NCBI GenBank assembly: GCA_016198755.1
Contig: JACQIB010000005.1
Coordinates: 48,931-112,930, forward strand
Direction of reading: 5' to 3'
Source of the DNA: Candidatus Aenigmatarchaeota archaeon
GTDB lineage: Archaea; Aenigmatarchaeota; Aenigmatarchaeia; Aenigmatarchaeales; JACQIB01
Length of the DNA: 64,000 nt
Shown here: positions 1 through 64,000 of the stretch, piece by piece
Layout: each line of letters starts with the position of its first letter
How positions within the stretch are numbered: position 1 is the stretch's first letter
Position numbers and translations under genes: made by a program
The notes under the pieces: generated by a model
The model's input: the letters and a program-made list of their open reading frames with translations, nothing else
Database searches by the model: none
What the model was told of the DNA's origin: nothing

Positions 1-222
1 CGGATTTCCCTGCCCCTTGTATACAGCTGTAAATTCTCCTGGAGAAACTGAAGCTATGCTTATTGCTGTTGAAATAAAATTCTGGGCCTGTATAGGCTCT
101 GCATATAACTGCAGAATTGCTGCGTTGGAAGCCACACCATCCGGACCAAATACTGTCCACAAGATAACTACAACCAGAACAACTTCTGTAACAATATTGA
201 AGTATACTCCTGAGCTTGCCAT
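1..222 (-). CDS. partial small protein with hydrophobic N-terminal helix (continues past left edge)
   Basis: ATG at 222-220 opens a stop-free minus frame running to nt 1 (MASSGVYFNIVTEVVLVVVILWTVFGPDG...). It is absent from the ORF track because it has no stop in the window. It lies 3 nt after the stop of the 226..576 gene on the same strand. The + ORF 17..229 is its antisense shadow. Confidence 0.4.
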   Translation of the reverse strand, partial: MASSGVYFNIVTEVVLVVVILWTVFGPDGVASNAAILQLYAEPIQAQNFISTAISIASVSPGEFTAVYKGQGNP

Positions 223-225
223 ACA

Positions 226-576
226 CTAAGATTCTGCACGTGAGAACAAAAGGCTTTTGGTTGCTCCCCCCAGCATGCTGAAAATAACCATTATAGCTGG
301 CCCAAGCAAAAGAGAGAGGAAGTCTGAGGTTGGAAGGAAAATAAAAGGTAAAAATTCAGACAAAATAGGCAGGGAAAAATAAACAATAAGGAAGAGAATG
401 CCTCCGAAAATAGAGGCTATAAAAGCGCTGAAAATATTTTTTGTAAAAGTTGGGCCGCGAGCTCCCAAAAATCCAGTTGCTGCACCTGCAATAATAAAGT
501 TCCATGGATAAATAAAAAACCCTAGCAAAAAGCCCAAACCAGCTCCTGCTATAGTTCCATAAAAGATATTTTTCAT
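226..576 (-). CDS. small polytopic membrane protein, unknown function
   Basis: 116 aa, ATG start, about 4 Gly/Phe-rich hydrophobic segments. Its start overlaps the stop of the upstream 846-aa gene by 4 nt (translational coupling). Confidence 0.6.
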   Translation of the reverse strand: MKNIFYGTIAGAGLGFLLGFFIYPWNFIIAGAATGFLGARGPTFTKNIFSAFIASIFGGILFLIVYFSLPILSEFLPFIFLPTSDFLSLLLGPAIMVIFSMLGGATKSLLFSRAES

Positions 577-3098
577 TTTACTGCCTCTTTTTTAGTTGTA
601 GTTGTTTCTGAGGGAATAAGTGCTTCCCTCATTTTCTCTGGTGTAAGGCTTGAGAAAGTTTTTGACATATCCTTTGGCCAGCTTATTGTACCCTCCCAGA
701 AGGCTTGGATTAAGGTTGCAGGATCAGCCTCTGAAAACCCCGACTTAACAAGCGCTTTTGTAGCAGTGCTTTCCCCTCCTGTCAAAACCGCCTCCACAAC
801 TGTTATTATGTCACTGGTCCCCCAGATTTTCAGATACTCGCGAGCATAATCAACATCCACATAACAATAGTTTGAAGCTTTATCCCCCAAATCTGTTTTG
901 TCCATTGCAACAAAAACTGTTGGCTCACCCTCATAATCCTGAACTTTCCAGATTTTTGCAGTGCCCATACAGGGTCCAACCAAATGGAAGCGGGGATTGG
1001 GGGGGATTGACATTAGCGCAGCCTGTATTCCTGCAAACCTTTCTAACCCAAGCGGTCTCCAGCTGCGCACAAAAAACTTTTTAGAATCATTGTTAAGGTA
1101 AATAGGTTTCTCAAACCTCTGCCCATGTGCATACAAACATATAGAATTATCTGTGCAGGTCTCTTCTACAGTAGCCTGTGTTATTTCTCCTTTCCACCAC
1201 CAGCCGCGCACATTTGCAAACGCAGTTACATCCAGAGTCACTACTTTATTTACCTCCAGCTTACCAAACTGCATTGGTATTGTTACTGGGAGCGCATTTG
1301 TGTTCTGCTCTGCAAAACCTATGAACCGCATTCTTTCTACTGGAGCTGTGCCAACAACGTTCCCTGCATCATCTAAAATTTCCTGCTCCTTGAAAACATA
1401 ATTATCCAAATAATCCCCATAGTAAGCTTTTGACCATTCATAATTGTCAGATTTCATTGTATTTTGCGCCAGCTTGGTTATCCTGTTTATCTCCTCCTCT
1501 GTAGGTGCTGATGTCTTATACACAATTTTTACCTTCTGCCCAAGCGTTTGTTTTGAAATACGCTGCTGCACTTCAAAAACAAAATTCTCGTCCACCACTC
1601 TCGCAGGATCTTCCTCAAACATTTCCTTTATTATTTTGTATTGCAAAAGCTTTGAGTCACGCGGAATAAACGCTGATTGAGCAGTGTTTTCTGAAAGCTG
1701 TCGCAAGTATTTCTGGAAAACTGTATTATCTACATAACTCTCAGACTTGAAACCAAGCTTTTTGGCAACAGTTGCCTTAAGCCTTGTGTAGGGGTGGATA
1801 GCCTCCAGTTTTGCCCAATTTTCCGCAGTCATCCTGTCTCCAAGCGCATCCACAAGTCCATTCCTTTCCACATAATCCATATTATGCCTCTCCACAGCAT
1901 ACCCAAGACTGCTCAATGAAATTTTAAACTTTTCCCACTTCTGTATAAGTGGTTTGTATCCTTCCTTGAAAAATTGTGTCTGGGAAATTTCAAACTCACG
2001 TACAACACGCGCAGACGTCACATCCTTGTAATGGATAAGGTCTTTGTCTTTCCAATCTGTAGAAAACATTTTCCTGAGCCTTGCAGCCTCATTAGGCTCT
2101 GCAAAATCATTCAAATACGTTTCGAAAAGCTCTGTTGGAGTATATTGAAGGGTTCCGAAGCCTGCCGGAGGTATTGGATCCATTGTTTCGGCTATTTCAA
2201 TTATTTTTCCCCCCTCTTCTTTGAAGTGTATATACCTTACTGTTCCATCATTGTCTATAATCTGTAGTGGTATTTTCTTTTTTGATATTGGAATTTTCCC
2301 GTCATTTGTAAGTACTGAAAAAACCTTAATTCTCGACCCCTCTGGTATTTCTCCTGCAAGCTCTGCAGAGCCCAAATCAGCAATATACACAGAATCATCG
2401 AAAAAGCCTATTTTTGAAAGGGATCCCACTTCTGTTTTGCCTATCCTTTTGTAAGCTGTGGTTACAAGCATGTCTATTCCTCTCTCCTGCTTTTTTGCTA
2501 TTATTGATGGATCCAGATTCAAATCCTTCGAAAGAGCTTCACCCCCGCCGCGTGCATTCTTTTCAACAAATTCCACTCTTTCAGAATTTTTTATGGCTGC
2601 TCCAGCAGAGCGGAGGAATTGATTGGTTTTGTAACCAGCTTCCGCTGCTCCGCGTCCAATTATTTTCGAACCCCCAACCAGAAGTGCTTTTCCAGAGCGG
2701 AAAGCTCCCCAGAAAACTAACTGCCCGCCTGCTCCACCGCTCCATGGATAGCTCTCTTCCCACATTGCAGCACCACCTGAGAAAAATCCCTCCGGAAAGC
2801 GCTCATAATAAACCTGATACTGCGGAACAGAACCCCCCCAGAAAGCTCTCCAATATCCTTCAAGTCCATCAGTGTGTTCTTGGCAGAGCTTTACATCAGC
2901 TGTATCATAGTAAATAGGATCTGTTGGCTGGGAATCTCCATTCCAGTAAGGGAAATCTGGAGAGGAAACTCTATCTACTCCTCTGGAAAGCCCAAGAGCT
3001 GTCTGGTTTGCCAATCCTGTACATTCCACAGAACCGAAAACATTCATTAAAACAATAAACAAAGCAAACAAAAACAATATTCCAACAACAACCTTCAT
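573..3098 (-). CDS. large N-terminally anchored or secreted surface protein, unknown family
   Basis: Long ORF. The track start at 3113 is GTG. The ATG at 3098 gives MKVVVGILFLFALFIVLMNVFGS (signal/anchor helix) with GAGG 7 nt upstream. It has a Gly-rich segment (GGAAMWEESYPWSGGAGGQ). It is the last large gene of the pilus-like operon. Confidence 0.8.
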   Translation of the reverse strand: MKVVVGILFLFALFIVLMNVFGSVECTGLANQTALGLSRGVDRVSSPDFPYWNGDSQPTDPIYYDTADVKLCQEHTDGLEGYWRAFWGGSVPQYQVYYERFPEGFFSGGAAMWEESYPWSGGAGGQLVFWGAFRSGKALLVGGSKIIGRGAAEAGYKTNQFLRSAGAAIKNSERVEFVEKNARGGGEALSKDLNLDPSIIAKKQERGIDMLVTTAYKRIGKTEVGSLSKIGFFDDSVYIADLGSAELAGEIPEGSRIKVFSVLTNDGKIPISKKKIPLQIIDNDGTVRYIHFKEEGGKIIEIAETMDPIPPAGFGTLQYTPTELFETYLNDFAEPNEAARLRKMFSTDWKDKDLIHYKDVTSARVVREFEISQTQFFKEGYKPLIQKWEKFKISLSSLGYAVERHNMDYVERNGLVDALGDRMTAENWAKLEAIHPYTRLKATVAKKLGFKSESYVDNTVFQKYLRQLSENTAQSAFIPRDSKLLQYKIIKEMFEEDPARVVDENFVFEVQQRISKQTLGQKVKIVYKTSAPTEEEINRITKLAQNTMKSDNYEWSKAYYGDYLDNYVFKEQEILDDAGNVVGTAPVERMRFIGFAEQNTNALPVTIPMQFGKLEVNKVVTLDVTAFANVRGWWWKGEITQATVEETCTDNSICLYAHGQRFEKPIYLNNDSKKFFVRSWRPLGLERFAGIQAALMSIPPNPRFHLVGPCMGTAKIWKVQDYEGEPTVFVAMDKTDLGDKASNYCYVDVDYAREYLKIWGTSDIITVVEAVLTGGESTATKALVKSGFSEADPATLIQAFWEGTISWPKDMSKTFSSLTPEKMREALIPSETTTTKKEAVK

Positions 3099-3117
3099 TG
3101 CTTCCTCAGGCACTCTA

Positions 3118-3384
3118 TCACCCTGCGCAGCCGCAGGTTTTGTTTACCTGCTGCTCAGTATATCCAAGCCTGCTTTGCAAATCCCCAAAAGTATACTGCT
3201 CATTGCACTGTATGTTATAATTTTTACAGACAGGTGCAAACTTTGAACAGCAGGCTAAAAGGGCTCCATAGTCTCCGCCCTGTGATATAGGTAAGTATAC
3301 AAAAAAATAAAGTATTGCAGACAGTGCAACTATTAACACAAGCACTATTATAAGCGCTGTTGTTGTGTTTATTGGCATCTCCAT
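3118..3384 (-). CDS. prepilin-like small protein, Cys-rich C-terminus
   Basis: 88 aa: MEMPINTTTALIIVLVLIVALSAILYFFVY followed by a soluble part with 6 Cys. 4-nt gaps to both neighbours. Confidence 0.6.
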   Translation of the reverse strand: MEMPINTTTALIIVLVLIVALSAILYFFVYLPISQGGDYGALLACCSKFAPVCKNYNIQCNEQYTFGDLQSRLGYTEQQVNKTCGCAG

Positions 3385-3388
3385 GATA

Positions 3389-3754
3389 TCACTTCACAGC
3401 AATATTTGAGCTACATATCTGCCCGCAGTTTGCCTTGCACTCATTCCATGCTGCGGAATCTGTCTCCCCAAAGTCTGAGATAGATCTTCCTGTCCTGTCA
3501 GAGCAGAACTGGCGCAGCCCAGGCTTTGTTTTATCCCCAGGAACCTCTATAAACCTCTGATCTTCAAGTATTCCTGCAGAAACTTTACATCCAACCTGAG
3601 CCCATTTCCCGCAATAATTCACTTTATTCACATCATCCCCGGGTTTTTGGCCAAGCTGCAGGGCTATTACAGCAATTGCCCCTACTATAATAACTATCAC
3701 AGCAAAAATAACAAAGTTCTTAAGTGTGCTTGGTGCTTCAGAATCCCCTTTCAT
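3389..3754 (-). CDS. prepilin-like small protein, Cys-rich
   Basis: 121 aa. It starts MKGDSEAPSTLKNFVIFAVIVIIVGAIAVIAL, a short charged N-terminus followed by one hydrophobic helix. The soluble part has 6 Cys. Confidence 0.6.
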   Translation of the reverse strand: MKGDSEAPSTLKNFVIFAVIVIIVGAIAVIALQLGQKPGDDVNKVNYCGKWAQVGCKVSAGILEDQRFIEVPGDKTKPGLRQFCSDRTGRSISDFGETDSAAWNECKANCGQICSSNIAVK

Positions 3755-3786
3755 GGATTTAGGTAGTATTTGATAGGAGATAAACC

Positions 3787-3915
3787 TTACGCTGGGTTTA
3801 AATTTCCTAAATAAGGCAGAACAAACAGGGTTATTACAGCCACAAGCACTATTACAGCAGCTGACATTATCAGTATTTTTGCGAGCAGCATTATATCCCC
3901 CTTTCCTATTTTCAT
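3787..3915 (-). CDS. 42-aa single-helix micro-protein (not in ORF track)
   Basis: My translation: MKIGKGDIMLLAKILIMSAAVIVLVAVITLFVLPYLGNLNPA*. Its ATG overlaps the TGA of the upstream gene (ATGA). Confidence 0.4.
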   Translation of the reverse strand: MKIGKGDIMLLAKILIMSAAVIVLVAVITLFVLPYLGNLNPA

Positions 3916-4217
3916 GTGCTCACCCTTTTTGCCGGCTTGCAGTATGTGCCTTCACATACATTTCCCGCCGGACAGTCCTTTCCTGAAGCACAGCCGCACT
4001 GTTTTTCAGAAATTCCTTCACTCGCTCTTACTATACAAATGAACCCTTCTGGGTTGTCCTTACAGTTATCATTTGTTGAGCAAGCAGCTGTCAGAGTTGT
4101 ACTTGTGTTTCCATCTACAGGCCTGTTGTACAGATTCTGGGAAAAAGCTAAAACAACCATAATAAACACTAATATTCCACCAACAAGGAGTGCAGCTTGG
4201 TCAAAATCTCCCTTCAT
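3912..4217 (-). CDS. prepilin-like small protein, Cys-rich
   Basis: The track start at 4226 is GTG. The ATG at 4217 gives MKGDFDQAALLVGGILVFIMVVLAF with GGGTGA 6 nt upstream (SD-like). The C-terminal part has 8 Cys (CSTNDNCKDNPEGFIC...CGCASGKDCPAGNVCEGTYC). Confidence 0.6.
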   Translation of the reverse strand: MKGDFDQAALLVGGILVFIMVVLAFSQNLYNRPVDGNTSTTLTAACSTNDNCKDNPEGFICIVRASEGISEKQCGCASGKDCPAGNVCEGTYCKPAKRVST

Positions 4218-4222
4218 TTTAT

Positions 4223-6046
4223 TCACCCTGTTACTTTTACTGTGGCTGTGTTTATAATGTTGCCCTGTCCCGTAAGCCTTACAAATCTAAATGGATCTGC
4301 TATAAAGGTAGTATCTTTAGTGAAATTCTGCCCGCTTGTTCTGTACAGTTCTTTCCATGTTTTTCTATCAGTAGAAAACTCAACTTTAACTTCATCTCTG
4401 GAAGAGAAAGTTGCTTCTATACTGGCAGAGAGTTTTGTATATTCTTTTCTCAAATCAAACTCTATTTTATCTTTCCCGCAATCATCTCCCAAAGGAACCC
4501 CATTACCGCAGCTGTCTGTTCCGACAATTTCCCCATCCCCCTCTGCAGGCAGTATTACTATAGACCTATCCAAAGCCCCAGCCCTTTTTGCAAATACACC
4601 AGCCTGTATAAGCTTTGGGTCATCTAGGCTGCAGCGCTGAAAATCTGATGTCTTCCGATAAAAACGTTTCCCATCAAAACAGAATGGCTTTCCATCCCCC
4701 TGTCTCTCCTCTTTGAACTCTCCTGCAATGTCCCAATTGAAAATATATATTGTATAGGTTTTCCCTGCATCAAGAGTGGAGAGTGGAGATAACGCAGTTA
4801 TGTGATTTATACCTCCCTTCCCAAGAAACTGCGCAGCTTGTGTCCCTCCACTCTTATAAAATAAGTTTACATTAAGCTTGTTCCCGTTCTCATCTTCCCT
4901 TAGCTGGACCTGTTGGTATTCAGTTATGTTAGAAGCTGCTTTTCCTATACACTCTTCCTTGTTATTGCAGGTTCCAATATCAAAATCAAATCCTGATTTA
5001 TCCTGTATCAATCCTACAAAATCCTCTATAGAAATGCTGTTTGTTACAGAATAATCTGAAATCTCCGTTAGTCTGAGCTCAGGTATCAATGAGCCTGCTT
5101 CTTCTGTTCTCTTAAAGTTTTTCAGATAATAAGAAAGCTGGTCTGCAACAGCTCCGCTTGACAGTGAAGGCTCTGAAGAGTGCTTTGGTATGCGCAGAAA
5201 ATCTATATTGTATTTACAGCCTGAACCGCATTTCTTTTCCTTTGGATTCTCATATGGAACCCATTTAACAAGGTAAAGCATGGTATTGGAACTTGGATAA
5301 AGGGAGGGGGGGCTCTTTCCTTTTTCAAGTTTGTCTGAAACAAGATAAGAACTGTTTGTTATATCAGTCTGCCAGACTGTTATTTTGTCTTCCCCGCCAC
5401 AAAGAGAAGAACAGCTCTCACCCTGCAACGGGCTGGAAACAGAATCTGTTCCAAAGGTTTGTGAACCAACAGAAACGCAGTTGCTGTTCCCAAACTTTAA
5501 GGTTTCCAAAGAATTGTGCACAAAGCGGGAAAGTGTTCCGCAGATTTTCTGACCTGAAAATTCTCTGAGGGAAAGTTGTTTTGTAAGGCATTGTTCATCT
5601 AACAGCGGGGAACACGGAGAGCATGATTGAACAGTTAACTTATCCCTTTCTTTCTGGGATAAATCATTATAATAGACAGGCCTCTGCTTTTCAGAATTCC
5701 ATGGAACATCAAATGTACCCCAGCCTACAATACTGTCTTTGCTGAAAGGAAGGGAAGCACCATGTGGATAGTTGCCGTTGGAAACAAAATCAGATGATAT
5801 ATCCTTTGCTATTTTACATGAAATCTGTGAACTTGTAAGCGGCTGTCCATCCTCTGTTAAATTTATCTGAGGCACAACACCAAGCATATCCAGAAATTCA
5901 AAACCATTTGGAGTTTCAACCCCTGGTTTTGTAGGGAAAGGATTAAAATCCAAGTTAATTAGCTTCAAGAAAGATCCAAAGAGTAAAAGAGCTATAACTG
6001 CTGCAACAACAATAACAAGCAGTGTTATAGTACTAATCCTGTCCAT
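4223..6046 (-). CDS. surface protein, paralog 1 of a Cys-framework family; C-terminal beta-sandwich (F5/8-type-C/CBM-like) tip
   Basis: 607 aa with N-terminal helix MDRISTITLLVIVVAAVIALLLFG. It shares ordered motifs with the next two genes (SCKIAKDISSDF; CSPCSPLLDEQCL; GKTYTIYIFNWD). The C-terminus ends ...DPFRFVRLTGQG, reminiscent of discoidin-type domains (weak call). Confidence 0.85.
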   Translation of the reverse strand: MDRISTITLLVIVVAAVIALLLFGSFLKLINLDFNPFPTKPGVETPNGFEFLDMLGVVPQINLTEDGQPLTSSQISCKIAKDISSDFVSNGNYPHGASLPFSKDSIVGWGTFDVPWNSEKQRPVYYNDLSQKERDKLTVQSCSPCSPLLDEQCLTKQLSLREFSGQKICGTLSRFVHNSLETLKFGNSNCVSVGSQTFGTDSVSSPLQGESCSSLCGGEDKITVWQTDITNSSYLVSDKLEKGKSPPSLYPSSNTMLYLVKWVPYENPKEKKCGSGCKYNIDFLRIPKHSSEPSLSSGAVADQLSYYLKNFKRTEEAGSLIPELRLTEISDYSVTNSISIEDFVGLIQDKSGFDFDIGTCNNKEECIGKAASNITEYQQVQLREDENGNKLNVNLFYKSGGTQAAQFLGKGGINHITALSPLSTLDAGKTYTIYIFNWDIAGEFKEERQGDGKPFCFDGKRFYRKTSDFQRCSLDDPKLIQAGVFAKRAGALDRSIVILPAEGDGEIVGTDSCGNGVPLGDDCGKDKIEFDLRKEYTKLSASIEATFSSRDEVKVEFSTDRKTWKELYRTSGQNFTKDTTFIADPFRFVRLTGQGNIINTATVKVTG

Positions 6047-7395
6047 TAACCCACCTCAAATAGAGAAACAGAAACATCCCGCAGCTTGTTTTCTTTTATT
6101 ATTTTCCCTTTATCCTGCCAGTTCTCCCGTATACAGTCCCTCTTTGGCTTGCATTCGCTGTCACAAGAATTTGTATCTTTTGTGCAGGCACCGCAGGTTG
6201 GATTTCCGCCGCAAGCGCCAGTACAGTCAGTTGTTTCCCTTTCAGCTGTTATACCCCACTTCCTTATTATAACTCTATACTGTTTTCCAGCCTGCAAAGT
6301 CCCGCTGTCCGAAACAGTTGTGTACAAGTTAAGGTCGTTATAGTTTGGATCCTCATATGTACATACACCTGTGGTTTCCTTCTTGAAAAATCCTTCAGGC
6401 TTTACATTTATACAATCCTCCCCTGTACATGCTCTGTACTTTACGTCATATTTTGTTATTTCTTTTACTTTCTGTGCAAAAGCCAAGAAAGAAATATCTG
6501 CTGAGGGTGTAAAGTAAAAATCTTTCTTTTCCCTTATACCCTCTGTATAGGCGCCTGCAGTTTCAGATCTGGCTGCTGATTTGAGAACATTACCTACAGT
6601 CTCACCTAATTGATCTGCTTCAAAATTCCCAAGCTGTTCTGTTTTTGGGACGCGGGGAAAGTGGAGATTATATGTTTTGCTTGCGCTATCCCAGTAAAGA
6701 ACATAAGAATAGGGCCTTCCATCCTGCACAAGTGCAGATTCTGTATAGGAATCTGAGGTAACCTCACTCTCAGATGTAACATCAGCTTTCCAGTCCTTTA
6801 TCATATCCCCCCCAGGGCAGGTCTCTGAGCAAGCCTGACCAGAGCTGAAAGAAGCACAGTGATCGTTTCCGAACTTTACAAGATCCCCGTTCTGGCTTGA
6901 TATAAAGTTTCCGCAGAGTTTTATCTCAGAAACATTCAAAATTCCAAGATTCGCAGAAACACAGGCCTCATCAAAAACCGAAGGACAGGGAGCACAGATA
7001 GAATTTCTCAAAGTATTTTTCTGTTTTTCTGTGAGTGTCCAGTCTGAACTAAGGTTGAAAATCCCGCCTGAAACAATGCAGGTTCCAAGGAAACAGAATT
7101 CCCTCTGCCCCTTTGTCCCGTATTTTGAAATATCCAATGCAAGGTCCTTTGCTATTGAACATCCAACCTCTGAGGAGGCAAATGTTGGGGAGGAAGAGCT
7201 GATAGGTCTGTAAACCTCAAAAATACCGGGAAAGTCTGCACGCGGGAAAACTGGTAAGGTTGTCCTTGTTGTAACTATTGTTGTTGGAACATTGGGGGGG
7301 TGTAGAGAAAAATATGGAACTGCTATTGCTATTGTTATGCCAAGTGCAACAATGCCCATAACTACTGCGAACAGTTCCCATTTTGTTATTTCCAT
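6046..7395 (-). CDS. surface protein, paralog 2 of a Cys-framework family; Cys-knot-like C-terminus
   Basis: 449 aa with N-terminal helix MEITKWELFAVVMGIVALGITIAIAV. Motifs: GCSIAKDLALDIS; CAPCPSVFDEACV; GKQYRVIIRKWG. The C-terminus is TDCTGACGGNPTCGACTKDTNSCDSECKPKRDC. 1-nt stop/start overlap with paralog 1. Confidence 0.85.
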   Translation of the reverse strand: MEITKWELFAVVMGIVALGITIAIAVPYFSLHPPNVPTTIVTTRTTLPVFPRADFPGIFEVYRPISSSSPTFASSEVGCSIAKDLALDISKYGTKGQREFCFLGTCIVSGGIFNLSSDWTLTEKQKNTLRNSICAPCPSVFDEACVSANLGILNVSEIKLCGNFISSQNGDLVKFGNDHCASFSSGQACSETCPGGDMIKDWKADVTSESEVTSDSYTESALVQDGRPYSYVLYWDSASKTYNLHFPRVPKTEQLGNFEADQLGETVGNVLKSAARSETAGAYTEGIREKKDFYFTPSADISFLAFAQKVKEITKYDVKYRACTGEDCINVKPEGFFKKETTGVCTYEDPNYNDLNLYTTVSDSGTLQAGKQYRVIIRKWGITAERETTDCTGACGGNPTCGACTKDTNSCDSECKPKRDCIRENWQDKGKIIKENKLRDVSVSLFEVG

Positions 7396-7515
7396 TTACC
7401 CCCACCCGAAAAGCTTTGGGATATTAGCTCCGCCAAAGACAAGGAATAATGCTGCCACAAGCACTATTATAAAAAATACTATAATACTATAGCTCTCTGC
7501 CCAAACATTGCTCAT
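7396..7515 (-). CDS. 39-aa single-helix micro-protein (not in ORF track)
   Basis: My translation: MSNVWAESYSIIVFFIIVLVAALFLVFGGANIPKLFGWG*. It starts 2 nt after the stop of the 729-aa gene. Its TAA directly abuts the ATG of the 449-aa gene. Confidence 0.4.
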   Translation of the reverse strand: MSNVWAESYSIIVFFIIVLVAALFLVFGGANIPKLFGWG

Positions 7516-7517
7516 AA

Positions 7518-9707
7518 TTAAACCTCTTTTATTGTCATTGTACCTGAACGCTCATTATTCTGCTCATTAACTTCTGTGACAGAGTTTGCGCTGTCTGCGA
7601 TAACTTTTATTTCCTTTACACCAGCAGTATCAGGAGTCCACTGGAAACGCACCCCAAGTTTCTCCCTGCCTGAACCAGACTGCTGCAGAATATCTATAGT
7701 CTGTGTGCTTATTGTTTTGCTGTTCACAACAAGAGCAACTAAAAAGTTTGATACTGGAATGGAACCTCTGTTCTCTATAACAGCATCTATCTGAATCTGA
7801 GATCTTACAACACCGTTTGCTGGTATTGCAAAATCTGAAACTAAAATATCTGTGCCCTCAACTGAAAATGTTGCAGAGCCTTTATTGTTCTCCTCATTTG
7901 TTTCTTCAACCTCCTCTTTTGTGTCTGCGAAAACAACAACCCTGTCTGCGCCAAGTCCTGGGCTAAGTGTAACAGTCTGCCTGATTGAACCTTTTGCTGG
8001 TATATTTGGAGCCGTTATCTTTTTCGAGTCTGCGCCAGAAGAAACAGTAACCTCAAAGGCTGAAGTTTCAACATCCCCAATATTTGCAATATCGTATGTA
8101 ATAGTAACAGAGGGGTTGGGATTTGTTGGTGTGGCTGTTAGTTTCTGTGGTTCGAGAGAAATGGATTTTACAACAATATCAGGCCTTAATTGACCTAAAT
8201 CAACCAGAACAAGAGAATAGTCTATATAGCCCCCGAACTGCTTCCAGCTGTCTAATCCCTGCCCACCGCACCAACTGCCGCTTACTATACACATATCATC
8301 CTTTATGCAATAACCTTCATTTTTTTCAGATAGAACCGGTGTTCTTTCCCACTTGTTCAAAACAACATTATATCTGTGGTCTGCCCTTAGTAAAGTATTA
8401 GGTTCTACAGAAGTCTTTATTTTAAATGTTCTTAAGTCTTTATTCAGGTTTTTACAATTTACTAGGTCTGAAGCTGTGTAATGAGCAAGTGCTGCATTAG
8501 TATAATATTCCTTATATTTTTTCTCTATTATAGAAGTCGCATAACACATATTCCCTTGGCATTGCTCTGTCGGAGCTATTATATAATCGCCAACACCGCT
8601 CGCTTTTCTATCTCCACCAAAATCTATGTCGGGGGCAATCCTTATTTTTCCTATACGACTTGTGAAATCTTGTGTGAAACTATTTATGTTATACTCTGTG
8701 GCTGGAACAAATGTTGTGTTGTAAATTGTCCTGAATTCTGGTTTTGCAAAACCTGCTGCTGTTGACCTTACAGGAGTGGTTTTAAATGTATCTGCAAGAC
8801 TGAGAGCCACACCCTGCGGAGCTGTTCTTCCCTTTTCATCTCCAAGAGATATTTTGGGTATCTCATAGTGATAAGCTTTGTCGGATTTGTCCCAGTAAAG
8901 TGCCCATGAATACTGGGGAGTGCAGTCTCCTCCTTTGCACTCCGGTGGGAAAGCTGTATTTGAAAGCTTTGTATCATCCACCTCAAGCTCATCTCTTTTA
9001 TTTCCAAATTTGCTTGCCTGCGCTTTCGCATTTTTAACAGAGTCTGCTGCACCACATACTCCACAATCAAAACTCCACTCTGAAGAGCTGGAACATACTT
9101 TATTTCCAAACGCAAAGGAAGCAGCTCCGGGCACTGAAAGGCTGCTGCATAATGGAACTTCAGAAGCATTTAGATGGGAGAGAGCTGCTGTTATGCAAGC
9201 CTCATCAAAATGGGAAGGACAGGGAGTAAAAGAACCTGTATCAGAGCAGTATTCTTTTAGTTTTTTCAGCTGCTCTGCTGTTAAATCCTCTGCTTTCCAG
9301 GGATTACCAGTTGCAGGATTTTTCTCTATTATAAAACGCTCTGTTGCTATAAGTGCGAGGTCTGTGCCCTGTATTTTTTTCTGCTCATCCACAACCCTTG
9401 GGTTTACACCATGTGCAAGCAAATCAGCCTGCATTGCCCTTGCTATTTTGCAGGCTATTCTGGTTGATGTTTCAGGCTGGGAATCCTGAGTAGGGTCTGA
9501 TTTAGCTAAGGAACCAAAAGGTTCGCTTACGAAAACAGTAGCATCTCCGCCCCCGTTAGTACCGGGTTTATGGCCGCTGACAATATCCTGAATCCACTTG
9601 TTTATGTTTTGCATATTTGGAATAACAACAACAAGAAGGGCAGCAGCAAGCAGAATGACTAGAATAGCTATAATGGCTGCTGTTAAGGTATTAATTGCCC
9701 CTCTCAT
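7518..9707 (-). CDS. surface protein, paralog 3 of a Cys-framework family, with two C-terminal CARDB-like domains
   Basis: 729 aa. The N-terminus MRGAINTLTAAIIAILVILLAAALLVVVI resembles a class III (prepilin-type) signal. Family motifs: IACKIARAMQADL; TPCPSHFDEACI; DHRYNVVLNKWE. The C-terminus has two repeats with CARDB hallmarks (IANIGDVETSAFEV...ETNEENN and IENRGSIPVSNFLV...EVNEQNN). Confidence 0.85.
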   Translation of the reverse strand: MRGAINTLTAAIIAILVILLAAALLVVVIPNMQNINKWIQDIVSGHKPGTNGGGDATVFVSEPFGSLAKSDPTQDSQPETSTRIACKIARAMQADLLAHGVNPRVVDEQKKIQGTDLALIATERFIIEKNPATGNPWKAEDLTAEQLKKLKEYCSDTGSFTPCPSHFDEACITAALSHLNASEVPLCSSLSVPGAASFAFGNKVCSSSSEWSFDCGVCGAADSVKNAKAQASKFGNKRDELEVDDTKLSNTAFPPECKGGDCTPQYSWALYWDKSDKAYHYEIPKISLGDEKGRTAPQGVALSLADTFKTTPVRSTAAGFAKPEFRTIYNTTFVPATEYNINSFTQDFTSRIGKIRIAPDIDFGGDRKASGVGDYIIAPTEQCQGNMCYATSIIEKKYKEYYTNAALAHYTASDLVNCKNLNKDLRTFKIKTSVEPNTLLRADHRYNVVLNKWERTPVLSEKNEGYCIKDDMCIVSGSWCGGQGLDSWKQFGGYIDYSLVLVDLGQLRPDIVVKSISLEPQKLTATPTNPNPSVTITYDIANIGDVETSAFEVTVSSGADSKKITAPNIPAKGSIRQTVTLSPGLGADRVVVFADTKEEVEETNEENNKGSATFSVEGTDILVSDFAIPANGVVRSQIQIDAVIENRGSIPVSNFLVALVVNSKTISTQTIDILQQSGSGREKLGVRFQWTPDTAGVKEIKVIADSANSVTEVNEQNNERSGTMTIKEV

Positions 9708-9744
9708 GGATTAGAATTAGTATAACCTGATTTATAACCCTTTT

Positions 9745-9957
9745 CTATACAGGTATGGAAGCACAGGCTCCTGATCCAAACTGAAATTGTGGGCCAAGAG
9801 GCAGCCAGAATATAACAGGGCAGATTATGCTGCTTAGTATAGTTCTGTTGAAAATTATTAATATCACAGCTATTACAATAACTGTTATTGCAACATATAT
9901 CAGTATATCCGGGGATTTCTGCACAGCCTCTGTTTTTGCCTCATCTTCTTGCACCAT
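9745..9957 (-). CDS. small membrane protein (prepilin-like?)
   Basis: The track ORF 9745..9987 overlaps the upstream gene. The internal ATG at 9957 gives MVQEDEAKTEAVQKSPDILIYVAITVIVIAVILIIF..., an acidic head followed by a hydrophobic helix. Confidence 0.45.
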   Translation of the reverse strand: MVQEDEAKTEAVQKSPDILIYVAITVIVIAVILIIFNRTILSSIICPVIFWLPLGPQFQFGSGACASIPV

Positions 9958-9965
9958 TGAAACAC

Positions 9966-10178
9966 CTAAATTATAAGCCAGGCGCACTGGCTCTTTGCAT
10001 CAGAAAAGGGTGGGGGCTTTAAAATACCTTTCTCATGGGCCTGTATACATAATCCTCTAAAGGGCGGGGTTCCGCCAGTGGAAGAGAGAAAAAAGCCTAT
10101 GAAAAGAATGGAAGCTACAAGAGCTACCAAAATTAAAATAACCAGATTCGCACCAGACATCATTGGCCATGTAACCAT
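9966..10178 (-). CDS. prepilin-like small protein
   Basis: 70 aa: MVTWPMMSGANLVILILVALVASILFIGFFL, then a short soluble tail with 2 Cys. Its ATG directly abuts the stop of the upstream micro-ORF. Confidence 0.5.
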   Translation of the reverse strand: MVTWPMMSGANLVILILVALVASILFIGFFLSSTGGTPPFRGLCIQAHEKGILKPPPFSDAKSQCAWLII

Positions 10179-10328
10179 TTATCTCAACCTGCTCCCCCAT
10201 TTTAAAAACTCCCAGATTTTATTCATAGGAATGACCTGTGTTAGTATAATAATAGAAATAATAACAGCAAATACAACCAAGAGTATTACGAAAGCAGGCC
10301 TTGTTGCAAATTCTGATCTTGTCTGCAT
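10179..10328 (-). CDS. 49-aa prepilin-like micro-protein (not in ORF track)
   Basis: My translation: MQTRSEFATRPAFVILLVVFAVIISIIILTQVIPMNKIWEFLKWGSRLR*. It has a charged head plus one helix and is tightly packed between its neighbours. Confidence 0.4.
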   Translation of the reverse strand: MQTRSEFATRPAFVILLVVFAVIISIIILTQVIPMNKIWEFLKWGSRLR

Positions 10329-10329
10329 T

Positions 10330-10500
10330 TTAAACACCCAGAACAGCCCTTATAGGGTATAGCAGCCCTGAGGGGTTTGTTATTGTTGTTTTTTGGGAAA
10401 GTACAAAAGCCAAAATAAGTGCAACAATTATACCTAAAGCTGCCATAAGGAATATAAAATTCCATGCACCCTCATGCAAAGTTTCTATATCAAAAGCCAT
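10330..10500 (-). CDS. 56-aa single-helix micro-protein (not in ORF track)
   Basis: My translation: MAFDIETLHEGAWNFIFLMAALGIIVALILAFVLSQKTTITNPSGLLYPIRAVLGV*. Its ATG overlaps the TAA of the platform gene by 1 nt (TAATG). Confidence 0.4.
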   Translation of the reverse strand: MAFDIETLHEGAWNFIFLMAALGIIVALILAFVLSQKTTITNPSGLLYPIRAVLGV

Positions 10501-12803
10501 TATTTTCCACCTATTGGTACAAGCAGCGGTGCTATAGTGCTCCCAAATACAAGGGAACTTATGCCCCAGCTTACTATGTATACTATTATCCCGAATATTA
10601 ATGTTGTGCCCATTGTCTCCCTTAACCCTATCTCATCCTCTCCGTTCTGTAACCTGTTAAGGAAATAAGCTAACAAAGCAACAGTTTCAATCATATACAG
10701 TCCAACAACCATCTGGAAAGCGCCTGCGGTTATTGGCACTGAACAGCCCCCAGACCCTTGGCACCATGGAAGAACTAATAATTGCTGGGGAGCTGAAACC
10801 GATGCTCCAGTGTTAAGTATGTCATTATACTGAACTCCAAACTGGGTTAAAATCTGTATTATAACCATTGCCATTGTAACAGTTATTCCTGACACTAGAG
10901 GAGCCAAAAACACTGAAAGAAACTTCATACTGGAAATTGTATCCCCTAAAATCTCCTCCAAATCCTCTTTTAGAGTGTGCAAACCTTTCAGGTAGCGGGA
11001 AATTGTAACCATTGCAACAGAAGCTGTTTGCATCCCTTTCTTTCCTGCTTCAGCTATAACTGAAAGCACAGATCTTATCAGTGCTGATGGATAGTACCAG
11101 ACTGAACCAACATCCTTGTCAAACATTGCCCTTTCAAAAGTATATCCAAACTTTGTCATGTTTGCTGTGGTTGTTGTGAAAAGGTCTGCAACCTTCATTC
11201 CTTTTAAACCCTCCACTGACCTGCTCATTGCAGATTCTATTGGAACTCCTGTGCTTAACTGGTTTCCCAACTGGAACAAAGCTACGGAGAACTCCTCTTC
11301 TATCCTCCTTATATCCTGCCTTACTTTTGTTTTTTGATAGCTGTCTAAAATTCCATAAACAGCAGCTGACAATCCAAAGCTCAGTGGCAAAGCAAGAGAC
11401 AGGCTTGTTTCAACTCCAGTTGTAAGCAAAGCATACAAACCTAAAAGAAAGAGGGGAAGGAAAACTGCAAGTGCTACCGGCCAGACAGGCGTTTCTTTTC
11501 CGGATAAAAAGAATTTTCCAAGCCGTGGAACCCCTTTAGCTAAAGAAATATCTGGCTGGGAAAAGGTTGAGGGCTGGGCTTCCAGTGTTTTGTTTATTAT
11601 AATCCAGAGGAAAGCTGGGAGAGCTATATCGTACATTATAAACAGGTACTCGGGTTTTATTGATTTTGCCAAAAAAATTACAACTATTGGGAACAGAACC
11701 AGCCCCATTACCGGAAGCAGGATTCCCATAGCATGTATAAGCATTATTGGCATGCGCAGGTTTCCTATGAACCTTTTTGCGCGCTCTCTTGTGCCATCCA
11801 GAATAACTGAGAGTGTTTCATCAAAAAGCTCATCTCTCCTTTCAGCCTGCACTGCACTTCCCCTCAAAAGGTTCAAAGCTTCTGAAAAGGGTGGGTTTCT
11901 TTCCTTCCATCTCTCCAAATACTGCCCAAGAGCAGCATCAGCATTTGAATAAGTGCCTAAATTTATTCCCCATAAAAGTTTTTTCAAATCCCAGCTTAAC
12001 GGACCGCGCAGATTTTCTGAGGCAAACTTCAATGCCCCCTCTAAATTTGGGCTTCCTCTCATGTAAATAATCATGTATAAAACACAGAGTATGCTGTCAG
12101 AACCCATTTTCATTGTTAAAACTCTTGAACGTGAAGCAGGGTAAGTTAAAACAAAATACCATGCAAAAATTGAGGATAGGAAAAAAATAAAAAACCCAAG
12201 GAAATCGGGCTTCCCGTTTACACCCAAAAGAGCTCTTCCCTCCCAGCTATAGCTTATAGCCCTCTCATATCTTTTGTCCTGCAAAGCCTGTTTTGCGCTC
12301 TGTAGTGTCTGTTTTGCAAAATCCAGCTTTTCCTTTGTTCCTGCTGTGCTTCTTGTACTCTTAACAAGTTCATCAAAATCACCAACCATGATTACAGCGT
12401 TCTCTTTTGTAGGAGCCGGCTGTATAATATAGCCTGAAGCAAGATAGGCGAAGGAAAAAATCATTAAAATTAAAAGTGCTATAATGGACAGAGCATAAAC
12501 TCCGCGCGCACTTGTAACCATGTACGCATCATCTATATCCTTCTGCAGGCTTTTTTCTGTTTTTTCACTGGGCTTTATTCCCAGTACTTCAGCTCTCAGC
12601 GCTATGCGCTCAAAATAGGTCTGAGGCTTCTGCCTTACTTCCTTTAAAAAATCTGTATAATCCCTCGGTCTTGCAATAACTCTCTCTTTTTTTGGAACAG
12701 AAAGCTGCTCTCTGTCCATAAGCTTTCTGAGCTTGTCCATTCTATCCTTTTCAGCCATCTCCTTTTCTATTTTCTTTTTATCCTTTCCGTCGAAAAACCC
12801 CAT
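10500..12803 (-). CDS. polytopic membrane platform protein (FlaJ/TadC/PilC-like, T2SS-F type) - assignment by topology and context
   Basis: 767 aa. A cytoplasmic charged N-terminus (KKKIEKEMAEKDRMDKLRK) is followed by many TM segments interrupted by two soluble blocks. It sits first in the operon of prepilin-like genes and near the secretion ATPase. I could not verify a diagnostic motif by eye. Confidence 0.6.
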   Translation of the reverse strand: MGFFDGKDKKKIEKEMAEKDRMDKLRKLMDREQLSVPKKERVIARPRDYTDFLKEVRQKPQTYFERIALRAEVLGIKPSEKTEKSLQKDIDDAYMVTSARGVYALSIIALLILMIFSFAYLASGYIIQPAPTKENAVIMVGDFDELVKSTRSTAGTKEKLDFAKQTLQSAKQALQDKRYERAISYSWEGRALLGVNGKPDFLGFFIFFLSSIFAWYFVLTYPASRSRVLTMKMGSDSILCVLYMIIYMRGSPNLEGALKFASENLRGPLSWDLKKLLWGINLGTYSNADAALGQYLERWKERNPPFSEALNLLRGSAVQAERRDELFDETLSVILDGTRERAKRFIGNLRMPIMLIHAMGILLPVMGLVLFPIVVIFLAKSIKPEYLFIMYDIALPAFLWIIINKTLEAQPSTFSQPDISLAKGVPRLGKFFLSGKETPVWPVALAVFLPLFLLGLYALLTTGVETSLSLALPLSFGLSAAVYGILDSYQKTKVRQDIRRIEEEFSVALFQLGNQLSTGVPIESAMSRSVEGLKGMKVADLFTTTTANMTKFGYTFERAMFDKDVGSVWYYPSALIRSVLSVIAEAGKKGMQTASVAMVTISRYLKGLHTLKEDLEEILGDTISSMKFLSVFLAPLVSGITVTMAMVIIQILTQFGVQYNDILNTGASVSAPQQLLVLPWCQGSGGCSVPITAGAFQMVVGLYMIETVALLAYFLNRLQNGEDEIGLRETMGTTLIFGIIVYIVSWGISSLVFGSTIAPLLVPIGGK

Positions 12804-12921
12804 TCTATCTCCCAGTTTAGAATAGACTTTCCCAATATAAAAAAGCCCTAATTCACTTTCTGCCGTTGAGGCAACATTATTTATTCATGCAAATCCATTA
12901 TTTCCCAGGGAGCATGTTAAA

Positions 12922-14547
12922 ATGGGGCGCAAATCCAGCTTAACAACAGGTCAAAAGGCAAGCATAAGGCATTATGCTGAACAGGGTGAAGGACCTTCTG
13001 GTATCTCCTATTATACAGGCATTTCTCCGAGTAAGGTAAGTTATTATCTGAAATCACTTGAAAGAGAACAGGCTGGGAAAGGCAATGGAAATAGACAATA
13101 TAGAAATAGGAATGGACCTGCTCCGGTGGCTGAGACAGCTACAGAAGCTGGGAAACACGGACGCGGTCCAGGAAGAACAAGTAACTCTACAGTGTTTATG
13201 ATAGAGCAGATGGCTGCGCATGGCTATAATACTGAACAGATTTTAAATACACTGGGAGTCTCTGCTCATGTAGCAGAAAAATATTCTGATTTTGATGTTA
13301 GAGCCTATTTGGAAGCGAAAACTCCAACAGAAGCTGATGTGGAAAAGAAGGTAGATAGAAGGATATTGAGACAGGAAACAATAGAAAAAATAAAAGCCTT
13401 GGCAAGGGAGGGACGCACTATAGCCGGTATAGTGGAGGAAACTGGAGTGAGCAATAGATCTATATCCAAATATGCTGGCGCTGAACTGAATGAACGGTTG
13501 GGGGGAGAGAAGAGACAGGGAACAAGGCTGACTGCTGAAGAGAGGGAAACAATAATAGCTGCTATAGGAACAGGAAAATATTCTGGCCCATCTGAAGTTG
13601 GAAGTGAGTTTGATATTTCCTATCACACAGCAAATGCGCTCTGGAAATCAACGGGTAGAAAAGTAAGAGCTATTGGGGAAAAACCCGAAACAACCAGGGA
13701 GCGAGGCATTAGGCTGACAAAAGAGGAGGCAGCAACTATGGACATGGCTATATTGTCTGGAATATACACACACCCAGCAGATGTTGCAAGGGAGTTCCAT
13801 GTTTCTTACCAGACAGCGCGCATCCACTGGGAAACAGCTAGAGTAGCTGTTACAAAGCCAACTGTCTTGATAGAGCCTCCTAAACCAACGCCACCCAAAG
13901 ATTTGAAAATAGGGATTAGTGCTGCTAATGCTGAGCGGTTGGATACATTATGGGGACAGGGAATCAGGACAGTAAACGGGCTGCATGAGCGCACAGGGTT
14001 TAGTAGGCATATGGTTGGCAGGTATATGGAGGGGAGGGGATTGATATCAGAGAGGAGCAGGAGAGAAGAACAGATAACAAAAGATAACAGGCCTGCTATG
14101 CCACCAGTGATTCTGGAAGATCTTTCAGCTGCGATTATACTACATGCTGGGGAGAAGAAAATGGAAAAGGAAGCTGCAGAACAGACTGCGCAGCATGTTC
14201 TTAACTTTTTTGGCTACTCTAACAGGATTATAGATAATATACTGGAGCCTGAAGACAGGGACATTTTTTATATGTTAGAGGATGCTGGGATAGCTACAAC
14301 AGAAAGAGAGGAAACAACTTTATATGATGGGAGGGAATGGAGAATACACTATTGGGTGTTTAATCATGATAGGATAAAACAGATTTTGGCTCCTCTAAAA
14401 ACTGCAAAGAGAGAGAAAAGTCCTGAAGATGTGTATGAGGAGCTGGATGATGGGTTATGGCATGGTCATGGAGCAGAACCTGTTGAAGGGGTTCATGTTA
14501 CTAACGGGTTGGTAGCAGCTCAGGCTGGAGCAAGAGGCTCTGGTTAA
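12922..14547 (+). CDS. multi-HTH protein (about six helix-turn-helix-like modules plus a C-terminal globular domain)
   Basis: 541 aa. Repeated modules include GISYYTGISPSKVSYYLK, ILNTLGVSAHVAEKY, IVEETGVSNRSISKYAG, RLTAEERETIIAAIGTGKYSGPSEVGSEFDISYHTANALW, RLTKEEAATMDMAILSGIYTHPADVAREFHVSYQTARIHW and LHERTGFSRHMVGRYM. It lies on the opposite strand between the platform gene and the ATPase. Confidence 0.8.
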   Translation: MGRKSSLTTGQKASIRHYAEQGEGPSGISYYTGISPSKVSYYLKSLEREQAGKGNGNRQYRNRNGPAPVAETATEAGKHGRGPGRTSNSTVFMIEQMAAHGYNTEQILNTLGVSAHVAEKYSDFDVRAYLEAKTPTEADVEKKVDRRILRQETIEKIKALAREGRTIAGIVEETGVSNRSISKYAGAELNERLGGEKRQGTRLTAEERETIIAAIGTGKYSGPSEVGSEFDISYHTANALWKSTGRKVRAIGEKPETTRERGIRLTKEEAATMDMAILSGIYTHPADVAREFHVSYQTARIHWETARVAVTKPTVLIEPPKPTPPKDLKIGISAANAERLDTLWGQGIRTVNGLHERTGFSRHMVGRYMEGRGLISERSRREEQITKDNRPAMPPVILEDLSAAIILHAGEKKMEKEAAEQTAQHVLNFFGYSNRIIDNILEPEDRDIFYMLEDAGIATTEREETTLYDGREWRIHYWVFNHDRIKQILAPLKTAKREKSPEDVYEELDDGLWHGHGAEPVEGVHVTNGLVAAQAGARGSG

Positions 14548-16892
14548 GGAGCTTTCTTTGCCTGTTCTCTGAACCAGTTTTGCCATAAATTGAAAACCCT
14601 GTCAGCTTCTACAGAACCAACTTCCTGCCTTACTGTTTCTGAGAATCTGTGGAAAGCTTGGTTGCTTGCAACCACTGTAGGGGCTTCCAAAAGGGCTGGC
14701 TTTCCTGTGGCTCCTGCCACGCGCACAATCTCACTCAAAACTTTTGCCCTTAACTGTATATTGTCCCAGACAGAATCCCATCTGCCAGCCCATCCCGGCA
14801 CTCTTTTTGCTATATCGTTCAGTATTTGGCTTTCTCCTGTTAACAGAGTATCTGTTGGTTTTAAAGAATCTGAGCGGGAGTTATATTCTAACAGATTTAC
14901 AAATCCATGTTCTTCAGCAGGATCCTTTGTCCAGTGCTTTCTAACCTCAGTAACTTCTGTTACCCTTCTGAAACTTCTTAATCCATCAGCGCTGCGGATT
15001 TTGTTTGCAACAACAATTAAATCAGTGGCTTTAAAGCTTGTTGCAGGAACTCCTAAATCATTTACAACCCTGTCAAAAACCCCATAAGCGCTTTCCCCGT
15101 GTATAGTTCCGGCAACAACATTTGCTAAAGCTCCAATCCTCATTGCCTCGTACAGGGCTATTGCTTCTCTCGATCTTACCTCGCCAATAAACAGACAGGA
15201 ATCTCCCATTCTAAGAGCTGTTCTGATAGCCTCCTCAGCAGAAAGCTCAAGCTCAACTTTTGTTATAACACTTCTGGATTTCATTCTTTCAACATTATAG
15301 CTCAGCTTTCTCAGAGCCTCTATTGGAAGTTCATAAGTATCCTCAACTGTAATAATTCTGTAATAAGGGATAACCTGCAACATTAAGGAACCGAGTAGAG
15401 AAGTTTTTCCAGAGCCTCTGGTTCCTGCAACTAACAGTGTTCTCCCGTATGTTGTGAAAAACCAGAGCAAACCAGCTGTTAGTGGATCAAAGAAATGGTT
15501 TTGTATAAATAATGGAAATGTCCATGGTTCAAACCTGTGCCTTCTGAAAGCAAAAGCTAATCCTTCCGGTGAAACTCTTGGCCCAATAGCTGCTACTCTT
15601 GCAACACCTCCTGGAACAGATATTTCAGTGTCTAAAACAGGATTTGCCTCGTCTAATGGGCGGCCTGATAAAAGCTTAAATCTTGTTGACCATCTCTCCC
15701 CGTCCTCTTTTGTTGGAATAATATTTGTTTCACATTCATCAAATTCCTGATGTAGAATAAAAAGCGGTTGTTCACCCAATGGGCTGTTTATGTGTATATC
15801 CTGTATCTTTGAGTCTGCAAGCAAAAGCTCCAGTACCCCCAATCCTGTAGTATACCTAGTAAGTATTTGTGCTAACTCTTCAAGTTTTTCCTGTGAAAAG
15901 TTAAACCTGCGCAGGCTTGATATGTCCCTTAAAAGTTCTAGAGAAATAGAATGGAAAATATCCCTCATTTTCTCCTGATCTCTGACCTCAAACTCCTGCG
16001 GCTTTCTCTCCTCCAGAGCCTTCCTTGAATCATCCAGTACAGTATATTCTTCCTCACTCAAAACAAATTCGGGCGGAGTTATCTGGTAAATGGGCCTTAC
16101 TTTTCCAGGAACCTTAAAAATCTCAACTCTTGTTCCCCCGACATTATACTTGTCTATTATTTCCCCGCCTGCCGGAGGTTTTAACACAAACTTTGTAAGC
16201 ATAAAGTTAGGTCTTATTATTGGGTGGAACAGTTTTCTGTATACTGAACGATCCCCTATATGGTAGCCTGTTAAAAAGGGCTGGGCGTTTTTAATTAGGT
16301 CTGTTTTTCCCAAAATTGTTTTTATAGGCTCCAGAACAGCTGATAAATAATGTTCAAGCGCTTTTTTCTCCTTTTCATTTTCTGTTCTTTTCAAAATTAT
16401 TTTTATATGCCTTATTTCCCTTTCGATATCTAAATATCCTCCTATAGGATCCCCCCTCAACTGGACTGAAACAAGTGTATAAAGCCAGCTTTTCCATTTG
16501 TCGAAAAACTTGCCGGAAATGGATTTGTCCAGATTTTCATCTGATATAATTTTTTCCTCCATTACGATCCTGTTTATTGAAGCTGCAATCTGAACAAGCA
16601 TTTTTGTCTGCTCTGGACCATACTCATTTTCCCTCGTTTCTGCCATTACAACGCTTGTTACTTTTCTCTCTGAAAGCAGCTTATCTACTACCCGTGCCAT
16701 GCAAACATCAAAGTCTTCTATGCTGGAGCCAAACAATGCTCCGGAGCAGTTTATCTTCATCCTCCCATCCTTCAGTTCTGTTACCTCATAAACCAAGCCA
16801 AACTCCCCCCTTCTTTTATATATATAGGACAATAAAACTATATTTATCTTTACAGATAAAGGTTTTCCAAATGCCAGAAGTGAATCTTTCAA
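14544..16892 (-). CDS. type II/IV secretion-family assembly ATPase (FlaI/PilB/VirB11-like)
   Basis: Walker A is VAGTRGSGKTSLLGS. The Walker B/Asp-box region is ALRMGDSCLFIGEVRSREA, followed by the His-box-like VVAGTIHGES. The track start at 16892 is TTG and overlaps the divergent + gene. In-frame alternatives are TTG at 16796 and ATG at 16760, so the true start is uncertain. Confidence 0.9.
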   Translation of the reverse strand: MKDSLLAFGKPLSVKINIVLLSYIYKRRGEFGLVYEVTELKDGRMKINCSGALFGSSIEDFDVCMARVVDKLLSERKVTSVVMAETRENEYGPEQTKMLVQIAASINRIVMEEKIISDENLDKSISGKFFDKWKSWLYTLVSVQLRGDPIGGYLDIEREIRHIKIILKRTENEKEKKALEHYLSAVLEPIKTILGKTDLIKNAQPFLTGYHIGDRSVYRKLFHPIIRPNFMLTKFVLKPPAGGEIIDKYNVGGTRVEIFKVPGKVRPIYQITPPEFVLSEEEYTVLDDSRKALEERKPQEFEVRDQEKMRDIFHSISLELLRDISSLRRFNFSQEKLEELAQILTRYTTGLGVLELLLADSKIQDIHINSPLGEQPLFILHQEFDECETNIIPTKEDGERWSTRFKLLSGRPLDEANPVLDTEISVPGGVARVAAIGPRVSPEGLAFAFRRHRFEPWTFPLFIQNHFFDPLTAGLLWFFTTYGRTLLVAGTRGSGKTSLLGSLMLQVIPYYRIITVEDTYELPIEALRKLSYNVERMKSRSVITKVELELSAEEAIRTALRMGDSCLFIGEVRSREAIALYEAMRIGALANVVAGTIHGESAYGVFDRVVNDLGVPATSFKATDLIVVANKIRSADGLRSFRRVTEVTEVRKHWTKDPAEEHGFVNLLEYNSRSDSLKPTDTLLTGESQILNDIAKRVPGWAGRWDSVWDNIQLRAKVLSEIVRVAGATGKPALLEAPTVVASNQAFHRFSETVRQEVGSVEADRVFNLWQNWFREQAKKAP
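16814..16846. promoter_or_regulatory. putative bidirectional promoter (two TATA-like boxes)
   Basis: ttttatatatata (16814-16826) lies about 20-25 nt upstream of the in-frame TTG at 16796 of the ATPase on the minus strand. tatattta (16839-16846) lies 25-32 nt upstream of the ATG at 16871 on the plus strand. Confidence 0.35.
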
Positions 16893-17212
16893 CAGTGCTG
16901 AACGAGGCTTTTAGGAGGCTTAATGAAGCTTCCAGAAGATTGAGAGCTTCTGAAGAGAGGTATGATGTTCTTGAAACAAGGCTGGAAGGGCTGCAAAATA
17001 CAATGCTTAAAATCAGCGATGAGCTTTCAGGGAAGATAGAGAAAAGTTCAGGGGAACAGAAGGATTTTGAAGCAAGGTTAGTTAGGATAGAAGCAGATCT
17101 TACAAAAATTGGGCAGGCTATGGAAAAGAGCGCAAAATCCTCTGATTTGGAGGAGTTAAAGAATCTTGTGGAGCTTTATTCCCCGTTTAAAGAAAAGAGA
17201 AAGAGTGATTGA
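16871..17212 (+). CDS. small coiled-coil protein, unknown function
   Basis: The track ORF 16577..17212 is mostly antisense to the ATPase. The ATG at 16871 gives 113 aa (MPEVNLSTVLNEAFRRLNEASRRLRASEERYDVLETRLEGLQN...) with heptad-like E/K/L-rich composition. Confidence 0.6.
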   Translation: MPEVNLSTVLNEAFRRLNEASRRLRASEERYDVLETRLEGLQNTMLKISDELSGKIEKSSGEQKDFEARLVRIEADLTKIGQAMEKSAKSSDLEELKNLVELYSPFKEKRKSD

Positions 17213-17213
17213 A

Positions 17214-17861
17214 ATGGCAGAGAAAAGAGTTTTCATACCAATTGATCTGGCTAAAAAACTGGCTGGGGAAGGGAAAAATGAGGGGGATATTATTGAGGAA
17301 TTAAAGAAAAGGGGATTTACACCCTTCCAGATTGACAATGCTCTGAAAGCAGCGCTGAAAGATGCTGTTGTTCCAAAAAGGCCTTATGTTTCAACCTTAC
17401 CCCCGCCTCAGGAAAGTATTCCAATGGCTGAATCTGAAACACCTGTGAACGTTGCAGGCGTTGAAAAGCCTTCTGAAGGCTATCCTCCAGAGAAGATTTT
17501 AATTCCTGAAAAGCTCCAGCCATTAGCTCCACCTGGGGAAAGGCCTCCTGCAATGGACGAGACAAAGCCCAGCGCGGGCGAAGTAACAGTAGAGGAACTT
17601 GTAGAGTCTGTTGTTGAGGAGAGATGGCAGGGAATGGCTGAAAAAATCGGTGCTTTTTTGAACAAGGAAGAATCTATAGCTTCTGAGTTAAAGTCCCTTA
17701 GGGAAAAAATAGAGGATGTTTCATCAGCAGAAAAGGCAACAGATTCTACTCTTTCACAGCAGATAGACCAGTTTTCCTCAGACCATGGGAAACTAGAAAC
17801 CCGCCTAAAAGCTCTTGAAAAGGCTTTTAAAGAATTTGCAGAATGGTCAAGGAAGAAATAA
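17214..17861 (+). CDS. protein with small N-terminal helical domain, Pro-rich linker and C-terminal coiled coil
   Basis: The ATG at 17214 lies 1 nt after the previous stop. Sequence: MAEKRVFIPIDLAKKLAGEGKNEGDIIEELKKRGFTPFQIDNALKAALKD, then a P-rich stretch (PPPQESIP...PPGERPPAMDE), then a coiled coil (LKSLREKIEDVSSAEK...LKALEKAFKEF). Confidence 0.7.
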   Translation: MAEKRVFIPIDLAKKLAGEGKNEGDIIEELKKRGFTPFQIDNALKAALKDAVVPKRPYVSTLPPPQESIPMAESETPVNVAGVEKPSEGYPPEKILIPEKLQPLAPPGERPPAMDETKPSAGEVTVEELVESVVEERWQGMAEKIGAFLNKEESIASELKSLREKIEDVSSAEKATDSTLSQQIDQFSSDHGKLETRLKALEKAFKEFAEWSRKK

Positions 17862-18374
17862 CTACTGACGCTGCTGTGGGGGCCCTTCCTGTTTCTCCTT
17901 TCCTTCCATTACCATCCATATTATAGCAACTATTATTACAATGAAGAAGAATAATGTTACATTTGCCTGCCCAGAAATATCTATTTGAGGGAATCCAATA
18001 AGCTGTAGCCCGCCTGCTCCAACGAAAACAAGCACTGCTATTATCACAAGAGCTGCAGCAAAATATACTTCGTACTTTTTAATCAGCGTCCCGCCCTTTC
18101 CAATTCCAGCTATTTCTAAAAATACCAACAAAATGAGTATTCCCAATACAACCATTACAAGAGCTGAAGATAGTTTTGAAAGGAAGCTAATTATTTCTGT
18201 GGGAGCTGAAAAAATAACCAAAAACCCTACAACTATAGAGATTATTGCACGTGCAGCATTTGATTGCGGAAGCTTTACTTGATGTAAAACTCCGTAAACT
18301 ATTGCAAAGCTCAAAAGCCAGAGCAGTATCTCTGGAAACCCTAAATTTTGTAATGTTGATAAAAATTCAGCCAT
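17862..18374 (-). CDS. membrane protein, paralog 1 of a tandem triplet
   Basis: The ATG at 18374 (track start is GTG at 18383) has GGTGG upstream. Sequence: MAEFLSTLQNLGFPEILLWLLSFAIVYGVLHQVKLPQSNAARAIISIVVGFLVIFSAP.... 4-5 TM segments. Its stop abuts the stop of the convergent + gene with no gap. Confidence 0.75.
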   Translation of the reverse strand: MAEFLSTLQNLGFPEILLWLLSFAIVYGVLHQVKLPQSNAARAIISIVVGFLVIFSAPTEIISFLSKLSSALVMVVLGILILLVFLEIAGIGKGGTLIKKYEVYFAAALVIIAVLVFVGAGGLQLIGFPQIDISGQANVTLFFFIVIIVAIIWMVMEGKEKQEGPPQQRQ

Positions 18375-18386
18375 TTTTTCCACCTA

Positions 18387-18899
18387 TTATTTTTTATCCC
18401 CGCCTGGCATACCTTCTTTGTACATAAACCAGAAGGCAACCGCGATTATTATTGCGAAAATTACTATCGCAACAAGTGTATCAGATATTTCTGGAACAGA
18501 GATATTTATAACACTCAACCCGCCTGCTCCAATGAAAACAGAGAGAAGAATAAGCAAAATAATGCCTCCGAAGAACTTTGGATGTGCCATGAAAATATGG
18601 GTTCCGCCTGTTTTAACCTGTCCTATCTCAAGGAAGATTACAGCAACTAACAGTCCAACAGCAATCAATACTCCAGCTACCACAAGGTTCTGGAGGAAAG
18701 CTACAGCTGGGGAAGCTGCTGATGCTAAAAGAACAAGGAAAGCAGCTGAAAGTGCAATTACCCCTTTTGCAGTGTTTGACTGGGGTATTTTTGCATGGTG
18801 TAACATCCCATAAACAACAGCTAAAGTAAGCAGCCAGAGTAAAACCAAAGGGGCTCCAGCATCCCTCAAAATCACAATCATATCTTCAATTCCTGCCAT
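18387..18899 (-). CDS. membrane protein, paralog 2 of a tandem triplet
   Basis: ATG at 18899. MAGIEDMIVILRDAGAPLVLLWLLTLAVVYGMLHHAKIPQSNTAKGVIALSAAFLVLLASA... is colinear with paralog 1. Confidence 0.75.
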   Translation of the reverse strand: MAGIEDMIVILRDAGAPLVLLWLLTLAVVYGMLHHAKIPQSNTAKGVIALSAAFLVLLASAASPAVAFLQNLVVAGVLIAVGLLVAVIFLEIGQVKTGGTHIFMAHPKFFGGIILLILLSVFIGAGGLSVINISVPEISDTLVAIVIFAIIIAVAFWFMYKEGMPGGDKK

Positions 18900-18937
18900 T
18901 TTAACCAATCCTATTTTGCCTCCTATTTATTTAAAGC

Positions 18938-19414
18938 TCAGCCTGCCTGCTTGGGATCGTACTTATAGGCTATCCAAAAGATGAAAAATATTAAGACCAG
19001 CCCTATAATAAAGGCCAAGTTCTGCGAACCTATACTGGGTATGTTTGGAACAGCTGTTATTCCAACCATAAGGAAAGCAATGAAAGCCAACCCTACAACA
19101 ATGAGGGTGAAAGGCTCAACCTTTTCTTTCCCAGTCTTATCCTTTCCTATCCCCAAAGCTTTTGCAAGGAAAATTATAAAGAAAAATACAACAAAAAACC
19201 ATGCTAAACCCGGTAGGATTTGAAAGAAGGTTGTTGTAAAAGCACTGTTAGTAGCAGCAAAGAGAGCTATTCCCAAAGCTACAACAGCATTAACAGGCTT
19301 GCTTTTTAAAACTCCAGCAGTCTGCAGAATCCCGAAAACAATTGCAAAAACAAGGACAAAAGGCAGGTAAAAGGTTTGGTCTAATAAATTAAATGGTAAG
19401 CTGAATTCTGCCAT
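18938..19414 (-). CDS. membrane protein, paralog 3 of a tandem triplet
   Basis: ATG at 19414. MAEFSLPFNLLDQTFYLPFVLVFAIVFGILQTAGVLKSKPVNAVVALGIALFAATNSA... is a more diverged copy. Confidence 0.7.
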   Translation of the reverse strand: MAEFSLPFNLLDQTFYLPFVLVFAIVFGILQTAGVLKSKPVNAVVALGIALFAATNSAFTTTFFQILPGLAWFFVVFFFIIFLAKALGIGKDKTGKEKVEPFTLIVVGLAFIAFLMVGITAVPNIPSIGSQNLAFIIGLVLIFFIFWIAYKYDPKQAG

Positions 19415-19422
19415 ATAAACCA

Positions 19423-20055
19423 CTAAACAAATTCCTTTGACCTTTCTAGTTCGCGTATCTTAGCTTCTAAATCAGCTTTCCTGAGCCTCCATGCATTTCT
19501 GGACTCTTCTAATGCCCTTCTCTCATCTCCGGCTTTAGTGGCCGAATAGGCTATATTCAACTCTCTCATCTTCTCATCACATACAATTATATCACTCTTC
19601 AGCCTGTCAATAACCTTTCCCTGCTCCCTTCTAGACCATATTTTTCCACCCGCTTTTTCCAGCAACATGCCTCTGGCCGCAGTTGTTGAAGGGTGTAATA
19701 TCTTAGGTAGCATAAAAATAACCAAGCTGGTTCCAACAGTTACGAGCATCCAGAACTGGGCTGCCGAAGCTATAAATGCGTACCAACCATTCCAGATAAC
19801 AAAAATGTAAAATGCAAAAGACATTAAGAGTCCCAGACCTTTATGACCGGTTCCTATTCTACTATATACTATAAAGAGCCACAAAACTATGACTATATGT
19901 GGGAAGAAAAGCAAATTCAATAAATCTGATGTCATATCTCCGGTTGGCTGAATCTTTAGAATCCCGAAAATTAACTCTGCAATATTGACTTGAGACAGGT
20001 CTGGAATGTTAATATTGGGGAGTGTTCCGGCCCCTATCTGAAAGAGTGGAAACAT
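19423..20055 (-). CDS. membrane protein with cytoplasmic C-terminal coiled coil
   Basis: 210 aa with about 3 TM segments (FFPHIVIVLWLFIVY, GLLMSFAFYIFVIW, FWMLVTVGTSLVIFML), then ...RRALEESRNAWRLRKADLEAKIRELERSKEFV. Confidence 0.75.
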   Translation of the reverse strand: MFPLFQIGAGTLPNINIPDLSQVNIAELIFGILKIQPTGDMTSDLLNLLFFPHIVIVLWLFIVYSRIGTGHKGLGLLMSFAFYIFVIWNGWYAFIASAAQFWMLVTVGTSLVIFMLPKILHPSTTAARGMLLEKAGGKIWSRREQGKVIDRLKSDIIVCDEKMRELNIAYSATKAGDERRALEESRNAWRLRKADLEAKIRELERSKEFV

Positions 20056-20085
20056 AAGAATTATTCATGAGCTATACTTATAAGC

Positions 20086-21528
20086 TTACTCTTTCTTTTC
20101 ATCATCAACTGGTGTTGATGTAACCTCTATTGGCTTATCTTCTGCTTTATCTGGAAGAATATATGTGAAAGAATCTGCGGCACCCTTTCCACCCTGAACT
20201 TTTGTCTTGCCCCTGAAAAATTTCCCAATTGGAAGAGAACCAGGTTTTAGCAACTCGGCTCTTTTCTGTATATAGGCAACAACAGTGGCATCTGTAAGCT
20301 CCCCGGCTTTTCTCGCCTCGTCCACATCCCTTCTTGCCTGATCAAGTGTTAATCTCAACCCTGCAACATCGCGACCAACTTCATCTAACATACCCTGCTT
20401 TACAGTAGCATCATTTTCTGCAGCCTCTGCCCTCTTTCTCAGCTCTTCAACCCCTATTAACAGGGTTTCCCTGTCTGAAGGTGCTGCCTGAGCTTGCTGT
20501 ACTATTTTATCTGCCTCTGCTTTCACTCTTTCTGCTGCAGCTGCCCTTTCCTCTGCAGTTTTCATGGCAGCCTCTAAAACTTCCCTCCTCCGCTGCATAT
20601 CACCCTCCTGATCAACAATTCTTGCTTCCCTCAGATTGAGCGCATCTGCTATTGCTTTGTATTTTACAGAATTTTCATCTTCAACAGCCTTGAGACCAGC
20701 CTTTTCTTTCTCCAACGCCAGCCTTTGCTGTTCTATGTCTTTTTCTTTCCTGCTAACCATATCAAGTTCAGCTGCAAGAGCAGCAGTTCCAAGCTGCCTC
20801 TCCTTTTCTCTATCTTGATATGCTGTCTCTTCTGTCCTTAGCTTGTCATCCCTTTCTTTCAAACTATCTTCAAGCTCTCTGTATTGAACCCAGCGCTGCC
20901 CCAGTTCCTTTGAACTTGCATCTATATCTGTTCTCTTGGCTTCTAGAGCTCTTGAAGTAGACTCAAATGTTTCTTTTGCCTGCTTAAGTTCTTCTTTCTC
21001 CTTATCAATCCTAGCTCTTTCTTCATCTATTTGTGCCTTTTCCCCAGCCAGTTCATTGTCTTTCTCTTTCATGCGCGCTGAGGTCTCTGTATTAAACCTT
21101 ATGTGCTCCTGAAGTTCTGACATTTGTGAATCATACCTGACTTCCCTTCCTGTTAGATTTTCCTCCCTTGCTCTCAAATCCCTCTCAACACTTCTCAGAT
21201 GATTCTGGGCTGCCTTTATCTCATCTTCTCTGGCTTTAACTCCATACCTGCTGTTCTTTAGAACATCTGCTTCCTCTCTGAGTGCAGCAGCATATTCCCT
21301 CAAAAACCAGGTTGTTGCATCCCTTTCTAAATTATTTCTTGTTTCTTGGGTACCTATGGGATCTGCAGTCCTGTAGTGAGAAATAATATCAGCAAACTGC
21401 CTATATGCCTTATCACTTAAGCCCTCTACTTCCGGAAGTCCAAATTTTGATGTTATATGAGTGTAAAGGCTTTGAGCTGCTTTTATGTCCTTTTCTGCTC
21501 CGGCTGCCCTTGGATCATCATTTATCAT
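20086..21528 (-). CDS. long coiled-coil protein with about 85-aa N-terminal globular module
   Basis: 480 aa. Residues ~100-400 are continuous E/K/R/A-rich heptad-like sequence. The N-terminal module (AAQSLYTHITSKFGLPE...ERDATTWFLREY) resembles that of the next gene. Confidence 0.8.
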   Translation of the reverse strand: MINDDPRAAGAEKDIKAAQSLYTHITSKFGLPEVEGLSDKAYRQFADIISHYRTADPIGTQETRNNLERDATTWFLREYAAALREEADVLKNSRYGVKAREDEIKAAQNHLRSVERDLRAREENLTGREVRYDSQMSELQEHIRFNTETSARMKEKDNELAGEKAQIDEERARIDKEKEELKQAKETFESTSRALEAKRTDIDASSKELGQRWVQYRELEDSLKERDDKLRTEETAYQDREKERQLGTAALAAELDMVSRKEKDIEQQRLALEKEKAGLKAVEDENSVKYKAIADALNLREARIVDQEGDMQRRREVLEAAMKTAEERAAAAERVKAEADKIVQQAQAAPSDRETLLIGVEELRKRAEAAENDATVKQGMLDEVGRDVAGLRLTLDQARRDVDEARKAGELTDATVVAYIQKRAELLKPGSLPIGKFFRGKTKVQGGKGAADSFTYILPDKAEDKPIEVTSTPVDDEKKE

Positions 21529-21551
21529 ATTTTATCACTGAATATTAAAAC

Positions 21552-23150
21552 TTAAATACTACCCCATCTTGCATATGGATCATCATCTGTTGGATTAATC
21601 TCTCCTGGTGTTCCACCGTTTCTTTTATGAGGCACTACAGCTGGTTCTACTTCCAACGCTGGCTCCTGTTCTAAAGGCGGAGCTGATGGTGGCTCAGCGA
21701 AAGATACTGGTGGATATGGAACCGATCTTGGTCTAAATGGAACTGGTCCTGGTCTCCATGCTGGAGGTGGCTGTATAGGCCGTGAACCCTCTTCTACTTG
21801 TCCAAATGAAGCAGGCAATGGCTCCTCTCTTCCAGCTCGTTCCCCTTCTCCATATGCCCATGGTGGAGGTGGTGGAACAGGAGATTGTACTGGTTCATCA
21901 TACTGAGATGGTGAATATGGTGGTGGCTCTCGAGGAGGAGCGAGTAATGGAATTGACTGTACTGGAGATTTTGGAGTCTCCGGAGGCGGAGGAATTGGTG
22001 ATTTGCGTCGTGATAAATAGTATCCTAAACCAGCTCTCATTCTCCCTGCCCCGACTCCCATTTTATATAGGCCATCACTTGCATACCTTCTAGCAGACCT
22101 TCTTGCTGATTTTGCAGGTTTATTTGCTTCTTTTACACTATTCGCTAAGCTCTTTATCCCATCTAAAGTGTCAATCTCTTTGTTAGCCCATTCTTTTATG
22201 CGTTCCAATCTATTATTGTCTCCATAAAAAATAACACGATATCCAGGAGGAGAATTTTTGGAGATATCCATCGGAACTTTTCCTTTGAGACTCGAAATTG
22301 TTGTTACTGCCCTTTCATCAATTGCAGTGCTATTACGTATCAGGTGATTTACTGCAGCCTCTACTTGGGCTTTGCTGCCGTAAAATCTTCCTCTCATAAC
22401 TCTGCCTGTTTTAAGAGGCTTTGTAAGATCTGTTTTTTTCATTAAATATTCAGCAGCTCCGGATTTTGGTATTAGAATAGCTGACCCGTCACTTCCGTAG
22501 TATGCGTTTGCTTCCCTACCTGGTTGAAATTCATAAGTAACTTTTTCTTTCTTAGGCTTTTGTGTTTTTCCAGGTTTAATTACTATAACAACCTCATCAT
22601 CCGCATTTCCGGATTGAGGAATACTGTTACCTGACTCCCGTATATTAAATACCCCACCAATTGGAGTATAAGGCGATTCCCCTCTGAACCAACTTCTTGG
22701 TTTTCCGGTAGTAACTGGTGCTTGTCCGAAAGAAGATGGAACTGTTATGGGCGGAACTCCAGTAACCGGTTCATCTGAACCAGATGCACCGCTGGGTGAA
22801 AGATACCCAGGTCCTTTAACATCCGGAGTAGAAGAAGGTGGTGACGCTGTAGAACTTCCCCCAGCCCTCGATTTGGCTGGATTATAAAAAGTATCCATAA
22901 ACCAGTTGTATGCTGCATCAGCCTCTTCCCTTGAAATTTCTTTGAATCTTCCAGGATCTCCCATTACACGTGTGTCGACCCTTCTTACAGTAGATGATAA
23001 TACAGCTAAAACGTCTTTCTCAGGTATTCCGTATTCTTTAACATCGCTCTCAAGAACTCCTGCCCTCCTTAATATGGATTTGTATAGAGTTCTGGCTCCC
23101 TGCATATCTGGACTTTCTGGAGGCGGTGTTGGTTTTTTGAATATTCCCAT
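21552..23150 (-). CDS. modular protein: shared N-terminal module, central module, Pro-rich C-terminus
   Basis: 532 aa. The N-terminus has GARTLYKSILRRAGVLE...EADAAYNWFMDTFY. The centre has PKSGAAEYLMKKTD...SLKGKVPMD. The C-terminal ~130 aa are about one third Pro (PPPPETPKSP...PPPPPWAYGE...PPPAWRPGPVPFRP). Confidence 0.8.
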   Translation of the reverse strand: MGIFKKPTPPPESPDMQGARTLYKSILRRAGVLESDVKEYGIPEKDVLAVLSSTVRRVDTRVMGDPGRFKEISREEADAAYNWFMDTFYNPAKSRAGGSSTASPPSSTPDVKGPGYLSPSGASGSDEPVTGVPPITVPSSFGQAPVTTGKPRSWFRGESPYTPIGGVFNIRESGNSIPQSGNADDEVVIVIKPGKTQKPKKEKVTYEFQPGREANAYYGSDGSAILIPKSGAAEYLMKKTDLTKPLKTGRVMRGRFYGSKAQVEAAVNHLIRNSTAIDERAVTTISSLKGKVPMDISKNSPPGYRVIFYGDNNRLERIKEWANKEIDTLDGIKSLANSVKEANKPAKSARRSARRYASDGLYKMGVGAGRMRAGLGYYLSRRKSPIPPPPETPKSPVQSIPLLAPPREPPPYSPSQYDEPVQSPVPPPPPWAYGEGERAGREEPLPASFGQVEEGSRPIQPPPAWRPGPVPFRPRSVPYPPVSFAEPPSAPPLEQEPALEVEPAVVPHKRNGGTPGEINPTDDDPYARWGSI

Positions 23151-23181
23151 ATTTTATCACTGAATAGTAAACCTTAAATAC

Positions 23182-24369
23182 CTATGGTTTCCCTCCTTCG
23201 TCATTATAAATAGTTTCCCAGTCAATTTCTGGTTTGGCATTCTTTTGAGGTGCGGACTTTTTTCTCCTGCCAAACAAAGTCCACTTTCTTTTGGGAGGTC
23301 CTTCTACTACTGTTATGCCTGATTGAGGAACTGGAACTGATACGGGATTAGAAGGTATTGTAGGTCCTACAAGAGCTGTTAAACAACTTTGATAAAATTG
23401 TTCTGTCGGTCCCCTCAATTCAACATTATCACCCATACCAGCTAGGTCTCCTTTTGCCTTCAAAAGAGCATTCATAATATTTCTTTGTTTATCAGTTACC
23501 CACAAAACAGCAGACTCCCCATCCCCATCTAAAGGAACTACACCTTTTATTTTAGAAACCATAACTGAACCGGGTTTGTCTAAACTATATCTACCTTTCC
23601 TGAGTGTATCCAAAACACCGTCTGCATCTGTTTGTGTCATATTAATTAATCTTAATTGTTTTCCGGTATTTTGCCTTCTTAGATATTCCACTGCACCAGG
23701 TGTTAAATAAAGTTTAACTTCACCACCATCAAACCTTCTTATTTTTATTCCCGGCAGGCCTTCAGGAACCTCTTCATTATAGCCTACTCCGCCTTCTCCT
23801 GCAGATTCAACTCTTATTTGAATTGTTTTTACATTACTTTCTGCTCCATGTGAAGATGTTTCTGAACCTCCTTTAGTATCCTCATGAAATTCAGATGGAA
23901 GATTGTCGATCATGACAGTGTTCCAGTAAGCAGCAAATGATTTTGCATCTTCTCCACTAACCTCGTAATTGCCATTTCCAACATCTTTTACTGTTAATTT
24001 GAATCTCTTACCTAAACCTTCGCTATCAAAAACCTCTTTTCTTATCTTATCTAGATAGAATACACTTGAATCAGTACGTTGTTTACTGCCCGGGAGCTCT
24101 GCTACACTTTGTCCAGTATCTTCGTAAACAGGATCAAGATCAGAATTAGTTGCCTTTTTCCATGCATCTCTTATTCTTTCAGCATCTTGACCTTCTACTA
24201 AGTATCCAGTATTATCCTTTGTGGGGGTTATTGTAATATCTAGGATTCTATCCCAAGCTCTTCTTTTGATTTCTGTAAGATATGTTGCGTTTATAACATA
24301 CCCCTTTACATTCCTGTTTTCTGGACTCTGAGCTTTTGGTTCTTTAGAATCTTCTGCTGCACCTTCCAT
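23182..24369 (-). CDS. modular protein with internal duplication and the central module shared with the 532-aa protein
   Basis: 395 aa. Internal repeat: YLTEIKRRAWDRILDITITPTKDNTGYLVEGQDAERIRDAWKKA versus YLDKIRKEVFDSEGLGKRFKLTVKDVGNGNYEVSGEDAKSFAAYWNTV. Later TPGAVEYLRRQNTGK...KIKGVVPLD matches the neighbouring protein. Confidence 0.8.
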   Translation of the reverse strand: MEGAAEDSKEPKAQSPENRNVKGYVINATYLTEIKRRAWDRILDITITPTKDNTGYLVEGQDAERIRDAWKKATNSDLDPVYEDTGQSVAELPGSKQRTDSSVFYLDKIRKEVFDSEGLGKRFKLTVKDVGNGNYEVSGEDAKSFAAYWNTVMIDNLPSEFHEDTKGGSETSSHGAESNVKTIQIRVESAGEGGVGYNEEVPEGLPGIKIRRFDGGEVKLYLTPGAVEYLRRQNTGKQLRLINMTQTDADGVLDTLRKGRYSLDKPGSVMVSKIKGVVPLDGDGESAVLWVTDKQRNIMNALLKAKGDLAGMGDNVELRGPTEQFYQSCLTALVGPTIPSNPVSVPVPQSGITVVEGPPKRKWTLFGRRKKSAPQKNAKPEIDWETIYNDEGGKP

Positions 24370-24372
24370 ATT

Positions 24373-25068
24373 TTATCCCCCAAATCTTTTTGCACGTGCA
24401 TCAGTGTCACTCAGTATTCTTTCTATTCTCCTATCAAGAGCTACGTCTACACTTGCACCTGCATATGCAACCATTCCCCTGTAAAGTGGACTCTGAGCTA
24501 TCTTTAATCCTTCCATTACACCGGCGAATGTAGCGCCATCATATCCCCTATATTCTACTTGTGCATTTCCAACAATTACATTATGTGGTGTTCCAGGAGG
24601 AAATGCCTGATAAAAGCCTATACCTTCCTGTAATCCAGCAATACGCTTACCTGCATCCTCTTTTACTCTAATTAGAGCTTGTTTCTTTACTTCTTTTAAT
24701 GTATCTGGTTTTTCTATGTTTCTACTCGCTATAAGTGCCGCATCAGATGATGCAGTCAACTCAGACGCAGGCTTAATTCCCTGTGTAGTAGCTGTATAAA
24801 TTGCATCTGCTTTCTGATAACCTCCACCGAAAGCTATGCCTCTAAAAAAGCGGTATACATCTCTCAAACCTATTACACCTAGCAATGGTCCAATTCCAAG
24901 ATCCTCCCAATCCATCCTTTCTGCAATTGTTAATGTTGCATCGGGCTGCCTCTCCTTTCTTCCTCCGGCAGTTAACACTGTCTGCTCTGCTCCTAGAATT
25001 ACATCTATAGGATCATTCTTATCGGGAGGAAGTGACTCCGGTACAAGAACTGTTGTTGTTGGTGCCAT
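24373..25068 (-). CDS. hypothetical protein
   Basis: 231 aa with clean ATG and AGTGATAAAAT upstream. Its stop is embedded in the GGGGGATAAAATATG start region of the next gene. No motif recognised. Confidence 0.7.
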   Translation of the reverse strand: MAPTTTVLVPESLPPDKNDPIDVILGAEQTVLTAGGRKERQPDATLTIAERMDWEDLGIGPLLGVIGLRDVYRFFRGIAFGGGYQKADAIYTATTQGIKPASELTASSDAALIASRNIEKPDTLKEVKKQALIRVKEDAGKRIAGLQEGIGFYQAFPPGTPHNVIVGNAQVEYRGYDGATFAGVMEGLKIAQSPLYRGMVAYAGASVDVALDRRIERILSDTDARAKRFGG

Positions 25069-25164
25069 ATTTTATCACTCATTATTTGGCAGCAAAACAA
25101 TAAATCCTGAGTGTGAAATTGTTTTACTACCTAATAGTAGTATGTATTAACTAGTATATAAAGC

Positions 25165-26367
25165 CTACTGTTCGGGTGTTCCACCATTTCCCTTTTGCAA
25201 CTCTTCCATCATTCTGCGCCTTATTTTGCTTAGTTCCACATCATCTGAATCAGATGGCTCTACTGGAGGGCTGGATTTTACTTTCTCTGCTACTCTCGCG
25301 GTTTCTGAGTCCGGAGACCTTTCACCAAAACCTAAATCCGCCAATACTCTCTTTTTGTTTTCATCGTCTTGAGATGGCTCAACAGGAACACCACTTTTTA
25401 TTTCTTCTAAAACTCTATCTGTTTCTGGATCCATAGCCCTTCCGCTTGGTACTCCAGTACCCTGGCCTGCTTCTGGTTTATCATTCCGCACAGGTGGAAC
25501 ATATCCTGGAACTGGTTTATCAGAAGGCGGCTCGTATGTTGTAGAGACATGAGCTCCTGCAGCATAATCACCTAAACCTGGAGTTTTAGCAGGTTCATCA
25601 CTCTCAAACTCTGCTCCACAACATCCGCACCTAGCATCAGCAGCGCCAACATCTGCACCACACGATGGGCACTCGAAAGCTTCTAATTTTTCGTCTTCTC
25701 CTTTTGGAGAATCTTCTCCATCTCCGCGATCAAGTCTTGTGAGTCTTGGACTACCGAAACCTTTATCCTTGGAGATTTTTAACCTGTCTAAAGCAACCCC
25801 TACAAGCATCTGGGCTTTTCTTAGATTATTTTCATAATGCAGATCTCCACTGCCCTTCCTCTCTGCTGCCTGTAAATGAAGCATTGCTGCAGTCACATCA
25901 GCCCCTACCTTCTCTGCAGCTTCTATATACCCCCTAACTCTTTCCATCTTAGGATCTAAAATAAGAACGCGACTTGACCTGTATGGAGGTGCGGGTGGAA
26001 CTGGCGCCCTTCTTGGCGGTGATGGAGCAGGTCGGGAAGATGAAGGATTAGGATTATGACCTGCCGGAGGAGTTGGAATTCTCCTTGGAGGTTCATAACC
26101 AGAAGATTCTACTGTAGCTGGAGGAAGCGTTATAGGAAGTGCAGTGGGTTTCCTGCTTATTGCTATAGTCAGCCTATCCTGAATATCTTCTATTCTTGAA
26201 TCAACTCCAAATTTGCCTTTATAGGGAGTTAAAGCATTCAGAGCAAGTTGGTAAGCTTGTGCAGCTGAACCATAATCATGTAACCTTGCTAATCTGTCTC
26301 CTGCTCTTACGTAAGCATCTGCTCCAGCAACTTCCTTTCTCTTTTTAGTAATAAGGAGTAATTTCAT
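25165..26367 (-). CDS. protein with TPR-like N-terminus, Pro-rich linker, 4-Cys zinc ribbon and tandem acidic C-terminal repeats
   Basis: 400 aa. Features: AYVRAGDRLARLHDYGSAAQAYQLALNAL; PPAGHNPNPSSSRPAPSPPRRAPVPPAPP; CPSCGADVGAADARCGCCGAEF; repeat ETDRVLEEIKSGVPVEPSQDDE / ETARVAEKVKSSPPVEPSDSDD. Confidence 0.8.
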   Translation of the reverse strand: MKLLLITKKRKEVAGADAYVRAGDRLARLHDYGSAAQAYQLALNALTPYKGKFGVDSRIEDIQDRLTIAISRKPTALPITLPPATVESSGYEPPRRIPTPPAGHNPNPSSSRPAPSPPRRAPVPPAPPYRSSRVLILDPKMERVRGYIEAAEKVGADVTAAMLHLQAAERKGSGDLHYENNLRKAQMLVGVALDRLKISKDKGFGSPRLTRLDRGDGEDSPKGEDEKLEAFECPSCGADVGAADARCGCCGAEFESDEPAKTPGLGDYAAGAHVSTTYEPPSDKPVPGYVPPVRNDKPEAGQGTGVPSGRAMDPETDRVLEEIKSGVPVEPSQDDENKKRVLADLGFGERSPDSETARVAEKVKSSPPVEPSDSDDVELSKIRRRMMEELQKGNGGTPEQ

Positions 26368-26400
26368 TCTTATTACTGTATGGTAGTTAATATTTAAAGC

Positions 26401-26652
26401 TTACTGTTCTGGGCGCTGGAAGACTCCAAGCTGTGTGCAAATCTCCAGTATAGCCCAAGCCCAGATTACTGCCTCAAAGGCTCTAACTAAGTCACCGGAG
26501 CCTAGAAAGTGCTTTGAGTCGGAAATATAGGCTTTCATGTTTTCCATCATTTCTTCTCCTTTTTCGTCTGAGAGTTGTATTTGGTCTATAAATGGCTCTA
26601 TTTTATCCAGCCACTTTTCAACTTCTTTCTCTGTCAGTTTCAACTTGTCCAT
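26401..26652 (-). CDS. small helical protein, possibly DUF357 family
   Basis: 83 aa. ...AYISDSKHFLGSGDLVRAFEAVIWAWAILEICTQLG fits my recollection of the DUF357 pattern. Not verified. Confidence 0.4.
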   Translation of the reverse strand: MDKLKLTEKEVEKWLDKIEPFIDQIQLSDEKGEEMMENMKAYISDSKHFLGSGDLVRAFEAVIWAWAILEICTQLGVFQRPEQ

Positions 26653-26703
26653 TCTATCTCCCCGGTCTGTTTCTTGCGCTGCAAAATTTGGAGCTGGCTG
26701 TAT

Positions 26704-27477
26704 TTATTGGCTGCGGGTGGCCTTGAGTTTTTCCAATATAGATTTTTTGACAGACTTGAACTCCGGCACCATTGGTATAAGTGGGTCTAGTTCAGAGTTC
26801 CAGATAGCCTCTTTAAGGTTCAGGTGCTTTTCAAATTTACCTGGGCTCCAGCTTTCCCTATAATATTCCAGTTTTTTATCTGTCAATTCCTTATCAAAGG
26901 AAACTCCTTTCTCAAGCAGGAACCAAAGATCATAAACATCCCTGGCTTTTGTTCGGCTCATTATAGCCCTGACCTTTTCAGCCAGTATTTCCCTTTCGTC
27001 CATTACTAGGACATCAAACTCCGGTAGTTCCTCAATAAATCTCCCAACGGTTTTAATTAGTGGTTTCAAGGTTACATTTTCCCTAAAGCTAAAGTCTATG
27101 ATAAAATTGCAAATGCTGTGCCTTACACCAAGATATAACGGTCCAGTTATTCTAAGAATAATTTTTAAACCGTTTTCATACTCCTTTGTCTCAATTTCGT
27201 ACTCTATACCAAATCTTTTCAGTCCAGACTCTAATTTTTTAGTGTCTACCTTGCCTACGCATGTAAAATCCAAATCTTCTGAAAACCTGTTCAGACCATA
27301 GCATTTTTTTAAGGCAGTGCCACCCTTAAAAATAAGGGTGTTTCCATACTCTTGGTAGAGAATAAACAATATTATATTCTGGATATAGTCCTTTTCTGCT
27401 TGGCCTAGATTTTTTAGACCTGCAACTTTTGCATAGTTTTTTAATTCTTCCTTTTGTATCATATCTTTAGCCTCCAT
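26704..27477 (-). CDS. abiEii: nucleotidyltransferase toxin, AbiEii/DUF1814 family
   Basis: 257 aa. LIFKGGTALKKCYGLNRFSEDLDFT is the characteristic NTase motif. 19-nt overlap with the upstream AbiEi-like gene. Confidence 0.8.
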   Translation of the reverse strand: MEAKDMIQKEELKNYAKVAGLKNLGQAEKDYIQNIILFILYQEYGNTLIFKGGTALKKCYGLNRFSEDLDFTCVGKVDTKKLESGLKRFGIEYEIETKEYENGLKIILRITGPLYLGVRHSICNFIIDFSFRENVTLKPLIKTVGRFIEELPEFDVLVMDEREILAEKVRAIMSRTKARDVYDLWFLLEKGVSFDKELTDKKLEYYRESWSPGKFEKHLNLKEAIWNSELDPLIPMVPEFKSVKKSILEKLKATRSQ

Positions 27478-28145
27478 TTACTATATGTTTTTTCCCATTT
27501 CTTTGAGAATGGATTTAAAACGACATAGTTTTTGTCTAAGATAAAGTTGTGAGATATATCCACGCTCTTAATAGTTTCCAGTAAATAACCGACTCGCTTA
27601 ATAACATTGTTATTGCCTGTGATCTGGAGGTATTTAACAACTTTATCCTCATCTATTTTTGCGTTCTCAAATATTTTTATTATTTCGTCAAAATTTCCAC
27701 ATTCCTTTGGTCTCAGAAAACAGTCTATTAAAAGCTTTTCATCCTCTGCAATAAAAATATCCCCCTCGTCCGTTCTTATTTTTTTATAGCCAAAAACTGG
27801 CTTAATGGAAACAAATTTTATATCGTACCCTTCAAACTTTATTGGGACGGCTCTTCTTGTGGTCGCGACCTGAACAGTGTTAAGAATCTGTTCTGTGTAA
27901 CCAAGAAAGTAGGATGCTGACCAGAACGAGATATAGGAAGGATAAACTATGTTGCTAGCTATCAAGAAAATGCTGTCCTTTGTGGTGTAAGCGTTTCTTT
28001 TTATCTTTTTTACTAACCCTCTTTGTTTTAACCTGTTCAAAATCAACTTTGCATATATTCCCTTACAATACCCAATACGCTCTATATCTTGTATCTTAAA
28101 GACCGCTTTAGCTCTAAGCTTATCTAAAAGTTCTATCGCTTTCAT
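27459..28145 (-). CDS. abiEi: AbiEi-family antitoxin / transcriptional regulator (N-terminal wHTH)
   Basis: 228 aa. Motifs: ...LILNRLKQRGLVKKIKRNAYT...YPSYISFWSASYFLGYTEQ...IFIAEDEKLLIDCF. It precedes and overlaps the AbiEii gene. Palindromic operators lie in its promoter. Confidence 0.7.
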   Translation of the reverse strand: MKAIELLDKLRAKAVFKIQDIERIGYCKGIYAKLILNRLKQRGLVKKIKRNAYTTKDSIFLIASNIVYPSYISFWSASYFLGYTEQILNTVQVATTRRAVPIKFEGYDIKFVSIKPVFGYKKIRTDEGDIFIAEDEKLLIDCFLRPKECGNFDEIIKIFENAKIDEDKVVKYLQITGNNNVIKRVGYLLETIKSVDISHNFILDKNYVVLNPFSKKWEKTYSKWRLKI

Positions 28146-28176
28146 ATTATATTGTTTCTTGTTTTATGTATATAAA

Positions 28177-28261
28177 GTTATCATTTTTGATAACTATCAC
28201 TATACTTTATAGGAAAATATCTTATTTCAATTCTATATAATGATCAAATTTGATAACTATC
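28177..28261. promoter_or_regulatory. putative AbiEi operator pair overlapping the promoter
   Basis: Inverted repeat gttatcatttttgataac (28177-28194) and palindrome atcaaatttgat (28243-28254). Both are followed by the direct repeat tttgataactatc (28186-28198 and 28249-28261). A TATA-like tttatata on the minus strand (28169-28176) lies about 25-30 nt upstream of the ATG at 28145. Confidence 0.45.
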
Positions 28262-28286
28262 TGGCAATTTTTTAGGAACTGCAGAC

Positions 28287-29012
28287 CTATTTGCTGTAAG
28301 TTTCCAGAGCTTCCTTTTCCTTAAAGTGGAGCTTTCCTGGCAAAATTAGAACTGCAGGGTATGGGAACCTTTTCTCCAGCAGTTCTTTTACAGGCGCGTA
28401 AACTATAGTTTGCTCTGGGGTTCCTAAAGCTGCTGCAGCAACAAATTTTTCTGCTGGCTTTGTTATTTTGGCTTTTAACAAAAACTTTAAAGCATCCACA
28501 GGGCCCATGTATAGGTTTACTTCAGAGTCTAAGTCTAAAAGCAATAGTGTATGTAAACCGAGCTTTTTGTTGCCTTCTATTGTTTCTTTCACAGCAGTTA
28601 GTTGGCCTGTAAATGGAATAGTAGCTGTGCGTCCGAACTTGTAGAGTTGGAGACCTGTTTCAGCTATTACAGAAAAAATGCTTACAGAATGGAAAACCTT
28701 ACAGGGAACAGACTGCTTTTTGCACTCAAGCAAAAGCTCCATATGGGTTGTGGCTGATAGAGGGTCTCCGATTATCAGAACAGCAATATTTTTCTCCTTT
28801 GCTCTTTCAACTAGCAAGACAGAATCATCCTCCAAACCCTTCCTTTTAAGCAAAACAGGTTTTTTCCCCATTGCCTTTTCTATATCAGCTGCAGAACCTT
28901 TCCAGAGGGAAGTATATTGTTCTATATACAGCTCATCAGCTGCTTTTCCAGCTTCTATTCCACCAACTGTTAAGTCTGCTGGGGAAAGGCCTATTCCAAT
29001 AAGGTAGAGCAT
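28287..29012 (-). CDS. dph5: diphthine synthase
   Basis: 241 aa. It starts MLYLIGIGLSPADLTVGGIEA..., has the length of a tetrapyrrole-methylase-fold protein, and includes ...LIIGDPLSATTH. Confidence 0.85.
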   Translation of the reverse strand: MLYLIGIGLSPADLTVGGIEAGKAADELYIEQYTSLWKGSAADIEKAMGKKPVLLKRKGLEDDSVLLVERAKEKNIAVLIIGDPLSATTHMELLLECKKQSVPCKVFHSVSIFSVIAETGLQLYKFGRTATIPFTGQLTAVKETIEGNKKLGLHTLLLLDLDSEVNLYMGPVDALKFLLKAKITKPAEKFVAAAALGTPEQTIVYAPVKELLEKRFPYPAVLILPGKLHFKEKEALETYSK

Positions 29013-29041
29013 ATGGGAAATTAGTATGTAAAGTTTATAAC

Positions 29042-29614
29042 CTATAACAGGGCCAGCACCCTTTTCCTTAAAATTGCTGGGTATGATTTCAGATAGTCAT
29101 TAAGCTTTTCCCTGTCTATGCGCTTTCTGAACTCCCTTATTGTTTCCTTATCCAGATATTGGTTGAAATAGACAAAATCTATAAGTGTTTTTTCTATGTC
29201 AGAAACTGGAAAATAAAAATCCCCCTGTTTTATCATTTCAAAGCCAAACAGGTATTTTGGTTTTATCCTATGCAGGAAAACCTTGTTTTCAAAAACCATT
29301 ACTTTTCTGTGTTTAACCTTCTGGGCGGTAACTATAATTGTTACTGTTTCCTGCTCCCATAGATTATGTATGCTAAGTGCCTCATTCAAACCTAGATAAG
29401 CTGGTCTGTAGCAAAACACAGCAAGTGTTGGATCATCTTGGAGGGAATAAAACCCTTTTTTAATTCTATTTAACTCCCCCCTCTTTATCATGTTATTTAC
29501 TAGCAGATAACTATAATTTTTGTTCCTTACATCTATGTTTATGTCCCCGAGTGTGGCTACTGGAGTTTTTTTCAGAAATTCCCTTATTTGCTTTATGTAT
29601 TTTATTCTGCCCAT
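29042..29614 (-). CDS. abiEi: AbiEi-like antitoxin (second copy)
   Basis: 190 aa, colinear with the 27459..28145 product: RGELNRIKKGFYS / RGLVKKIKRNAYT; RPAYLGLNEALSIHNLWEQ / YPSYISFWSASYFLGYTEQ; SDIEKTLIDFVYF / EDEKLLIDCF. Confidence 0.65.
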   Translation of the reverse strand: MGRIKYIKQIREFLKKTPVATLGDINIDVRNKNYSYLLVNNMIKRGELNRIKKGFYSLQDDPTLAVFCYRPAYLGLNEALSIHNLWEQETVTIIVTAQKVKHRKVMVFENKVFLHRIKPKYLFGFEMIKQGDFYFPVSDIEKTLIDFVYFNQYLDKETIREFRKRIDREKLNDYLKSYPAILRKRVLALL

Positions 29615-30249
29615 CTTTTAATACCCTCCAACATCTCGGACATTCTGGGAGTGACGCCAGAGAAAACCAACTGCTCCAAGTTTTCCGGGTCCACGGGCTC
29701 TTTGAACCCCTTTATAAATTCCTTAAGGGAAGATTTCAGATTTCCGCCATTTGTAATCCTTAAAAGGAAATATATATCATAGAGATCCCTTATTTTTCTT
29801 CTCTCCTTATAGGTTGCCAGTTTTTCTTTTAACAGCTCTTCTGGGGAGAGCATATTTATGTTGAGAAACGTCCCGTCTGAGAGCTCAAAAGGTTTTGTTA
29901 CAAAGGTCTTTTTATTCTGAAAAACTGCTTCAAACCTTAGTATAATGCTGGAATAGGAAAATTTTGAGTATATTGAACGGTGCTTTTCTCTAAATTTTAT
30001 AGTTCCAAACCCCTTGTTCTCAAGGCTTTTTTGGAATTTAATTAAATCCTCAGAATTGCTTAAATCCTCAGGAAGGTAAACGTCTATATCCTCTGAAAAT
30101 CTATTGCTTCCATAACATCTCCATATTGCAGTGCCTCCGTGCAGGACAGCTTTTGGAATAATTCTAAAAAGCTCAGAAACCATGATATCCTGAGCTAGAG
30201 CCAGCTCTTTTTGTCCCCGTTTTCTCAGCCTGCTCATAAGCGGCAACAT
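29602..30249 (-). CDS. abiEii: AbiEii/DUF1814-like nucleotidyltransferase (second copy, short)
   Basis: 215 aa. VLHGGTAIWRCYGSNRFSEDIDVYL matches the NTase motif. Here it lies upstream of, and overlaps by 13 nt, its AbiEi-like partner. Confidence 0.75.
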   Translation of the reverse strand: MLPLMSRLRKRGQKELALAQDIMVSELFRIIPKAVLHGGTAIWRCYGSNRFSEDIDVYLPEDLSNSEDLIKFQKSLENKGFGTIKFREKHRSIYSKFSYSSIILRFEAVFQNKKTFVTKPFELSDGTFLNINMLSPEELLKEKLATYKERRKIRDLYDIYFLLRITNGGNLKSSLKEFIKGFKEPVDPENLEQLVFSGVTPRMSEMLEGIKRWAE

Positions 30250-30381
30250 ATTATATATTGTGCCATCCTTATATATAAATATATGTTTGGCTTAATGTAC
30301 TTGGTTATACAGCTTCCTTCTTTTGATTAAGAAAAGCTTATACATACCCATAGCTTACACTGAATCGTATTAGGTGGTTAG

Positions 30382-31110
30382 ATGAGGCTGGCTTTTGATG
30401 TTATTGGGGGGAAGGAGGGGGCTGTTGCTGTTATTGAGGGGACTGATAAAACTGCAGCAAAAGAGATAATGGAAAGGCATAAAAACGTACAGGCTGTTTT
30501 CGGGAAAGTTGGGGAGAGAAGGGGAGAATACAGACTATATAAGCTTAAACTACTGGCTGGTAAACCCAGTGAAGTTGTACACAGGGAAAGCGGGCTTTTG
30601 TTTAAGCTGGATCCTAGGAAAGTTTACTTTTCCCCGCGCGAAAGTACTGAGAGGCAGCGCTGTGCTGAGCTTGTTGGAAAAAAAGAAAATATTCTTGTAT
30701 TGTTTGCAGGTGCAGGACCGCTGGCTATTGCTATTGCGAAAAAGCAGCCCTATGCAAAGGTTGTGGCTGTGGAAAAGAATCCTGCTGCTGTTAAATACGC
30801 GCAGGAAAATGTGAAACTTAACAGAACAATGAATGTTTCTGTTTTGAAAGCTGATGCTGCAAAGTTTAAGAGTAAAGAGAAATTTGACAGAATTTTCATG
30901 CCTTTGCCTGAGGGAGCAACGGGGTTTTTGCCTGTTGTCAAAAAGTTAGTTAAGCCAAAAGGCATAGTGTATCTGTATACACTCTCGCATGAGAAAACTC
31001 TGTTTAGGGATGTTAAGGGACTGGATAGCTGGAAAATTGTTGGACAACAGAGAGTTCTTCCTTACGCACCCAGAGTTTGGAAGGTTAGGATTGATTTGAG
31101 ACCAATATAA
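30382..31110 (+). CDS. trm5: Met-10+/Trm5-type SAM-dependent tRNA methyltransferase
   Basis: 242 aa. Motifs: FDVIGG...; YRLYKLKLLAG; KVYFSPRESTERQR; SAM motif VLFAGAGPLAIAIAK...VVAVEKNPAAVKYAQENVKLN. GGTGG lies 5 nt before the ATG. Trm5 versus Taw2 cannot be resolved by eye. Confidence 0.7.
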   Translation: MRLAFDVIGGKEGAVAVIEGTDKTAAKEIMERHKNVQAVFGKVGERRGEYRLYKLKLLAGKPSEVVHRESGLLFKLDPRKVYFSPRESTERQRCAELVGKKENILVLFAGAGPLAIAIAKKQPYAKVVAVEKNPAAVKYAQENVKLNRTMNVSVLKADAAKFKSKEKFDRIFMPLPEGATGFLPVVKKLVKPKGIVYLYTLSHEKTLFRDVKGLDSWKIVGQQRVLPYAPRVWKVRIDLRPI

Positions 31111-31238
31111 TATTTTGTATTGTTTATCTTATATAATAAATAAGATTTGTAATACGAAAGATTTATTTATATTTAGACGGCAATGTCTATAGACAAAAAT
31201 GTCTAAAGTATAAAAACTAGCTCGAACATAGAAGATTT

Positions 31239-31964
31239 ATGAAAATAGAGGCTGTTAGCGAGAAGGGGTTTATTGACATGCCAAAACTCCTCTCCCCATT
31301 TGTAAGGAAAGAGATAAATGGGCAGTATGTATGTGTTCCAAAAATAACTGAGGAATTTAAGTGGGTTTTTACAAAGGAGTGTATGGCTACTGAAAAGCTG
31401 GATGGAACAAATGTAAGTATTGTTGTAAGAGGGGGGAAGATTATTGCTGTCTATAACAGGCTTAATCCAATTGACCTGTTTGCAAAGGGGAATAAGAGAT
31501 TTGCTGAGGGTATTTTGGAGGCTGTTGAACGAGGGTATATTGACCTGAAAAAGCTGAATGGGCAATACTTTGGGGAACTGATAGGACCACAGGTAAATGG
31601 GAACCCCTATGGTTTGGAGAAACACTTATGGATGTCGTTTGAGCAAATAAAAGAGCATTTGGGATTTAAGTTCTGGGGGGAGTTTGTGGAAGAATTAAAT
31701 GGGTTAACAGATGAGGAGGTGTATAAGAAGGTAAGTGAAGTGTTTAAAGGGTTGTGGAGCCTTTATAAAAGAAAGAGGGGGGTAAAGGGGGAGGTAAACG
31801 AGTATACAAAGTTCGGGGGGCTGGCTGCTGAGGGGATTGTTTTCTACAGGAGGGGGGCGGAGATAAAGCTTGCGAAGGTGGAGAACAGGATAACTACTTT
31901 AGAGCTCTGTAAATTGAGGAGGGATATGTTTGATTGGTTTAAGGGGGAGGGGCATGCACAGTAG
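31239..31964 (+). CDS. ATP-dependent RNA-ligase-like nucleotidyltransferase
   Basis: 241 aa. Motif I lysine in ATEKLDGTNVSI, motif IV-like AAEGIVFYR, motif V-like LCKLRRD. Short, Rnl-type architecture. Confidence 0.6.
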   Translation: MKIEAVSEKGFIDMPKLLSPFVRKEINGQYVCVPKITEEFKWVFTKECMATEKLDGTNVSIVVRGGKIIAVYNRLNPIDLFAKGNKRFAEGILEAVERGYIDLKKLNGQYFGELIGPQVNGNPYGLEKHLWMSFEQIKEHLGFKFWGEFVEELNGLTDEEVYKKVSEVFKGLWSLYKRKRGVKGEVNEYTKFGGLAAEGIVFYRRGAEIKLAKVENRITTLELCKLRRDMFDWFKGEGHAQ

Positions 31965-31975
31965 CTCATCTATAT

Positions 31976-32803
31976 CTATGATAAGGCTATCTTGAAAGAA
32001 TAGTGCCAAACATGCGGGGCATACGGTTTTATTCTGCGGTCTGTTATTTTTGCCCTGAACCCATGAGTTTGGCAGATTTTTTCTATTTTCTTTTTTGTCT
32101 TTTCCAAATCTTTCTCATGTATTTTTTTATGGAAGTGTATTATACAGCGCCTTTTGGCCATGTTGAGAGCTGCTGGCAAAAACTGCTCTGTATTATGCAA
32201 ATAGCCCATTATAATCCTGTCTGCCTTTTTTTCCAGAACTTTCGAAAAGTGCCTGCAGTCGCCCTCAAAAACTTCAATATTTTTTATTTTGTTAAGCAGA
32301 ATATTCTTTCTTAGGTATTTTACAGAAAGTGGGTTTAGTTCTATTGAATAGACTTTTGAAACTGGAGTGGTTTTTGCTATTGGAAGGGACCAGTATCCAA
32401 TTCCTGCAAACATATCCAGAACAGTTTCCTTCCTCTTTATTTCCCTGCAAATAATTTCCTTTTCCCCTTTGTTCCGTTCAGAGAACATTAACAACTCTGG
32501 GGGGAAGCTGTAAAGGACATTTAGTTCAGTGTGCACTATTTCTCTCTGCTTTTTCCCTGCCAGCAGCTCTGTTTTAGGCAGCCTGTAAACTCCATGTGAA
32601 CCTTTTAACATATAAACAGCTTTCACATAAGGATATATCTTCAGTATAGCTTTTCCTACCAGTTTTCTTTTCTTTAACAATATAGAATTTAGGTGCAGGA
32701 AAATTACGTTTCCCATCATAAGATAACTGTGTGGTAGGAGAGCCGTTTCTTTTTCAGAAAGCTTTGGCTTTAGAGTTTCTGAAAGAAGAGTGTAGAAGCT
32801 CAT
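31976..32803 (-). CDS. Met-10+/Trm5/Taw2-type SAM-dependent methyltransferase (second paralog)
   Basis: 275 aa. Motifs: YRLPKTELLAG; LDMFAGIGYWSLPIAK...VYSIELNPLSVKYLRKNILLN; ADRIIMG. Confidence 0.7.
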   Translation of the reverse strand: MSFYTLLSETLKPKLSEKETALLPHSYLMMGNVIFLHLNSILLKKRKLVGKAILKIYPYVKAVYMLKGSHGVYRLPKTELLAGKKQREIVHTELNVLYSFPPELLMFSERNKGEKEIICREIKRKETVLDMFAGIGYWSLPIAKTTPVSKVYSIELNPLSVKYLRKNILLNKIKNIEVFEGDCRHFSKVLEKKADRIIMGYLHNTEQFLPAALNMAKRRCIIHFHKKIHEKDLEKTKKKIEKICQTHGFRAKITDRRIKPYAPHVWHYSFKIALS

Positions 32804-32845
32804 TTCAAATCATTTGGTTGCAGAGGCTTTAAACCTTTTGTTCAA

Positions 32846-33862
32846 TTATCTGCGAGGCCTGCGTCTGGATCTCTCTGCAGTTTCCATGTCACGATGTACA
32901 GCTTCGGCTATTCTCTCATGCATGGGTCGTTGTGTCACAACAACTGGATCTCGTTCTCTAGCTGTTGCCAAAAATAATGATGACTCAGACAAAGGTTTTT
33001 TATTTCCAGTTGGATACGCAAGTTTGTTTTCTTCGTAAGCTACAGCACGCTGGAATGCTTTTCCATTGTTCCCTAAAGTAAACAGCCAAGCTTCCGTTGG
33101 AGTAAGCTCGTTTTCGCAATATCCATTCCATATTCCATAATCAAGTAATGGCAAAATTCTTCGTAAATGTTCCTCTGGACTGTTGCCTGGGGGATCTAAC
33201 TTCATTTCAGTTTCCATTTCCTTTATTTTTCCTGTCCTAAACTCCAAAGCCTGATTTTTTCCTGTCATACTGGAATAGAGTGATGTTTTCCAATGATAGC
33301 CTCCAAAAACACCTCTCACAGGCTTCAATATAGTCCATATTTCAGAGTTGTCATCTGATTCCAGCATTCTGCCGACAGTCAGATGATGTTCCCTATCTTT
33401 ATTAGCTGAATTATATGCCTGAGCATAAGGAACTCTTTTTTGAGCGGGTTTAAGTGGGTTTGGCATAACGTTCATATATATAGTCATTGATGGCTCCCTG
33501 CTTTCAACGTCTCTGTCAGAAATGCTCTTCTCATATTCTCTCAAAAGATATATTCTAACCGGGCTTCGCCTGCACGGTTTCTTCCACTTTTCTACAACAG
33601 CGAGTGGATCGGGATCTGCTGTTTTATCAGGAACTAACATGGGCATTAGAAAGCGGTCTACACCAAGAGAAGCTGCTAATTGCACAGGAACGTCAGAAGA
33701 AACATGAATATAGATATTGGTATCCGAAGGGCTTAGTACCAGACCATATGGCGGACTTACACCTAAACTTATTCTTCTGTTATCTTGGCTGTCATATATA
33801 ACATGATTTCCATTAGAATCTTTTTCCCCGATTTTTCTTACAGTTAATTCTGGCATGTCCAT
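32846..33862 (-). CDS. hypothetical protein
   Basis: 338 aa, clean ATG, basic C-terminus (RSRRRPRR). No motif recognised. Confidence 0.65.
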   Translation of the reverse strand: MDMPELTVRKIGEKDSNGNHVIYDSQDNRRISLGVSPPYGLVLSPSDTNIYIHVSSDVPVQLAASLGVDRFLMPMLVPDKTADPDPLAVVEKWKKPCRRSPVRIYLLREYEKSISDRDVESREPSMTIYMNVMPNPLKPAQKRVPYAQAYNSANKDREHHLTVGRMLESDDNSEIWTILKPVRGVFGGYHWKTSLYSSMTGKNQALEFRTGKIKEMETEMKLDPPGNSPEEHLRRILPLLDYGIWNGYCENELTPTEAWLFTLGNNGKAFQRAVAYEENKLAYPTGNKKPLSESSLFLATARERDPVVVTQRPMHERIAEAVHRDMETAERSRRRPRR

Positions 33863-33887
33863 ACTTTTCTTACATACAAGAAGTTAT

Positions 33888-34136
33888 TTAAGCATTGGTT
33901 TTTTTGGTGCTATATTTTTTCCAGCGCGCTATCATCCTTTTTCTTTTAATCCAGTCTTTCAAAATATAGAAGTGCTCCACATATTCTTCTATAAAACTAA
34001 ACAAAATAGCCAGTATTGCTATTATTGCTAAAACTTCAAAGGAGAGTTTTCCACCAGAGACAAAAACAGCTATTATATCCTCTATCAAACCAACAAAAAA
34101 GAAGAGCACAAAAAGCTCTATTTTTTTCAATTCCAT
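33888..34136 (-). CDS. small membrane protein
   Basis: 82 aa with two hydrophobic helices and a basic tail (KRKRMIARWKKYSTKK). Confidence 0.5.
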   Translation of the reverse strand: MELKKIELFVLFFFVGLIEDIIAVFVSGGKLSFEVLAIIAILAILFSFIEEYVEHFYILKDWIKRKRMIARWKKYSTKKTNA

Positions 34137-34166
34137 ATGTAAATTAGGATTTGCAGCTTTAAAAGT

Positions 34167-35945
34167 TTACTGCTTACTTTCCACAGGAACCGGGCATGCA
34201 TGGTCTGCGCATTCAACGCAAACAGCTTTGTTTTCAACCTGCAAAACTTCTGCATCCCTTGAGCCAGATCTGTAAACTGTTATTCCCTTGCATCCGGTTT
34301 TCCATGCCTGAATATAGGCTGCTGCAACATCTTCTTTCGTGGCTGTAAATGAAAAATTTATTGTCTTTGAGACTGAATTATCACACCAGCGCTGGAAAGC
34401 AGACTGCATTTTCACGTGCCACTCCACAGATATTTGAGCTGAGATAACAAAAGTCTTTTTCAGTTCATCCGGAAGGTTTGCAGGACAGGAACCTGTCTTG
34501 ACCATTTCTTTTAACAGTTCAGGACTCCACAAACCAGCTGCTTTTAACTTTTCTTCGAAAACAGGGTTAACCTCATACAAAGTTTCACCATCCAGAACAT
34601 TTCTTTTGAAAGCTAATGCAAATGTAGGTTCTATTCCACTGCTACAACCTGCAATAATGCTTATTGTTCCTGTGGGAGCAATTGTAGTTACAGTGCTGTT
34701 TCTGATTGATGGTCCGCCTGAGTAAATACTTGCACGGAAAGCTGGGAATGAACCGCGCTCTTCTGCCAAAACAATAGAAGCTTTCTTTGCTTCAGTTTGT
34801 ACAAACTGCATTATTTGTTCCCCAGTTAAGACGGCTGCTTCAGAGTTATAGGGAATTCCCATTTTGAAAAGTAAATCAGCAAAGCCCATTACACCCAAAC
34901 CAATTTTTCGCGTAGTTTTGGTCATATCCTCTACTGATGGAAGCGGGTGTTTGCTCACACTTATTATATTGTCTAAAAAGTGAACCGCAGACCAGATTGT
35001 TTTTCTCAGTTTATCCCAGTCTACTCCATTTGAGAAATGGTTCGATATATTTATTGAACCCAAATTGCAGGACTCATACGGTAAAAGCGGGAGTTCGCCA
35101 CAAGGATTAGTTGCAATCATTTGACCTAAAGCAGGTGTTGGATTGTATTTGTTTACAATATCCAAAAATATTGCTCCCGGCTCCCCGTTTTTCCAAGCAC
35201 CCTCAATAATCTCGTTAAAAAGCTCGTGCGCAGGAATTGTTTTCACAATTTTTCCATCATGCGGATCTGTCAGATCCCAGCCTTTCCCGCTTTCAACAGC
35301 CTCCATAAAAGCATCTGTTATTCCAACGGAAATATTGAAATTTGTTATTTCATTTTCCTTTTCTTTGCAGTGGATAAACTCCAAAATATCCGGATGGTCG
35401 CAGTTCATTATTCCCATATTAGCTCCCCCTCGGGCTAAACCCTGCCTCACAGCTTTCAGAGCCGCAGAGTATATTTTAAGGAAAATAACTGGACCCGCTG
35501 CAACATCAGCAGTGTTCCTGACTGTTGCGCCTTTGTGCCTTATTTTGGAAAAGTTAAATCCTGTCCCGCCTCCGGCCTTCTGTATTTTAACTGCATCTTT
35601 CAGCGTGGAAAAAATACTGTCCATATTATCCTCTAAGGGAAGAACAAAACAAGCTGAGAGCATTCCAATATCTGTACCAGCGTTAAGGAGAGTGGGGGAA
35701 TTGGGAATAAAGTCCAAAGAACTGATAAGGTTGTAAAATTCCTGCTCCATTTTATCAATTTTAGCATTCTCGTTGTTAAGCAGATCCCCGGCTGCAATTG
35801 CCTTTGCAACTCTCCTGAACAACTCTTCAGGATTCTCCTTTGTACCGTCAGCTTTTGTGCGCAGGTATCTTTTATTCAGAACAGCCAGAGCATTCTCAGT
35901 AAGGGAAGGCATTTGTAGGGATTCTCGTGGGGGTTTATTAAGCAT
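34167..35945 (-). CDS. nrdJ: class II (adenosylcobalamin-dependent) ribonucleotide reductase
   Basis: N-terminus LTENALAVLNKRYL; active-site TNPCGELPLLPYESCNLGSINIS; C-terminal Cys cluster CVECADHAC. The track start at 35963 is TTG. In-frame ATGs lie at 35945 and 35912. No intein. Confidence 0.9.
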   Translation of the reverse strand: MLNKPPRESLQMPSLTENALAVLNKRYLRTKADGTKENPEELFRRVAKAIAAGDLLNNENAKIDKMEQEFYNLISSLDFIPNSPTLLNAGTDIGMLSACFVLPLEDNMDSIFSTLKDAVKIQKAGGGTGFNFSKIRHKGATVRNTADVAAGPVIFLKIYSAALKAVRQGLARGGANMGIMNCDHPDILEFIHCKEKENEITNFNISVGITDAFMEAVESGKGWDLTDPHDGKIVKTIPAHELFNEIIEGAWKNGEPGAIFLDIVNKYNPTPALGQMIATNPCGELPLLPYESCNLGSINISNHFSNGVDWDKLRKTIWSAVHFLDNIISVSKHPLPSVEDMTKTTRKIGLGVMGFADLLFKMGIPYNSEAAVLTGEQIMQFVQTEAKKASIVLAEERGSFPAFRASIYSGGPSIRNSTVTTIAPTGTISIIAGCSSGIEPTFALAFKRNVLDGETLYEVNPVFEEKLKAAGLWSPELLKEMVKTGSCPANLPDELKKTFVISAQISVEWHVKMQSAFQRWCDNSVSKTINFSFTATKEDVAAAYIQAWKTGCKGITVYRSGSRDAEVLQVENKAVCVECADHACPVPVESKQ

Positions 35946-36006
35946 TTCTGTGCTGGGAAGCAACTATGCAGGTTTCTATTTATAGGAAAAAAACACAACT
36001 TCTTTC

Positions 36007-36618
36007 ATGGAAATAACATTCAAAGGAAGGGAAATAATTTTCAACAAGGAGATGAATTTCCTGGACAAGCTGGTGGTGGAATTCTGCGGGATTTTGGAAG
36101 CTGCCGGCATAGAGTATGTTATTGTTTCGGGCTATGTTTCTATTTTATTTGGAAGGACTAGGACAACAGAAGATGTTGATATGTTTATTGAAAAGGTTTC
36201 CAAGGAGAAACTTGCGGGGGTTTTGGATGTGCTGGAAAAAAAGGGTTTTTGGGTAATAAATTCGGGTTCTGTTGATGATGCATTTGAAATTTTGAGCGAT
36301 AATATAGCCATACGGATTGCTAAAGCTGAAAAAACTCTGCCGAACTTCGAAGTAAAATTTGCAAAGAAAGACACAGATTTCTATTCCATGAAAAAAAGGC
36401 TGGCTGTAAATCTGCCTGATGGGAAAATATATATTTCACCAATAGAAATGCATATAGCATACAAGCTCTATTTGGGAAGTGAAAAGGATATGGAAGATGC
36501 TTATCATGTCTATAAATTATTGAAAAACAATATTGATATAGGAGAGCTTAAGAGGTTGATAAATATGTTGGGGGTTGAAAAACAGGCAAGGAGGGAGCTG
36601 GCTGGTTTGTATGTTTAA
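36007..36618 (+). CDS. putative minimal nucleotidyltransferase-fold protein
   Basis: 203 aa. YVIVSGYVSILFGRTRTTEDVDMFIE resembles the G-x-S...D-x-D NTase signature. Weak, by eye only. Confidence 0.4.
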   Translation: MEITFKGREIIFNKEMNFLDKLVVEFCGILEAAGIEYVIVSGYVSILFGRTRTTEDVDMFIEKVSKEKLAGVLDVLEKKGFWVINSGSVDDAFEILSDNIAIRIAKAEKTLPNFEVKFAKKDTDFYSMKKRLAVNLPDGKIYISPIEMHIAYKLYLGSEKDMEDAYHVYKLLKNNIDIGELKRLINMLGVEKQARRELAGLYV

Positions 36619-36769
36619 TCTCGAAGAGCTTGAAAAAGACAGGAAAATTAACAGGCTGGAGAGAAGAAAATTCATTGATCTCTGGATTGATTTTATGGAA
36701 AAAAACCCTAATTATATATGGAGCAGGCAGCATGCAGATTTTGTGGATATGGTCTACGGGAAGAAATGA
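36611..36769 (+). CDS. small hypothetical protein (52 aa)
   Basis: The ATG at 36611 overlaps the end of the preceding gene by 8 nt. MFNLEELEKDRKINRLERRKFIDLWIDFMEKNPNYIWSRQHADFVDMVYGKK. Could be a partner of the NTase-like gene. Confidence 0.3.
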   Translation: MFNLEELEKDRKINRLERRKFIDLWIDFMEKNPNYIWSRQHADFVDMVYGKK

Positions 36770-36830
36770 TATGATTAGAGAAGAACTTGAAATTTTGGAG
36801 TAATGTGAATCGGGGATTTGGAAGGTTTAA

Positions 36831-37346
36831 ATGCGCTTTCTCCAAGTATGTTGGATGCCAATAACTCCTTTCCACTGGTCTGTTCTGGCTTTAGGTTTTC
36901 TAGTCTTCAACAGCCTGTATCTGCCTGCTTTAGCAATCTCCTCTGTTATAATGGATATAGAACCTGCTTACTATATGTTTATTTCTCCAAGAGCAGATGG
37001 ACTGCTGCATGGATTTTTTCACACCTATATTGGAGTTACAATAATTGGATTGCTTGTTGGGTTTGTTCTTGTAAGGTTTAGGAAAAATGTAGATAGAATA
37101 ATGGGTTTTCTAAAAATTCCTCAGCAAAGCATAAGCAACAGGCTTGTTTATGTCTCCTCATTGCTGGCAGCTTTCTCACATGTTTTTCTGGATTCTTTCA
37201 TGCACTCGGATATGAAGCCTTTCTATCCGCTGCAGCAGAATCCTTTTTTGGGTTTGGTGAGTACTTTTGATATTTACCTTTTAACAGGAATTGTGCTGCT
37301 TTCTGTTCCTGTTCTTTATTTGATTAAGGTTGTGAGAAAGGCTTAG
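36831..37346 (+). CDS. membrane-bound metal-dependent hydrolase-like protein (DUF457/YdjM-like)
   Basis: Polytopic protein with His-rich motifs (PITPFHW, LLHGFFHTYIG, FSHVFLDSFMHSD). The alternative ATG at 36855 (MPITPFH...) may be the true start. Confidence 0.45.
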   Translation: MRFLQVCWMPITPFHWSVLALGFLVFNSLYLPALAISSVIMDIEPAYYMFISPRADGLLHGFFHTYIGVTIIGLLVGFVLVRFRKNVDRIMGFLKIPQQSISNRLVYVSSLLAAFSHVFLDSFMHSDMKPFYPLQQNPFLGLVSTFDIYLLTGIVLLSVPVLYLIKVVRKA

Positions 37347-37432
37347 TGAAAGCTATAATAAAGGCATTAGAATAATGCTTCTGACTCTGTGTAAAACTAA
37401 GCAAATCTACAAGCACTGACTAAGGAAGAGCT

Positions 37433-37717
37433 TTACTGCAAAATTTTCATTGCAGTTGTTAATGCTCCTATCAGGGCAGATACCAAGCCTATGGCACCGA
37501 AAATTGCAGAGCCAACTGAAAGGCTTGCTGCATAACCTGCCACAGAACTGAATCCACCTAATGCCTCGAATGCTGCAGCAAGCAGGAAGAAAACCCCACC
37601 TACAGCAATCCAGGCAAATCCTTTCTCAGCTCTTGCCCTAACCTTTGCAAATTCTGCCAGAGCTGGCGCCAAAATCAGCGAAATGCTGAATGCCACCAGC
37701 GAAAACTCTAGGGCCAT
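37433..37717 (-). CDS. small membrane protein
   Basis: 94 aa with 3 Ala/Gly-rich hydrophobic helices. Confidence 0.5.
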   Translation of the reverse strand: MALEFSLVAFSISLILAPALAEFAKVRARAEKGFAWIAVGGVFFLLAAAFEALGGFSSVAGYAASLSVGSAIFGAIGLVSALIGALTTAMKILQ

Positions 37718-37759
37718 GCTTTTCTATATGGGAGAACCAGTTAATAAGCGTTTCTTTGC

Positions 37760-38704
37760 CTAAAATCTCCTTATCTCCAGAGCTGCCTCATCAACTTTCC
37801 TTATGTATTTTTCTCTGTTTCCTGTAAAATCGACAAGCGTATATCTACTGACCTCATTGAATGGTTCTATAACCTGCTCAGCCATGAGCTGTTTTATATT
37901 GCCTTCTTCCATGCTTGTACTTGGGTCTGCCAAGCAATCTCTGACTAATTTTAAGCGTTCTCTGGTTACCTGCGCACTCCCCATCAGAGTTGCAATATAG
38001 TTCCAGTCTATATGATTTGATCTGTATGCAATGAGGTTTGCAACATCAGAAACGTCCTTTATCCATGTTTTAGGCGCTCCATTTTCATCCTTTATCCTCT
38101 GCATATTCGTGAGCTTAAATGCTATAAAGTCATTTACCCCCTGAAACCTGACATGCTGCCCGCCGATATTGGCTGTGCTGGCATGGCTTTCTAGTCCAGC
38201 TAATGCAACAGCTGGATCAGGAAATATCCCTCTGTTAAAATAACCTTTTGTATAAAAACCCGGATCTATAACATCCACAGCAAGCTCTGCTGGCAACTCT
38301 GTATTGCCATCTATAGGCTGCTTAAGCTGCACTGTTCCAACACGAATCTTCCTCTGACGTGGCCTGTCTTTGCCTGCTGCATCCTTTGTATATTTAGAAC
38401 TCCGCTGTTCATAGGTTGGACCTAGCCTTGAAACAACTCCTTCGTCCGTAAGTGTTGAATAAAAATCTACATCCCCAACATATCTCAGTCTTTTCCTGTG
38501 AGTTAGCCATTCGGGAGTGGGGTTTATAACCCTGCCAGCAGAAACAGCACTGCCGGAGAGCGCATCAAGCATATTCAGCTCATAAGCACAGCCCCCAGTT
38601 ACTATTCCTCCTCCCAGTATTCTTGAAACATCAGACTCAACTCCCAGCCTTACTTCAAAAGGTATAAACTGTTCGCTCAGGGATTTCGGTTCCATTTCTG
38701 ACAT
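37760..38704 (-). CDS. hypothetical protein, possibly a distant AbiEii-like nucleotidyltransferase
   Basis: 314 aa. IVTGGCAYELNMLDA...RLRYVGDVDFY loosely parallels KGGTALKKCYG...RFSEDLDFT of AbiEii. Speculative. Confidence 0.6.
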   Translation of the reverse strand: MSEMEPKSLSEQFIPFEVRLGVESDVSRILGGGIVTGGCAYELNMLDALSGSAVSAGRVINPTPEWLTHRKRLRYVGDVDFYSTLTDEGVVSRLGPTYEQRSSKYTKDAAGKDRPRQRKIRVGTVQLKQPIDGNTELPAELAVDVIDPGFYTKGYFNRGIFPDPAVALAGLESHASTANIGGQHVRFQGVNDFIAFKLTNMQRIKDENGAPKTWIKDVSDVANLIAYRSNHIDWNYIATLMGSAQVTRERLKLVRDCLADPSTSMEEGNIKQLMAEQVIEPFNEVSRYTLVDFTGNREKYIRKVDEAALEIRRF

Positions 38705-38852
38705 AATAATTATTGGGGAGAAAAGCTTAAATCAGACCCTGATAGTAACAGAGGTTTTATGCACCTCTAATAAACCAACACTGCAATGCGACTTCAATCA
38801 TTAATGTGCTGCAAATTACGCCGTAAAGGTATAAAAAGATGTTCTTTGTATG

Positions 38853-39434
38853 CTATTTTATTTTACTCTCTACAGACCTTAGTGCATCAGAAAACTCTCT
38901 CTGAGCCTGCTCTACCGATCCCGTGTTCTGGATAACATGCAATTGCAATCCTGCGGCATTTGAATAATACTCTGCTGCACGCCTTTCCATATGCAGTTCG
39001 TACTCTACTACAGCTAGGTCTTTAGATCTCCTTTCTCCAGCATCACTGTGGTCTGCCACCCTCCTTGCAAGCACTTGTTCTGGTGCTGCCTCAACCAAAA
39101 GATAACCTGTGATATGGTTCTTGGCTAACCAGTCGGGTATTCCCATCTCCCAACTACGTGGCATAGTACCGTCCATTATTAGAATTGTGTAATGGGAATC
39201 TACAATCACCTTTCGATTTGCCCTAGCAATTGCCTTAAAGGTTTCATCCCCAACCCTTGCCCGCTCGTCATAAGGCAATCTATTGAGCATATCATTAGTA
39301 ATACCATACTGGTTTGCATACCTAACCATCTCCTTGCTGACCGATACAACATCCCGCCCCAGCAAGTCCGCACCTTTTATTATGGTGCTTTTTCCAACAG
39401 CGTGCACTCCTCCAATCCAGACAGCATCAACCAT
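38853..39434 (-). CDS. adkA: archaeal-type adenylate-kinase-like P-loop kinase
   Basis: 193 aa. P-loop GGVHAVGKST. Colinear with my recollection of archaeal AdkA (VDSHYTI...GIPDWL...LLVEAAPEQVLARR...VIQNTGSVEQA). Confidence 0.55.
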   Translation of the reverse strand: MVDAVWIGGVHAVGKSTIIKGADLLGRDVVSVSKEMVRYANQYGITNDMLNRLPYDERARVGDETFKAIARANRKVIVDSHYTILIMDGTMPRSWEMGIPDWLAKNHITGYLLVEAAPEQVLARRVADHSDAGERRSKDLAVVEYELHMERRAAEYYSNAAGLQLHVIQNTGSVEQAQREFSDALRSVESKIK

Positions 39435-39471
39435 TTTATCTATATAATAATAAAAAACAAATCTATTTAAA

Positions 39472-40041
39472 TCATCCTCTGAAAGTCTGGGATTGGAAAC
39501 TGTAGAGTTTTATTGGATTTGTTTTCCAGCCGTCTGGAGGCAGGTTTACTTTCTTTGCTAAATTTTCTAAAAATTCTTCAGTTGTCCACTTGTTTTGGAT
39601 AGGAGTGGATGGAAGGAAAATTCCTCCTAAAGATTTATGCTGCATTATTAGCCCATCTGTGGCAATCCTGATTTGTTTAATATAATCATGCGGATCTTTT
39701 GCAAGCAAAAGGTCAGGTTCTGTCAAAATAGAAAGTTCTATTGTTAGCATTGGAAGGTCCTGCAACTCAAGCTGCGGGTAAGTTTTGTCCTGAGAAGCTG
39801 AAATAACAGCATCTGTTGAGGTTTTTATCAAAGAATCTGTTGGGAACGGTATTCCCTTAGAACCTCTTAACTGTTTTTCCAGCCCAATTTTTTTGTAAAG
39901 CTTTACATAAACCCCGTGCTTTTCCTTTAGCTCTGGGGATAGAACACGCGGGAAGTCTATTACCCTTCTGTGCCTTAAGTAAAGCTCAAGAGCCTGCCTG
40001 CAAAACCCAGTCAAAAACCTGCCTGTTTCTTCTGAAACCAT
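39472..40041 (-). CDS. AMMECR1-domain-like protein (degenerate)
   Basis: 189 aa. HGVYVKLYK...QLRGSKGIPFP parallels the FVTL...LRGCIG core, but the Cys is replaced. Followed by ...TIELSILTEPD. Confidence 0.5.
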   Translation of the reverse strand: MVSEETGRFLTGFCRQALELYLRHRRVIDFPRVLSPELKEKHGVYVKLYKKIGLEKQLRGSKGIPFPTDSLIKTSTDAVISASQDKTYPQLELQDLPMLTIELSILTEPDLLLAKDPHDYIKQIRIATDGLIMQHKSLGGIFLPSTPIQNKWTTEEFLENLAKKVNLPPDGWKTNPIKLYSFQSQTFRG

Positions 40042-40085
40042 GTTAATCTATTGTTTTACAAGAATAAAAGGGTTTGAAAATTAGG

Positions 40086-40838
40086 CTAGGTGCGTGTCAA
40101 AGCCAATCTGGAATGTGTTGGCCTGTAATGTGTAAGAATAGATAAAGCATCATCATAAACAATAACAGGCTCACCGCTCTCTAAACTAATTCTTGGGGAA
40201 GCCCAGCCATCATCGCCGAAAGTTAAGCTTCTTATTGATGGAAATATCTCAAGTTCCTCCTCTATGTTTTCTGCTGTTACATCGCCCTTTAAAACTATTA
40301 TTCCCTCCCTTGTTTTCACACTAGCAACGCCTCTTATTCCCATAGTTCTTGTTATGTCAACAACAGTTGGCACAACCTCACCGGTTTTTGAAACAGTTAT
40401 TGTTGGCTTTTTAGCTACTATTCCTGAACTGTGCACGAGAGGGCCATATAAATGCTCAGGAGCTTCCCCGTAGTTTCTTCCGGACTTACTTTCTTTCAAC
40501 AGTACCTTTCCAAATTCATCAGAATCCTGCAAACCAACCAAGCTAGCTTCCCATGTTTGCCCCCTGTATCTTGGTATTTGTAAGTGGGAAATAAGATAAA
40601 CTGCCTGAGCCCATTCTACTCTGACTGTTCTATCAGGGCCAGCAAACATTTCTTTCAGGTAGGCTGGCGTTGATTCCTTTAACATTAAGGGAGATCCTAA
40701 GCACCTCCCATTAGGCAGTCTGGTATAGTTGCCAGTTGTTACAGAACCAGAATATCCCCAACCATAGCCGCGCTCCATTGGTGGAAGAGATATTTGTCCA
40801 GTAAACCTGTTTAGAAGTGCAACATTTGTTTTGGGCAT
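40086..40838 (-). CDS. hypothetical protein
   Basis: The track start at 40952 is GTG with a low-complexity leader. The ATG at 40838 gives MPKTNVALLNRF.... No motif recognised. Confidence 0.6.
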   Translation of the reverse strand: MPKTNVALLNRFTGQISLPPMERGYGWGYSGSVTTGNYTRLPNGRCLGSPLMLKESTPAYLKEMFAGPDRTVRVEWAQAVYLISHLQIPRYRGQTWEASLVGLQDSDEFGKVLLKESKSGRNYGEAPEHLYGPLVHSSGIVAKKPTITVSKTGEVVPTVVDITRTMGIRGVASVKTREGIIVLKGDVTAENIEEELEIFPSIRSLTFGDDGWASPRISLESGEPVIVYDDALSILTHYRPTHSRLALTRT

Positions 40839-40961
40839 TAGAGATAAAGTGCAGAAAAGAGATTTAAGCTTGCAGAGACCGCTGCAAGCGCCGAATGGAA
40901 AAGAAGAAGAAAAAACACGAAAAAATTCGGTTTTTTGGGTCTCGGAAAGCACTTGGCTCCC

Positions 40962-41342
40962 TTACCCAATCTTCACTGAGCCTGCTCTCCATATTGACTC
41001 AATAGCCACTATAACTGCAGCTGGTGCTGCAAGTGCTGCAAGATTGCCCACGATATCACCCAAGTAACCCCCAACTGATGGGAAGTCCTTTAGGGAGAAC
41101 TTGGCTGCTCCTGCAAGCAACAGAGCTATTGTTGCCAATAGGAAGGTCTCGGATTCATCCTTGGATACTGAACCCCAGCCGAGAGCTGCTAATAGCCCTA
41201 CAACTGTTCCCAGTACTACCAAGGCGCTTCCTGCCCAGGGAAGGGTTGCGGAACCGACTACTCCTGCTACTACTGAGATTATTACTCCCAGTATGAACAG
41301 ATAGCCGCTTACCTTTACCCAGTCACCTGTTTTTCCTGCCAT
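40962..41342 (-). CDS. small membrane protein
   Basis: 126 aa with 4 Gly/Ala/Val-rich TM helices. Confidence 0.6.
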   Translation of the reverse strand: MAGKTGDWVKVSGYLFILGVIISVVAGVVGSATLPWAGSALVVLGTVVGLLAALGWGSVSKDESETFLLATIALLLAGAAKFSLKDFPSVGGYLGDIVGNLAALAAPAAVIVAIESIWRAGSVKIG

Positions 41343-41431
41343 TGGTTTTCACCTTTACTTCTATTGGAAAGGGGTATACTTAAAGCTAACCCTAGCAAAA
41401 GCCGTATTATATTAGGTTTATATACCCCCTT

Positions 41432-41455
41432 AAAATACGGTAAATGCCGTATTTT
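41432..41455. repeat. perfect 9-bp inverted repeat (hairpin) in an intergenic region
   Basis: aaaatacgg-taaatg-ccgtatttt, with a third ccgtatt copy at 41402-41408. It lies just downstream of the 41480..41878 gene (minus strand). It could be a terminator or an operator. Confidence 0.5.
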
Positions 41456-41479
41456 CTAAGAATTTCCTTTATAAAGTGG

Positions 41480-41878
41480 CTATCGAGCCGGATTTGAACT
41501 TGGAAAGAATACCTTTCTATATTGCTCTATCTCCTCTGGTGTCGCAGGAGTAGGATCTGTGCACAATTCTTGCAGCTCATGATGCCTTAATAGCCGTTCG
41601 TCTCCGTCAATAAAACATCCTAAAGTAGTTCCTTTTTCCAGAGTAGCTGGAATATGAACAACAAGTTTTTCCTCTCCTGAAAATTGGGAGAATCCTCGTG
41701 GCCTGACACCCATCTCAAGCAATTCTAAAACATTTACAAAGGGATTTGGATTGGCAAAGAGTTTTGGATCGGTATCTGGATGAGCTGATGCTGCTTCCCA
41801 TGTTACATAGCTCACTGCATATGCTGCTGCATGACCCTGTTCAGTGGGTATATGTACCCTGGCTGGATACTGCAGCAT
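41480..41878 (-). CDS. hypothetical protein
   Basis: 132 aa, ATG start. No motif recognised. MLQYPARV... faintly echoes VYPARV of the 204-aa neighbour. Confidence 0.55.
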   Translation of the reverse strand: MLQYPARVHIPTEQGHAAAYAVSYVTWEAASAHPDTDPKLFANPNPFVNVLELLEMGVRPRGFSQFSGEEKLVVHIPATLEKGTTLGCFIDGDERLLRHHELQELCTDPTPATPEEIEQYRKVFFPSSNPAR

Positions 41879-41970
41879 TTACTTTAGATGATACCGCATC
41901 CGACAGTGGTGCATCTGATATTACCATATTGAAAATGAGGAAACAAATCTATTTAAAGTGAACTTTTGTG

Positions 41971-42504
41971 CTATAGAACCCTTCTTACAGCAGCATTAAA
42001 GTCAAACCTTAATTCTTTTGCTATGTCAGCGGCTCTCTGTTTTAGAGAATTTGAGTTAATTTCACCCATGGATGGAGGACGTTCTCCATATCCTAAAAAG
42101 AAAAACATCTTTTTCTGGGTGGGAAATACTAAAATATCCTCTTCTGGTATGCCTGCGCCATGTTGAGAATACTGCAACTTTGCCATGAACAACTCAGCAT
42201 TTATCCCTGTGGGGAACTCTGTGCTGGGAAAGGCCCTGCCTGCATTAGGCACAACAATATGTGTTAGTCCATTTACCTCCCTTGCCCAAGCCATGCCAGC
42301 AGCAGCCCTCCTTGTTATCTCATCTTGCAAAGCAACATAATTTCCAACAGTGCCTGAAATAACATAATCTGTAGAGAGCCTGCGTGGCCATATTCTATAT
42401 CCATTATAATGTTTTACATGCTCCAGCGGGAGAAATCCGCGCAGACAAATCGAAGAACCTTCACTATCAAAACCGGCGTTATTCTCTGTAATATATGTTG
42501 GCAT
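41971..42504 (-). CDS. hypothetical protein, paralog of 42545..43159
   Basis: 177 aa. FLPLEHVKHYNGYRIWPRRLSTDYVISG aligns with FVPLRKYAGDRLIWPAGLSADTVYPA. GYGERPPSMGE aligns with YRGKPPSTGK. Confidence 0.65.
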   Translation of the reverse strand: MPTYITENNAGFDSEGSSICLRGFLPLEHVKHYNGYRIWPRRLSTDYVISGTVGNYVALQDEITRRAAAGMAWAREVNGLTHIVVPNAGRAFPSTEFPTGINAELFMAKLQYSQHGAGIPEEDILVFPTQKKMFFFLGYGERPPSMGEINSNSLKQRAADIAKELRFDFNAAVRRVL

Positions 42505-42544
42505 ATAGAAAAGGGAGAAAGAAAGCTATTTAAATAGATATTTT

Positions 42545-43159
42545 TTAATCTTCTGTTTCCCAGAACTCCTGCCTTCCAGCTACCGGAAACCAATGATCTG
42601 GAACAGAACTAACAACTTTGCTCTCTAAAGTTTGGCGCTGTTTGCCTGTAGAAGGGGGTTTTCCCCTGTATTGCAACCTATAGTACATCATACCCGCCAG
42701 AAACCTAAACATAACAGACTCGGTTCCTATCCATGGATGCCTGTCTTCGGGGAGAATATACCACAGAGTTGCTCCAACAAGCTTAGCTCTCTCCGTTACT
42801 AAAGGCTCTTCGCGGAATGATCTACAGCCAGGAAATATTGCCTCAGTATTCCCATGATTCTTTGCCATTGTTATTGGATCAGCAGAGGTGCCCAAAGAGT
42901 TTCTTAGACTTTCCATTACAACAGTATCTTCACCTTTAAAAACATACGACATATTTACTCGGGCTGGATAAACAGTATCTGCGCTCAAGCCAGCAGGCCA
43001 TATCAATCTATCCCCAGCATATTTTCTCAGTGGGACAAATCTTTCCACCACTGGATTGGAAACAGGATTATATCCTGGATTAAGAGTTCTATAAAAAGTT
43101 CTTTCTTCATCCTCAGCAACGCGAGTCGGCTCTAAACCCAGCAAAGACATTACTCCCAT
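42545..43159 (-). CDS. hypothetical protein, paralog of 41971..42504
   Basis: 204 aa. See the alignment notes for the neighbouring gene. Confidence 0.65.
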   Translation of the reverse strand: MGVMSLLGLEPTRVAEDEERTFYRTLNPGYNPVSNPVVERFVPLRKYAGDRLIWPAGLSADTVYPARVNMSYVFKGEDTVVMESLRNSLGTSADPITMAKNHGNTEAIFPGCRSFREEPLVTERAKLVGATLWYILPEDRHPWIGTESVMFRFLAGMMYYRLQYRGKPPSTGKQRQTLESKVVSSVPDHWFPVAGRQEFWETED

Positions 43160-43213
43160 TCAAAGGACTGTACAAAACAAACCTTTTAAACCTTTGCTTT
43201 TGGAAGAGAAAAG

Positions 43214-43304
43214 TGGTAGCGGAGGCTTGATTTGAACAAGCGACCTTCGGGTGTTTCAAGTTTTTTATGAGCCCGACGAGCACTCCAGGCTGCTCCACTC
43301 CGCT
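43214..43304 (-). tRNA. tRNA-Met (CAU), initiator-type, with putative 13-nt intron after position 37 and encoded CCA
   Basis: Hand-folded from the minus strand. Acceptor AGCGGAG/CUCCGCU (A1:U72). D arm GAGC-AGCCUGGAGU-GCUC. Anticodon stem UCGGG/CCCGA (three G:C pairs next to the loop). Loop CUCAUA[AAAAACUUGAAAC]A. T arm GCUUG-UUCAAAU-CAAGC. Ends ACCA. A TATA-like cttaaatag lies about 30 nt upstream. Confidence 0.8.
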
Positions 43305-43577
43305 GTTCCTCTCTTTAGCCCCATTCTATTTAAGCCTTTCCGCGCGATTGTTCGGAAAAATACTGTGAAAAACATACCTTTCTAAATAGGTTTTTTCCCA
43401 AGTCAGATTTGGTGAGAAAATGGGATGTAATTCAAGGCAGCTGAAAAGCAGGATTGAAAGGAATTTGAGGGAAAGGTGGAACAACAGACCACGCTACCCA
43501 ACAAACCAGCCTGCAAGTTATGGACTACGGTCTGGGGATTCTCTGTATAAAGAAAAAGGGTTATAATAGACAGGAAT

Positions 43578-43907
43578 TTAAGAAACCTTTTCAGGTATTC
43601 CCTCTGATAGGTCAAAAACCTTCCAGTCTTTATAATTAAGTTTAACTGCGAGCAAAGCTTTTGCACCGCAGCTTTCAGCTGCTTTTTTAAGCTGGTTTAG
43701 CTGTTCCAGATGTTCGCGGCTATAGAAAGTTTTCTTTCTACTTTTTACCTCAATCAAATGTGTTACACCGCTGCGCACAGCAATTAAATCGCATATTGCT
43801 GTATCCCCAACTCCTGATCCAGCCACCCTGTGAACTAAAAACCCCTTTGAGCTTAAATGTTCCAGAAACTCCCTCTCCCTGCGCGAGCCTTTGCTATTCT
43901 GTGCCAT
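43578..43907 (-). CDS. hjc: Holliday junction resolvase Hjc
   Basis: GSRREREFLEHLSSKGFLVHRVAGSG...DLIAVRSG..HLIEVKSRKK matches the E...D...EVK nuclease motif. ATG at 43907 (the track start at 43940 is further upstream). Confidence 0.8.
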   Translation of the reverse strand: MAQNSKGSRREREFLEHLSSKGFLVHRVAGSGVGDTAICDLIAVRSGVTHLIEVKSRKKTFYSREHLEQLNQLKKAAESCGAKALLAVKLNYKDWKVFDLSEGIPEKVS

Positions 43908-44040
43908 AATCAAACCTCTCTGGTTTGAGTACGCAAACATATAACGTGTTTGCTGTAATCAAAACCTCTGTGTTTTGGGTATGTTAAACCCATGGGGGTT
44001 TCCCATGGTAAATAAATAGATTGCAACCTATAAAAGTCCC

Positions 44041-44964
44041 ATGCCTGGATTCAAGGATTTCAGTGGAAGGAAAGAAACAATTTCTTCAATGCTTCGTTTT
44101 GTTCAGGGCTGGAGAAAAGGAAAGGGATTCCTGATTTATGGGCCTTCTGGAACAGGTAAAAGCTCACTTGTAAGAACTTTAGCATATGAAACCGGAAGGG
44201 AATTAATAGAATGCACTGCAGCTGACTCCAGAGCTGCAGAAATGCTTGAAAAAACCATTGGATCTGCTTCAAAACAGAAGAGTTTGGTTGGAAAGGATAA
44301 AATAATTTTAGTAGACGAAGTGGATGCTCTTGCAGCGGGAGAGGGTGGAGCTATAATAGCAAAAATAATAAAAACCAGCTCTTATCCTGTTTTTCTTACA
44401 GCAAACAAACCCTTCCTTCCAAAGCTCTCACAGATAAGGGAGTGCTGTAATCTGCTGGAAGTCAGAGGACTTTCAAAAGCTGAGATTGAGAAGGAACTGA
44501 TAGGAAAGGGTATTGATAAGGGAAGGGCAGGGGAAATTGCTGCTGCAGCAGCTGGAGATTATAGGGCTGCACTATTGGGTATAGAAGGTACTGATGGAAA
44601 GGATTTGGAAAAAACTGTTTTTGAGCTTCTTGGAGCTGTTTTCTACTCTAATCCAAAGGATGCTAAAGCAGCGCTGGAAAACCCTGCAGTAGATGGGGGG
44701 GAACTTATCAGGTGGATAGAAGAGAACTTGCCCAGTGTTTATTCCGGAAAAGAGCTGGAAAAGGCTTTTGATTTGCTTAGCAAAGCTGATCTGGCAAAAG
44801 GAAAAAGAGCTAAAATTTACCTTAGTCTTTTGTCTTCTTTAAAGGGAAAAAAGAGCTTTTTCAAGTATCCTAAATGGATACAAAAACCTGATGTGGAAAA
44901 CCTGCCTCACTGTTCTGCTAGAAAATCTGCTGTAGAAAAGAGCTTCATTAAAGGAAAACTTTAA
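44041..44964 (+). CDS. rfcL: AAA+ ATPase, replication factor C large-subunit-like (short)
   Basis: 307 aa. ...MLRFVQGWRKGKGFLIYGPSGTGKSSLVRTLAYETGRELIECTAADSR (Walker A). Walker B IILVDEVDAL. Sensor LTANKP. The C-terminal region is much shorter than in typical archaeal RFC-L. Confidence 0.55.
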   Translation: MPGFKDFSGRKETISSMLRFVQGWRKGKGFLIYGPSGTGKSSLVRTLAYETGRELIECTAADSRAAEMLEKTIGSASKQKSLVGKDKIILVDEVDALAAGEGGAIIAKIIKTSSYPVFLTANKPFLPKLSQIRECCNLLEVRGLSKAEIEKELIGKGIDKGRAGEIAAAAAGDYRAALLGIEGTDGKDLEKTVFELLGAVFYSNPKDAKAALENPAVDGGELIRWIEENLPSVYSGKELEKAFDLLSKADLAKGKRAKIYLSLLSSLKGKKSFFKYPKWIQKPDVENLPHCSARKSAVEKSFIKGKL

Positions 44965-45368
44965 ATTTCCCTTACAGCAGAGCGCGCACCGCATGCCTGG
45001 CATTTTAACTGCAAAATCCTGTTCTGCATTATAAGGTCTGTGTCAGGCCTTTTGCATTCTTTGCAAATAACAAATTCTGTTTTATAACTTTCAATTTTCT
45101 GCTGCAAAATCCTTGCTGACAGTTTTGTCTGGAATGTACAGCGATCCTCGTCTATCGATCCTGGGGAAGCAAGCTCTTTGCTCAGAAACTTTAACAAATG
45201 CTTTGGCTCGCGTCTGAGAGATTTTGCTATCGGGGAAAAATTCTTTACTATTGTTGAGGTTCCTTGGAACAACAATTCAGGTTCAGGAACTTCGAGCCTT
45301 TCTGTTCCTTTCTCAGTTTTAGGCAGCTTTTCAAAAGCCGAATGCAGCATTTCCTCATAGGTTTTCAT
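44961..45368 (-). CDS. eif2b: translation initiation factor aIF2 subunit beta
   Basis: ATG at 45368: MKTYEEMLHSAFEKLPK...ERLEVPEPE...IVKNFSPIAKSLRREPKHLLKFLSKELA.... C4 zinc ribbon CKECKRPDT...CQACG. Confidence 0.85.
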   Translation of the reverse strand: MKTYEEMLHSAFEKLPKTEKGTERLEVPEPELLFQGTSTIVKNFSPIAKSLRREPKHLLKFLSKELASPGSIDEDRCTFQTKLSARILQQKIESYKTEFVICKECKRPDTDLIMQNRILQLKCQACGARSAVREI

Positions 45369-45441
45369 ACTGCCTCTTTCTCTCTTAGGGCTTAAATAGG
45401 TTTTGCTAGGGTTATGTTTATTCAAGACCGTAGTCAGGAAC

Positions 45442-45963
45442 TTAAATGGAGTGGTGAAGATCAGGATTAAAGCCCCTTGACTGGCTCTTTAGAATTCTCA
45501 TCCCAGTCTCTTTTGCAGCAGATTCAAAGGCATCCCTTTCTAGAAATCTATGGGGAGATTGGAAAACCCCGTAACCGCGTCCCCTGAGATAAACATCAAG
45601 CCAACAGCGGGGAGTGTTTTTTGTGTAAAGCAGGTGAGCTGAGTGCATTCCCATGTTTACACCATCGCTTAACTCTAAACCCTCCTCCAGCCTTCCAATT
45701 CCATATGCAACAATTACCAGTTCATTCCCATCTTCCATTGGAGCTACTGTCCTTGCATATGTTTTCTCCCTGATGGTTTCACAGAAGCCAGTATCCCAGA
45801 AATCAGCAGGCAGAGTTGAAATGCTCCTTGGTTTTGGAAAGCCAAAAGAATAGGCTACATTAGCATAACATGGATAAACCCCGTTAACAGGCATATAAGC
45901 CATTACTTTAGCAGGAGTTGACACTGTACCAAAACCAGGATCACTTGTTAATAAGCCTCTCAT
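45442..45963 (-). CDS. hypothetical protein
   Basis: 173 aa, ATG start. No motif recognised. Confidence 0.6.
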   Translation of the reverse strand: MRGLLTSDPGFGTVSTPAKVMAYMPVNGVYPCYANVAYSFGFPKPRSISTLPADFWDTGFCETIREKTYARTVAPMEDGNELVIVAYGIGRLEEGLELSDGVNMGMHSAHLLYTKNTPRCWLDVYLRGRGYGVFQSPHRFLERDAFESAAKETGMRILKSQSRGFNPDLHHSI

Positions 45964-45995
45964 AAGCTATTTGGTGAAAGAAAGCTTTATAAAAG

Positions 45996-46745
45996 CTATA
46001 TTTTCTTCAGGAAACCTGCGCGGGGCTCAAAGCAGATGCCATCCTCTAAAAGAGCTGATATTGCAGAATCTACAGCAGGCTCTGGAAAGGCAAGAGACTT
46101 TGCCACAGCTGAATATTCAGCCCCGCTTCCCTTATCTAGGCTTTCTATAGCAACCAGAACTTTGTCCTTTACTTCAGTTTCCTTCAGAACATTTTCCTCT
46201 GTTTTTTGCTCTATAAGCTCCTGAGCTTCATGTATAGCTTCCACATCATCAGCCTGTACTCCCTGTGCTCCGGCTAAAACTTTCAATTCAGCCAAATCTG
46301 CAGCTTGTTTCTGCAGCTGGTGCACAATGGAAATTTTCTTGCGCTGATCCTGCAAAAGTTTTTTAAGCTCCAAAACCCTTAAAGTTTCAAAATTTGAGGT
46401 AACACCGCGTATTATTTCAGGTGCAAGATACACTTCCCCGTTATATTCCCTAACCTTCCCTGTAACATCCACTAAATCTCCGGATTTAAACCCTTCAAGC
46501 ATTTTTATATTAACAAAAACCTTGCACCTTAATGTATCAGAGCCATCATCCAATGTTATAGAACCATAGTTGCCGTCTTCTGAAACAAATTTATCCACAA
46601 TCAAACCAAGAGTCCTGATTCTGCTCATTCTCCTTCCTAGGGATGTTATTATATAGCTGCTTTCAAACCCTGATTTTTTAACAAACTTTCCTTTTACAAT
46701 CTCCTCAATCCCTGCTTTCTTTGCTGTAAGTCTTTTCTTCTCCAT
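45996..46745 (-). CDS. OB-fold plus C-terminal winged-helix protein (RPA2/RPA32-like)
   Basis: ATG at 46745 (the track start at 46754 is TTG). The OB-like core is IRTLGLIVDKFVSEDGNYGSITLDDGSDTLRCKVF...GDLVDVTGKVREYNGEVYLAPE, followed by an acidic linker. The C-terminus ...LLEDGICFEPRAGFLKKI mirrors the C-terminus of MCM. Confidence 0.55.
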   Translation of the reverse strand: MEKKRLTAKKAGIEEIVKGKFVKKSGFESSYIITSLGRRMSRIRTLGLIVDKFVSEDGNYGSITLDDGSDTLRCKVFVNIKMLEGFKSGDLVDVTGKVREYNGEVYLAPEIIRGVTSNFETLRVLELKKLLQDQRKKISIVHQLQKQAADLAELKVLAGAQGVQADDVEAIHEAQELIEQKTEENVLKETEVKDKVLVAIESLDKGSGAEYSAVAKSLAFPEPAVDSAISALLEDGICFEPRAGFLKKI

Positions 46746-46786
46746 CTGCACCAACCCTCATTTTTCTGTTAAAAGTATTTATAGGG

Positions 46787-48790
46787 CTAAATTTTCTGCA
46801 CAAAACCTGTGCGCGGCTCGAAAATCATACCCTCCCTCTTAAGCCTCTGTAAAAGTTCCTCGAAATCCTTCTCGTTTATACCTTCATCCTCTGCTGCAGC
46901 AAGCAGCTCTTCTTTTGGAATCTGCTTTCCTAAACTCTTTTCAAGCTTTCCAATCAAATCCAGTATCATTGTTATCTTTGTCCTTTGGGAAGCCGGTGTT
47001 CCTCCTTCCAGCTTATCCACATCAAGCTTTCCTGTCTCATAATCATATCCAAGCTGTTTTATTGATTCCTGCATCACATTTATTGCTCTTTCAGCATCCT
47101 GAACTTCAACTGTTGGAGATAGCCTTATTTTAGCTGAAGCTTCTGAAAGCCTGATTAATGCTTCGTTCTGCCTGAGTGTTATTGCTACTGTGTTTGAGCC
47201 TGAGTATAGACTTCTCATTGTCAGATAAAACTGCTTTAACCTCTCAGCTGCTTCGCGTGTCATTATTGGATGGGCATTTTTCCTGCAATAAGCTATGTAT
47301 TTTCTCAAAAACTCTGGCTTGATTAGAGGTTCTACTTTTTCTGGTGCAAGCCTTGTTTCCAGAATATGCGCAGCTAACTTTTCATCCTTTACTGGATCTG
47401 GAATATCTCTCAGGGCAAACTTTAGGTCAAACCTGCTTAACAGAGTATCTGGTATTGTTAATTGTTCAGCTATAGATTTGTATGGATCAAATCTGGAAAA
47501 TTTTGGATTTGCACCAGCCAATACAGAAACCTGAGCTGGGAGCGTTGCAACTATAGAGGCTTTTGCTATGCTCACAGTCTGCTGTTCTAAAGCCTCGTGC
47601 ATAGCAACCTGATCCTCAACTGAAATTTTGTCAAACTCATCTATTGCCATTATTCCCTTATTTGCCAGAACCATTGCGCCTGCTTCCAGCACCCAGCCTC
47701 CCATTAACTCCTCATCTTTGACTACAGTCGCGGTCAGACCAGCGCCAGTTGCACCCCTTCCTGAAACATACTTGCCGCGCGGGATTATTGAGGAAGTGAG
47801 CTTTAGCAATTGGGATTTTGCCACTCCCGGATCTCCTAAAAGCAAAACGTGAATATCGCCCCTGATTTTTGTACCATCAGGGAACTTATGCCTGACACCC
47901 CCGAAAAGTTGCAATATTATAGCATCCTTAATCTCACCCAGACCGTATATCGAGGGAGCAAGAGACTCGCGCAGCTTTTTATAAATCTCCGGATCTGCTG
48001 CAAACTCCATTATCTTTTCCTCATCCTGAGCTGTTGTGTTTACCTCTTCCCACTCTACATCAGTTGATTCAATGGAATTTGTTTCTATGAACATCTCCAT
48101 TTGAGTTTTCATTCTTCCCTTTATCATCCTATGCAGCTCTTTTACAATCCCTACAATCTTCAGCCTGTTGCCAGGGTCTGTTTTCCTCTGCATATCAGGA
48201 GTTGTCAGATCCTCTTTCATGGAAATATTTACTTCACCTGGCCTTTCCCCGCTTGCTGTTTCATAAGGCTCCTCCAAAGTTATAACACGGGAATCATACA
48301 GCTTCCTGTCCACCATATCAAACCTTGCTTTTATTCCGCATTCAGGACAGGCTACTGGGCCGTTTAACATCCTTTCCTTCTGCTCAACACCAAATTTTGC
48401 AGTACATTCAGGGCACTGGAAAATAGCTATTGAAATTTCCGGCCTGACCTCAGAAGCTCTCCTTACTGTACCTTCTACAGCAATAAATTTCCCTATATGT
48501 TCTGAACGTAAGCTGCGTATCCTTATTGTTGCTGATTCCGGCAAATTAATGAACCTGACTTTAAACCCTTCTGTTCCTTCAGGAACATCAAGCTCGCGCA
48601 GGGCAAAGTTTACAATGGGCAGGAGCCTTTCTGGTTCGTTTAAAAGCTTGTCAGCCAGTTCAGGATCAAATTTATCCAGATTTGAAAAATCAACTGCAAT
48701 AGATTTTTTTCCTTCCCTTGTAGCTGTCAGTAAATCCTGCTCATAAAACTGCCTTAAAAATTCCTCAAATCTTTCCTGTTCATTATCCAT
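46787..48790 (-). CDS. mcm: minichromosome maintenance (MCM) replicative helicase
   Basis: Zn finger CPECTAKF...CPECG. Walker A GDPGVAKSQLL. Walker B AIDEFDK. Arg finger LLSRFDL. C-terminal wH ...REGMIFEPRTGFVQKI. ATG at 48790 (MDNEQERFEEFLRQFY) with GGTGGG upstream. The track extension to 48922 is unlikely. No intein. Confidence 0.92.
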   Translation of the reverse strand: MDNEQERFEEFLRQFYEQDLLTATREGKKSIAVDFSNLDKFDPELADKLLNEPERLLPIVNFALRELDVPEGTEGFKVRFINLPESATIRIRSLRSEHIGKFIAVEGTVRRASEVRPEISIAIFQCPECTAKFGVEQKERMLNGPVACPECGIKARFDMVDRKLYDSRVITLEEPYETASGERPGEVNISMKEDLTTPDMQRKTDPGNRLKIVGIVKELHRMIKGRMKTQMEMFIETNSIESTDVEWEEVNTTAQDEEKIMEFAADPEIYKKLRESLAPSIYGLGEIKDAIILQLFGGVRHKFPDGTKIRGDIHVLLLGDPGVAKSQLLKLTSSIIPRGKYVSGRGATGAGLTATVVKDEELMGGWVLEAGAMVLANKGIMAIDEFDKISVEDQVAMHEALEQQTVSIAKASIVATLPAQVSVLAGANPKFSRFDPYKSIAEQLTIPDTLLSRFDLKFALRDIPDPVKDEKLAAHILETRLAPEKVEPLIKPEFLRKYIAYCRKNAHPIMTREAAERLKQFYLTMRSLYSGSNTVAITLRQNEALIRLSEASAKIRLSPTVEVQDAERAINVMQESIKQLGYDYETGKLDVDKLEGGTPASQRTKITMILDLIGKLEKSLGKQIPKEELLAAAEDEGINEKDFEELLQRLKREGMIFEPRTGFVQKI

Positions 48791-48987
48791 TTTCCCACCC
48801 AAAAAGAGTTGGAGAGAATAGAATTTCCAAAGGTTAAATAGCTGAATGGAACTGAGAAAAAGTGAATCCATGGGAAATTTTTTCTTTAACCTAAGCTTCC
48901 AGTGGGCAGGTAAACTGCTCAACAGAAAAGTTCTTAAACCTACCTACGGGAAAGAAAGTATTAATTCTAGATTTGAGAATTTATTCC

Positions 48988-49395
48988 ATGGCTGTGGGGG
49001 CTGCAGAAGGGGTAAGAGAGGTGGTGGATGTTGATTTTTTAGCTGTTGCTATAGAACAACCAGTACTATTGGCTCTTATGCTAGATCTTAATGGCCGGAG
49101 ACCGATGGATAGGGGTGCTTATGGAACTGCTTTCACATCAAGATACAACAAAGAGCATCAACCCCCTACTACACAACAATACGTGGATGGTGTAATAGGA
49201 ATTCTGGTTGAGAGAGGTATTGTTGGAACAACTCCAACAATTGATGGAGAAGATGTTTATGTCAATAAAGGACAACAGGCTCTGTTCGCTGTGCTTGGAA
49301 AATACAAAGTTGAAAGTGGTTGTGTTATTACAAAACCCAATGGACATTCAACACCGAGAAGCCAGCTACCTATTTTTGAACAAAAACAAACTTAG
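48988..49395 (+). CDS. hypothetical protein (possible wHTH)
   Basis: ATG at 48988: MAVGAAEGVREVVDVDFLAVAIEQPVLLALMLDLNGRRPMDRG.... Its last codons lie inside repeat copy A. Confidence 0.5.
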   Translation: MAVGAAEGVREVVDVDFLAVAIEQPVLLALMLDLNGRRPMDRGAYGTAFTSRYNKEHQPPTTQQYVDGVIGILVERGIVGTTPTIDGEDVYVNKGQQALFAVLGKYKVESGCVITKPNGHSTPRSQLPIFEQKQT

Positions 49396-49448
49396 CTCTG
49401 TATTATTTTTTTATTAAGATTCTTCAGCCTCTTATCTACCTTTACAAC
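49372..49448. repeat. copy A: duplicate of the tbp 3-prime end plus its downstream flank
   Basis: atttttgaacaaaaacaaacttagctctgtattatttttttattaagattcttcagcctcttatctacctttacaac is nearly identical to 50048-50121 (a few substitutions, a 2-nt indel and a 1-nt indel). Confidence 0.85.
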
Positions 49449-49464
49449 GACCCGTCTTATATGC

Positions 49465-49731
49465 TTAATTCCTTCTGAGCTTTTTGTATACTACGCTCCT
49501 ATGATCTACTAACCTAACAAATATTTCCCTTTTTGATTCCTCTATATCCAATATAACCCTATAGTCACCAACCCTTAGCTTATACCCGTTGTCTCCGGCT
49601 AAACGGGAAACGAAGATATGTGGGCTTTCTTTTAGAGACTCTATTTTAAGAAATATTCTTCTCGCAAGAATATGCTCCAATTTTCTCATTTGTTCCAGAG
49701 ATTTCGGATCCCACAATATTTTATATGCCAC
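49465..49731 (-). CDS. relE: RelE/ParE-family toxin
   Basis: 88 aa. MAYKILWDPKSLEQMRKL...GYKLRVGDYRVILDIEESKREIFVRLVDHRSVVYKK is the typical RelE/ParE C-terminal pattern. Confidence 0.75.
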   Translation of the reverse strand: MAYKILWDPKSLEQMRKLEHILARRIFLKIESLKESPHIFVSRLAGDNGYKLRVGDYRVILDIEESKREIFVRLVDHRSVVYKKLRRN

Positions 49732-49753
49732 AAGAATATTGCTGTCCGCTCCC

Positions 49754-49951
49754 TTATAAGAATTCCCTTCTGACAGCTTCGTGTTCTGTAAATTCGCTCT
49801 TCTCTCTCCTTCTGGACTCCGCTAATAGCCTTTTGGCGTGGCCTGACAACTCTATTTCATCTTCTATTACCATTCTAAGCTCCTCAACATTCTCCTTTAA
49901 CGACAGTATATCCTTGTGCATGTGCTCTAAAGATAGCTGTTGGGTTTTCAT
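49754..49951 (-). CDS. putative cognate antitoxin
   Basis: ATG at 49951: MKTQQLSLEHMHKDILSLKENVEELRMVIEDEIELSGHAKRLLAESRRREKSEFTEHEAVRREFL. It lies 22 nt upstream of the toxin. The call rests on position and size. Confidence 0.55.
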   Translation of the reverse strand: MKTQQLSLEHMHKDILSLKENVEELRMVIEDEIELSGHAKRLLAESRRREKSEFTEHEAVRREFL

Positions 49952-49995
49952 AATAAAGAGTTGTTTTTTATAACTTATAAGGCTTTGCCTGTTCA

Positions 49996-50034
49996 AAGGT
50001 TCTTCGGCCTTTTATCTACCTTTACAACAGCGCG
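49996..50034. repeat. copy B: partial, slightly decayed duplicate of the tbp 3-prime coding end
   Basis: aaggttcttcggccttttatctacctttacaacagcgcg versus 50089-50127 aaggttcttcagcctcttatctacctttacaacagcgcg (2 mismatches). Weaker similarity continues to about 50048. Confidence 0.8.
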
Positions 50035-50047
50035 CTCAGATACCCGC

Positions 50048-50127
50048 ATTTTAACAAGAACAAACTTAGCTCTGTATTATTTTTTATTAAGGTTCTTCAG
50101 CCTCTTATCTACCTTTACAACAGCGCG
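50048..50127. repeat. copy C: the resident tbp 3-prime end and downstream flank (master copy of repeats A and B)
   Basis: It contains the tbp stop (50077-50079) and the last 14 codons plus part of a 15th (...AVVKVDKRLKNLNKK*). Confidence 0.85.
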
Positions 50128-50619
50128 TTCAACATCGGCTATGCTTCTGCCTCCAGTGCAAATAACTTTTCCTGAACCAAACAACAAAAAGGTCACTTTA
50201 GGATCGTCCATTCTGTAAACCAATCCTGGGAATTGTTCAGGCTCGTATTCTGTGTTTTCTAAAGTGAAAGCAATATCATCTAAATTTAATTCCCCTTCAA
50301 TTTTTGCAGAAGCAACAATATTTTCCAGCCTTACAGTATAGTTGGAAGGTATCCTTATGCCAAGTTTTCTCATTTTTCCAACTATTTTAGCTATGACTTC
50401 CTTTGATTCCTTTGGACTTTTTGCACCTGTACATACAATCTTTCCTGAAGAAAAAATCAAAGCTGCTGCTTTCGGCTCTTTCATTCTCAAAACCACTCCA
50501 GGAAACTGTTCAGGCTCGTACTCTATCCCTTCCAGTCCAGCCACAACCTTTTCAAGCTTTACTTCAGTATTCAAGTTAGCAGAAGCCACAACGTTCTCAA
50601 TTTTTATTCTATAGGCCAT
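50077..50619 (-). CDS. tbp: TATA-box binding protein
   Basis: ATG at 50619: MAYRIKIENVVASANL.... Two direct TBP repeats (ENVVASANL...EPEQFPGVVLRM...SGKIVCTGAKS and ENIVASAKI...EPEQFPGLVYRM...SGKVICTGGRS). The track extension to 50745 is unlikely. Confidence 0.92.
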   Translation of the reverse strand: MAYRIKIENVVASANLNTEVKLEKVVAGLEGIEYEPEQFPGVVLRMKEPKAAALIFSSGKIVCTGAKSPKESKEVIAKIVGKMRKLGIRIPSNYTVRLENIVASAKIEGELNLDDIAFTLENTEYEPEQFPGLVYRMDDPKVTFLLFGSGKVICTGGRSIADVERAVVKVDKRLKNLNKK

Positions 50620-50641
50620 TTTAGAACCCCTTTCAAGCTTA

Positions 50642-50674
50642 GGGTATTTATAAAGGAGGGGGTATTTAAATACC
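50642..50674. promoter_or_regulatory. divergent promoter with two TATA boxes (tbp / dph6)
   Basis: gggtatttataaagg (50642-50656) lies about 26 nt from the tbp ATG on the minus strand. The palindrome ggtatttaaatacc (50661-50674) lies about 35 nt upstream of the dph6 ATG at 50705. Confidence 0.45.
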
Positions 50675-50704
50675 TTTTTAAAGGCCTGCAGCGCAGGTTT
50701 TCGA

Positions 50705-51391
50705 ATGAAATGCGCAGCTTTGTTTTCGGGAGGAAAGGACAGCACACGGGCAATTTACTTGGCACAGAAAGCTGGGCACGATGTGGTTGTTTTGTTAACA
50801 GTTTTCAGTCAAAACGAGGAAAGCTATATGTTCCATACATGCAACATTGAGCTGAGCAAATTGCAAGCTCAGGCTATGAAACTGCCGCAGCTTGTTGCAG
50901 AAACTGAGGGAAAAAAGGAGGAAGAACTGGAGGATTTGGAAAAACTAATTGCAGAAGCCAAAAATAAGTTTGGTATAGAGGGTGTAGTTTGCGGGGGTTT
51001 GGCTTCTGTTTACCAAGGGAGCAGGATTGAAAAGATTTGCAAGGGATTGAAACTGGAAATGTTAGCTCCTTTGTGGTGTATCCCTGCTGAGGAACACTTG
51101 AAAGGATTATTGAGAGAAGGGTTTAAGGTTATTTTTACTGGAGTTTTTGCTGATGGGTTGGGAAAAGAGTGGTTAGGAAGGGAACTGGATGAGAAAGCTG
51201 TGCAGGAGCTTTTGGAACTGGAAAAAAAGAAGGGAGTTAGCCCAGTTGGGGAGGGGGGAGAATTTGAGTCTGCTGTTCTGGATTGCCCTCTTTTTAAAGG
51301 GAAAATAAAAATTGTTGAATCTGAACCCAAATGGGAAGGTTTATCTGGAAAATTACTGATTAAGAAAACATATCTTATTTCTAAGCCTTAA
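50705..51391 (+). CDS. dph6: diphthine-ammonia ligase-type ATP pyrophosphatase (Dph6/MJ0570 family)
   Basis: 228 aa. PP-loop MKCAALFSGGKDS, ...YMFHT.N..L...QA.A..LP, GGEFES near the C-terminus. Confidence 0.75.
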   Translation: MKCAALFSGGKDSTRAIYLAQKAGHDVVVLLTVFSQNEESYMFHTCNIELSKLQAQAMKLPQLVAETEGKKEEELEDLEKLIAEAKNKFGIEGVVCGGLASVYQGSRIEKICKGLKLEMLAPLWCIPAEEHLKGLLREGFKVIFTGVFADGLGKEWLGRELDEKAVQELLELEKKKGVSPVGEGGEFESAVLDCPLFKGKIKIVESEPKWEGLSGKLLIKKTYLISKP

Positions 51392-52415
51392 GACTTCCGT
51401 TTGCATAGTAAGGATAGAGTTTAGGGTCCCATCTAACGCTCCCCGGATAACATACATCAGCTGTCTCAACCGTGGCCATTATTGTTTGTACATGGATTAT
51501 TGAACGGTGGTTTTCAGAAATCTTTCCGGCTTCATTCTCCCTTCTCAGCTCCTCATCCTCAAGCTCCCTTATTTCAGCTGATTGTCTACCTCTTGCTGCA
51601 GCCAGAGTTTCGAAGTATCTGTTATTAGCCTGCCTGTTCCTCCTTCCATACCACCAGATTTTCACTGGACCTGATAGGACAAATGTGGCTGCTGAAGAAA
51701 GGAATGGAACCAATACTTTAACCACTTCTGCATCTGGCATTCCAGCAAACAAGCCAATACCCAATGCCCCTGCTGTTGCAAGATTCTTTACTTGTCCCTT
51801 TAGCTCTCCAACCTCTATTTTAGTTTTCTGTATATTATCTATTTCAATCTTCCATCTATTTTCCATTGCTGTAATATCATCTTCATAATCCCTTTCAACT
51901 CTTCTTACTCTCTCTGTATATGTGGTTTCTATATCTGCAAGCTCAGCCCTGAGCCTGCCCCTCGCAGAAGCCAGCCTTGCCCCAGCATTTCTTGCATGGG
52001 TTACATATGTGGTCATATACCTGACATTCAACAAATCTATATCATCCACTGTATCATCTGTAACTTTTCCAGCAAGCTTTTCCAGCCAATCAACTTCATT
52101 TTTAGCTTGCTCTATTCTGGCAGGTCTGGTTTTCCCGTCAGCTTTTTCATCCAAAAGCGTTGCATAATGGTTTGAATAATCTACAACCTCAAATGGTCCG
52201 GGAACAGGATCTCTTGGAAAATACTTCAAATCAACCTGTATTCCAAACCTTTCCGCAAACAAATGTTGCCAGCTTGCATACCTGTTAAGATTCAGGTCTT
52301 CAAGCCTGTATAGGTCTGTTGGAGAAACGCTTAGTGGAGCCACATGCCTTGGCCTAACACTGTTATCTGTTACCCTCCTTCCAGCTGTACCGCCAGCTAA
52401 CATTGTTCCTATCAT
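51381..52415 (-). CDS. hypothetical protein with central coiled coil and a hydrophobic hairpin
   Basis: 344 aa. Motifs: RLRAELADIETTYTERVRRVERDYEDDITAMENRWKIEIDNIQ; hydrophobic ATAGALGIGLFAG...VLVPFLSSAATFVLSGPV. Its 3-prime end overlaps the convergent dph6 by 11 nt. Confidence 0.65.
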   Translation of the reverse strand: MIGTMLAGGTAGRRVTDNSVRPRHVAPLSVSPTDLYRLEDLNLNRYASWQHLFAERFGIQVDLKYFPRDPVPGPFEVVDYSNHYATLLDEKADGKTRPARIEQAKNEVDWLEKLAGKVTDDTVDDIDLLNVRYMTTYVTHARNAGARLASARGRLRAELADIETTYTERVRRVERDYEDDITAMENRWKIEIDNIQKTKIEVGELKGQVKNLATAGALGIGLFAGMPDAEVVKVLVPFLSSAATFVLSGPVKIWWYGRRNRQANNRYFETLAAARGRQSAEIRELEDEELRRENEAGKISENHRSIIHVQTIMATVETADVCYPGSVRWDPKLYPYYANGSLKA

Positions 52416-52448
52416 AATAGGGCTTGGATAGAAATCTTTTTATACCCA

Positions 52449-53231
52449 TTATAAGAGGGCATCCTTTAGTGCCGTACTGCACTCACAGGAACGCTCAGCA
52501 GGCAGGGCTTCTATTGCTGAAAACAGGAGTTTGCGTGCATTTTCAACATTTGCAGACATTGTTTTTAAAATCTCCTGTATGCTTACATGAGAATCCTTCC
52601 AGCAGTCATAATCTGTTACAAGAGAAATGTTTGAATAGCATATTTCTGCTTCTCTTGCTAAAACAGCCTCAGGAACCAGAGTCATGCCAACCACATCAAC
52701 CCCCCATTTCCTGAACAAATTGCTCTCAGCTTTAGTTGAAAAGCGGGGACCCTGAATGCAGATGTAGGTTCCTGCTGGCTTTATTGGCAGATTTAATTTT
52801 TGGCCGGCAGCTATAATAAGGGAGCGAAGCTGGGGACAAAAAGGCTCTGCAACAGAGATATGGCAGGTTTTGCTGCCTTCATAAAAGCTGGAAGAGCGGC
52901 CCGCGGTGCGGTCAATAAACTGGTCCAGCAAAACAATGTCTCCGGGCTTTAGCTCTTCCTTTAAGCTTCCGCAGGAACTGGCTGCAAGTATCCTTTTTAT
53001 TCCCAACTCTTTTAAGGCCCAGATATTTGCCCTGTAATTAACTAAGTGCGCAGGATACTGGTGTCCTCTCCCATGCCTTGATAAGAAAGCAATTTTCATA
53101 CCATTAAAAGTTCCTATAATAATATTGTCTGAAGGCTTCCCATATGGGGTGTGTACTTTTACCTCCTCTATATTCTTCAGCTCTTCCGCGCTGTAAAGTC
53201 CCGAACCCCCGATAATTGCTATCTCAGGCAT
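52449..53231 (-). CDS. mtnP: S-methyl-5-prime-thioadenosine phosphorylase (PNP family)
   Basis: ATG at 53231: MPEIAIIGGSGLY...HTPYGKPSD...AFLSRHGRGHQYPAHLVNYRANIWALKELG...MTLVPEAVLAREAE. Confidence 0.85.
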   Translation of the reverse strand: MPEIAIIGGSGLYSAEELKNIEEVKVHTPYGKPSDNIIIGTFNGMKIAFLSRHGRGHQYPAHLVNYRANIWALKELGIKRILAASSCGSLKEELKPGDIVLLDQFIDRTAGRSSSFYEGSKTCHISVAEPFCPQLRSLIIAAGQKLNLPIKPAGTYICIQGPRFSTKAESNLFRKWGVDVVGMTLVPEAVLAREAEICYSNISLVTDYDCWKDSHVSIQEILKTMSANVENARKLLFSAIEALPAERSCECSTALKDALL

Positions 53232-53274
53232 AGGGTATTTATGTGAATAGACAAAAATATAAACCTGTGATAAA

Positions 53275-53730
53275 ATGACAATAGACAAGCCTTTATACGA
53301 GCTCAAGCCCAGCAGGATATCTTTTGTTACAAATTACTTTCTTTCTGCTGTTCTTGTTAGTATTGTTGGAGCTGTAAAAGCCCTTGGATTGTACATAAAT
53401 GAAGTTGGAATTGCTGCTGCGGGGGGATTGGTTTTAATTCTTTTGGTTATTCCTGAAATTGCAAGGGTTAGGCATCTGTATAAAATTACACCTTCGCAGG
53501 TTGTTCAGGAAGTGGGAATTTTAAAAAAGCAGAGGGATAGCATTTTTCTCAATAATATTGCAGATTTGAATTCTGACCAGAACTTTTCCCAGAGGTTGCT
53601 TATGTTTGGGGATATAAAGATTGGATCTTCCTCTGGGGCTGAGAAGATTGTTTTAAAGGGCATTAGAAACCCAAGGGAAATTGTTATAGAGCTTGAAAGG
53701 CTAATGCACGAATACGGGAAAGATAAGTAG
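53275..53730 (+). CDS. membrane protein with bacterial-PH (bPH_2/YdbT-like) domain
   Basis: 151 aa with two N-terminal TM helices, then YKITPSQVVQEVGILKKQRDSIFLNNIADLNSDQNFSQRLLMFGDIKIGSS. GTGATAAAATG start context. Confidence 0.55.
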   Translation: MTIDKPLYELKPSRISFVTNYFLSAVLVSIVGAVKALGLYINEVGIAAAGGLVLILLVIPEIARVRHLYKITPSQVVQEVGILKKQRDSIFLNNIADLNSDQNFSQRLLMFGDIKIGSSSGAEKIVLKGIRNPREIVIELERLMHEYGKDK

Positions 53731-53731
53731 T

Positions 53732-54727
53732 TTATTCTTCAAGTCTTGGGAGTGAAGATAACTCTTTTTTCAAAGATTCAATTGTTTCAGAGCTGTTTGG
53801 GTTTATTCCCAAATCCAGAGCAAGATAAACGCTTATCAGGTCTGCCATGTACAATAATGAAAAGATTTTACAGAGAAGGCTTTCCCCAAGAGCCCAAAGC
53901 TCTGTATTGGTTTTAAATGCCAGCCTTTTTGTTAATTCAATTCTCTGCCCAACCCTGTCATCCTCCTGAGGGTCGCGCAGCAAAACAGCTATTGTTTCCT
54001 TCGCTCTCGGATCAACAGGCCATGCCATTATCTCGTTGTGATTCATTTCTGGAAACTCTGACCAATAAGAAAGTGTTCTGCAATCTTCTTGTAACCTGTT
54101 GGAAAACCTGCGGGCTATTGATGTATATGGACCTGCACCGAAAATAATCGGAAACTTCCCTCTCAATAGAACTGCAACGCCTTTTGCACCGTTATCCACC
54201 GAAACATAACCCAGCTCAGGTTTCATGCTGTTTAACAAATTAACTGTCTCAATTACGTTATTCTCCATATCTAAAAACCCTGAAACATGGAGTGTTTTCA
54301 GCATTGGGAAAAATAGGGTTGCAACTGCAGCACGCGGCTGGGGTGCTTTTGGAATCTTAATAAAAACTGCTCCTGAGCTTGCACAGAGTTCTTCCAGCTT
54401 TCCTCCAGTCCCAATACCCACAACAATTGCACCGCGCTCGAGTGCTTTTTTAGTTGCTGTTAAAGTTTCTTCTGTATTTCCTGAATGGGAAACTGAAAAG
54501 AAAAGGGTCTCGCTGGAAACAAAGGCTGGTATTGAATAGGAACGGTTTACAAAAACCGGTATCGGGAGAGTTTCCAGCAATAAGGATTGTAAGATATCCC
54601 CGCCTATTGAGCTGGCACCCATGCCGGCAACAACAATATTTTTTGGCTTCTGCACAGTAGGTACAGGCAAAGACCAGGCTGCATAAATCTGGTTTGGCAT
54701 CGACAATGTATAGTTTAGGAAATCCAT
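53732..54727 (-). CDS. bifunctional phosphoglucose/phosphomannose isomerase (SIS family)
   Basis: ATG at 54727: MDFLNYTLSMPNQI.... SIS motif VVAGMGASSIGGDIL, ...SHSGNTEETL. The track start at 54772 would overlap the upstream gene by 41 nt. Confidence 0.75.
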   Translation of the reverse strand: MDFLNYTLSMPNQIYAAWSLPVPTVQKPKNIVVAGMGASSIGGDILQSLLLETLPIPVFVNRSYSIPAFVSSETLFFSVSHSGNTEETLTATKKALERGAIVVGIGTGGKLEELCASSGAVFIKIPKAPQPRAAVATLFFPMLKTLHVSGFLDMENNVIETVNLLNSMKPELGYVSVDNGAKGVAVLLRGKFPIIFGAGPYTSIARRFSNRLQEDCRTLSYWSEFPEMNHNEIMAWPVDPRAKETIAVLLRDPQEDDRVGQRIELTKRLAFKTNTELWALGESLLCKIFSLLYMADLISVYLALDLGINPNSSETIESLKKELSSLPRLEE

Positions 54728-54731
54728 ACCT

Positions 54732-55481
54732 TCATTTCCCAAGATTCTTCCCTCTTTCTCCCGTATATTCATACTCAGAACTCTCTAATCTTTTTGCAAA
54801 GGGCTTCTCTTCTGTCAGCTCCTCAATAACATGAGCTGAAATCCCTGCTGTGCGGGGGATAACAAAAAAGGCTTTTGCTACCCTCCAATGGAACCCCATT
54901 TCAGAAATTATTGCTGCTATTGCTCCGTCTACATTCAAACACAACTTTTTTCCCTGGGATTTTTCAAGTTCTTTCTCTAGTTCAAGAGCAAAGTTGCAGT
55001 AGCTCCCGAAAATCCCAAGTTCTTTTGCAAGCTTGAAAAGTTTATGAGTTCTTGGATCTGTTGTATAAACTTTATGTCCATAGCCTGGAAGCCTTTCTTT
55101 CTTGGCTGAAAAGGCAGAAACAACATCCCCAGCTGTTTTACCAAGGTTCTCCTGCAGTACCTTGGCACAGCCTTCACCAGCACCCCCGTGATGTTCTCCT
55201 ATTGCAAGTATTCCGGCTGCCAAGCCCTGCACAAAACTTCCGGAACCGGAAGCTGCTGTCCTTGCAGACATTATTGAAGGAGTTCCTATACTATGTTCAG
55301 CAACAGAAACCAAAATTGAATCAACCATTTTCCCTTCCTCAGCTGTTGGAAGCTTTCCCCTCAGCAGTAAATAAACCATTTCAGCATAACTTATTTTTCC
55401 TACAAGCTCTTCCAGAGAGTAGCCACGAACAGATGTTCCCTCGTCCGTAGAGTCTGAAATTTTCGTTTTCCACTTTACCAT
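54732..55481 (-). CDS. short citrate-synthase-family protein (citryl-CoA lyase-like)
   Basis: 249 aa. EHHGGAGEG and the citrate-synthase signature LPGYGHKVYTTDPRT. It lacks the large N-terminal part of canonical citrate synthase. It directly follows the SCS-like alpha gene. Confidence 0.7.
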   Translation of the reverse strand: MVKWKTKISDSTDEGTSVRGYSLEELVGKISYAEMVYLLLRGKLPTAEEGKMVDSILVSVAEHSIGTPSIMSARTAASGSGSFVQGLAAGILAIGEHHGGAGEGCAKVLQENLGKTAGDVVSAFSAKKERLPGYGHKVYTTDPRTHKLFKLAKELGIFGSYCNFALELEKELEKSQGKKLCLNVDGAIAAIISEMGFHWRVAKAFFVIPRTAGISAHVIEELTEEKPFAKRLESSEYEYTGERGKNLGK

Positions 55482-56381
55482 TTAAATCGCCCCCTTTATC
55501 AGTTCCCCTAACTTATCATGGGTTTCAGCTATTAAAACACCTGCTTCTCTCAGAGCTTTTATTTTCTCTGTTGGGCTCCCTCTCCCATTTTCTATCAATG
55601 CACCGGCATGCCCAAACTGAGTTCCATGCGGGAGTTTTTCAGCAAAAACACCTGCAATAAAGGCTGCTATAGGTTTTGTAAACTCTTTCTTTTTTATTGC
55701 TTCAGCAATCTTATCCTCGTAAGTTCCCCCAGGCTCACCGAAAATTACAACGCCCTTTGTTTCAGGATCCTTCTCAAACATTCTTAACAGATCCACAAAA
55801 TCTGTTCCCAAAATTACATCCCCGCCTATTCCAATTACTGTGCTCTGTCCTAAGCCAGCAGAGCGCACAACCCAGGCTGTTTCATTTGTCATTCCACCAC
55901 TCTTTGATATTACTCCAATAGGGCCCGGTGTGTAAATTTTATCAGTATCGTCCTTTATCCCTCCCAGAACTCCAATCTTGCACTGCTTTGGACTAACTAT
56001 TCCAATAGAAGAGGGTCCAATAATCCTTGCACCATATATATTCGCATACCTTATCATCTGCACAGTATCCTGTATTGCAACCCCTTCTGTTATCAGATTT
56101 ACAAGCTTAATCCCGTTGGAAACAGCTTCTATAACAGCTTCCTTCGCAGCTGCAGGCGGAACATAAACAGCTGTGCAGTTTATTTCAGGGTGGTTTTTCA
56201 AAGCTTCATGTACAGAATTATAAACAGGAACTCCTTCTGTGGTCTGTCCTCCCTTTCCAGGTGTTACCCCAGCAACAACTTTAGTTCCATATTCGAGCAT
56301 TGTGCGGAGGGCTACCTGCCCAGTCCTTCCAGTAATGCCTTGTATCAAAACCCTTGTATCTTTGTTTACCAGAATGCTCAT
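55482..56381 (-). CDS. succinyl-CoA-synthetase alpha-like subunit (CoA-binding; SucD/CcsB/AclB-type)
   Basis: 299 aa. [21 protein letters not shown]...GVTPGKGG. Phosphohistidine loop GHAGALI. Confidence 0.85.
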
Positions 56382-57547
56382 TTTAACCTCTCCATTATTG
56401 TTTTTGCTGTCGAAGTCATTGAAACTTCAGAACCATGCACTTCCAAATCCAGCCCTAATTCCTTTCCAACATCTCTTAAAAGCTGTAGTCCTTCCCTCTC
56501 ATAAGGTCCAGAGCGGCGCACAACAATTGGATATTTTGGCTTCACTTCTCTCAGCGCTTCAACAACGCCCTGCATTGTCTGGTCCACTCTTGTAAAATTT
56601 GCAATCGCCCCTACAATCCATAATCCTTTCAAACAAGGCTGGCCCAGAATAGCTTTTGTTAGAGCATATACTTTTTCTTTCGGCGGATCTCCTGAAAACT
56701 CAGCATAATTCGCCGGATTCCCACCAGCCAGAATCAAAGCATCCATAGCAGCCATGCTTCCTCCGCCTCCGGCAGCAAGAAAACCAATATCCCCCCCAAG
56801 TTCAATAAACTTTACAGAACCTCTATAGTCTGCTTCATCAACCTGCTTAACAGAAAGCTCCCTGTCTGTTAGTTCCCTTCCAACACCTATCATTCTGGGT
56901 GGGTAAACCCTGTCTTTGTGTTTGTAGCCAGCATCATTATCCAGTTCAATTAAGGCTCCAACAGCCACCAGCTCCCCCTCTTCAGTCAGGGACAATGGAT
57001 TTATTTCAAGCAGCCTGCAATCCTCCTCCAGAAAGACAGAATAAAGACGCAATGCAAACTCCGATATTTTAGGTATTAATTCTGAAGGAAACCCTGCATC
57101 CACAGCAGCATCCCTTGCCTGCCACTCTTTTAACCCTAACAACTGATCTATTGGCTTCTTTACCAAATTTCCTTTTGCAAGCTCGACAACATCCACTCCC
57201 CCGCGCGTGCTTAATAGGAGAACAGGCAGCTGGGAATCTGTATCATATAGGAAACTAATGTAAAATTCTTCCTTGGTTTTTGTTTTTCTTTCAAGCAAAA
57301 CAGATTTTACTTTTTCTTTCAGCACAAGAGAACCCAGCAAACTGTTTGTAAAGTTAACTGCCTCAGCAGAGTTGGAAAAGGCCTTGATAGCCCCAGCCTT
57401 CCCGCGCCCGCCTGAAAGAACCTGAGCTTTAACAACAACATCATCAAATGGCATTTCTGAAACTGCTGAAGTAGAGAGAATACCTATGGGAACTTTAATC
57501 CCGTGCTTTCTCAGCAGCTGTTTACTTTCAAACTCGTATAGTCTCAT
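56378..57547 (-). CDS. succinyl-CoA-synthetase beta-like subunit (ATP-grasp; SucC/CcsA-type)
   Basis: 389 aa. [20 protein letters not shown]...[18 protein letters not shown]. 4-nt overlaps with both neighbours. Confidence 0.85.
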
Positions 57548-59493
57548 TCAACCACCACTAACGCAGGCAGTTCATTCAAGCTGCGTATCCAGAAGTCAGG
57601 GCTTCCCTCTTTGTTTTTACCTATCAAAGCTGTTTTTGCACCAAAAGCATGCGCATCTTTCAAATCCCTTTCCCAGCTGTTTCCAACCACAAGAACGCGC
57701 TCTGGGTTTGTTTTCATCTGAGAAAGGATAATTTTAATATACTCTGGGGAAGGTTTCATTGTGCCCGTTTTCTCCGGAGTTATTATTGTTTCAAACATAT
57801 GGAAAACCCTGCTGTTGAAAGCAGAGTTAATCTTCTTCTTTAATTCAGGTAAAAACTCATCGCTTGCTATACAGATATCGCATGAATCTGAGAGTATATC
57901 CAAAACATTTTCCACACCCTTCTCAACCTCCAAATCAGCACCAACCTGCTTCCAGAACTGCTCCAACCCCTTTTCTATAGTTCCTCCATTGACTTTTGTT
58001 CCCAGCTTTTCTAATGTAAGGTTAATTGCATGCTCCCTTCTCCTTTTCTCTGGTTCTTTAGAGTCTTTTAGGCTGGAAACAACTGTTTTCCATGTTCCTT
58101 CTATCAAAGCTTCTGGCAAACCTGTGCTTTTGGAAAGTATAATAAACAAATTCTCGTAAGCCTTGTCAGCATGTATTTTATATAATGTTCCGTCAGCATC
58201 AAAAACAACTGTATCAAACTTTTTTGCAGGTATTTCCCTTTTCTTTTTAATTCCGTTAAACTCTGAGTAATAAGTTGTATAGGATTCTATATTTTCCTTA
58301 ACGAGAGTCATTGGACCTATAACAGTATTACAGCCCACTAAAACCCCTGGCATTATGTTAACTCCGGTCCCAACTTTAACATTATGCGCAAGCACACAGC
58401 CAAAATAACTCAGGCCAGTCCCAACTCTTTTCTCTCTTACTGTAGACTTTATTTCTCCCCTGTCTATCCTCCTGTTTGCTGTTGTAAAGCCTGTTCCTAT
58501 CTTGCAATTTCTTCCGAAGACAGAATTGCCAAAATAACCATTGTGTACATGACAACCTTCCTGAAAAATGCTTCCTGTAACTTCGGCATGAGCACCAACC
58601 ATTGTATTGTTTTCCAGATTAGAATATCCTCTTACCAGTGTTCCGTTTCCAACAACACAATTCTCTCCTATATAACATGGACCCTTTATAATAGCGTTCT
58701 CATAAATTATAGCACCCTCGCCAATCCAGACATCTCCTATAATTTTTGCCCCTTCCTCTATTTTTGCTGTTTCCGCAATCTTCTGCCCACTCAATCTATA
58801 ATTCATCAAAAGCCTGCAACAAGTCAGCATATCCCACGAATACTTTAGGGAAGGGAGTTGCTGCTCTGTTATTATAACACTGCAATCTTTTTCCTTTCCC
58901 ATTAGGTTTAGAGCTTCTTCAAATGAATATTCCTGTGCGGGAACTTTTTTGTGGAAAGAAAAGAAGTTTTTTGGCAAAAGGTAAATGCCGCATACCATTA
59001 CATCTGAAGGAGCTTTGCCGTCTTCAGGTTTTTCTATTGTTTCAATAAACTTGTCTCCATTTAACTTGAAAAACCCTCCTCTTGATAAGTCCACAGAATG
59101 CTTACCAACGAAAACTGCAGCTGCGCCTGTTTCCTTCTTCTTTTCAACCATTTGCTTTACCAAAGAACCGCAGGTAAAGTGGTTTGCATTAAGTACAAAG
59201 AAGTCCCCGTCTATCAGGGATTCAGCCTGCATTAGGGCATCTCCCATTCCCTTTGGTTCTTTTTGCACAACAAACTGCAAATCAAAAGAGAATTTCTTTC
59301 CTGCAAATTCTTTCTCAGCCCCCCTCTCAGGACCCTGAACAACAACAACTTTATTTAACCCAGCTTCTTCCAGTTCTATCAATGTCCATTCCAAAAGGCT
59401 GCGGCCCATTATTTTGAATAAAGCTTTCTTATGCTTCTCAGAAAGCGGCCAGAATCTTTTTGATTCACCTGCGGATAAAACAACTGCCTGCAT
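57544..59493 (-). CDS. fusion protein: sugar-1-P nucleotidyltransferase + left-handed beta-helix acyltransferase (GlmU-like) + C-terminal HAD hydrolase
   Basis: ATG at 59493: MQAVVLSAGESKRFWPL (NTP-transferase). Hexapeptide repeats (IGENCVVGNGTLV, VGAHAEVTGS, IGTGFTT, VGTGVNIMPGVLVG). HAD motifs FDADGTLY ... VVGNSWERDL. Confidence 0.75.
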   Translation of the reverse strand: MQAVVLSAGESKRFWPLSEKHKKALFKIMGRSLLEWTLIELEEAGLNKVVVVQGPERGAEKEFAGKKFSFDLQFVVQKEPKGMGDALMQAESLIDGDFFVLNANHFTCGSLVKQMVEKKKETGAAAVFVGKHSVDLSRGGFFKLNGDKFIETIEKPEDGKAPSDVMVCGIYLLPKNFFSFHKKVPAQEYSFEEALNLMGKEKDCSVIITEQQLPSLKYSWDMLTCCRLLMNYRLSGQKIAETAKIEEGAKIIGDVWIGEGAIIYENAIIKGPCYIGENCVVGNGTLVRGYSNLENNTMVGAHAEVTGSIFQEGCHVHNGYFGNSVFGRNCKIGTGFTTANRRIDRGEIKSTVREKRVGTGLSYFGCVLAHNVKVGTGVNIMPGVLVGCNTVIGPMTLVKENIESYTTYYSEFNGIKKKREIPAKKFDTVVFDADGTLYKIHADKAYENLFIILSKSTGLPEALIEGTWKTVVSSLKDSKEPEKRRREHAINLTLEKLGTKVNGGTIEKGLEQFWKQVGADLEVEKGVENVLDILSDSCDICIASDEFLPELKKKINSAFNSRVFHMFETIITPEKTGTMKPSPEYIKIILSQMKTNPERVLVVGNSWERDLKDAHAFGAKTALIGKNKEGSPDFWIRSLNELPALVVVE

Positions 59494-59494
59494 T

Positions 59495-60463
59495 CTAATC
59501 ACCAATTACCTCCAGTAAGGCTGCTGCTGTTTCCGCAGGTTTGTGTTTTATTATATGCGGCCAGTCTTTCATTCCGCCCCCCCTAACCCTGTCTTTCTTT
59601 TGGGCCTCGCCCAGTGGAGTTTTGTCCACCAAATCCTTAACGATAATTTTTATTCCATCTACATTATCTATAGTAACTAGGTCCATTCCAGAATTTTTGT
59701 AAAATTCCAGCACATCATCTGAAGGAGTGCCATTGTTTGCAATAACAACATCGGGTTTTCTGCCTGCATACTTCTCAATCTCAGCACAGTGCATAGATAA
59801 TGTAAAACCGGATCTGGAGGTAATGTTTGCTACGTATATGATCTTTTTGCCTTTCAGAGATTCTTTTACTCCTTCAGACAGAAGTATGGGTATTGTGCTT
59901 GTGGAAAGGCCGCCAGGAGCCAGCACAACAAAATCAGCATTTTTTATACTTTCTATCACAGCTTCTGTTGCCTTTGCAGAAGGATCTAAAAAAAGCCTGT
60001 CTACTCTGCTGCTATTATCCCTTGTTCCAATCTCCTGCTCCCCTTTCAGTATTTTCCCATCACCAAGCTCAGCAACAATATCTGTTTTTTCCTCTGAAAC
60101 GGGCAAAACCTGACCACGTGCGCCAGAGAGCTTGCCCAGTTTTTCCAGTGCAGCTGTAAGGGAGCCCTCTGTTTTTATTTTTGAAACAAGCATAAGGTTA
60201 CCTAAAGAAACACCTTTCATCTCACTCTCTGTAAACCTGTAGGATAAAAGCTTTGTAACAGGATTTTCAGGATCTGCTAAAGCAGCCAAACAGCTGCGTG
60301 CATCACCTATTCCTATAATTCCAAACTGCTCCCTTAAAATTCCTGAATGTCCACCGTTGTCTGTTACAGTAACAACAGCTGTTAAATTATGGGGAGTGTT
60401 GCGCAGCCCGCGTAAGAGATGAGCAAGACCGGAGCCGCCACCGAAGAGAACGATTTTCTTCAT
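59495..60463 (-). CDS. CofD/YvcK-family (UPF0052) protein
   Basis: ATG at 60463: MKKIVLFGGGSGLAHLLRGL...VVTVTDNGGHSGILR...GDARSCLAALA. Confidence 0.7.
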   Translation of the reverse strand: MKKIVLFGGGSGLAHLLRGLRNTPHNLTAVVTVTDNGGHSGILREQFGIIGIGDARSCLAALADPENPVTKLLSYRFTESEMKGVSLGNLMLVSKIKTEGSLTAALEKLGKLSGARGQVLPVSEEKTDIVAELGDGKILKGEQEIGTRDNSSRVDRLFLDPSAKATEAVIESIKNADFVVLAPGGLSTSTIPILLSEGVKESLKGKKIIYVANITSRSGFTLSMHCAEIEKYAGRKPDVVIANNGTPSDDVLEFYKNSGMDLVTIDNVDGIKIIVKDLVDKTPLGEAQKKDRVRGGGMKDWPHIIKHKPAETAAALLEVIGD

Positions 60464-60468
60464 TATAA

Positions 60469-61170
60469 TCACTCCTCCATTAGCTTTCCAGCCAGCTTCA
60501 CATCAGCATCCAAAAACTCTTCAATGCTATCAAAGTCCATCCAACCGCTGGAAACCTTAAAGGTTTTTACATACTGCTTTGCAGCAAGCTTGTTAACAGC
60601 TTCCACTAAAGACAATTCACCTCCATCTATTGGAACAATGCTTTCTATCTCTTCAAAAATATTTGATTCAAACCTGTAGAGGGCTGTGTTTATCAGGTTT
60701 GTTGGGGGGTTTGCAGGCTTTTCTATTATTGCTTTCAGTTTATCCCCCTCCGTTATAACAACTCCATATTCATGTGGATTTGAAACCTCTGTAACACCAA
60801 CAGCTGTCCCAGTTTCTGCAAGAGCTCTCCCTACATCAGCTGTTGAATAAAGGGAATCACCCATAAGGACAATGAACGGCTCGCGCCCGACAAACTTTTC
60901 AGCTGCTGCAACAGCATGCGCTGTTCCTCTTAGCTCACCCTGTTCTATCAGTGTTATGCCAGAAAAGTTTTCTTTCTTCAAAAATTCCATTATCTTTTCC
61001 TTCTTATACCCAACAACAATGCCAATCTCATCATTCCCTGATTTTTTCAAAGCAGTGACAAGATACCAAAGAAGCGGCTTCTGGCCTATATTTATCAAAA
61101 CCTTTGGTATGCTTTCTGTCAGCGGGGCTGCCCTTCTGCCCATCCCTGCTGCCAAAATAACTGCTTTCAT
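60469..61170 (-). CDS. sugar-phosphate nucleotidyltransferase
   Basis: 233 aa. MKAVILAAGMGRRAAPLTESIPKVLINIGQKPLL...GTAHAV. Confidence 0.8.
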   Translation of the reverse strand: MKAVILAAGMGRRAAPLTESIPKVLINIGQKPLLWYLVTALKKSGNDEIGIVVGYKKEKIMEFLKKENFSGITLIEQGELRGTAHAVAAAEKFVGREPFIVLMGDSLYSTADVGRALAETGTAVGVTEVSNPHEYGVVITEGDKLKAIIEKPANPPTNLINTALYRFESNIFEEIESIVPIDGGELSLVEAVNKLAAKQYVKTFKVSSGWMDFDSIEEFLDADVKLAGKLMEE

Positions 61171-61811
61171 TTCATACCCTCCAATGCTTTTCCTTTATTC
61201 AGAAACTCTGTTAGCGATACGAAGACTTCATCAGCTGCAGATAAACCAGAAACATAAGACTTGTTTGGTATCGCAACACAATACAAACCTGCGTTCTTCG
61301 CATCTCTCACTCCCTTTGCAGAGTCTTCAAGTACAAAGCAGTCTTCAGGCTTTAATTTCATTTTAATTACAGCATTTCTATACGCCGCAGTCTTTGTGCC
61401 AAAATCTTCTGAGGAATTTATTATAGGGAAGTATACATCCAGACCTGTGCCCTTTAGTATTTTTGCTATTATGCCCTTTGAACTATTGGAAACCAAAGCC
61501 AATTTTAATCCATTCTTCTGGAGTATCAATAACAACTGTTTATACGCTTTTTTAGTCTTTATTTTTGCAGGTATGGCATCCAGAACAAGTCTATTATATC
61601 GAGATACTATAGCCTCGTCTGAAAGCATTATTTTGTAATCGTTCCTGTATACTTCTATATTTTCAGTAGCGCTATTCCCTATAAACTTTTTATAATCATC
61701 CAACGTTAAATTAAATCCAAGGGTTTTTAAAAATGCCTTCTTGCCTAGCCAGTGGAATTCCTCTGTATCTGCAATAACTCCATCCATATCGGAAATAAAT
61801 CCTTTGAACAT
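61167..61811 (-). CDS. HAD-superfamily hydrolase (beta-phosphoglucomutase-like subfamily)
   Basis: 214 aa. Motif I FISDMDGVIADTE. ...VSNSSK.... Motif IV-like LEDSAKGVRDAKNAG. Confidence 0.7.
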   Translation of the reverse strand: MFKGFISDMDGVIADTEEFHWLGKKAFLKTLGFNLTLDDYKKFIGNSATENIEVYRNDYKIMLSDEAIVSRYNRLVLDAIPAKIKTKKAYKQLLLILQKNGLKLALVSNSSKGIIAKILKGTGLDVYFPIINSSEDFGTKTAAYRNAVIKMKLKPEDCFVLEDSAKGVRDAKNAGLYCVAIPNKSYVSGLSAADEVFVSLTEFLNKGKALEGMK

Positions 61812-61812
61812 T

Positions 61813-64000
61813 TTATTTCACCGTCACCGATTTGGCTAAATTTCTTGGAAAGTCAGGATTGCATCCTCTCATTATGGCAAGGTGGTAGGCGAGAACCTGC
61901 ATTGGTATTATCTGGCAGATGGAATTGAAAACTCCCGCATCCCATACTCTTATCCAGTGGTCAAACACCTCGTTGTTCTTGGGTCCGACTCCGATTATAA
62001 TTGCTCCACGGGCTTTCAGCTCTGTTGCATTGCTTATAATATCTTTTTCTGTGTCCTCTGAAACAAAAACAATACATGGAGTTCCTTTGTCTATCAATGC
62101 TATTGTTCCATGTTTCAGCTCCCCCCCAGGATAGGCTTCTGCATGTATATAGGATATCTCTTTTATTTTCAGCGCTGCTTCCATTGCTGTTGTATACTGC
62201 AAACCTCTCCCAATCAGATAGATATGCTCTTTGTCCTTTAGCAGCTCTGCAACCTTTTTTGTATGCTCCCTTGCAGCTCCTGAGGTTAAGTGGTATAAAA
62301 TGTAGATAAGGTTCTGAAGTTTTTCTTTCCCGTCATCATATTTGCCTGCAACAGCATATGCCAAAAGGGTTAGCAGAGCAACCTGTGCAGTAAAGGCTTT
62401 GGTGGAAACAACTGAGATTTCTGGACCAGCGTTTGTCATAAGGTAATGGTCTGCCTCCCTCATTATAGTAGATCCCATAACATTTACAATGGCTACAGTT
62501 TCTGCTCCCCTCTCCTTTGCAGCCTTTATTGGAAGGAGGGTATCCATTGTTTCCCCTGACTGGGAAACTGCTATAACAAGAGTTTTCTCATTTATGAAGT
62601 CGGCATAGTTCATGAACTCTGAGCCTGTTATTGTTACTGTATTCATCTTTGCAACTTTTGCGAAAATATAGTTAGCATGCCTGCATGCATAGGAAGCTGT
62701 GCCGCATGCCACAAAAACAACATTCTCAGCTTTTCTTATCAGCTTTGCAATATTCTCAACTTTTTGCCTGTTTTGAAGTAAAGAACGCTTAACTGTATCC
62801 ACTTGTTCTAGAATTTCCTTTATTGTAAAGTGATCGAAATTGCCTTTTTTTGCCTGTTCGGGAGACCAGTCTATTATATCCGGCTTCCTATCTACAACTT
62901 CTGCTGTCAGAAGATTTTCCAGCTTAACTCCGCTCTTGTCTATTATTGCCAGTTCATTATCCCTGAAAAATAAAACCTTCTTTGTATGGTCTAAAAAAGC
63001 AGGTATATCAGAAGCTATAAAATATTCCTTCTCCCCTACACCTATAACAAGCGGGGAGTCCCTGCGCGCAGCCAGAAGCATTGGATAATCCTTATGGACA
63101 GCCAAAATAGCATAGGCTCCGTCTATTGTTTTTACTGTTTCCTTGAAAGCTTTTAGGAAATCCATTCCCATATCCATAAAGTACTGGACTGCGAGGGGGA
63201 TGGTTTCCGTGTCTGTCTGGCTGGCAAATTTGTATCCTTTTGACTGGAGAAAATTGCGCAGCTCCTGGTAATTCTCAACTATCCCGTTATGTATAACAGC
63301 AATTTTTCCGTCATTTGAAAGGTGTGGGTGGGCATTTTCTTTCGTTACGCCTCCATGAGTTGCCCACCTAGAGTTGTGACTTATTAAACCATCTGCAACA
63401 AAATTTTCTGTCCCTGGAACTTGTAAGTCATAGACATAAGGAACATCGCTGACAAATTTTCTTATTTCAGTTATTTTTTGAAAAACAACATCGCTATTCA
63501 AATATCTACCAAGATCTGACGAGACTTCTATATTTCCTTTTGCCTGCATCAAGCTTAATAATTGAAGAGCTGATGTTTTTGTTATAAAGGCTTTTCCGTA
63601 AAGCGCTTTGCCCTTTATAGCATATTTCTGGTACATTTCTGCTTTTGTAAGCGGGATGGATTTGTAAGAATGTGAGTGTCCCTTGATCATTTTAGAAAGT
63701 ATACGCTCAGCTTTTTGTAGCTTTTCCGTGCTTGTAAAGCCAATGTTTTTTAAGAATCCCTCTACATCATCCGCTGTGTTTATGTTTAGTCCATATACTG
63801 GACCCCATACTCTTTCATATTTACTGAAGGAAGACAATATTCCGAATCTTAACAAAAGGAGCTTTAGAGCCTTTATTAAATTTTCATTATTCATTCTAAT
63901 CATAATTTGCCTGGATTTTGTGTTGCAGGCTGACTCTGCGTCAAACAATCCGCGTATAAAACCTCTTAACTCTTCATCTGGTGTTCTGCCAATGAGTGGG
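61813..64000 (-). CDS. glmS: glutamine-fructose-6-phosphate aminotransferase, interrupted by an intein (5-prime part beyond the right edge)
   Basis: The C-extein starts SRWATHGGVTKENAHPH... It has two SIS domains and the terminal ...NLAKSVTVK. The minus frame stays open to nt 64000 (PLIGRTPDEELRGFIRGLFDAES...), so the track start at 63948 (TTG) is internal. Confidence 0.9.
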   Translation of the reverse strand, partial: PLIGRTPDEELRGFIRGLFDAESACNTKSRQIMIRMNNENLIKALKLLLLRFGILSSFSKYERVWGPVYGLNINTADDVEGFLKNIGFTSTEKLQKAERILSKMIKGHSHSYKSIPLTKAEMYQKYAIKGKALYGKAFITKTSALQLLSLMQAKGNIEVSSDLGRYLNSDVVFQKITEIRKFVSDVPYVYDLQVPGTENFVADGLISHNSRWATHGGVTKENAHPHLSNDGKIAVIHNGIVENYQELRNFLQSKGYKFASQTDTETIPLAVQYFMDMGMDFLKAFKETVKTIDGAYAILAVHKDYPMLLAARRDSPLVIGVGEKEYFIASDIPAFLDHTKKVLFFRDNELAIIDKSGVKLENLLTAEVVDRKPDIIDWSPEQAKKGNFDHFTIKEILEQVDTVKRSLLQNRQKVENIAKLIRKAENVVFVACGTASYACRHANYIFAKVAKMNTVTITGSEFMNYADFINEKTLVIAVSQSGETMDTLLPIKAAKERGAETVAIVNVMGSTIMREADHYLMTNAGPEISVVSTKAFTAQVALLTLLAYAVAGKYDDGKEKLQNLIYILYHLTSGAAREHTKKVAELLKDKEHIYLIGRGLQYTTAMEAALKIKEISYIHAEAYPGGELKHGTIALIDKGTPCIVFVSEDTEKDIISNATELKARGAIIIGVGPKNNEVFDHWIRVWDAGVFNSICQIIPMQVLAYHLAIMRGCNPDFPRNLAKSVTVK
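63373..64000 (-). mobile_element. intein with LAGLIDADG homing-endonuclease domain (C-terminal about 209 aa visible)
   Basis: LAGLIDADG-type block GFIRGLFDAES. The C-terminal splice junction is ...VADGLISHN|SRWATHG (His-Asn then +1 Ser), inserted in the conserved GlmS (G)H(T)RWATHG motif. The last intein codon is at 63373-63375. Confidence 0.8.

Follow-up and report, generated by a model that had tools for sequence, protein, structure and literature searches.

A non-flagellar type IV pilus-like gene cluster with large cysteine-rich proteins, conserved across the Aenigmarchaeota

Gene content and layout of the operon

The window analysed here, a stretch of 64,000 nucleotides from a 0.89-Mb Aenigmarchaeota (DPANN) genome that is 89% complete, contains a genuine non-flagellar type IV pilus-like gene cluster. 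Its genes form one tight minus-strand operon, which codes for a secretion ATPase, a platform protein of two domains and some 19 products opening with a hydrophobic helix (helix-first proteins). An earlier note on this DNA had described a unit of seventeen genes in the window, with gaps or overlaps of 0-5 nt throughout. The same-strand features are present as described, but the operon extends beyond base 1 and amounts to about 21 same-strand genes, its measured spacing is -35 to +122 nt, and it takes up about 2.2% of the genome. The operon reaches about 2.9 kb beyond window base 1 (C3:46055-49152), where the minus strand carries the remainder of a 150-aa helix-first gene and five more helix-first genes—coding for 141, 159 (MKQKG↓), 341 (MRMKG↓), 102 (leaderless ELPVN) and 122 aa (MRNLKG↓VELPVN; arrows mark the predicted mature N-terminus)—with an Alba gene at the end.

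The secretion ATPase (GspE/FlaI/TadA family, 750 aa) occupies 14544..16796 on the minus strand. Its open reading frame spans 14544-16892, and the true start was placed at the TTG at 16796 because all orthologs align in register there, after TATATATAAAA and GGGGGGAG. The assignment draws on PF00437 (63.9 bits; cut-off 24.9), PDB matches, orthologs and the presence of all four catalytic motifs: Walker A (458), the Asp box ITVEDTYEL (residues 481-489), Walker B and the His box (563). The motif DSCLFIGEVRS, previously taken for the Asp box, is Walker B. The protein is extended at both ends, as the note had pointed out, by about 200 aa at the N-terminus and only briefly at the C-terminus. Such extensions are hardly unusual: of 151 genomes of the phylum, 149 keep an ortholog that includes the N-terminal one (45-67% identity), and for archaeal T4F (type IV filament) ATPases, N- and C-terminal extensions specific to each system have been described (PMC13705601).

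The 767-aa platform protein (PilC/TadC/FlaJ type; 10500..12803, minus strand) has about nine TM segments and, in agreement with the platform-like character proposed for it, exceeds the PF00482 cut-off (35.9 versus 25.2 bits). A six-frame search revealed a second, weaker T2SSF stretch, giving two T2SSF-like regions in one gene, and an ortholog was found in all 18 sampled loci. Between the ATPase and platform genes lies an opposite-strand gene (12922..14547, plus strand) for a 541-aa multi-HTH protein with a C-terminal DUF6015 (PF19479, 94.4 bits; HTH_5, 25.4 bits). The sister strain carries a 239-aa version at the same site, and the gene is a singleton among 18 related loci; DUF6015 relatives occur in seven of 30 related genomes, near the ATPase in none. 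Of 18 loci compared within the phylum, 10 have a closed junction, with less than 100 nt between the ATPase and platform genes, and in the other 8 various unrelated genes separate the two. The opposite-strand gene is thus present as first noted, but its sequence distribution marks it as a genus-specific insertion, not a conserved part of the system. It is the one exception in an architecture that had been called atypical on four points, the other three being normal for archaeal T4F or phylum-wide.

Helix-first subunits and cysteine-rich proteins

All remaining operon genes in the window lie downstream of the platform gene on the minus strand. Directly after it come four overlapping or abutting mini-genes (9745..10500; 56, 52, 70 and 80 aa), each encoding a single hydrophobic helix and lacking a K-G leader. 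Those of 56, 70 and 80 aa share 86-96% identity with the sister strain. In L038 the platform gene is likewise followed by four equivalents (40, 63, 75 and 74 aa), whose N- and C-terminal motifs match; in most loci, a 39-56-aa helix protein is found directly after the platform. A conserved single-helix mini-gene of 39 aa (7396..7515), annotated as a gene with 85% identity in the sister-strain contig, sits between the genes for the 729-aa and 449-aa proteins described below. Four pilin-like candidates follow further on: a small Cys-rich protein with 8 Cys (3912..4226; likely start ATG 4217, giving MKG↓DFDQ), a 42-aa protein MKIGKG↓DIML... (3787..3915), a 121-aa protein MKG↓DSEAP... with 6 Cys (3389..3754), and an 88-aa protein of the 'ELP(I/V)N' family, M↓EMPINTT..., which is leaderless and has 6 Cys (3118..3384; family alignment). 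The 42-aa protein, whose mature part would measure about 36 aa and has no globular domain, is a candidate Flp/EpdE-like fibre subunit; KG↓D look-alikes of 42 aa occur in L018 and L019. A Gly-rich protein of 116 aa with three TM segments (226..576) and the 5' part of the 150-aa gene (1..222) complete the set.

A helix-first start is shared by 15 of 16 locus ORFs, as against 174 of 1027 elsewhere in the genome (Fisher p = 6e-11), and K/R-G/A stands immediately before the helix in 6/16 versus 29/1027 (p = 6e-6). At least seven operon proteins carry a very short class III-type leader of the form M-(x0-3)-K-G, which bears out the class III signals anticipated for the small ORFs. The same pattern recurs downstream of the platform gene in 18 related loci, where, of 139 ORFs on the same strand, 117 are helix-first, and 67 have [KR][GA] just before the helix, with K at -2 in 63, G at -1 in 56, M at -3 in 36 and a leader of 3-6 residues in 52. 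About half of the helix-first proteins, including those of 449, 607 and 846 aa and the four post-platform mini-proteins, lack the canonical K-G site and could be plain membrane anchors. No curated pilin model in Pfam or NCBIfam matches any subunit of the locus or its relatives, and the pilin assignment proposed here is based on N-terminal signature and gene context. This mismatch with known pilin families is probably why such clusters are described as scattered, or are given flagellar labels by mistake.

Four large proteins each begin with one hydrophobic helix. Three are paralogs with a common Cys framework, identified by alignment: a 729-aa protein (7518..9707) with an MRG↓A leader, 16 Cys and two C-terminal CARDB domains (1.5e-26, two stretches); a 449-aa protein (6046..7395) with 20 Cys; and a 607-aa protein (4223..6046) with 16 Cys and a differing C-terminal tip, for which a weak discoidin-like match fell below the cut-off (F5_F8_type_C, E = 0.057). 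In the AlphaFold model of the 449-aa protein (pLDDT 77, pTM 0.73), a disordered, Pro/Thr-rich linker of about 25 residues sets the predicted globular head apart from the N-terminal helix, unlike in classical pilins. A PDB fold search with this model returned no match (best E 0.35, TM <0.1), and a set of 1.84 billion representative proteins contains just 29 relatives. The fourth protein, of 846 aa (573..3113; 6 Cys), is the most widely conserved large component, its BLAST family being found in 8 of 18 loci; it has no match in Pfam or NCBIfam, and its structure model is poor (pLDDT 51). Even Cys counts in 13 of 13 Cys-containing helix-first proteins, invariant Cys columns in the paralog family and a Thioredoxin_4 protein (C6:67515-68249), membrane-anchored and bearing a CPFC site, argue for an extracellular, disulfide-bonded character. 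As the earlier note had remarked, these proteins outweigh the pilin-like genes in coding length; large Cys-rich proteins are conserved phylum-wide (relatives' giants reach 1640 aa with 98 Cys) and no oddity of the present locus. What is new in this system is the giant proteins rich in disulfides: many of them bear a class III-type leader, and their confidently modelled domain has no PDB match.

Accessory genes and conservation across the phylum

Also new is a conserved accessory module upstream of the operon. Two cytoplasmic coiled-coil genes (114 and 216 aa; 16868..17861, plus strand) diverge from the ATPase gene, an arrangement that a sampling across the class showed in 12 of 13 genomes and that 6 of 7 further loci share. 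Their products, at 91-94% identity to the sister strain, match no family and are probable accessory or regulatory parts. The adjacent minus-strand block (17862..20055) comprises four genes for membrane proteins: three encode paralogs (161-173 aa, 4-6 TM segments) and the fourth a 210-aa protein with a C-terminal coiled coil. All are conserved ATPase neighbours and, again, probably accessory parts. The absence of a prepilin peptidase from the locus, listed earlier as unusual, is real; the enzyme, an aspartyl peptidase of the PibD/FlaK type, is, however, encoded on another contig (C5:178798-179562; PF01478 above cut-off, with D22 and GAGD76-79), occurs in 98 of the phylum's 101 genomes surveyed and is unlinked in every relative checked. 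An unlinked prepilin peptidase is usual in archaea.

The type IV filament set is conserved across the phylum, with core proteins and large surface proteins differing in identity: 94-96% and 82-88%, respectively, relative to the sister strain, and 66% (ATPase) and 25-28% (large-protein homologs) relative to another genus of the same family.

Function and relation to known filaments

We consider it likely that this locus is the main T4F system, archaeal type IV pilus-like, of its Aenigmarchaeota host genome. The earlier reading as a type IV pilus-like locus and not an archaellum holds, and the three findings named as contrary to it (no T2SSF domain, no class III signals, archaellins in homologous loci) were all absent: the T2SSF domain and class III-type leaders are there, and the genome has no archaellin, PF01917 being absent. 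A reduced archaellum serving motility was nonetheless considered, since 'FlaI/FlaJ/FlaG' genes are annotated for Aenigmarchaeota in the literature (PMC8407114), FlaG/FlaI/FlaJ appear for most MAGs in one published genome survey, homologs' database names include 'flagellar protein FlaI', and FlaI is the best NCBIfam model for the ATPase (1e-37). However, that match reaches 130 bits against an equivalog cut-off of 550, the best PDB matches place the ATPase nearer afGspE (2OAP, 8e-31) and CpaF (4e-20) than FlaI (1e-16), and PF01917 and other pilin families match 0 of 45 pilin-like proteins of homologous loci. On the ATPase score, the PDB relatives and the lack of PF01917 in the genome and relatives' loci, the motility reading is largely refuted and scarcely credible; the system resembles the archaellum in its FlaI-like ATPase and FlaJ-like platform, but not in its subunits.

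A competence-type pilus that takes up DNA and supplies nucleotides to a metabolically reduced cell would fit near-universal retention in a reduced-genome phylum, and competence pili share the same core; yet the genome, at its 89% completeness, shows no ComEC-type channel (PF03772), and giant CARDB-bearing Cys-rich proteins are not a competence-pilus feature, which leaves this role highly improbable. Unlikely, in our judgement, is a bindosome-like or pseudopilus machine for display or export, which would build no long adhesive pilus but a short membrane-proximal stub to keep the giant Cys-rich proteins with class III signals at the cell surface or to let them go, along the lines proposed for class III-signal binding proteins of Sulfolobales. 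The excess of large leader-bearing proteins over small pilin-like genes in coding length and the linker-plus-head architecture predicted for the 449-aa protein are consistent with it, as is a recent proposal according to which binding proteins with class III signals 'functionalise' T4F machines (PMC13705601). Against it, none of the large proteins contains a substrate-binding-protein domain (Pfam, NCBIfam), the match to the BasE model stops at 57.9 bits (cut-off 1000), the adjacent genes include no ABC transporter, and the tandem small paralogs of the ELP(I/V)N family suggest a real fibre.

In the preferred reading as a type IV pilus-like filament, the peptidase would cut the 3-6-residue leader after Gly, and the ATPase hexamer, acting via the platform, would pull the helices out of the membrane and polymerise a surface fibre. 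The fibre body might consist of the ~100-aa 'KG↓(I/V)(E/S)LP(I/V)N' Cys-rich pilins, the 36-50-aa headless subunits or both, and the 846-aa protein might join those of middle size (141-341 aa) in a priming or tip complex. The 729-, 449- and 607-aa proteins could sit on or beside the fibre as binding heads, their disulfides being formed by the DsbA-like CPFC oxidoreductase encoded elsewhere, while the coiled-coil and paralogous membrane proteins beside the ATPase may act as scaffold or regulators.

The closest parallels are archaeal adhesive type IV pili (Haloferax volcanii Pil, Sulfolobus Aap and Methanococcus maripaludis Epd/'system 1'), which likewise combine a secretion ATPase with a TadC/PilC-type platform, bear class III-type signals on their subunits, require a PibD/FlaK-type peptidase and in some loci include large adhesin-like proteins with the same signal; the short headless subunits recall EpdE/Flp. 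In contrast to these systems, no subunit here fits any pilin model, leaders measure only 3-6 residues (MKG↓), the giant proteins carry 16-98 Cys, and two coiled-coil proteins with 2-5 paralogous membrane proteins form a conserved module beside the ATPase. One fused platform gene replaces the two that define system 1, and the peptidase is never in the cluster, unlike EpdA. The archaeal T4F subclade, or subsystem, 4F (Makarova et al. 2016, PMC4858521; Sivabalasarma & Albers 2026, PMC13705601) offers a further comparison. The present locus resembles 4F in the additional N-terminal domain of its ATPase and in encoding both a coiled-coil protein of the cell interior and an adhesin-like protein, whereas the N-terminal domain is not Cys-rich, CetZ, CBS and SMC neighbours are absent, and the pilins are of unrelated sequence. 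Bacterial T4aP and T2SS use minor-pilin priming complexes with a large tip protein (FimU-PilVWX with PilY1; GspHIJK) and 'modular' pilins. By analogy, the three to four mid-size pilin-like genes beside a very large protein may be likened to the former, and the binding domains apparently grafted onto a pilin-type N-terminus to the latter, although the present system is archaeal and has no sequence or detected fold similarity to those complexes.

The most plausible role, argued from analogy, is attachment to a host cell or a surface, not swimming; the two CARDB domains count as adhesin-like parts. In episymbiotic Saccharibacteria, a reduced-genome, host-dependent lineage that keeps its T4P genes, type IV pili are needed for host association (PMC9894109); the machinery there is bacterial and the parallel ecological only, and for the present archaeon the host link is an analogy and not a result. 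Nearly every member of this phylum of tiny, probably host-dependent archaea keeps the cluster.

Core machinery of the locus

The minus-strand gene at 14544–16796 encodes an ATPase that matches PF00437 (T2SSE) with 63.9 bits against a cut-off of 24.9, and its PDB match is afGspE (2OAP, 8e-31). The protein carries a Walker A motif (GTRGSGKT, residue 458), an Asp box (ITVEDTYEL, 481), a Walker B motif (LFIGEVR, 535) and a His box (GTIHG, 563)—the stretch DSCLFIGEVRS, previously labeled as the Asp box, is in fact the Walker B segment. The length of 750–782 aa proposed in the earlier note narrows to 750 aa, counted from a TTG codon at 16796 that lines up with the Met in every ortholog and lies behind a TATA-like run and a G-rich stretch for ribosome binding; the longer reading is not retained. 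Compared with afGspE, the ATPase has ca. 200 additional N-terminal residues. A full-length ortholog, including this N-terminal extension, was found in 149 of 151 genomes across the phylum (45–67% identity, nearly always as a single copy), and system-specific extensions have been described as typical of non-archaellum type IV filament (T4F) ATPases (PMC13705601). The long extensions that had been singled out as unusual are therefore real, but represent a conserved family trait. The notion of a Cys-rich N-terminal domain of the kind found in subclade 4F was abandoned, as the Cys residues of this region are not conserved among orthologs.

Some 18 of the 151 ATPase orthologs lie in ORFs of 920–1800 aa in which the match is split near residues 487–542, e.g., on contigs G022:C35, G103:C7 and G066:C2 of three related genomes, and some of the interrupted orthologs carry intein/LAGLIDADG domains (PF14890 and PF14528, in proteins including P0002 and P0031). 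Taken together, these features mark the filament ATPase as a recurrent intein host in the phylum, with more than one site of insertion.

The 767-aa protein (10500–12803, minus strand), formerly described as platform-like, does contain a T2SSF domain (PF00482, 35.9 bits versus a cut-off of 25.2) together with ca. nine transmembrane segments, and a second, weak T2SSF stretch (E = 0.0035) is present in the same gene. A platform gene occurs in all 18 loci sampled, abutting the ATPase gene (gap <100 nt) in 10 of them; the junction is interrupted in the other eight by 319–1741 nt containing pilin, lipoprotein, HTH or HEPN-like genes. In the window, the intervening opposite-strand gene (12922–14547, plus strand) encodes HTH motifs and a DUF6015 domain. 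The insertion is common to the sister strain, whose ATPase is 96% identical and whose HTH-DUF6015 protein has 239 aa, and relatives were found for the DUF6015 part only; 7 of the 30 related genomes have one, in each case away from the ATPase. On this distribution, we rejected a role of the HTH gene as a dedicated regulator conserved with the system. The separation of ATPase and platform is thus present, as the earlier note had it, but is not a conserved architecture; judged from sequence comparison, it is a local event at an often-interrupted junction. The window protein (541 aa) and its counterpart in the sister strain (L063:3492–4211) differ by ca. 300 aa of repeated HTH modules, which are inserted in the longer protein between the N-terminal HTH and the DUF6015 domain that both share.

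Every gene previously listed was recovered by ORF listing and translation, with a spacing of −35 to +122 nt instead of the reported gaps or overlaps of 0–5 nt; the operon is still tight. Past base 1 of the window it continues through helix-first genes of 150 (with a part inside the window), 141, 159, 341, 102 and 122 aa, until an Alba gene terminates the run. Counted from the 122-aa gene up to the start of the ATPase, the locus covers 19.7 kb, or 2.2% of a genome of 890,842 bp (six contigs, 89% complete) with a G+C content of ca. 0.41 throughout and no compositional break at the locus. Helix-first proteins are strongly enriched within it (15/16, versus 174/1027 elsewhere in the genome; p = 6e-11). 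Divergently from the ATPase, two plus-strand genes (16868–17212 and 17211–17861) encode cytoplasmic coiled-coil proteins, and behind this pair lie four membrane-protein genes (17862–20055)—three 4–6-TM paralogs and one with a coiled-coil tail. No family match was obtained for any of them. Of 13 genomes spanning the class, 12 have the same layout, as do 6 of 7 additional loci, and the related locus L017 keeps it though the platform is not adjacent. On synteny alone, these genes are probable accessory parts. That the core of the locus is a type IV filament machine is as firm a conclusion as sequence can make it.

Leader peptides and subunit families

Seven proteins of the locus begin with M-(x0–3)-K/R-G followed by a hydrophobic helix, with leaders (the arrow marking the presumed cleavage point) reading MRG↓AINTL in the 729-aa protein, MKG↓DFDQ in a 104-aa ORF (101 aa if read from the ATG at 4217), MKIGKG↓DIML in the 42-aa protein, MKG↓DSEAP in the 121-aa protein, MKQKG↓IGLF in the 159-aa protein, MRMKG↓TIMV in the 341-aa protein and MRNLKG↓VELPVN in the 122-aa protein. 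Across the phylum, we examined the same-strand ORFs downstream of the platform in 18 loci (n = 139), using K or R followed by G or A as the pattern. Of these ORFs, 117 were helix-first and 67 carried the motif directly ahead of the helix; among the latter, position −2 is K in 63, position −1 is G in 56 and the initiator Met occupies position −3 in 36, with a leader of 3–6 residues in 52. At the motif level, this profile corresponds to a class III signal of the archaeal type whose leader is unusually short, and MKG-type leaders are found among the small ORFs that had been noted as pilin-like. About half of the helix-first proteins are devoid of a canonical K-G cleavage site.

The matching peptidase is encoded elsewhere. 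A search of the rest of the genome identified a family A24 prepilin peptidase on another contig (C5:178798–179562), with a PF01478 score of 28.6–29.6 bits against a cut-off of 26.5 and the residues D22 and GAGD76–79. Among 101 genomes of the phylum, 98 have an ortholog, and wherever it shares a contig with the ATPase gene, the two lie hundreds of kilobases apart. Hence, the lack of a peptidase in the locus, which had been listed as an oddity, is true but ordinary.

No subunit of the locus, including all small ORFs, and none of 45 subunits from related loci, matched a pilin, archaellin or Class_IIIsignal model in Pfam or NCBIfam. Sorted by sequence and position, the subunits fall into five groups. 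The first comprises mini-proteins of 56, 52, 70 and 80 aa, located directly after the platform and lacking a K-G site; an orthologous set of four is present in L038, a locus of a related genome, and most loci have a helix protein of 39–56 aa in this position. The second is a family of ca. 90–130 aa whose N-terminus reads KG↓(I/V)(E/S)LP(I/V)N and whose C-terminal domain contains six conserved Cys residues. Several paralogs of this ELP(I/V)N family occur per locus, often beside Alba; here, the 122-aa protein is the only canonical member, and two others lack a leader, one starting with M↓PELPVN (C3:46464–46772 of the same contig) and one with M↓EMPIN (3118–3384 of the window). The start of these leaderless members coincides with the predicted mature start of the K-G-bearing paralogs. 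They may thus represent 'pre-processed' subunits, independent of the peptidase. The Alba gene is found at C3:45699–45992, just before the window, and also at L015:15456–15788 and L038:15550–15840 in related genomes; encoded on the same strand, it terminates or sits among the ELP(I/V)N pilin-like genes in several distant lineages, which amounts to a conserved linkage.

The third group consists of headless K-G proteins of ca. 42 aa, similar in size to Flp/EpdE-type subunits. The fourth is a mid-size block (150, 141, 159 and 341 aa) adjoining the 846-aa protein (573–3113, minus strand), and L038 keeps the corresponding order with proteins of 824, 152, 145 and 167 aa. BLAST detected members of the 846-aa family in eight of the 18 loci and of the 141-aa family in seven. 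The 846-aa protein, used as query in a word-indexed homolog search, retrieved few close relatives (3–4 per query, including the paralog alignment), and its structure model was poor (pLDDT 51)—too poor for a fold search.

Giant Cys-rich proteins

The fifth group contains the giant Cys-rich proteins, represented in the window by three minus-strand paralogs of 729 aa (7518–9707), 449 aa (6046–7395) and 607 aa (4223–6046). They have in common a framework of ca. 400 aa with invariant Cys residues and differ in their C-termini: the 729-aa protein ends in two CARDB domains (Pfam), the 607-aa protein in a weak discoidin-like region and the 449-aa protein in a short Cys-rich tail. Related organisms encode such proteins with a clear MKG leader, including ones of 557 aa (25 Cys), 845 aa (56 Cys) and 867 aa (41 Cys), and the largest examples, of 1084 aa (70 Cys) and 1640 aa (98 Cys), are helix-first without a K-G site. 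The family is very small: an exhaustive HMMER search of 1.84 billion representative proteins yielded just 29 relatives of the 449-aa protein, and a word-indexed search with the three-paralog alignment gave only 3–4 close ones. For the 449-aa protein, AlphaFold produced a confident model (pLDDT 77, pTM 0.73), in which a disordered Pro/Thr linker follows the N-terminal helix and leads to a mixed α/β head; a Foldseek comparison with the PDB gave no match for it (best E = 0.35, TM <0.1). In a metagenomic protein of 2738 aa (P0131), 17 tandem stretches match residues ~297–376 of the 449-aa protein, indicating that giant proteins also employ this sub-domain as a repeated unit.

Cys residues occur in 13 helix-first proteins of the locus, each time in an even number, and the genome encodes a membrane-anchored DsbA-like protein (Thioredoxin_4, 244 aa; C6:67515–68249) with a CPFC site. 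Together, these sequence features make extracellular disulfide bonding of the locus proteins plausible. No convincing VKOR was found. A second Thioredoxin_4 copy forms the end of a 1008-aa secreted protein (C1:8599–11625) and has lost both Cys residues (DPFY). The surface proteins diverge faster than the core: between the window and the sister strain, ATPase and platform are 94–96% identical versus 82–88% for the large surface proteins, and these values drop to 66% for the ATPase and 25–28% for the large proteins in another genus of the same family.

Possible identity of the system

A host-attached way of life is assumed for DPANN archaea, by means that have been established for a minority of them. 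Against this background, we tentatively read the locus as an archaeal T4F subsystem in its own right, not yet assigned to any class, that could act as a conserved host-contact organ of Aenigmarchaeota—a reading that we consider possible, yet well short of probable. Such a subsystem would be encoded by over 20 genes in an ordered operon, with subunits that fall outside all current pilin models, and would have its own accessory module, formed by the two coiled-coil proteins and the 4–6-TM paralog family beside the ATPase. The rapidly diversifying, disulfide-rich giants, with a new fold and in many cases a class III-type leader, would function as tip or side adhesins and set host specificity. Fibre formation, the identity of the major subunit and a role of the Cys-rich giants as attachment heads are suggested by the anatomy of the locus, the CARDB domains, the rapid divergence of the surface proteins relative to a slowly changing core and analogy with known systems.

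The locus was compared with several known systems. An ordinary archaellum would call for archaellins, and no archaellin gene (PF01917, including FlaF/FlaG-type) was detected in the genome at E ≤ 1 or among the 45 subunits of homologous loci, which extends to the whole genome what the earlier note had seen in the locus; moreover, the ATPase scores 130.2 bits with the FlaI equivalog model, whose cut-off is 550. The Epd system (system 1; PMC13705601) includes two separate platform genes and a dedicated peptidase, EpdA, within the cluster, whereas the locus described here has a single 767-aa platform gene and a peptidase on another contig. The 42-aa KG↓D protein and the 39–56-aa helix proteins are candidate counterparts of the short major Epd pilin, which lacks a globular domain. 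A bindosome-like display machine (Bas) is a live alternative to a host-contact filament. The ATPase, however, reaches 57.9 bits with the BasE-type model (cut-off 1000), and no binding-protein domains were found in the large proteins. DNA uptake was set aside, as ComEC was not found in the 89%-complete genome.

The unclassified-subsystem reading bears on how T4F genes in DPANN are perceived. In the most recent survey of archaeal type IV filaments, Nanobdellati (DPANN) are described as rarely having an ordered T4F locus, with scattered pilins and an unclear filament or function (Sivabalasarma and Albers 2026, PMC13705601); FlaG, FlaI and FlaJ were reported in most Aenigmarchaeota MAGs as partial archaellum parts (Li et al. 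2021, PMC8407114); and Makarova et al. (2016, PMC4858521) described, in an earlier census, ATPases of nanoarchaea for which no pilins could be identified, as well as some crenarchaeal loci with large signal-bearing putative adhesins and Cys-rich components. Of the loci sampled in our analysis, about 13/18 are ordered and 3 to 4 scattered, and the apparent disorder of T4F loci in this phylum is best explained by subunits that the models miss. For this phylum, the evidence—a near-universal machine, mostly ordered loci and an investment of ca. 2% of a 0.9-Mb genome—opposes the 'scattered' view; if the subsystem reading is true, the 'scattered, possibly non-functional' T4F genes of DPANN would largely be a detection artefact. 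The subunits are recognisable by a simple MKG-helix signature, and the locus supplies candidate parts—a major pilin, a priming block, an accessory module and Cys-rich heads that evolve quickly and whose fold has no match—all usable for structural work, better search models and host-recognition tests in enrichment cultures.

Elsewhere in the genome, a second, smaller ATPase-platform pair occurs with one divergent pilin-like gene (C2:188292–192655), and five further pilin-like genes lie at C2:95238–99112. A third 'T2SSE' match, on contig C6, has no platform gene alongside and was not counted as a filament system. Within the window, five consecutive minus-strand genes directly upstream of the membrane paralogs (20086–26367) encode coiled-coil/Pro-rich, apparently cytoplasmic proteins of 480, 532, 395, 231 and 400 aa without a Pfam match, in a stretch with a very strong strand-compositional skew. 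An AbiEi/AbiEii toxin-antitoxin pair (PF09407 and PF08843) is located at 26704–28145 on the minus strand, and ARAGORN identified a tRNA-Asp of 91 nt (43214–43304, minus strand), longer than a standard tRNA and probably containing an intron.

Follow-up and report, generated by a model that had tools for sequence, protein, structure and literature searches.

Three large cysteine-rich, pilin-like paralogues in a type IV pilus-like operon of an Aenigmatarchaeota archaeon

In the stretch of DNA analysed here (the window, 64,000 nucleotides from a Candidatus Aenigmatarchaeota archaeon), three neighbouring genes most likely encode, judging by their translated sequences, secreted, disulfide-bonded surface proteins with the layout of type IV pilin-like (class III signal peptide) proteins but of very large size. 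The ORFs of 607, 449 and 729 aa (p607, p449 and p729; Table 1) are present as described in a first-pass annotation, all on the minus strand. Rather than encoding free-standing adhesins, the trio belongs to a type IV pilus-like operon, which that annotation had overlooked: genes for a secretion ATPase and a membrane platform lie upstream of the trio on the same strand, with junctions that overlap or abut, and at a TAATG junction the p607 start codon overlaps the p449 stop codon. Each protein would begin with a short leader and a single hydrophobic helix, continuing with a flexible Pro/Thr/Gly-rich linker and a head of about 390 residues, which would be followed by two CARDB domains in p729 or a discoidin-like domain in p607.

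Table 1. The three paralogues and associated features, in window coordinates
Feature	Position	Strand	Basis
FlaI/TadA-type secretion ATPase	14544..16892	-	Pfam T2SSE E 1.3e-17; NCBIfam FlaI 9.8e-38, TadA 4e-33
TadC/FlaJ-type membrane platform	10500..12803	-	Pfam T2SSF E 8.7e-09
Four small single-helix ORFs (56, 52, 70, 80 aa), platform-to-p729 interval	9745..10500	-	Orthologues in L014
p729 (729 aa)	7518..9707	-	ORF; family HMM 4.3e-89
p729 core head domain, ~residues 70-505	8193..9500	-	Alignments
p729 C-terminal CARDB repeats, ~residues 508-608 and 620-721	7545..8186	-	Pfam PF07705 best stretch 620-721; NCBIfam stretch 508-608
39-aa single-helix micro-ORF (MSNVWAESYSIIVFFIIVLVAALFLVFGGANIPKLFGWG), between p729 and p449	7396..7515	-	Translation
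p449 (449 aa), minimal family architecture	6046..7395	-	ORF; family HMM 7e-89
p449 Cys-rich loop, ~residues 386-425	6121..6240	-	Alignment, Cys column frequencies, AlphaFold2 strands
p607 (607 aa)	4223..6046	-	ORF; family HMM 2.1e-83
p607 F5/8 type C-like (discoidin/CBM32-like) domain, ~residues 503-607	4226..4540	-	Pfam F5_F8_type_C E 0.0027
Small Cys-rich pilin-like proteins downstream (104, 42, 121, 88 aa)	3118..4226	-	ORFs/translations
p846, large N-terminally anchored protein	573..3113	-	Conserved downstream partner of the family

The first-pass claim that the trio are paralogues with a common Cys framework was borne out by ten fixed cysteines and by formal alignment, which found significant similarity among the three cores. 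Composition-adjusted BLASTP gave E = 3e-24 for p607 versus p449, 1e-18 for p449 versus p729 and 4e-12 for p607 versus p729, at about 24% pairwise identity across 290-410 columns, and all five series of motifs quoted earlier align in register. The family is rare, amounting to 112 clusters among 1.84 billion representatives, 105 of them at E ≤ 1e-10. It was revealed by an exhaustive HMMER search; a word-index protein search returned two close orthologues only, and a contig profile search with the three-paralogue alignment returned nothing. All three paralogues are retained in a second assembly (GCA_053536735.1, hereafter L014), and dN/dS between the trio and these orthologues is 0.10-0.16; the trio are functional genes under purifying selection. 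The possibility that the similarity arose by chance or from composition (Cys-rich, low-complexity sequence), or that the ORFs are not genes, is negligible, being ruled out by the BLASTP values, the database clusters and the dN/dS ratios.

In the numbering of p449, C137, C145, C161 and C193 are invariant across 98 family members, C79, C134, C323 and C328 are found in at least 90% of them, and C180 and C189 in 82-87%. Of the 98 members, 81 have an even number of cysteines (p = 3.6e-11), as does every Cys-bearing protein of the operon, and Cys columns appear and disappear pairwise (phi 0.81 for C79-C134 and 0.75 for C180-C189). This parity and co-occurrence point to extracytoplasmic, disulfide-bonded proteins; used as pairing statistics, they suggest that the conserved head would be held by about five conserved disulfides.

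An AlphaFold2 model of p449 (pLDDT 87.2, pTM 0.81) was obtained with a 98-sequence alignment; a run with 11 sequences, which gave a pLDDT of 65.8, was set aside. The predicted layout comprises an N-terminal helix (residues 5-29), a Pro/Thr-rich disordered linker (32-56, pLDDT below 50) and, behind it, a globular alpha/beta head of about 390 residues (60-447). That is, the shared core, which had been described as a stalk, is in the model a globular head. Likewise, the supposed Cys-knot tip of p449 turned out to be a variable loop within the shared core, p449 consisting of the core only. The loop is flanked by predicted strands at 373-390 and 431-447, and comparable Cys columns are shared by 15-40% of the family (73% for C421). 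The statement that the C-termini diverge completely after the shared core holds for the C-terminal modules, which do differ, but not for the point of divergence, since in the alignment homology extends about 60 residues past the W motif, to a conserved final strand (Y-x-D-x-S-x-x-I).

That the core corresponds to no named domain was supported by every search made with it. No family model in Pfam, NCBIfam or PHROGs matched the shared core, a profile search of PDB sequences with the family gave a best E of 0.33, and Foldseek with the p449 model found no known fold in PDB (best E 0.32) or BFVD (best E 0.035), with TM below 0.12; an Rfam search returned nothing. As judged from the model, the head apparently adopts a new fold. 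The protein family and its fold are undescribed, and the overall design is already known.

Beyond the core, the two CARDB repeats noticed in p729 were confirmed by Pfam (PF07705, E 1.5e-26, 93 bits versus a cut-off of 22.7 bits, in two stretches); Pfam detected no CARDB in p449 or p607. The p607 core runs to about residue 500 and is followed by the discoidin-like domain. This end, earlier read as beta-sandwich-like, has a weak match to F5/8 type C (PF00754, E 0.0027, 18.3 bits), which lies under the 28.2-bit cut-off; the best match among PDB sequences was the AlyQ chain 7d29_A, at E 0.3. A protein of the same subclade (P0030), which aligns to p607 over its full length (E 7e-68 for the whole protein), carries two copies of the p607-type tail; the second copy aligns to the p607 tail at 2e-10, and one copy reaches 30.3 bits against F5/8 type C, above the cut-off. 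Among the 20 longest members of the 98-member alignment scanned with Pfam, CARDB, F5/8 type C and dockerin domains were found at the C-terminus of different proteins, in agreement with the first-pass view that these modules differ among members.

The idea of recent tandem duplication with tip swapping was rejected: the paralogues are old, each falling in a deep clade of its own, and conservation is as high in the tips as in the cores. Nor are exchangeable tips the fast-evolving part, given that they evolve no faster than the cores in the comparison with L014. A fast-evolving insert lies instead within the p729 core, at about residues 346-505: across residues 351-500, p729 and its L014 orthologue are 40-46% identical, against 66-86% in the remaining blocks of 50 residues.

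Several polar residues of the core are nearly invariant (D88, D142, E143, N177, R288, Y229, Y242 and Y373), D142-E143 lying in an LDExC motif and N177 in FGN, and this pattern hints at a conserved site, putatively for binding or catalysis. The conserved head could therefore be an enzyme or active effector on the pilus or cell surface, acting for example against the envelope of a partner cell, with the variable C-terminal modules serving as targeting devices. Such a role would fit the C-terminal CARDB, discoidin and dockerin binding modules, an arrangement also found in many secreted carbohydrate-active enzymes, and the reliance of all cultivated DPANN archaea on direct host-cell contact (Hamm et al. 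2024, PMC11291902). It is nevertheless very unlikely: the head resembles no enzyme family in sequence or fold (Pfam, NCBIfam, PDB profile search, Foldseek), and the conserved polar residues may be structural or Ca2+-binding.

The genomic setting of the family is conserved. In five related genomes the ATPase gene is adjoined by a platform orthologue, 51-53% identical. G001, G004, G005, G029 and L014 share the gene order platform, small single-helix ORFs, one to three family members and p846 homologue, and wherever the contig extends far enough the ATPase lies upstream. Counting the motor genes only, the ATPase, platform and family genes are arranged together in G001, G005, G012, G029 and L014, and platform and family genes in G004. 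Homologues of p846 (26-42% identity) lie downstream of a family gene in G001, G004, G005, G006 and G029; G012 gave no p846 match, and the contig of G006, too short to show the ATPase or platform, holds only a family gene and the p846 homologue. p846 itself has no match in Pfam or PHROGs. Three of the 104-, 42-, 121- and 88-aa proteins downstream of the trio have K-G-D leaders, with even Cys counts (8, 6, 6). The micro-ORF between p729 and p449 has a positional counterpart in L014, where a gene of 39 aa is called.

The pilin-type N-terminal helix, missed in the first-pass annotation, is a general property of the family. A hydrophobic N-terminal helix was found in 93 of the 96 full-length members, preceded by [KR][GA] in 58 and with an M[KR]G start in 47, and the consensus of the family alignment begins with MKG. 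The first 25-60 positions of the family profile also match pilin-like ORFs, both small and large, from other loci. p729 has a canonical prepilin-type start (MRG/A), its N-terminus reading MRG/AINTLTAAIIAILVILL. The helix is also present in p449, which starts with MEITKWELFAVV (MEITKW...), and in p607 (MDRISTITLLV...), both of which belong to the approximately 40% of the family without the K/R-G motif, so that their processing may differ from that of pilins. The genome encodes a Peptidase_A24 prepilin peptidase (G000:C5:178825-179118; 29.6 bits versus a cut-off of 26.5 bits).

We consider it somewhat better than an even chance that the trio are minor or tip pilin-like adhesins of a type IV pilus-like machine. 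We infer that a prepilin peptidase would process the proteins, that the ATPase and platform would pull the N-terminal helix out of the membrane, and that the trio would be added in low copy, as minor or tip subunits, to a filament made of the small pilin-like proteins from the same operon; a head of approximately 45-80 kDa cannot be a repeating filament subunit. The heads would then make the contact to a partner cell or surface, an adhesin-type role being plausible.

The main rival of this reading is simple membrane-anchored display. That is, the trio could be helix-tethered surface proteins that never enter a filament, held by a plain signal anchor or brought into a bindosome-like assemblage dependent on the pilus machinery, with the heads forming a contact or coat layer on their flexible linkers. 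In the Sulfolobus bindosome (Bas), binding proteins with class III signal peptides, which are solute-binding proteins of ABC transporters, are displayed via the type IV pilus-like ATPase and platform BasEF. The trio resembles this system in pairing large extracellular binding-type proteins with a dedicated type IV pilus-like ATPase and platform, and the ATPase is weakly BasE-like; its match (7.9e-16) is far below the NCBIfam cut-off, however, and Pfam finds in the trio no solute-binding domain like those of true bindosome substrates. Tethered display would also account for the oversized heads, for the members without a K/R-G motif and for the disordered 25-residue linker that directly follows the predicted helix, setting it off from the head, unlike the packed helix of classical pilins. 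On the other hand, half of the family keeps the exact M[KR]G start, and across genera its genes keep their fixed place among small pilin-like ORFs within a pilus operon. We regard tethered display as possible but clearly the less probable of the two.

Related designs are known elsewhere. PilB and PilC of Streptococcus sanguinis are modular type IV pilins, low-abundance subunits with a large extra module that has an adhesion or glycan-binding role and is exchangeable between relatives (PMC8179133, PMC9934059). The trio is similar in having a pilin-type N-terminus that carries a large module, encoded inside a pilus operon. However, PilB and PilC have a complete pilin module (helix and globular head) before the graft, whereas none is predicted between helix and head in the p449 model, in which only the disordered linker precedes the 390-residue head. 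Moreover, the trio is archaeal (DPANN) and shows no sequence or fold similarity to PilB or PilC; the two are alike only in design. In archaea, type IV filament loci encode an ATPase, a platform, small pilins and a large 'adhesin' together, as does the present locus with its large adhesin-like proteins, and cysteines and extra C-terminal domains have been noted in some archaeal pilins (PMC13705601 and the arCOG-based classification cited there); the trio's head family differs in matching nothing in Pfam or NCBIfam. In that study these systems are described as largely absent or unclassified in DPANN (Nanobdellati), a supplementary figure apart. Type IV pilus-like loci conserved in cluster 2 DPANN, including Aenigmarchaeota, were proposed to act in host interaction by Hamm et al. 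2024 (PMC11291902), and the locus described here is of the same kind, with a CpaF/TadA-type ATPase and a TadC platform. The main-text passages searched in that paper concern the motor, FlaF, PilA and coiled-coil proteins; a term search of the main text found cysteine, adhesin and large pilin-like proteins unmentioned.

The source archaeon is tiny and probably host-dependent. We know of no cultured Aenigmatarchaeota, and to our knowledge the host-contact molecules of DPANN are almost unknown. The family is a concrete, conserved candidate, apparently with a new fold, for the contact end of an Aenigmatarchaeota type IV pilus-like machine; the gain is limited, large pilin-like adhesins being an established idea and the role here being predicted from sequence and model. 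A more specific reading, which we consider unlikely, combines these elements: one to three paralogues would form a homo- or heterotrimeric, disulfide-stapled cap at a DPANN-specific pilus tip, the polar site formed by the nearly invariant core residues would recognise, or act on, some conserved part of the host archaeon's envelope, and host range would be tuned by the CARDB, discoidin or dockerin modules together with the fast-evolving insert. A parallel is offered by some bacterial type IV filaments, which are capped by large minor pilins. If true, the family would give direct access to the way in which Aenigmatarchaeota find and hold their hosts.

In other Aenigmatarchaeota the same slot is occupied by different large cysteine-rich pilin-like proteins. 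Orthologous loci were located with an ATPase alignment, and 33 of the 46 with enough flank encode downstream at least one large protein with an N-terminal helix and at least 10 Cys. The idea that all these slot proteins form one divergent family was rejected, because hhalign to the family profile matched only the first ~25 residues. The slot that follows the motor genes is a cassette, in which the pilin-type N-terminus stays the same and the large cysteine-rich heads differ between lineages, a pattern expected for host-range determinants.

The three Cys-rich surface proteins p729, p449 and p607 are encoded by consecutive minus-strand ORFs, and pairwise BLASTP with composition adjustment gave E-values of 3e-24 (p607 against p449), 1e-18 (p449 against p729) and 4e-12 (p607 against p729), with ~24% identity across 290-410 columns. 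All five motif series by which the first-pass annotation had aligned the proteins were found in register, and together with the BLASTP E-values this demonstrates real homology and excludes chance similarity. The genome contains exactly three copies of the family, every one inside the tandem array. When 1.84 billion cluster representatives were searched exhaustively with an HMMER profile, 112 family proteins were identified at E <= 1e-3 (105 of these at E <= 1e-10), meaning that the family is rare, and a word-index protein search retrieved just two close orthologues. Members range from 397 to 1258 aa, most being 450-620 aa long.

Features of the type IV pilus-like locus in the window
Feature	Position	Strand	Description
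p846	573-3113	-	N-terminally anchored protein, 846 aa; downstream of trio
Small Cys-rich pilin-like proteins	3118-4226	-	104, 42, 121 and 88 aa; M-K-G-D or K-G-D leaders; downstream of trio
p607	4223-6046	-	ORF, 607 aa
p449	6046-7395	-	ORF, 449 aa
Micro-ORF	7396-7515	-	39 aa, single helix; exactly fills p729-p449 gap
p729	7518-9707	-	ORF, 729 aa
TadC/T2SSF-type platform	10500-12803	-	E 8.7e-09; upstream of trio
Multi-HTH + DUF6015 gene	12922-14547	+	Between platform and ATPase genes
FlaI/TadA-type ATPase	14544-16892	-	Pfam T2SSE E 1.3e-17; NCBIfam FlaI 9.8e-38; upstream of trio

The 0.89-Mb genome (6 contigs, 89% complete; the window lies on contig 3) is that of a DPANN archaeon. Among named organisms, those with the closest pilus ATPase are nearly all Candidatus Aenigmatarchaeota MAGs, Ca. 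Aenigmarchaeum subterraneum among them. Four small single-helix ORFs separate p729 from the platform gene. Neighbouring genes overlap or adjoin, with TAATG at p449/p607 and GTGA where the p607 stop meets the start of the 104-aa gene, so that they look like a single type IV pilus-like operon, in which the trio are secreted-type, disulfide-rich proteins occupying a fixed place. The 104-, 121- and 88-aa pilin-like proteins have even numbers of Cys (8, 6 and 6), two of them with the unusual leader M-K-G-D, and qualify as candidate major subunits of the filament. At the place corresponding to the micro-ORF, a 39-aa gene is also called in the related assembly GCA_053536735.1 (L014 9881-10000). That locus has two multi-HTH + DUF6015-type genes in the ATPase-platform interval, and in the more distant loci L016-L019 the ATPase directly adjoins the platform. 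A second T2SSE ATPase, on another contig (G000:C2:190489-191070, minus strand; 91.8 bits, 673-aa frame), outscores that of the operon, so type IV filament-like motors number at least two in this genome.

The shared core, which the first-pass annotation could not assign to any named domain, indeed matched no model in Pfam, NCBIfam or PHROGs. An AlphaFold2 model of p449, built from a 98-sequence alignment (pLDDT 87.2, pTM 0.81), predicts a helix (residues 5-29) joined by a disordered linker rich in Pro and Thr (32-56) to a globular region of mixed alpha/beta structure (60-447). No credible Foldseek match was obtained for this model (best PDB E 0.32, best BFVD E 0.035, every TM-score below 0.12), and a profile search of PDB sequences with the family gave no match (best E 0.33). 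Provisionally, and as judged against PDB and BFVD, the predicted head therefore appears to be a new fold. Some polar and aromatic core residues, namely D142-E143, N177, R288 and tyrosines, are nearly invariant, which could point to a putative catalytic head. We regard this as a weaker rival to the filament-subunit reading given below. What is shown for the family is a pilin-type N-terminus and binding-type add-on domains, and for the trio purifying selection.

The Cys framework is strongly conserved. That is, C137, C145, C161 and C193 (p449 numbering) are invariant among 98 members, C79, C134, C323 and C328 are present in at least 90%, and C180 and C189 in 82-87%. Moreover, Cys columns are gained or lost jointly (phi 0.81 for C79-C134, 0.75 for C180-C189 and 1.0 for one insert pair), and the Cys count is even in 81 of the 98 members (binomial p = 3.6e-11), as it is in p729, p449, p607 and each other Cys-containing protein of the operon (16, 20, 16, 6, 8, 6, 6). 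Even, co-varying Cys of this kind suggest fully disulfide-paired extracytoplasmic proteins.

When the alignment was widened to more members, the homology continued beyond the W motif (GKxYxVxxxxW) up to a conserved last strand, Y-x-D-x-S-x-x-I. The Cys-rich stretch of p449, previously read as a Cys-knot tip, lies between these two elements, and 15-40% of members have similar Cys columns (73% for C421). The stretch thus belongs to the shared core, and p449 is a bare core lacking any add-on. By contrast, p729 carries two CARDB domains (93 bits, Pfam). The add-on of p607, ~105 residues long, has a weak F5/8 type C score (E 0.0027). P0030, a member of the p607 subclade, aligns with p607 over its full length (E 7e-68) and holds two copies of this tail, one of them above the Pfam cut-off (30.3 bits), which makes a discoidin-like reading of the p607 tail reasonable, if not proven. 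Among the 20 longest other family members, a recognized C-terminal add-on was present in five: CARDB in P0019 and P0027, F5/8 type C in P0030, dockerin in P0067 and a DUF7107-like Cys repeat in P0081. The C-terminal extensions of the remainder were unrecognized and mostly Cys-rich. Of the proposed conserved stalk with exchangeable tips, a conserved core with optional, exchangeable modules at the C-terminus therefore holds for the family, although only a minority of its members show it.

A hydrophobic helix lies within the first ~60 residues in 93 of 96 full-length members. It is preceded by [KR][GA] in 58 of the 96, and 47 start exactly with M[KR]G, the alignment consensus being MKG. A short leader with K/R-G followed by a hydrophobic helix is the shape of the archaeal class III (prepilin-type) signal peptide. 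The N-terminus of p729, MRG followed by AINTLTAAIIAILVILL, fits this pattern, and the genome encodes a Peptidase_A24-type prepilin peptidase elsewhere. This homologue may process the N-termini, and the ATPase and platform would extract the proteins, to be placed as low-copy (tip or minor) subunits in a filament of small pilins, where they may touch a host cell or a surface. Helix-tethered surface display without filament incorporation is the main rival, and two features favour it: p449 (MEITKWELFAVV...) and p607 (MDRISTITLLV...) retain the helix and lack the K/R-G motif, and in the p449 model a linker follows the helix. The predicted helix does not lie against the head as it does in classical pilins. 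The observation of the first-pass annotation was confirmed, and its interpretation as an adhesin family gained partial support.

In GCA_053536735.1 (~80% amino-acid identity) the operon is matched gene for gene, with all three paralogues present. The trio is 67-80% identical to its orthologues there, as compared with 91% for the platform, and dN/dS is 0.10-0.16 for the trio and 0.07 for the platform. Divergence is fastest in an insert of the p729 core (residues ~346-505, 40-46% identity) and not in the CARDB tips (78-86%). In a FastTree phylogeny of 100 members, p729, p449 and p607 fall into three different deep clades, each shared with other genomes. The paralogy of the three is thus old.

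At the level of family and order, the arrangement ATPase, platform, small ORFs, family member(s) and p846 homologue recurs in related genomes, with one family copy each in G001, G004, G005 and G006 and two each in G012 and G029. The exceptions are G012, without a p846 match, G004, whose contig lacks the ATPase, and G006, where a family gene and a p846 homologue are all that the contig contains. p846 matched nothing in Pfam or PHROGs. Its homologues (26-42% identity) accompany the Cys-rich family in five related genomes as a conserved partner on the downstream side, and the two may function jointly.

In design, the trio resembles bacterial modular pilins (PMC8179133, PMC9934059) and the adhesin-like proteins with class III signal peptides that archaeal type IV filament loci encode (PMC13705601). 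This type of locus has already been reported for cluster 2 DPANN, Aenigmarchaeota included (PMC11291902). The main-text passages searched in that study concern the motor, coiled-coil proteins, FlaF and PilA, and we found in them no mention of large Cys-rich, adhesin or pilin-like proteins of this kind. The trio represents an undescribed protein family, with an apparently new fold, within a known functional design. As a candidate determinant of host contact in an uncultured DPANN lineage, it holds moderate interest.

We also surveyed 46 loci that have an orthologue of this ATPase followed by no less than 7 kb of sequence. Of these, 33 code for one or more proteins that are at least 380 aa long, carry an N-terminal helix and contain at least 10 Cys, and the p449/p607/p729 family was present at only five. 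When the family profile was compared with the large Cys-rich proteins of other loci, the hhalign match was limited to the first ~25 residues. The slot is thus a cassette, in which different Aenigmatarchaeota put different Cys-rich heads on a common pilin-type N-terminus. Another member of the phylum encodes a tandem trio of ~480-505 aa (L028 14856-19134; 20-21 Cys each, MKG-type starts) with no detectable relation to the family beyond the first 25 residues, so that a second, parallel triplet occupies this slot there. At L022 and L075, the loci of the closest named ATPase orthologues (66-68% identity), the platform is followed by apparently unrelated non-pilin genes with no pilin-like array, and in them the pilin-like cargo genes must be elsewhere or lost. 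At L019 (2323-6099, G005:C1) the ATPase frame is 1258 aa, extended N-terminally by ~500 residues relative to the 745-782-aa orthologues.

Follow-up and report, generated by a model that had tools for sequence, protein, structure and literature searches.

The interval from 16871 to 26652 of the window, a 64,000-nucleotide stretch of a metagenome-assembled genome of Ca. Aenigmarchaeota (DPANN), consists of three parts. Six genes (g7 to g12, 16871-20055) make up an accessory module of membrane and coiled-coil proteins that stands beside a type-IV-pilus-like motor in most DPANN, five genes (g2 to g6, 20086-26367) fill a fast-evolving, nearly species-specific slot within the pilus-motor locus, and the remaining gene (g1) is probably a conserved housekeeping neighbor rather than a component of the module. 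On balance, we favor reading the interval as the accessory part of a DPANN-wide type-IV-filament-like machine together with a fast-evolving, lineage-specific cassette. The original prediction had treated the 12 genes as one undescribed system. They do not hold together as a single unit, given the probable housekeeping nature of g1 and the lineage-specific content of g2 to g6, but g7 to g12 are indeed conserved with the ATPase and platform genes of the motor. "Undescribed" is half right, since DPANN loci combining CpaF, TadC, and coiled-coil proteins have already been reported (Hamm et al. 2024, Nat Commun 15:6449, PMC11291902). DPANN need physical contact with their hosts, the contact machinery is largely unknown, and one earlier report points to a T4P-like motor with coiled coils as a candidate. 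Three points are new here. An array of 5-TM paralogues, which have neither a Pfam family nor a PDB fold match, almost always accompanies the DPANN motor locus; Aenigmatarchaeota-type loci also have a TM and coiled-coil protein (G7); and the slot genes evolve faster than their neighbors by an order of magnitude.

The predicted gene layout was confirmed from the ORF coordinates. Ten minus-strand ORFs follow one another from 26652 down to 17862, and two plus-strand ORFs (16871-17212 and 17214-17861) converge on them, the end of the second abutting the stop codon of g10 with zero spacing. Strong Shine-Dalgarno-like leaders are present, and the gaps of the minus-strand series (-1 to 96 nt) are operon-like. 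The absence of an ATPase, claimed earlier, is correct inside the interval but not just outside it, where a T2SSE/FlaI/CpaF-family ATPase (14544-16796, minus strand; Pfam T2SSE, 1.3e-17) lies approximately 75 nt from g12 and is transcribed divergently from it. Profile matches of this ATPase in the PDB include 2OAP (7e-31), CpaF (3e-20), and FlaI (9e-17), and its best structural matches are afGspE, CpaF, and FlaI. Further along, a T2SSF/TadC-type platform protein of 767 amino acids is encoded at 10500-12803 (minus strand; Pfam T2SSF, 8.7e-9, 35.9 bits against a cut-off of 25.2). Among the downstream products, those encoded at 573-9707 and by four tiny ORFs at 9745-10500 begin with a few polar residues and then a pilin-like hydrophobic helix; no Pfam or NCBIfam pilin match was obtained for this region (573-10500).

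To follow the locus across DPANN, we used the ATPase as the anchor gene of a scan with one genome per species, which recovered orthologues (45% to 67% identical) in 80 DPANN loci, 67 of which have the platform gene adjoining the ATPase. Presence was counted in those 58 species loci that extend 4 kb or more beyond the orthologous T2SSE/FlaI-type ATPase on its upstream side. Of these, 55 have G12, 54 have G11, 50 have the TM family, and 17 have G7. TM-family members mostly occur in three copies (33 loci), less often in four (10 loci) or two (7 loci), and 8 of the 58 loci have none near the ATPase. G11 and G12 are divergent from the ATPase and next to it in approximately 95% of species, spanning several DPANN phyla. 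A reverse check starting from TM-family homologues found the same gene order in all three long contigs and in L090 to L096. Thus, the proposed link to the neighboring pilus-like locus is borne out, with G12, G11, and the TM paralogues adjoining the orthologous ATPase and platform in approximately 50 of 58 DPANN species. Aenigmatarchaeota-type loci add G7 and, upstream in the same orientation, the variable slot. Lack of synteny outside this genome was to count against a system, and it does so for g2 to g6, which have recognizable counterparts in a single congener (L087). Compared with L087, g8 to g12 are under purifying selection (dN/dS 0.05 to 0.11).

The prediction of three tandem paralogous membrane proteins is upheld for g8 (18938-19423, 161 aa), g9 (18387-18908, 173 aa), and g10 (17862-18383, 173 aa), all on the minus strand and each with five hydrophobic helices. 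While g9 and g10 are 40% identical (E 4e-29), g8 is a divergent member with weaker similarity to g10 (25%, E 3e-5); iterated HMMs nevertheless group the three together, in a family of 168 ORFs from 55 loci. Identity to L087 is 92% for g8 (dN/dS 0.06) and 98% for g9 (dN/dS 0.05). The AF2 model of g10 (mean pLDDT 81) has five long helices, with the N-terminus predicted outside, and matches no PDB fold at E <= 0.001. Some homologues carry an N-terminal signal-peptide-like extension. The protein described earlier as a TM protein with a coiled coil is G7 (19423-20055, minus strand, 210 aa), which has three TM helices and a charged helical tail consistent with a cytoplasmic coiled coil. Residues P52, Y83, Y92, and F114 are invariant in its family alignment and H53 is nearly so; comparisons with the TM family and the platform revealed no relationship to either. 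G7 is 59% to 60% identical in L087 (dS 1.9) and forms the right edge of the variable region, with DNA similarity to L087 being lost within the gene between approximately 19527 and 19865.

On the plus strand, G12 (16871-17212, 113 aa) is a coiled coil with an RRLRxLEER motif, and G11 (17214-17861, 215 aa; 91% identical in L087) consists of a conserved N-terminal helical domain of approximately 45 amino acids, a Pro/Gln-rich linker, and a C-terminal coiled coil to which G12 aligns in hhalign with 81% probability. Both are predicted to be cytoplasmic, and they match generic coiled coils only. Conserved CpaF/TadC/coiled-coil loci are known from cluster-2 DPANN, Aenigmarchaeota among them; they are expressed in Ca. 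Nanohaloarchaeum antarcticus, and their coiled-coil proteins (CCPs) resemble reovirus sigma-1, PDB 6GAO (PMC11291902). Those loci and the one studied here share a CpaF/FlaI-type ATPase, a TadC-type platform, and adjacent coiled-coil proteins, and they occur in the same phyla (Aenigmarchaeota, Woese-, Pace-, and Nanoarchaeota). We reproduced the likeness to 6GAO, although the matches are weak and of coiled-coil type: it is the best PDB match of the G12 profile (E 4.1e-5) and is among the coiled-coil matches of the G11 profile (E 1.8e-5). Locus context and this shared weak match suggest that G11 and G12 may correspond to the published CCPs, which in Ca. Nha. antarcticus are NAR1_01690 and NAR1_03220. 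The terms "transmembrane" and "membrane protein" are absent from the main text of that study, and we take the 5-TM array and G7 to lie outside its scope.

Archaeal TFF systems have a core of ATPase, platform, and pilin-like proteins, and their subsystem-specific cytoplasmic accessories include the coiled-coil arCOG07564 of subclade 4F, whose ATPase has been recorded in nanoarchaea with no cognate pilins (Makarova, Koonin & Albers 2016, PMC4858521; Sivabalasarma & Albers 2026 preprint). The ATPase and T2SSF platform are present here as well, whereas none of g2 to g12 matches a pilus or archaellum accessory family (FlaH, FlaX, FlaCDE, FlaF/G, PilMNO, or TadZ) in Pfam and NCBIfam at E <= 0.05-0.1. 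In the crenarchaeal archaellum (FlaX/FlaH ring) and bacterial T4aP (PilM/N/O), TM-anchored and coiled-coil proteins encoded beside the motor ATPase scaffold it at the membrane. A similar role can be proposed by analogy for the proteins studied here, in which no sequence or fold similarity to those components was detected. G11 and G12 would bind or position the ATPase hexamer on the cytoplasmic face, and the TM paralogues and G7 may surround the platform as a membrane collar or tether. The slot genes, which are tightly spaced and co-oriented, would provide lineage-specific cytoplasmic scaffold or adaptor parts, whose low-complexity architecture may tolerate very fast sequence change. A cytoskeletal or scaffold function had also been suggested in the original prediction. 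The TM array, G7, and the slot proteins are concrete targets for work in cultivated DPANN.

Alternatively, G7, the TM paralogues, and G11/G12 could serve a different envelope process, for example division or membrane shaping, as an apparatus that is merely syntenic with the motor. PRC-barrel proteins act in archaeal division, and in 15 Woese/Pacearchaeota loci the TM array is immediately preceded by a PRC-barrel-like gene, which may hint at a part in division. The eight ATPase loci without a TM array are also consistent with such a function, as are sub-threshold matches of G11 and G12 to EzrA, arcadin-4, and SMC-like coiled coils. However, these division-protein matches are coiled-coil noise, far below the cut-offs, and no FtsZ, SepF, or ESCRT genes occur in the locus. 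Since the divergent adjacency of G12/G11 and the ATPase is kept in nearly all species, it would be difficult to account for if there were no functional link, and we consider an unrelated envelope apparatus unlikely.

The slot lies between the DUF357 gene (g1) and G7, and all of its genes are on the minus strand. The first, g2 (25165-26367, 400 aa), encodes a TPR/MIT-like helical hairpin, a Pro-rich linker, a CPxC...CxxC zinc ribbon, and an acidic tail, and has no family match in Pfam, NCBIfam, PHROGs, or PADLOC; its zinc-ribbon motif (FECPxCGAxVxxxDxKCxxCGAEFE) recurs in slot proteins of approximately 1000 amino acids in L090 and L092. The orphan soluble protein g3 (24373-25068, 231 aa) retrieved only itself in a word-indexed search of 5.8e9 protein clusters. 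The product of g4 (23182-24369, 395 aa) has two N-terminal repeats of approximately 60 amino acids and a module of approximately 90 amino acids in common with g5; an exhaustive HMMER search over 1.84e9 representatives returned only a fragment of itself and P0027, which is located on L087, and its AF2 model (pLDDT 39) is unusable. g5 (21552-23150, 532 aa) combines a helical N-terminus and the common module with a long Pro-rich C-terminus (14% Pro), and g6 (20086-21528, 480 aa) is a long coiled-coil protein with exclusively sub-threshold profile matches to SMC/HmpF/JetC-type coiled coils. Module sharing had been claimed between the long coiled coil and two further proteins, and between these two. 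It stands for g4 and g5, whose common module (approximately 89 amino acids) is detected by blastp (E 0.004) and Smith-Waterman alignment (z = 4.1, with 0 of 200 shuffles reaching the score), but not for g5/g6, g4/g6, or g2/g6, which show no similarity above shuffles. The claimed Pro-rich stretches are found in g2, g5, and G11, and the claimed lack of signal peptides holds for g2 to g6, in which no TM segment, signal-peptide-like, or pilin-like N-terminus was detected. Apart from DUF357, no family had been recognized in the interval; nothing above threshold was found for g2 to g10 in Pfam, NCBIfam, PHROGs, or PADLOC, and PADLOC returned only JetC coiled-coil noise (E ~1e-3) for g2 to g8 and G11.

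Recognizable counterparts of g2 to g6 are confined to one close relative, L087, where the gene order is the same. Slot genes are 25% to 56% identical between the two congeners and their flanks 85% to 98%, with dN/dS of 0.3 to 0.75 in the slot compared to 0.03 to 0.13 in the flanks and below 1 wherever measurable. Individually, g2 is 48% to 56% identical (dS 0.44, dN/dS 0.75), g3 is 25% identical to its positional counterpart, g4 is 30% to 35% identical in its N-terminal and 63% to 70% in its C-terminal part, g5 is alignable only in patches (33% to 55% identity, dN/dS ~0.4), and g6 has a counterpart of 490 amino acids with no blastp match and 28% identity by Smith-Waterman. Synonymous divergence is high or saturated in g3, the N-terminal part of g4, and g6, and it is high in G7 as well. 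GC3 is 0.22 to 0.26 in g2 to g5 and 0.34 in g6, against 0.31 to 0.40 in the non-slot genes measured (g1 and G7 apart). Both the high dS and the low GC3 might stem from recombination, either with divergent alleles or with foreign DNA. In other Aenigmatarchaeota, the slot is filled at the same site and on the same strand in every Aenigmatarchaeota-type locus, with unrelated sequences but recurrent architectures. One of these is a protein of zinc-ribbon/Pro-rich type, and the other is a long coiled coil, which is found in the slots of L029, L082, L090, L092, and L096. Variable pilin or glycosylation islands lie next to conserved pilus genes in bacteria. Those islands and the slot have in common a hypervariable cassette, conserved pilus-locus flanks, and signs of deep allelic divergence, although the slot encodes soluble proteins without signal peptides that are neither pilins nor glycosyltransferases.

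Such divergence raises the question of whether g2 to g6 could be host-interaction cargo or a bridge, exposed on the cell or delivered into the host without class III signal peptides, in which case the hypervariability would stem from an arms race or from host-specificity switches. A cytoplasmic scaffold role does not readily explain why two congeners should be only 25% identical, and the extreme divergence relative to the flanks, the dN/dS of up to 0.75, the high dS in the middle of the island, and the lineage-specific slot content are all consistent with host-directed proteins. Raised non-synonymous diversity has been found in T4P components and surface proteins of Nanoarchaeota (PMC6142677), and Hamm et al. 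propose host interaction for their loci and report entry of either whole nanohaloarchaeal cells or their cytoplasmic contents into the host (PMC11291902). However, g2 to g6 lack the N-terminal and TM features of exported proteins noted above, no adhesin, lectin, or enzyme domain was found in them with Pfam and NCBIfam, dN/dS stays below 1 wherever measurable, and coiled-coil and Pro-rich proteins evolve fast by relaxed constraint alone. We regard host cargo as similarly unlikely. A broader version, in which the conserved DPANN module is a cell-cell contact or transfer apparatus and the slot of Aenigmatarchaeota encodes lineage-specific proteins without signal peptides that this apparatus displays to the host or transfers into it and that determine host specificity, seems unlikely as well. 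The slot is a possible marker of host-range evolution; if it is only a scaffold under relaxed constraint, the finding amounts to an ordinary, though useful, annotation of dark-matter genes.

A horizontally acquired cassette with no relation to the pilus locus, for instance what remains of an integrated virus or plasmid, is a very unlikely source of g2 to g6. Their orphan status, the low GC3 of g2 to g5, the saturated dS of g3, g6, and the N-terminal part of g4, the adjoining AbiE pairs, and an extra ATPase_2/DUF234 gene in the L087 slot would fit such an origin. However, the interval contains no integrase, capsid, terminase, or replication gene, PHROGs gave no functional match above noise, and IMG/VR scans of g2 to g5 revealed no viral relatives; together with the PADLOC search, these results support the earlier view that no defense, viral, or mobile-element family fits the interval. 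Flanking direct or att-like repeats are lacking, the only tRNA lies at 43214, gene order is kept in L087, and the same site is occupied throughout Aenigmatarchaeota-type loci. Since the GC3 shift is also seen in the slot genes of L087 and L090, it appears to be characteristic of the slot and not a sign of recent import. It is highly improbable that g2 to g6 are decaying or non-functional ORFs between conserved genes, as their very low conservation and lack of domain matches might suggest, because they are intact, long (231 to 532 aa), and tightly spaced, have a counterpart at each position in L087 (that of g4 being broken by a scaffold gap), share conserved Shine-Dalgarno leaders with it, and have dN/dS of 0.3 to 0.75 rather than approximately 1.

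At the left border of the slot, g1 (26401-26652, minus strand, 83 aa) was tentatively assigned to DUF357 in the original prediction, and Pfam PF04010 confirms this (E 9e-14, 51.7 bits against a gathering cut-off of 29.4). It is 96% identical in L087 (dN/dS 0.03) and follows diphthine synthase, in Aenigmatarchaeota-type loci only. Outside the interval, PADLOC matches to AbiEi/AbiEii at 26704-28145 mark AbiE toxin-antitoxin pairs next door.

An ORF map of the region 16871-26652 matched the layout claimed in the original prediction: ten minus-strand genes (g1 to g10), separated by gaps of -1 to 96 nt, and two plus-strand genes, g12 (16871-17212) and g11 (17214-17861), that converge on them, the stop codons of g11 and g10 abutting. 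The gene at the head, g1 (26401-26652), for which DUF357 had been proposed tentatively, encodes a true DUF357 protein. It is followed by g2 (25165-26367), g3 (24373-25068; identical to NCBI protein HY362_03840 from a Ca. Aenigmarchaeota MAG), g4 (23182-24369), g5 (21552-23150) and g6 (20086-21528), which occupy a variable position referred to here as the slot. Next come g7 (19423-20055), with transmembrane (TM) helices and a charged helical tail, and g8 (18938-19423), g9 (18387-18908) and g10 (17862-18383), each with five hydrophobic helices. Of these, g9 and g10 are 40% identical (E 4e-29); g8 belongs to their family, referred to as the TM family, as a weaker member. The g12 product is a coiled coil, and Pro-rich tracts are present in g2, g5 and g11. 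Scans of all genes with Pfam, NCBIfam, PHROGs, and PADLOC returned only DUF357 and coiled-coil noise, with no real family for g2 to g12, and Rfam and tRNA scans found nothing relevant. The proposed sharing of modules was borne out only for g4 and g5, over about 89 aa (E 0.004, z = 4.1); none of the remaining pairs scored above shuffles. A near-identical 34-nt leader, with an SD-like GTGAT followed by AAAAT and ATG, lies 5' of g6 (21526-21559) and g5 (23148-23181), and 21 nt of it also lie 5' of g3 (25066-25086).

About 75 nt from g12, in divergent orientation, is a gene for a T2SSE-family ATPase of 737 to 750 aa (Pfam 1.3e-17), whose best solved relatives are afGspE (2OAP), CpaF, and FlaI. A T2SSF platform gene follows the ATPase and an HTH/DUF6015 gene, and beyond it are four tiny ORFs with a single helix each and large proteins whose hydrophobic N-termini are pilin-like, one of these proteins having CARDB domains. 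The combination of ATPase, platform, and pilin-like N-termini identifies this neighbor as a type IV filament (TFF)-like locus. The gene between ATPase and platform (12922-14547, plus strand) encodes a multi-HTH protein with a C-terminal DUF6015 (E 1e-26) and is a possible lineage-specific regulator of this locus; ATPase and platform are adjacent in other DPANN loci, and two DUF6015 genes are found there in the sister contig L085. The four tiny ORFs (80, 70, 52, and 56 aa; 9745-10500, minus strand) have one hydrophobic helix apiece and are candidate minimal pilins. They separate the platform gene from that of the CARDB protein, and similar small genes are present in L085. The 729-, 449-, and 607-aa proteins with pilin-like N-termini (4223-9707, minus strand) apparently have a Cys-rich N-terminal region in common, as judged by eye, suggesting that they are paralogous adhesin-like pilins.

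Conservation of the region was assessed from a scan for the ATPase, one genome per species, which yielded 80 loci. Nearly all are labeled as DPANN (Aenigmat-, Woese-, Pace-, Nano-, and Micrarchaeota) or as unassigned 'archaeon'; three labeled Methanosarcinales and one 'bacterium' were taken as mislabels. All ORFs of these loci were searched with iterated HMMs of the window proteins, and counts were restricted to the 58 loci that extend for at least 4 kb on the upstream side of the ATPase. The families of g12 (G12) and g11 (G11) are present in 55/58 and 54/58 loci, respectively, and the TM family in 50/58, with three copies in 33, four in 10, and two in 7. The family of g7 (G7; 17/58) and DUF357 (12/58) mark the Aenigmatarchaeota-type loci. 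The usual gene order is (Dph-DUF357-slot-G7), where Dph is the diphthine synthase gene, then three to four TM genes, G11 and G12 on the opposite strand, and then ATPase and platform. A reverse search from TM-family homologues recovered this order unchanged on three independent long contigs and in metagenome loci. A second variable position, located between TM array and G11, is present in some loci (L029, L082, L093, L095, L096, and L085/L086). It is occupied by large coiled-coil proteins, of as many as 914 aa, or, in the sister species, by a pair of Asp_protease_2 genes. In 15 loci (L042-L056 and other Woese/Pacearchaeota), the gene immediately upstream of the TM array is a conserved ORF of about 95 aa that looks PRC-barrel-like by eye, a possible hint of a connection with division-type proteins. 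In the window, two AbiEi/AbiEii toxin-antitoxin pairs (26704-28145 and 29042-30249) flank Dph (28287-29012); the first separates Dph from DUF357, the two being directly adjacent in most relatives.

Part of this conserved core has been published. Two conserved T4P-like loci occur in cluster-2 DPANN, Aenigmarchaeota included, with CpaF, TadC, and coiled-coil proteins (CCPs) resembling reovirus sigma-1 (6GAO), and their expression in Ca. Nha. antarcticus was demonstrated by proteomics (Hamm et al. 2024, PMC11291902). Since 6GAO is among the top matches of the G11 and G12 profile searches, these two families are very probably the CCPs of that study. A clade-4F ATPase has also been described in nanoarchaea without cognate pilins, as has a coiled-coil accessory protein of 4F loci (Makarova et al. 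2016). The terms 'transmembrane' and 'membrane protein' have zero occurrences in the main text of PMC11291902, and no further coverage of the locus was found in the literature searched; it appears that neither the five-TM array nor G7 nor the hypervariable slot has been described before.

G11 proteins begin with a conserved helical domain of about 45 aa, which a variable Pro/Gln linker connects to a coiled coil at the C-terminus. G12, a coiled coil of 100 to 130 aa with an RRLRxLEER motif, may be distantly related to this C-terminal part (hhalign 81%). When the PDB was searched with profiles of G11, G12, and G7, all three matched generic coiled coils, and G7 also gave non-significant ATP-synthase-b-like matches. 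The AF2 model of a TM protein consists of five long helices (pLDDT 81) and has no Foldseek match in the PDB at E <= 0.001. An N-out topology is assigned to the TM family because some homologues carry a cleavable-looking N-terminal signal. By hhalign, G7 is not related to the TM family, and neither is related to the platform.

The slot has a different character. Among 5.8e9 protein clusters g3 has no relative, and an exhaustive HMMER search of 1.84e9 representatives with g4 recovered only a fragment of itself and P0027, which led to a contig from a congener (L087) with the gene order of the window. AF2 prediction of g4 from a two-sequence alignment reached a pLDDT of 39, too low to be of use. 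At this position, other Aenigmatarchaeota-type loci have one to five ORFs that are unrelated and for the most part encode acidic or coiled-coil proteins, and blastp and phmmer found no match between these and g2 to g6. Two protein types recur. One, to which g2 belongs, combines TPR-like hairpins with Pro-rich linkers and a zinc ribbon, and the g2 motif is kept in L087, L090, and L092; the other is a long coiled coil that ends in a small domain. Contig L085 stops before the slot, and four Logan contigs match the window at 100% identity and therefore contain no population variation.

Comparison with L087 separates slot from flanks. Amino acid identity is 96% for DUF357, 85% for Dph, 92%, 98%, and 94-95% for g8, g9, and g10, 91% for G11, 94% for G12, and 96% for the ATPase, and the flanks have dS of 0.3-0.8 and dN/dS of 0.03-0.13 (Nei-Gojobori). 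Identity falls to 59-60% in G7, 48-56% in g2, 25% in g3, 30-35% and 63-70% in the N- and C-terminal parts of g4, 33-55% in patches only of g5, and 28% in g6, which has no blastp match. DNA similarity is gone from about 19527 to 26391, except for three short patches, one being the g5 leader. By the same method, g2 has dS of 0.44 and dN/dS of 0.75, and dN/dS is about 0.4-0.46 in g5 and the C-terminal part of g4. For g3, the N-terminal part of g4, g6, and G7, dS is saturated or high, which may partly be an alignment effect; the well-aligned G7 (dS 1.9) suggests deeper allelic divergence or recombination.

The best-supported reading assigns g7 to g12 to the accessory side of a TFF-like machine found across DPANN. 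It takes g2 to g6, which are co-oriented and probably transcribed together, as a lineage-specific cassette that evolves under weak constraint or diversifying pressure, and g1 as a neighbor. The observations behind the original prediction were largely correct, and its link to the pilus locus is retained; its single novel 12-gene system is not. Judging from architecture and gene order, the G11 and G12 coiled coils would hold the ATPase in position, and a membrane collar or tether would be built from the TM paralogues together with G7. One rival reading takes the slot proteins as host-directed cargo; their divergence speaks for it, and the finding that g2 to g6 contain no TM segment or signal peptide speaks against it. 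In a second, the module acts in division or in the envelope, independently of the pilus; the PRC-barrel-like ORF speaks for it, and the recurrent placement of G11 and G12 next to the ATPase speaks against it. Less probably, the slot is a foreign cassette. Its GC3 is about 0.1-0.15 below that of the flanks, but this shift recurs in three genomes that differ widely in overall GC (window 20086-26367, L087 7350-13116, L090 2492-6389), which points to a property of the slot more than to a recent import. There is also no viral or mobile-element signal in PHROGs, in IMG/VR scans with g2 to g5, which gave no match, or in the tRNA scan, and a search for att-site repeats gave nothing convincing. That the slot is junk agrees with its very low conservation and poorly with its long intact ORFs and their dN/dS below 1.

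The ATPase itself varies in length among relatives, with orthologues of 1251 to 1258 aa in L079, L082, L083, and L099/L100. The HMM match is split by about 500 aa in L079, the L082 and L083 orthologues are of the same length, and that of L099/L100 contains Intein_splicing and LAGLIDADG_3 domains (Pfam), which suggests that some Aenigmatarchaeota have an intein in this motor protein.
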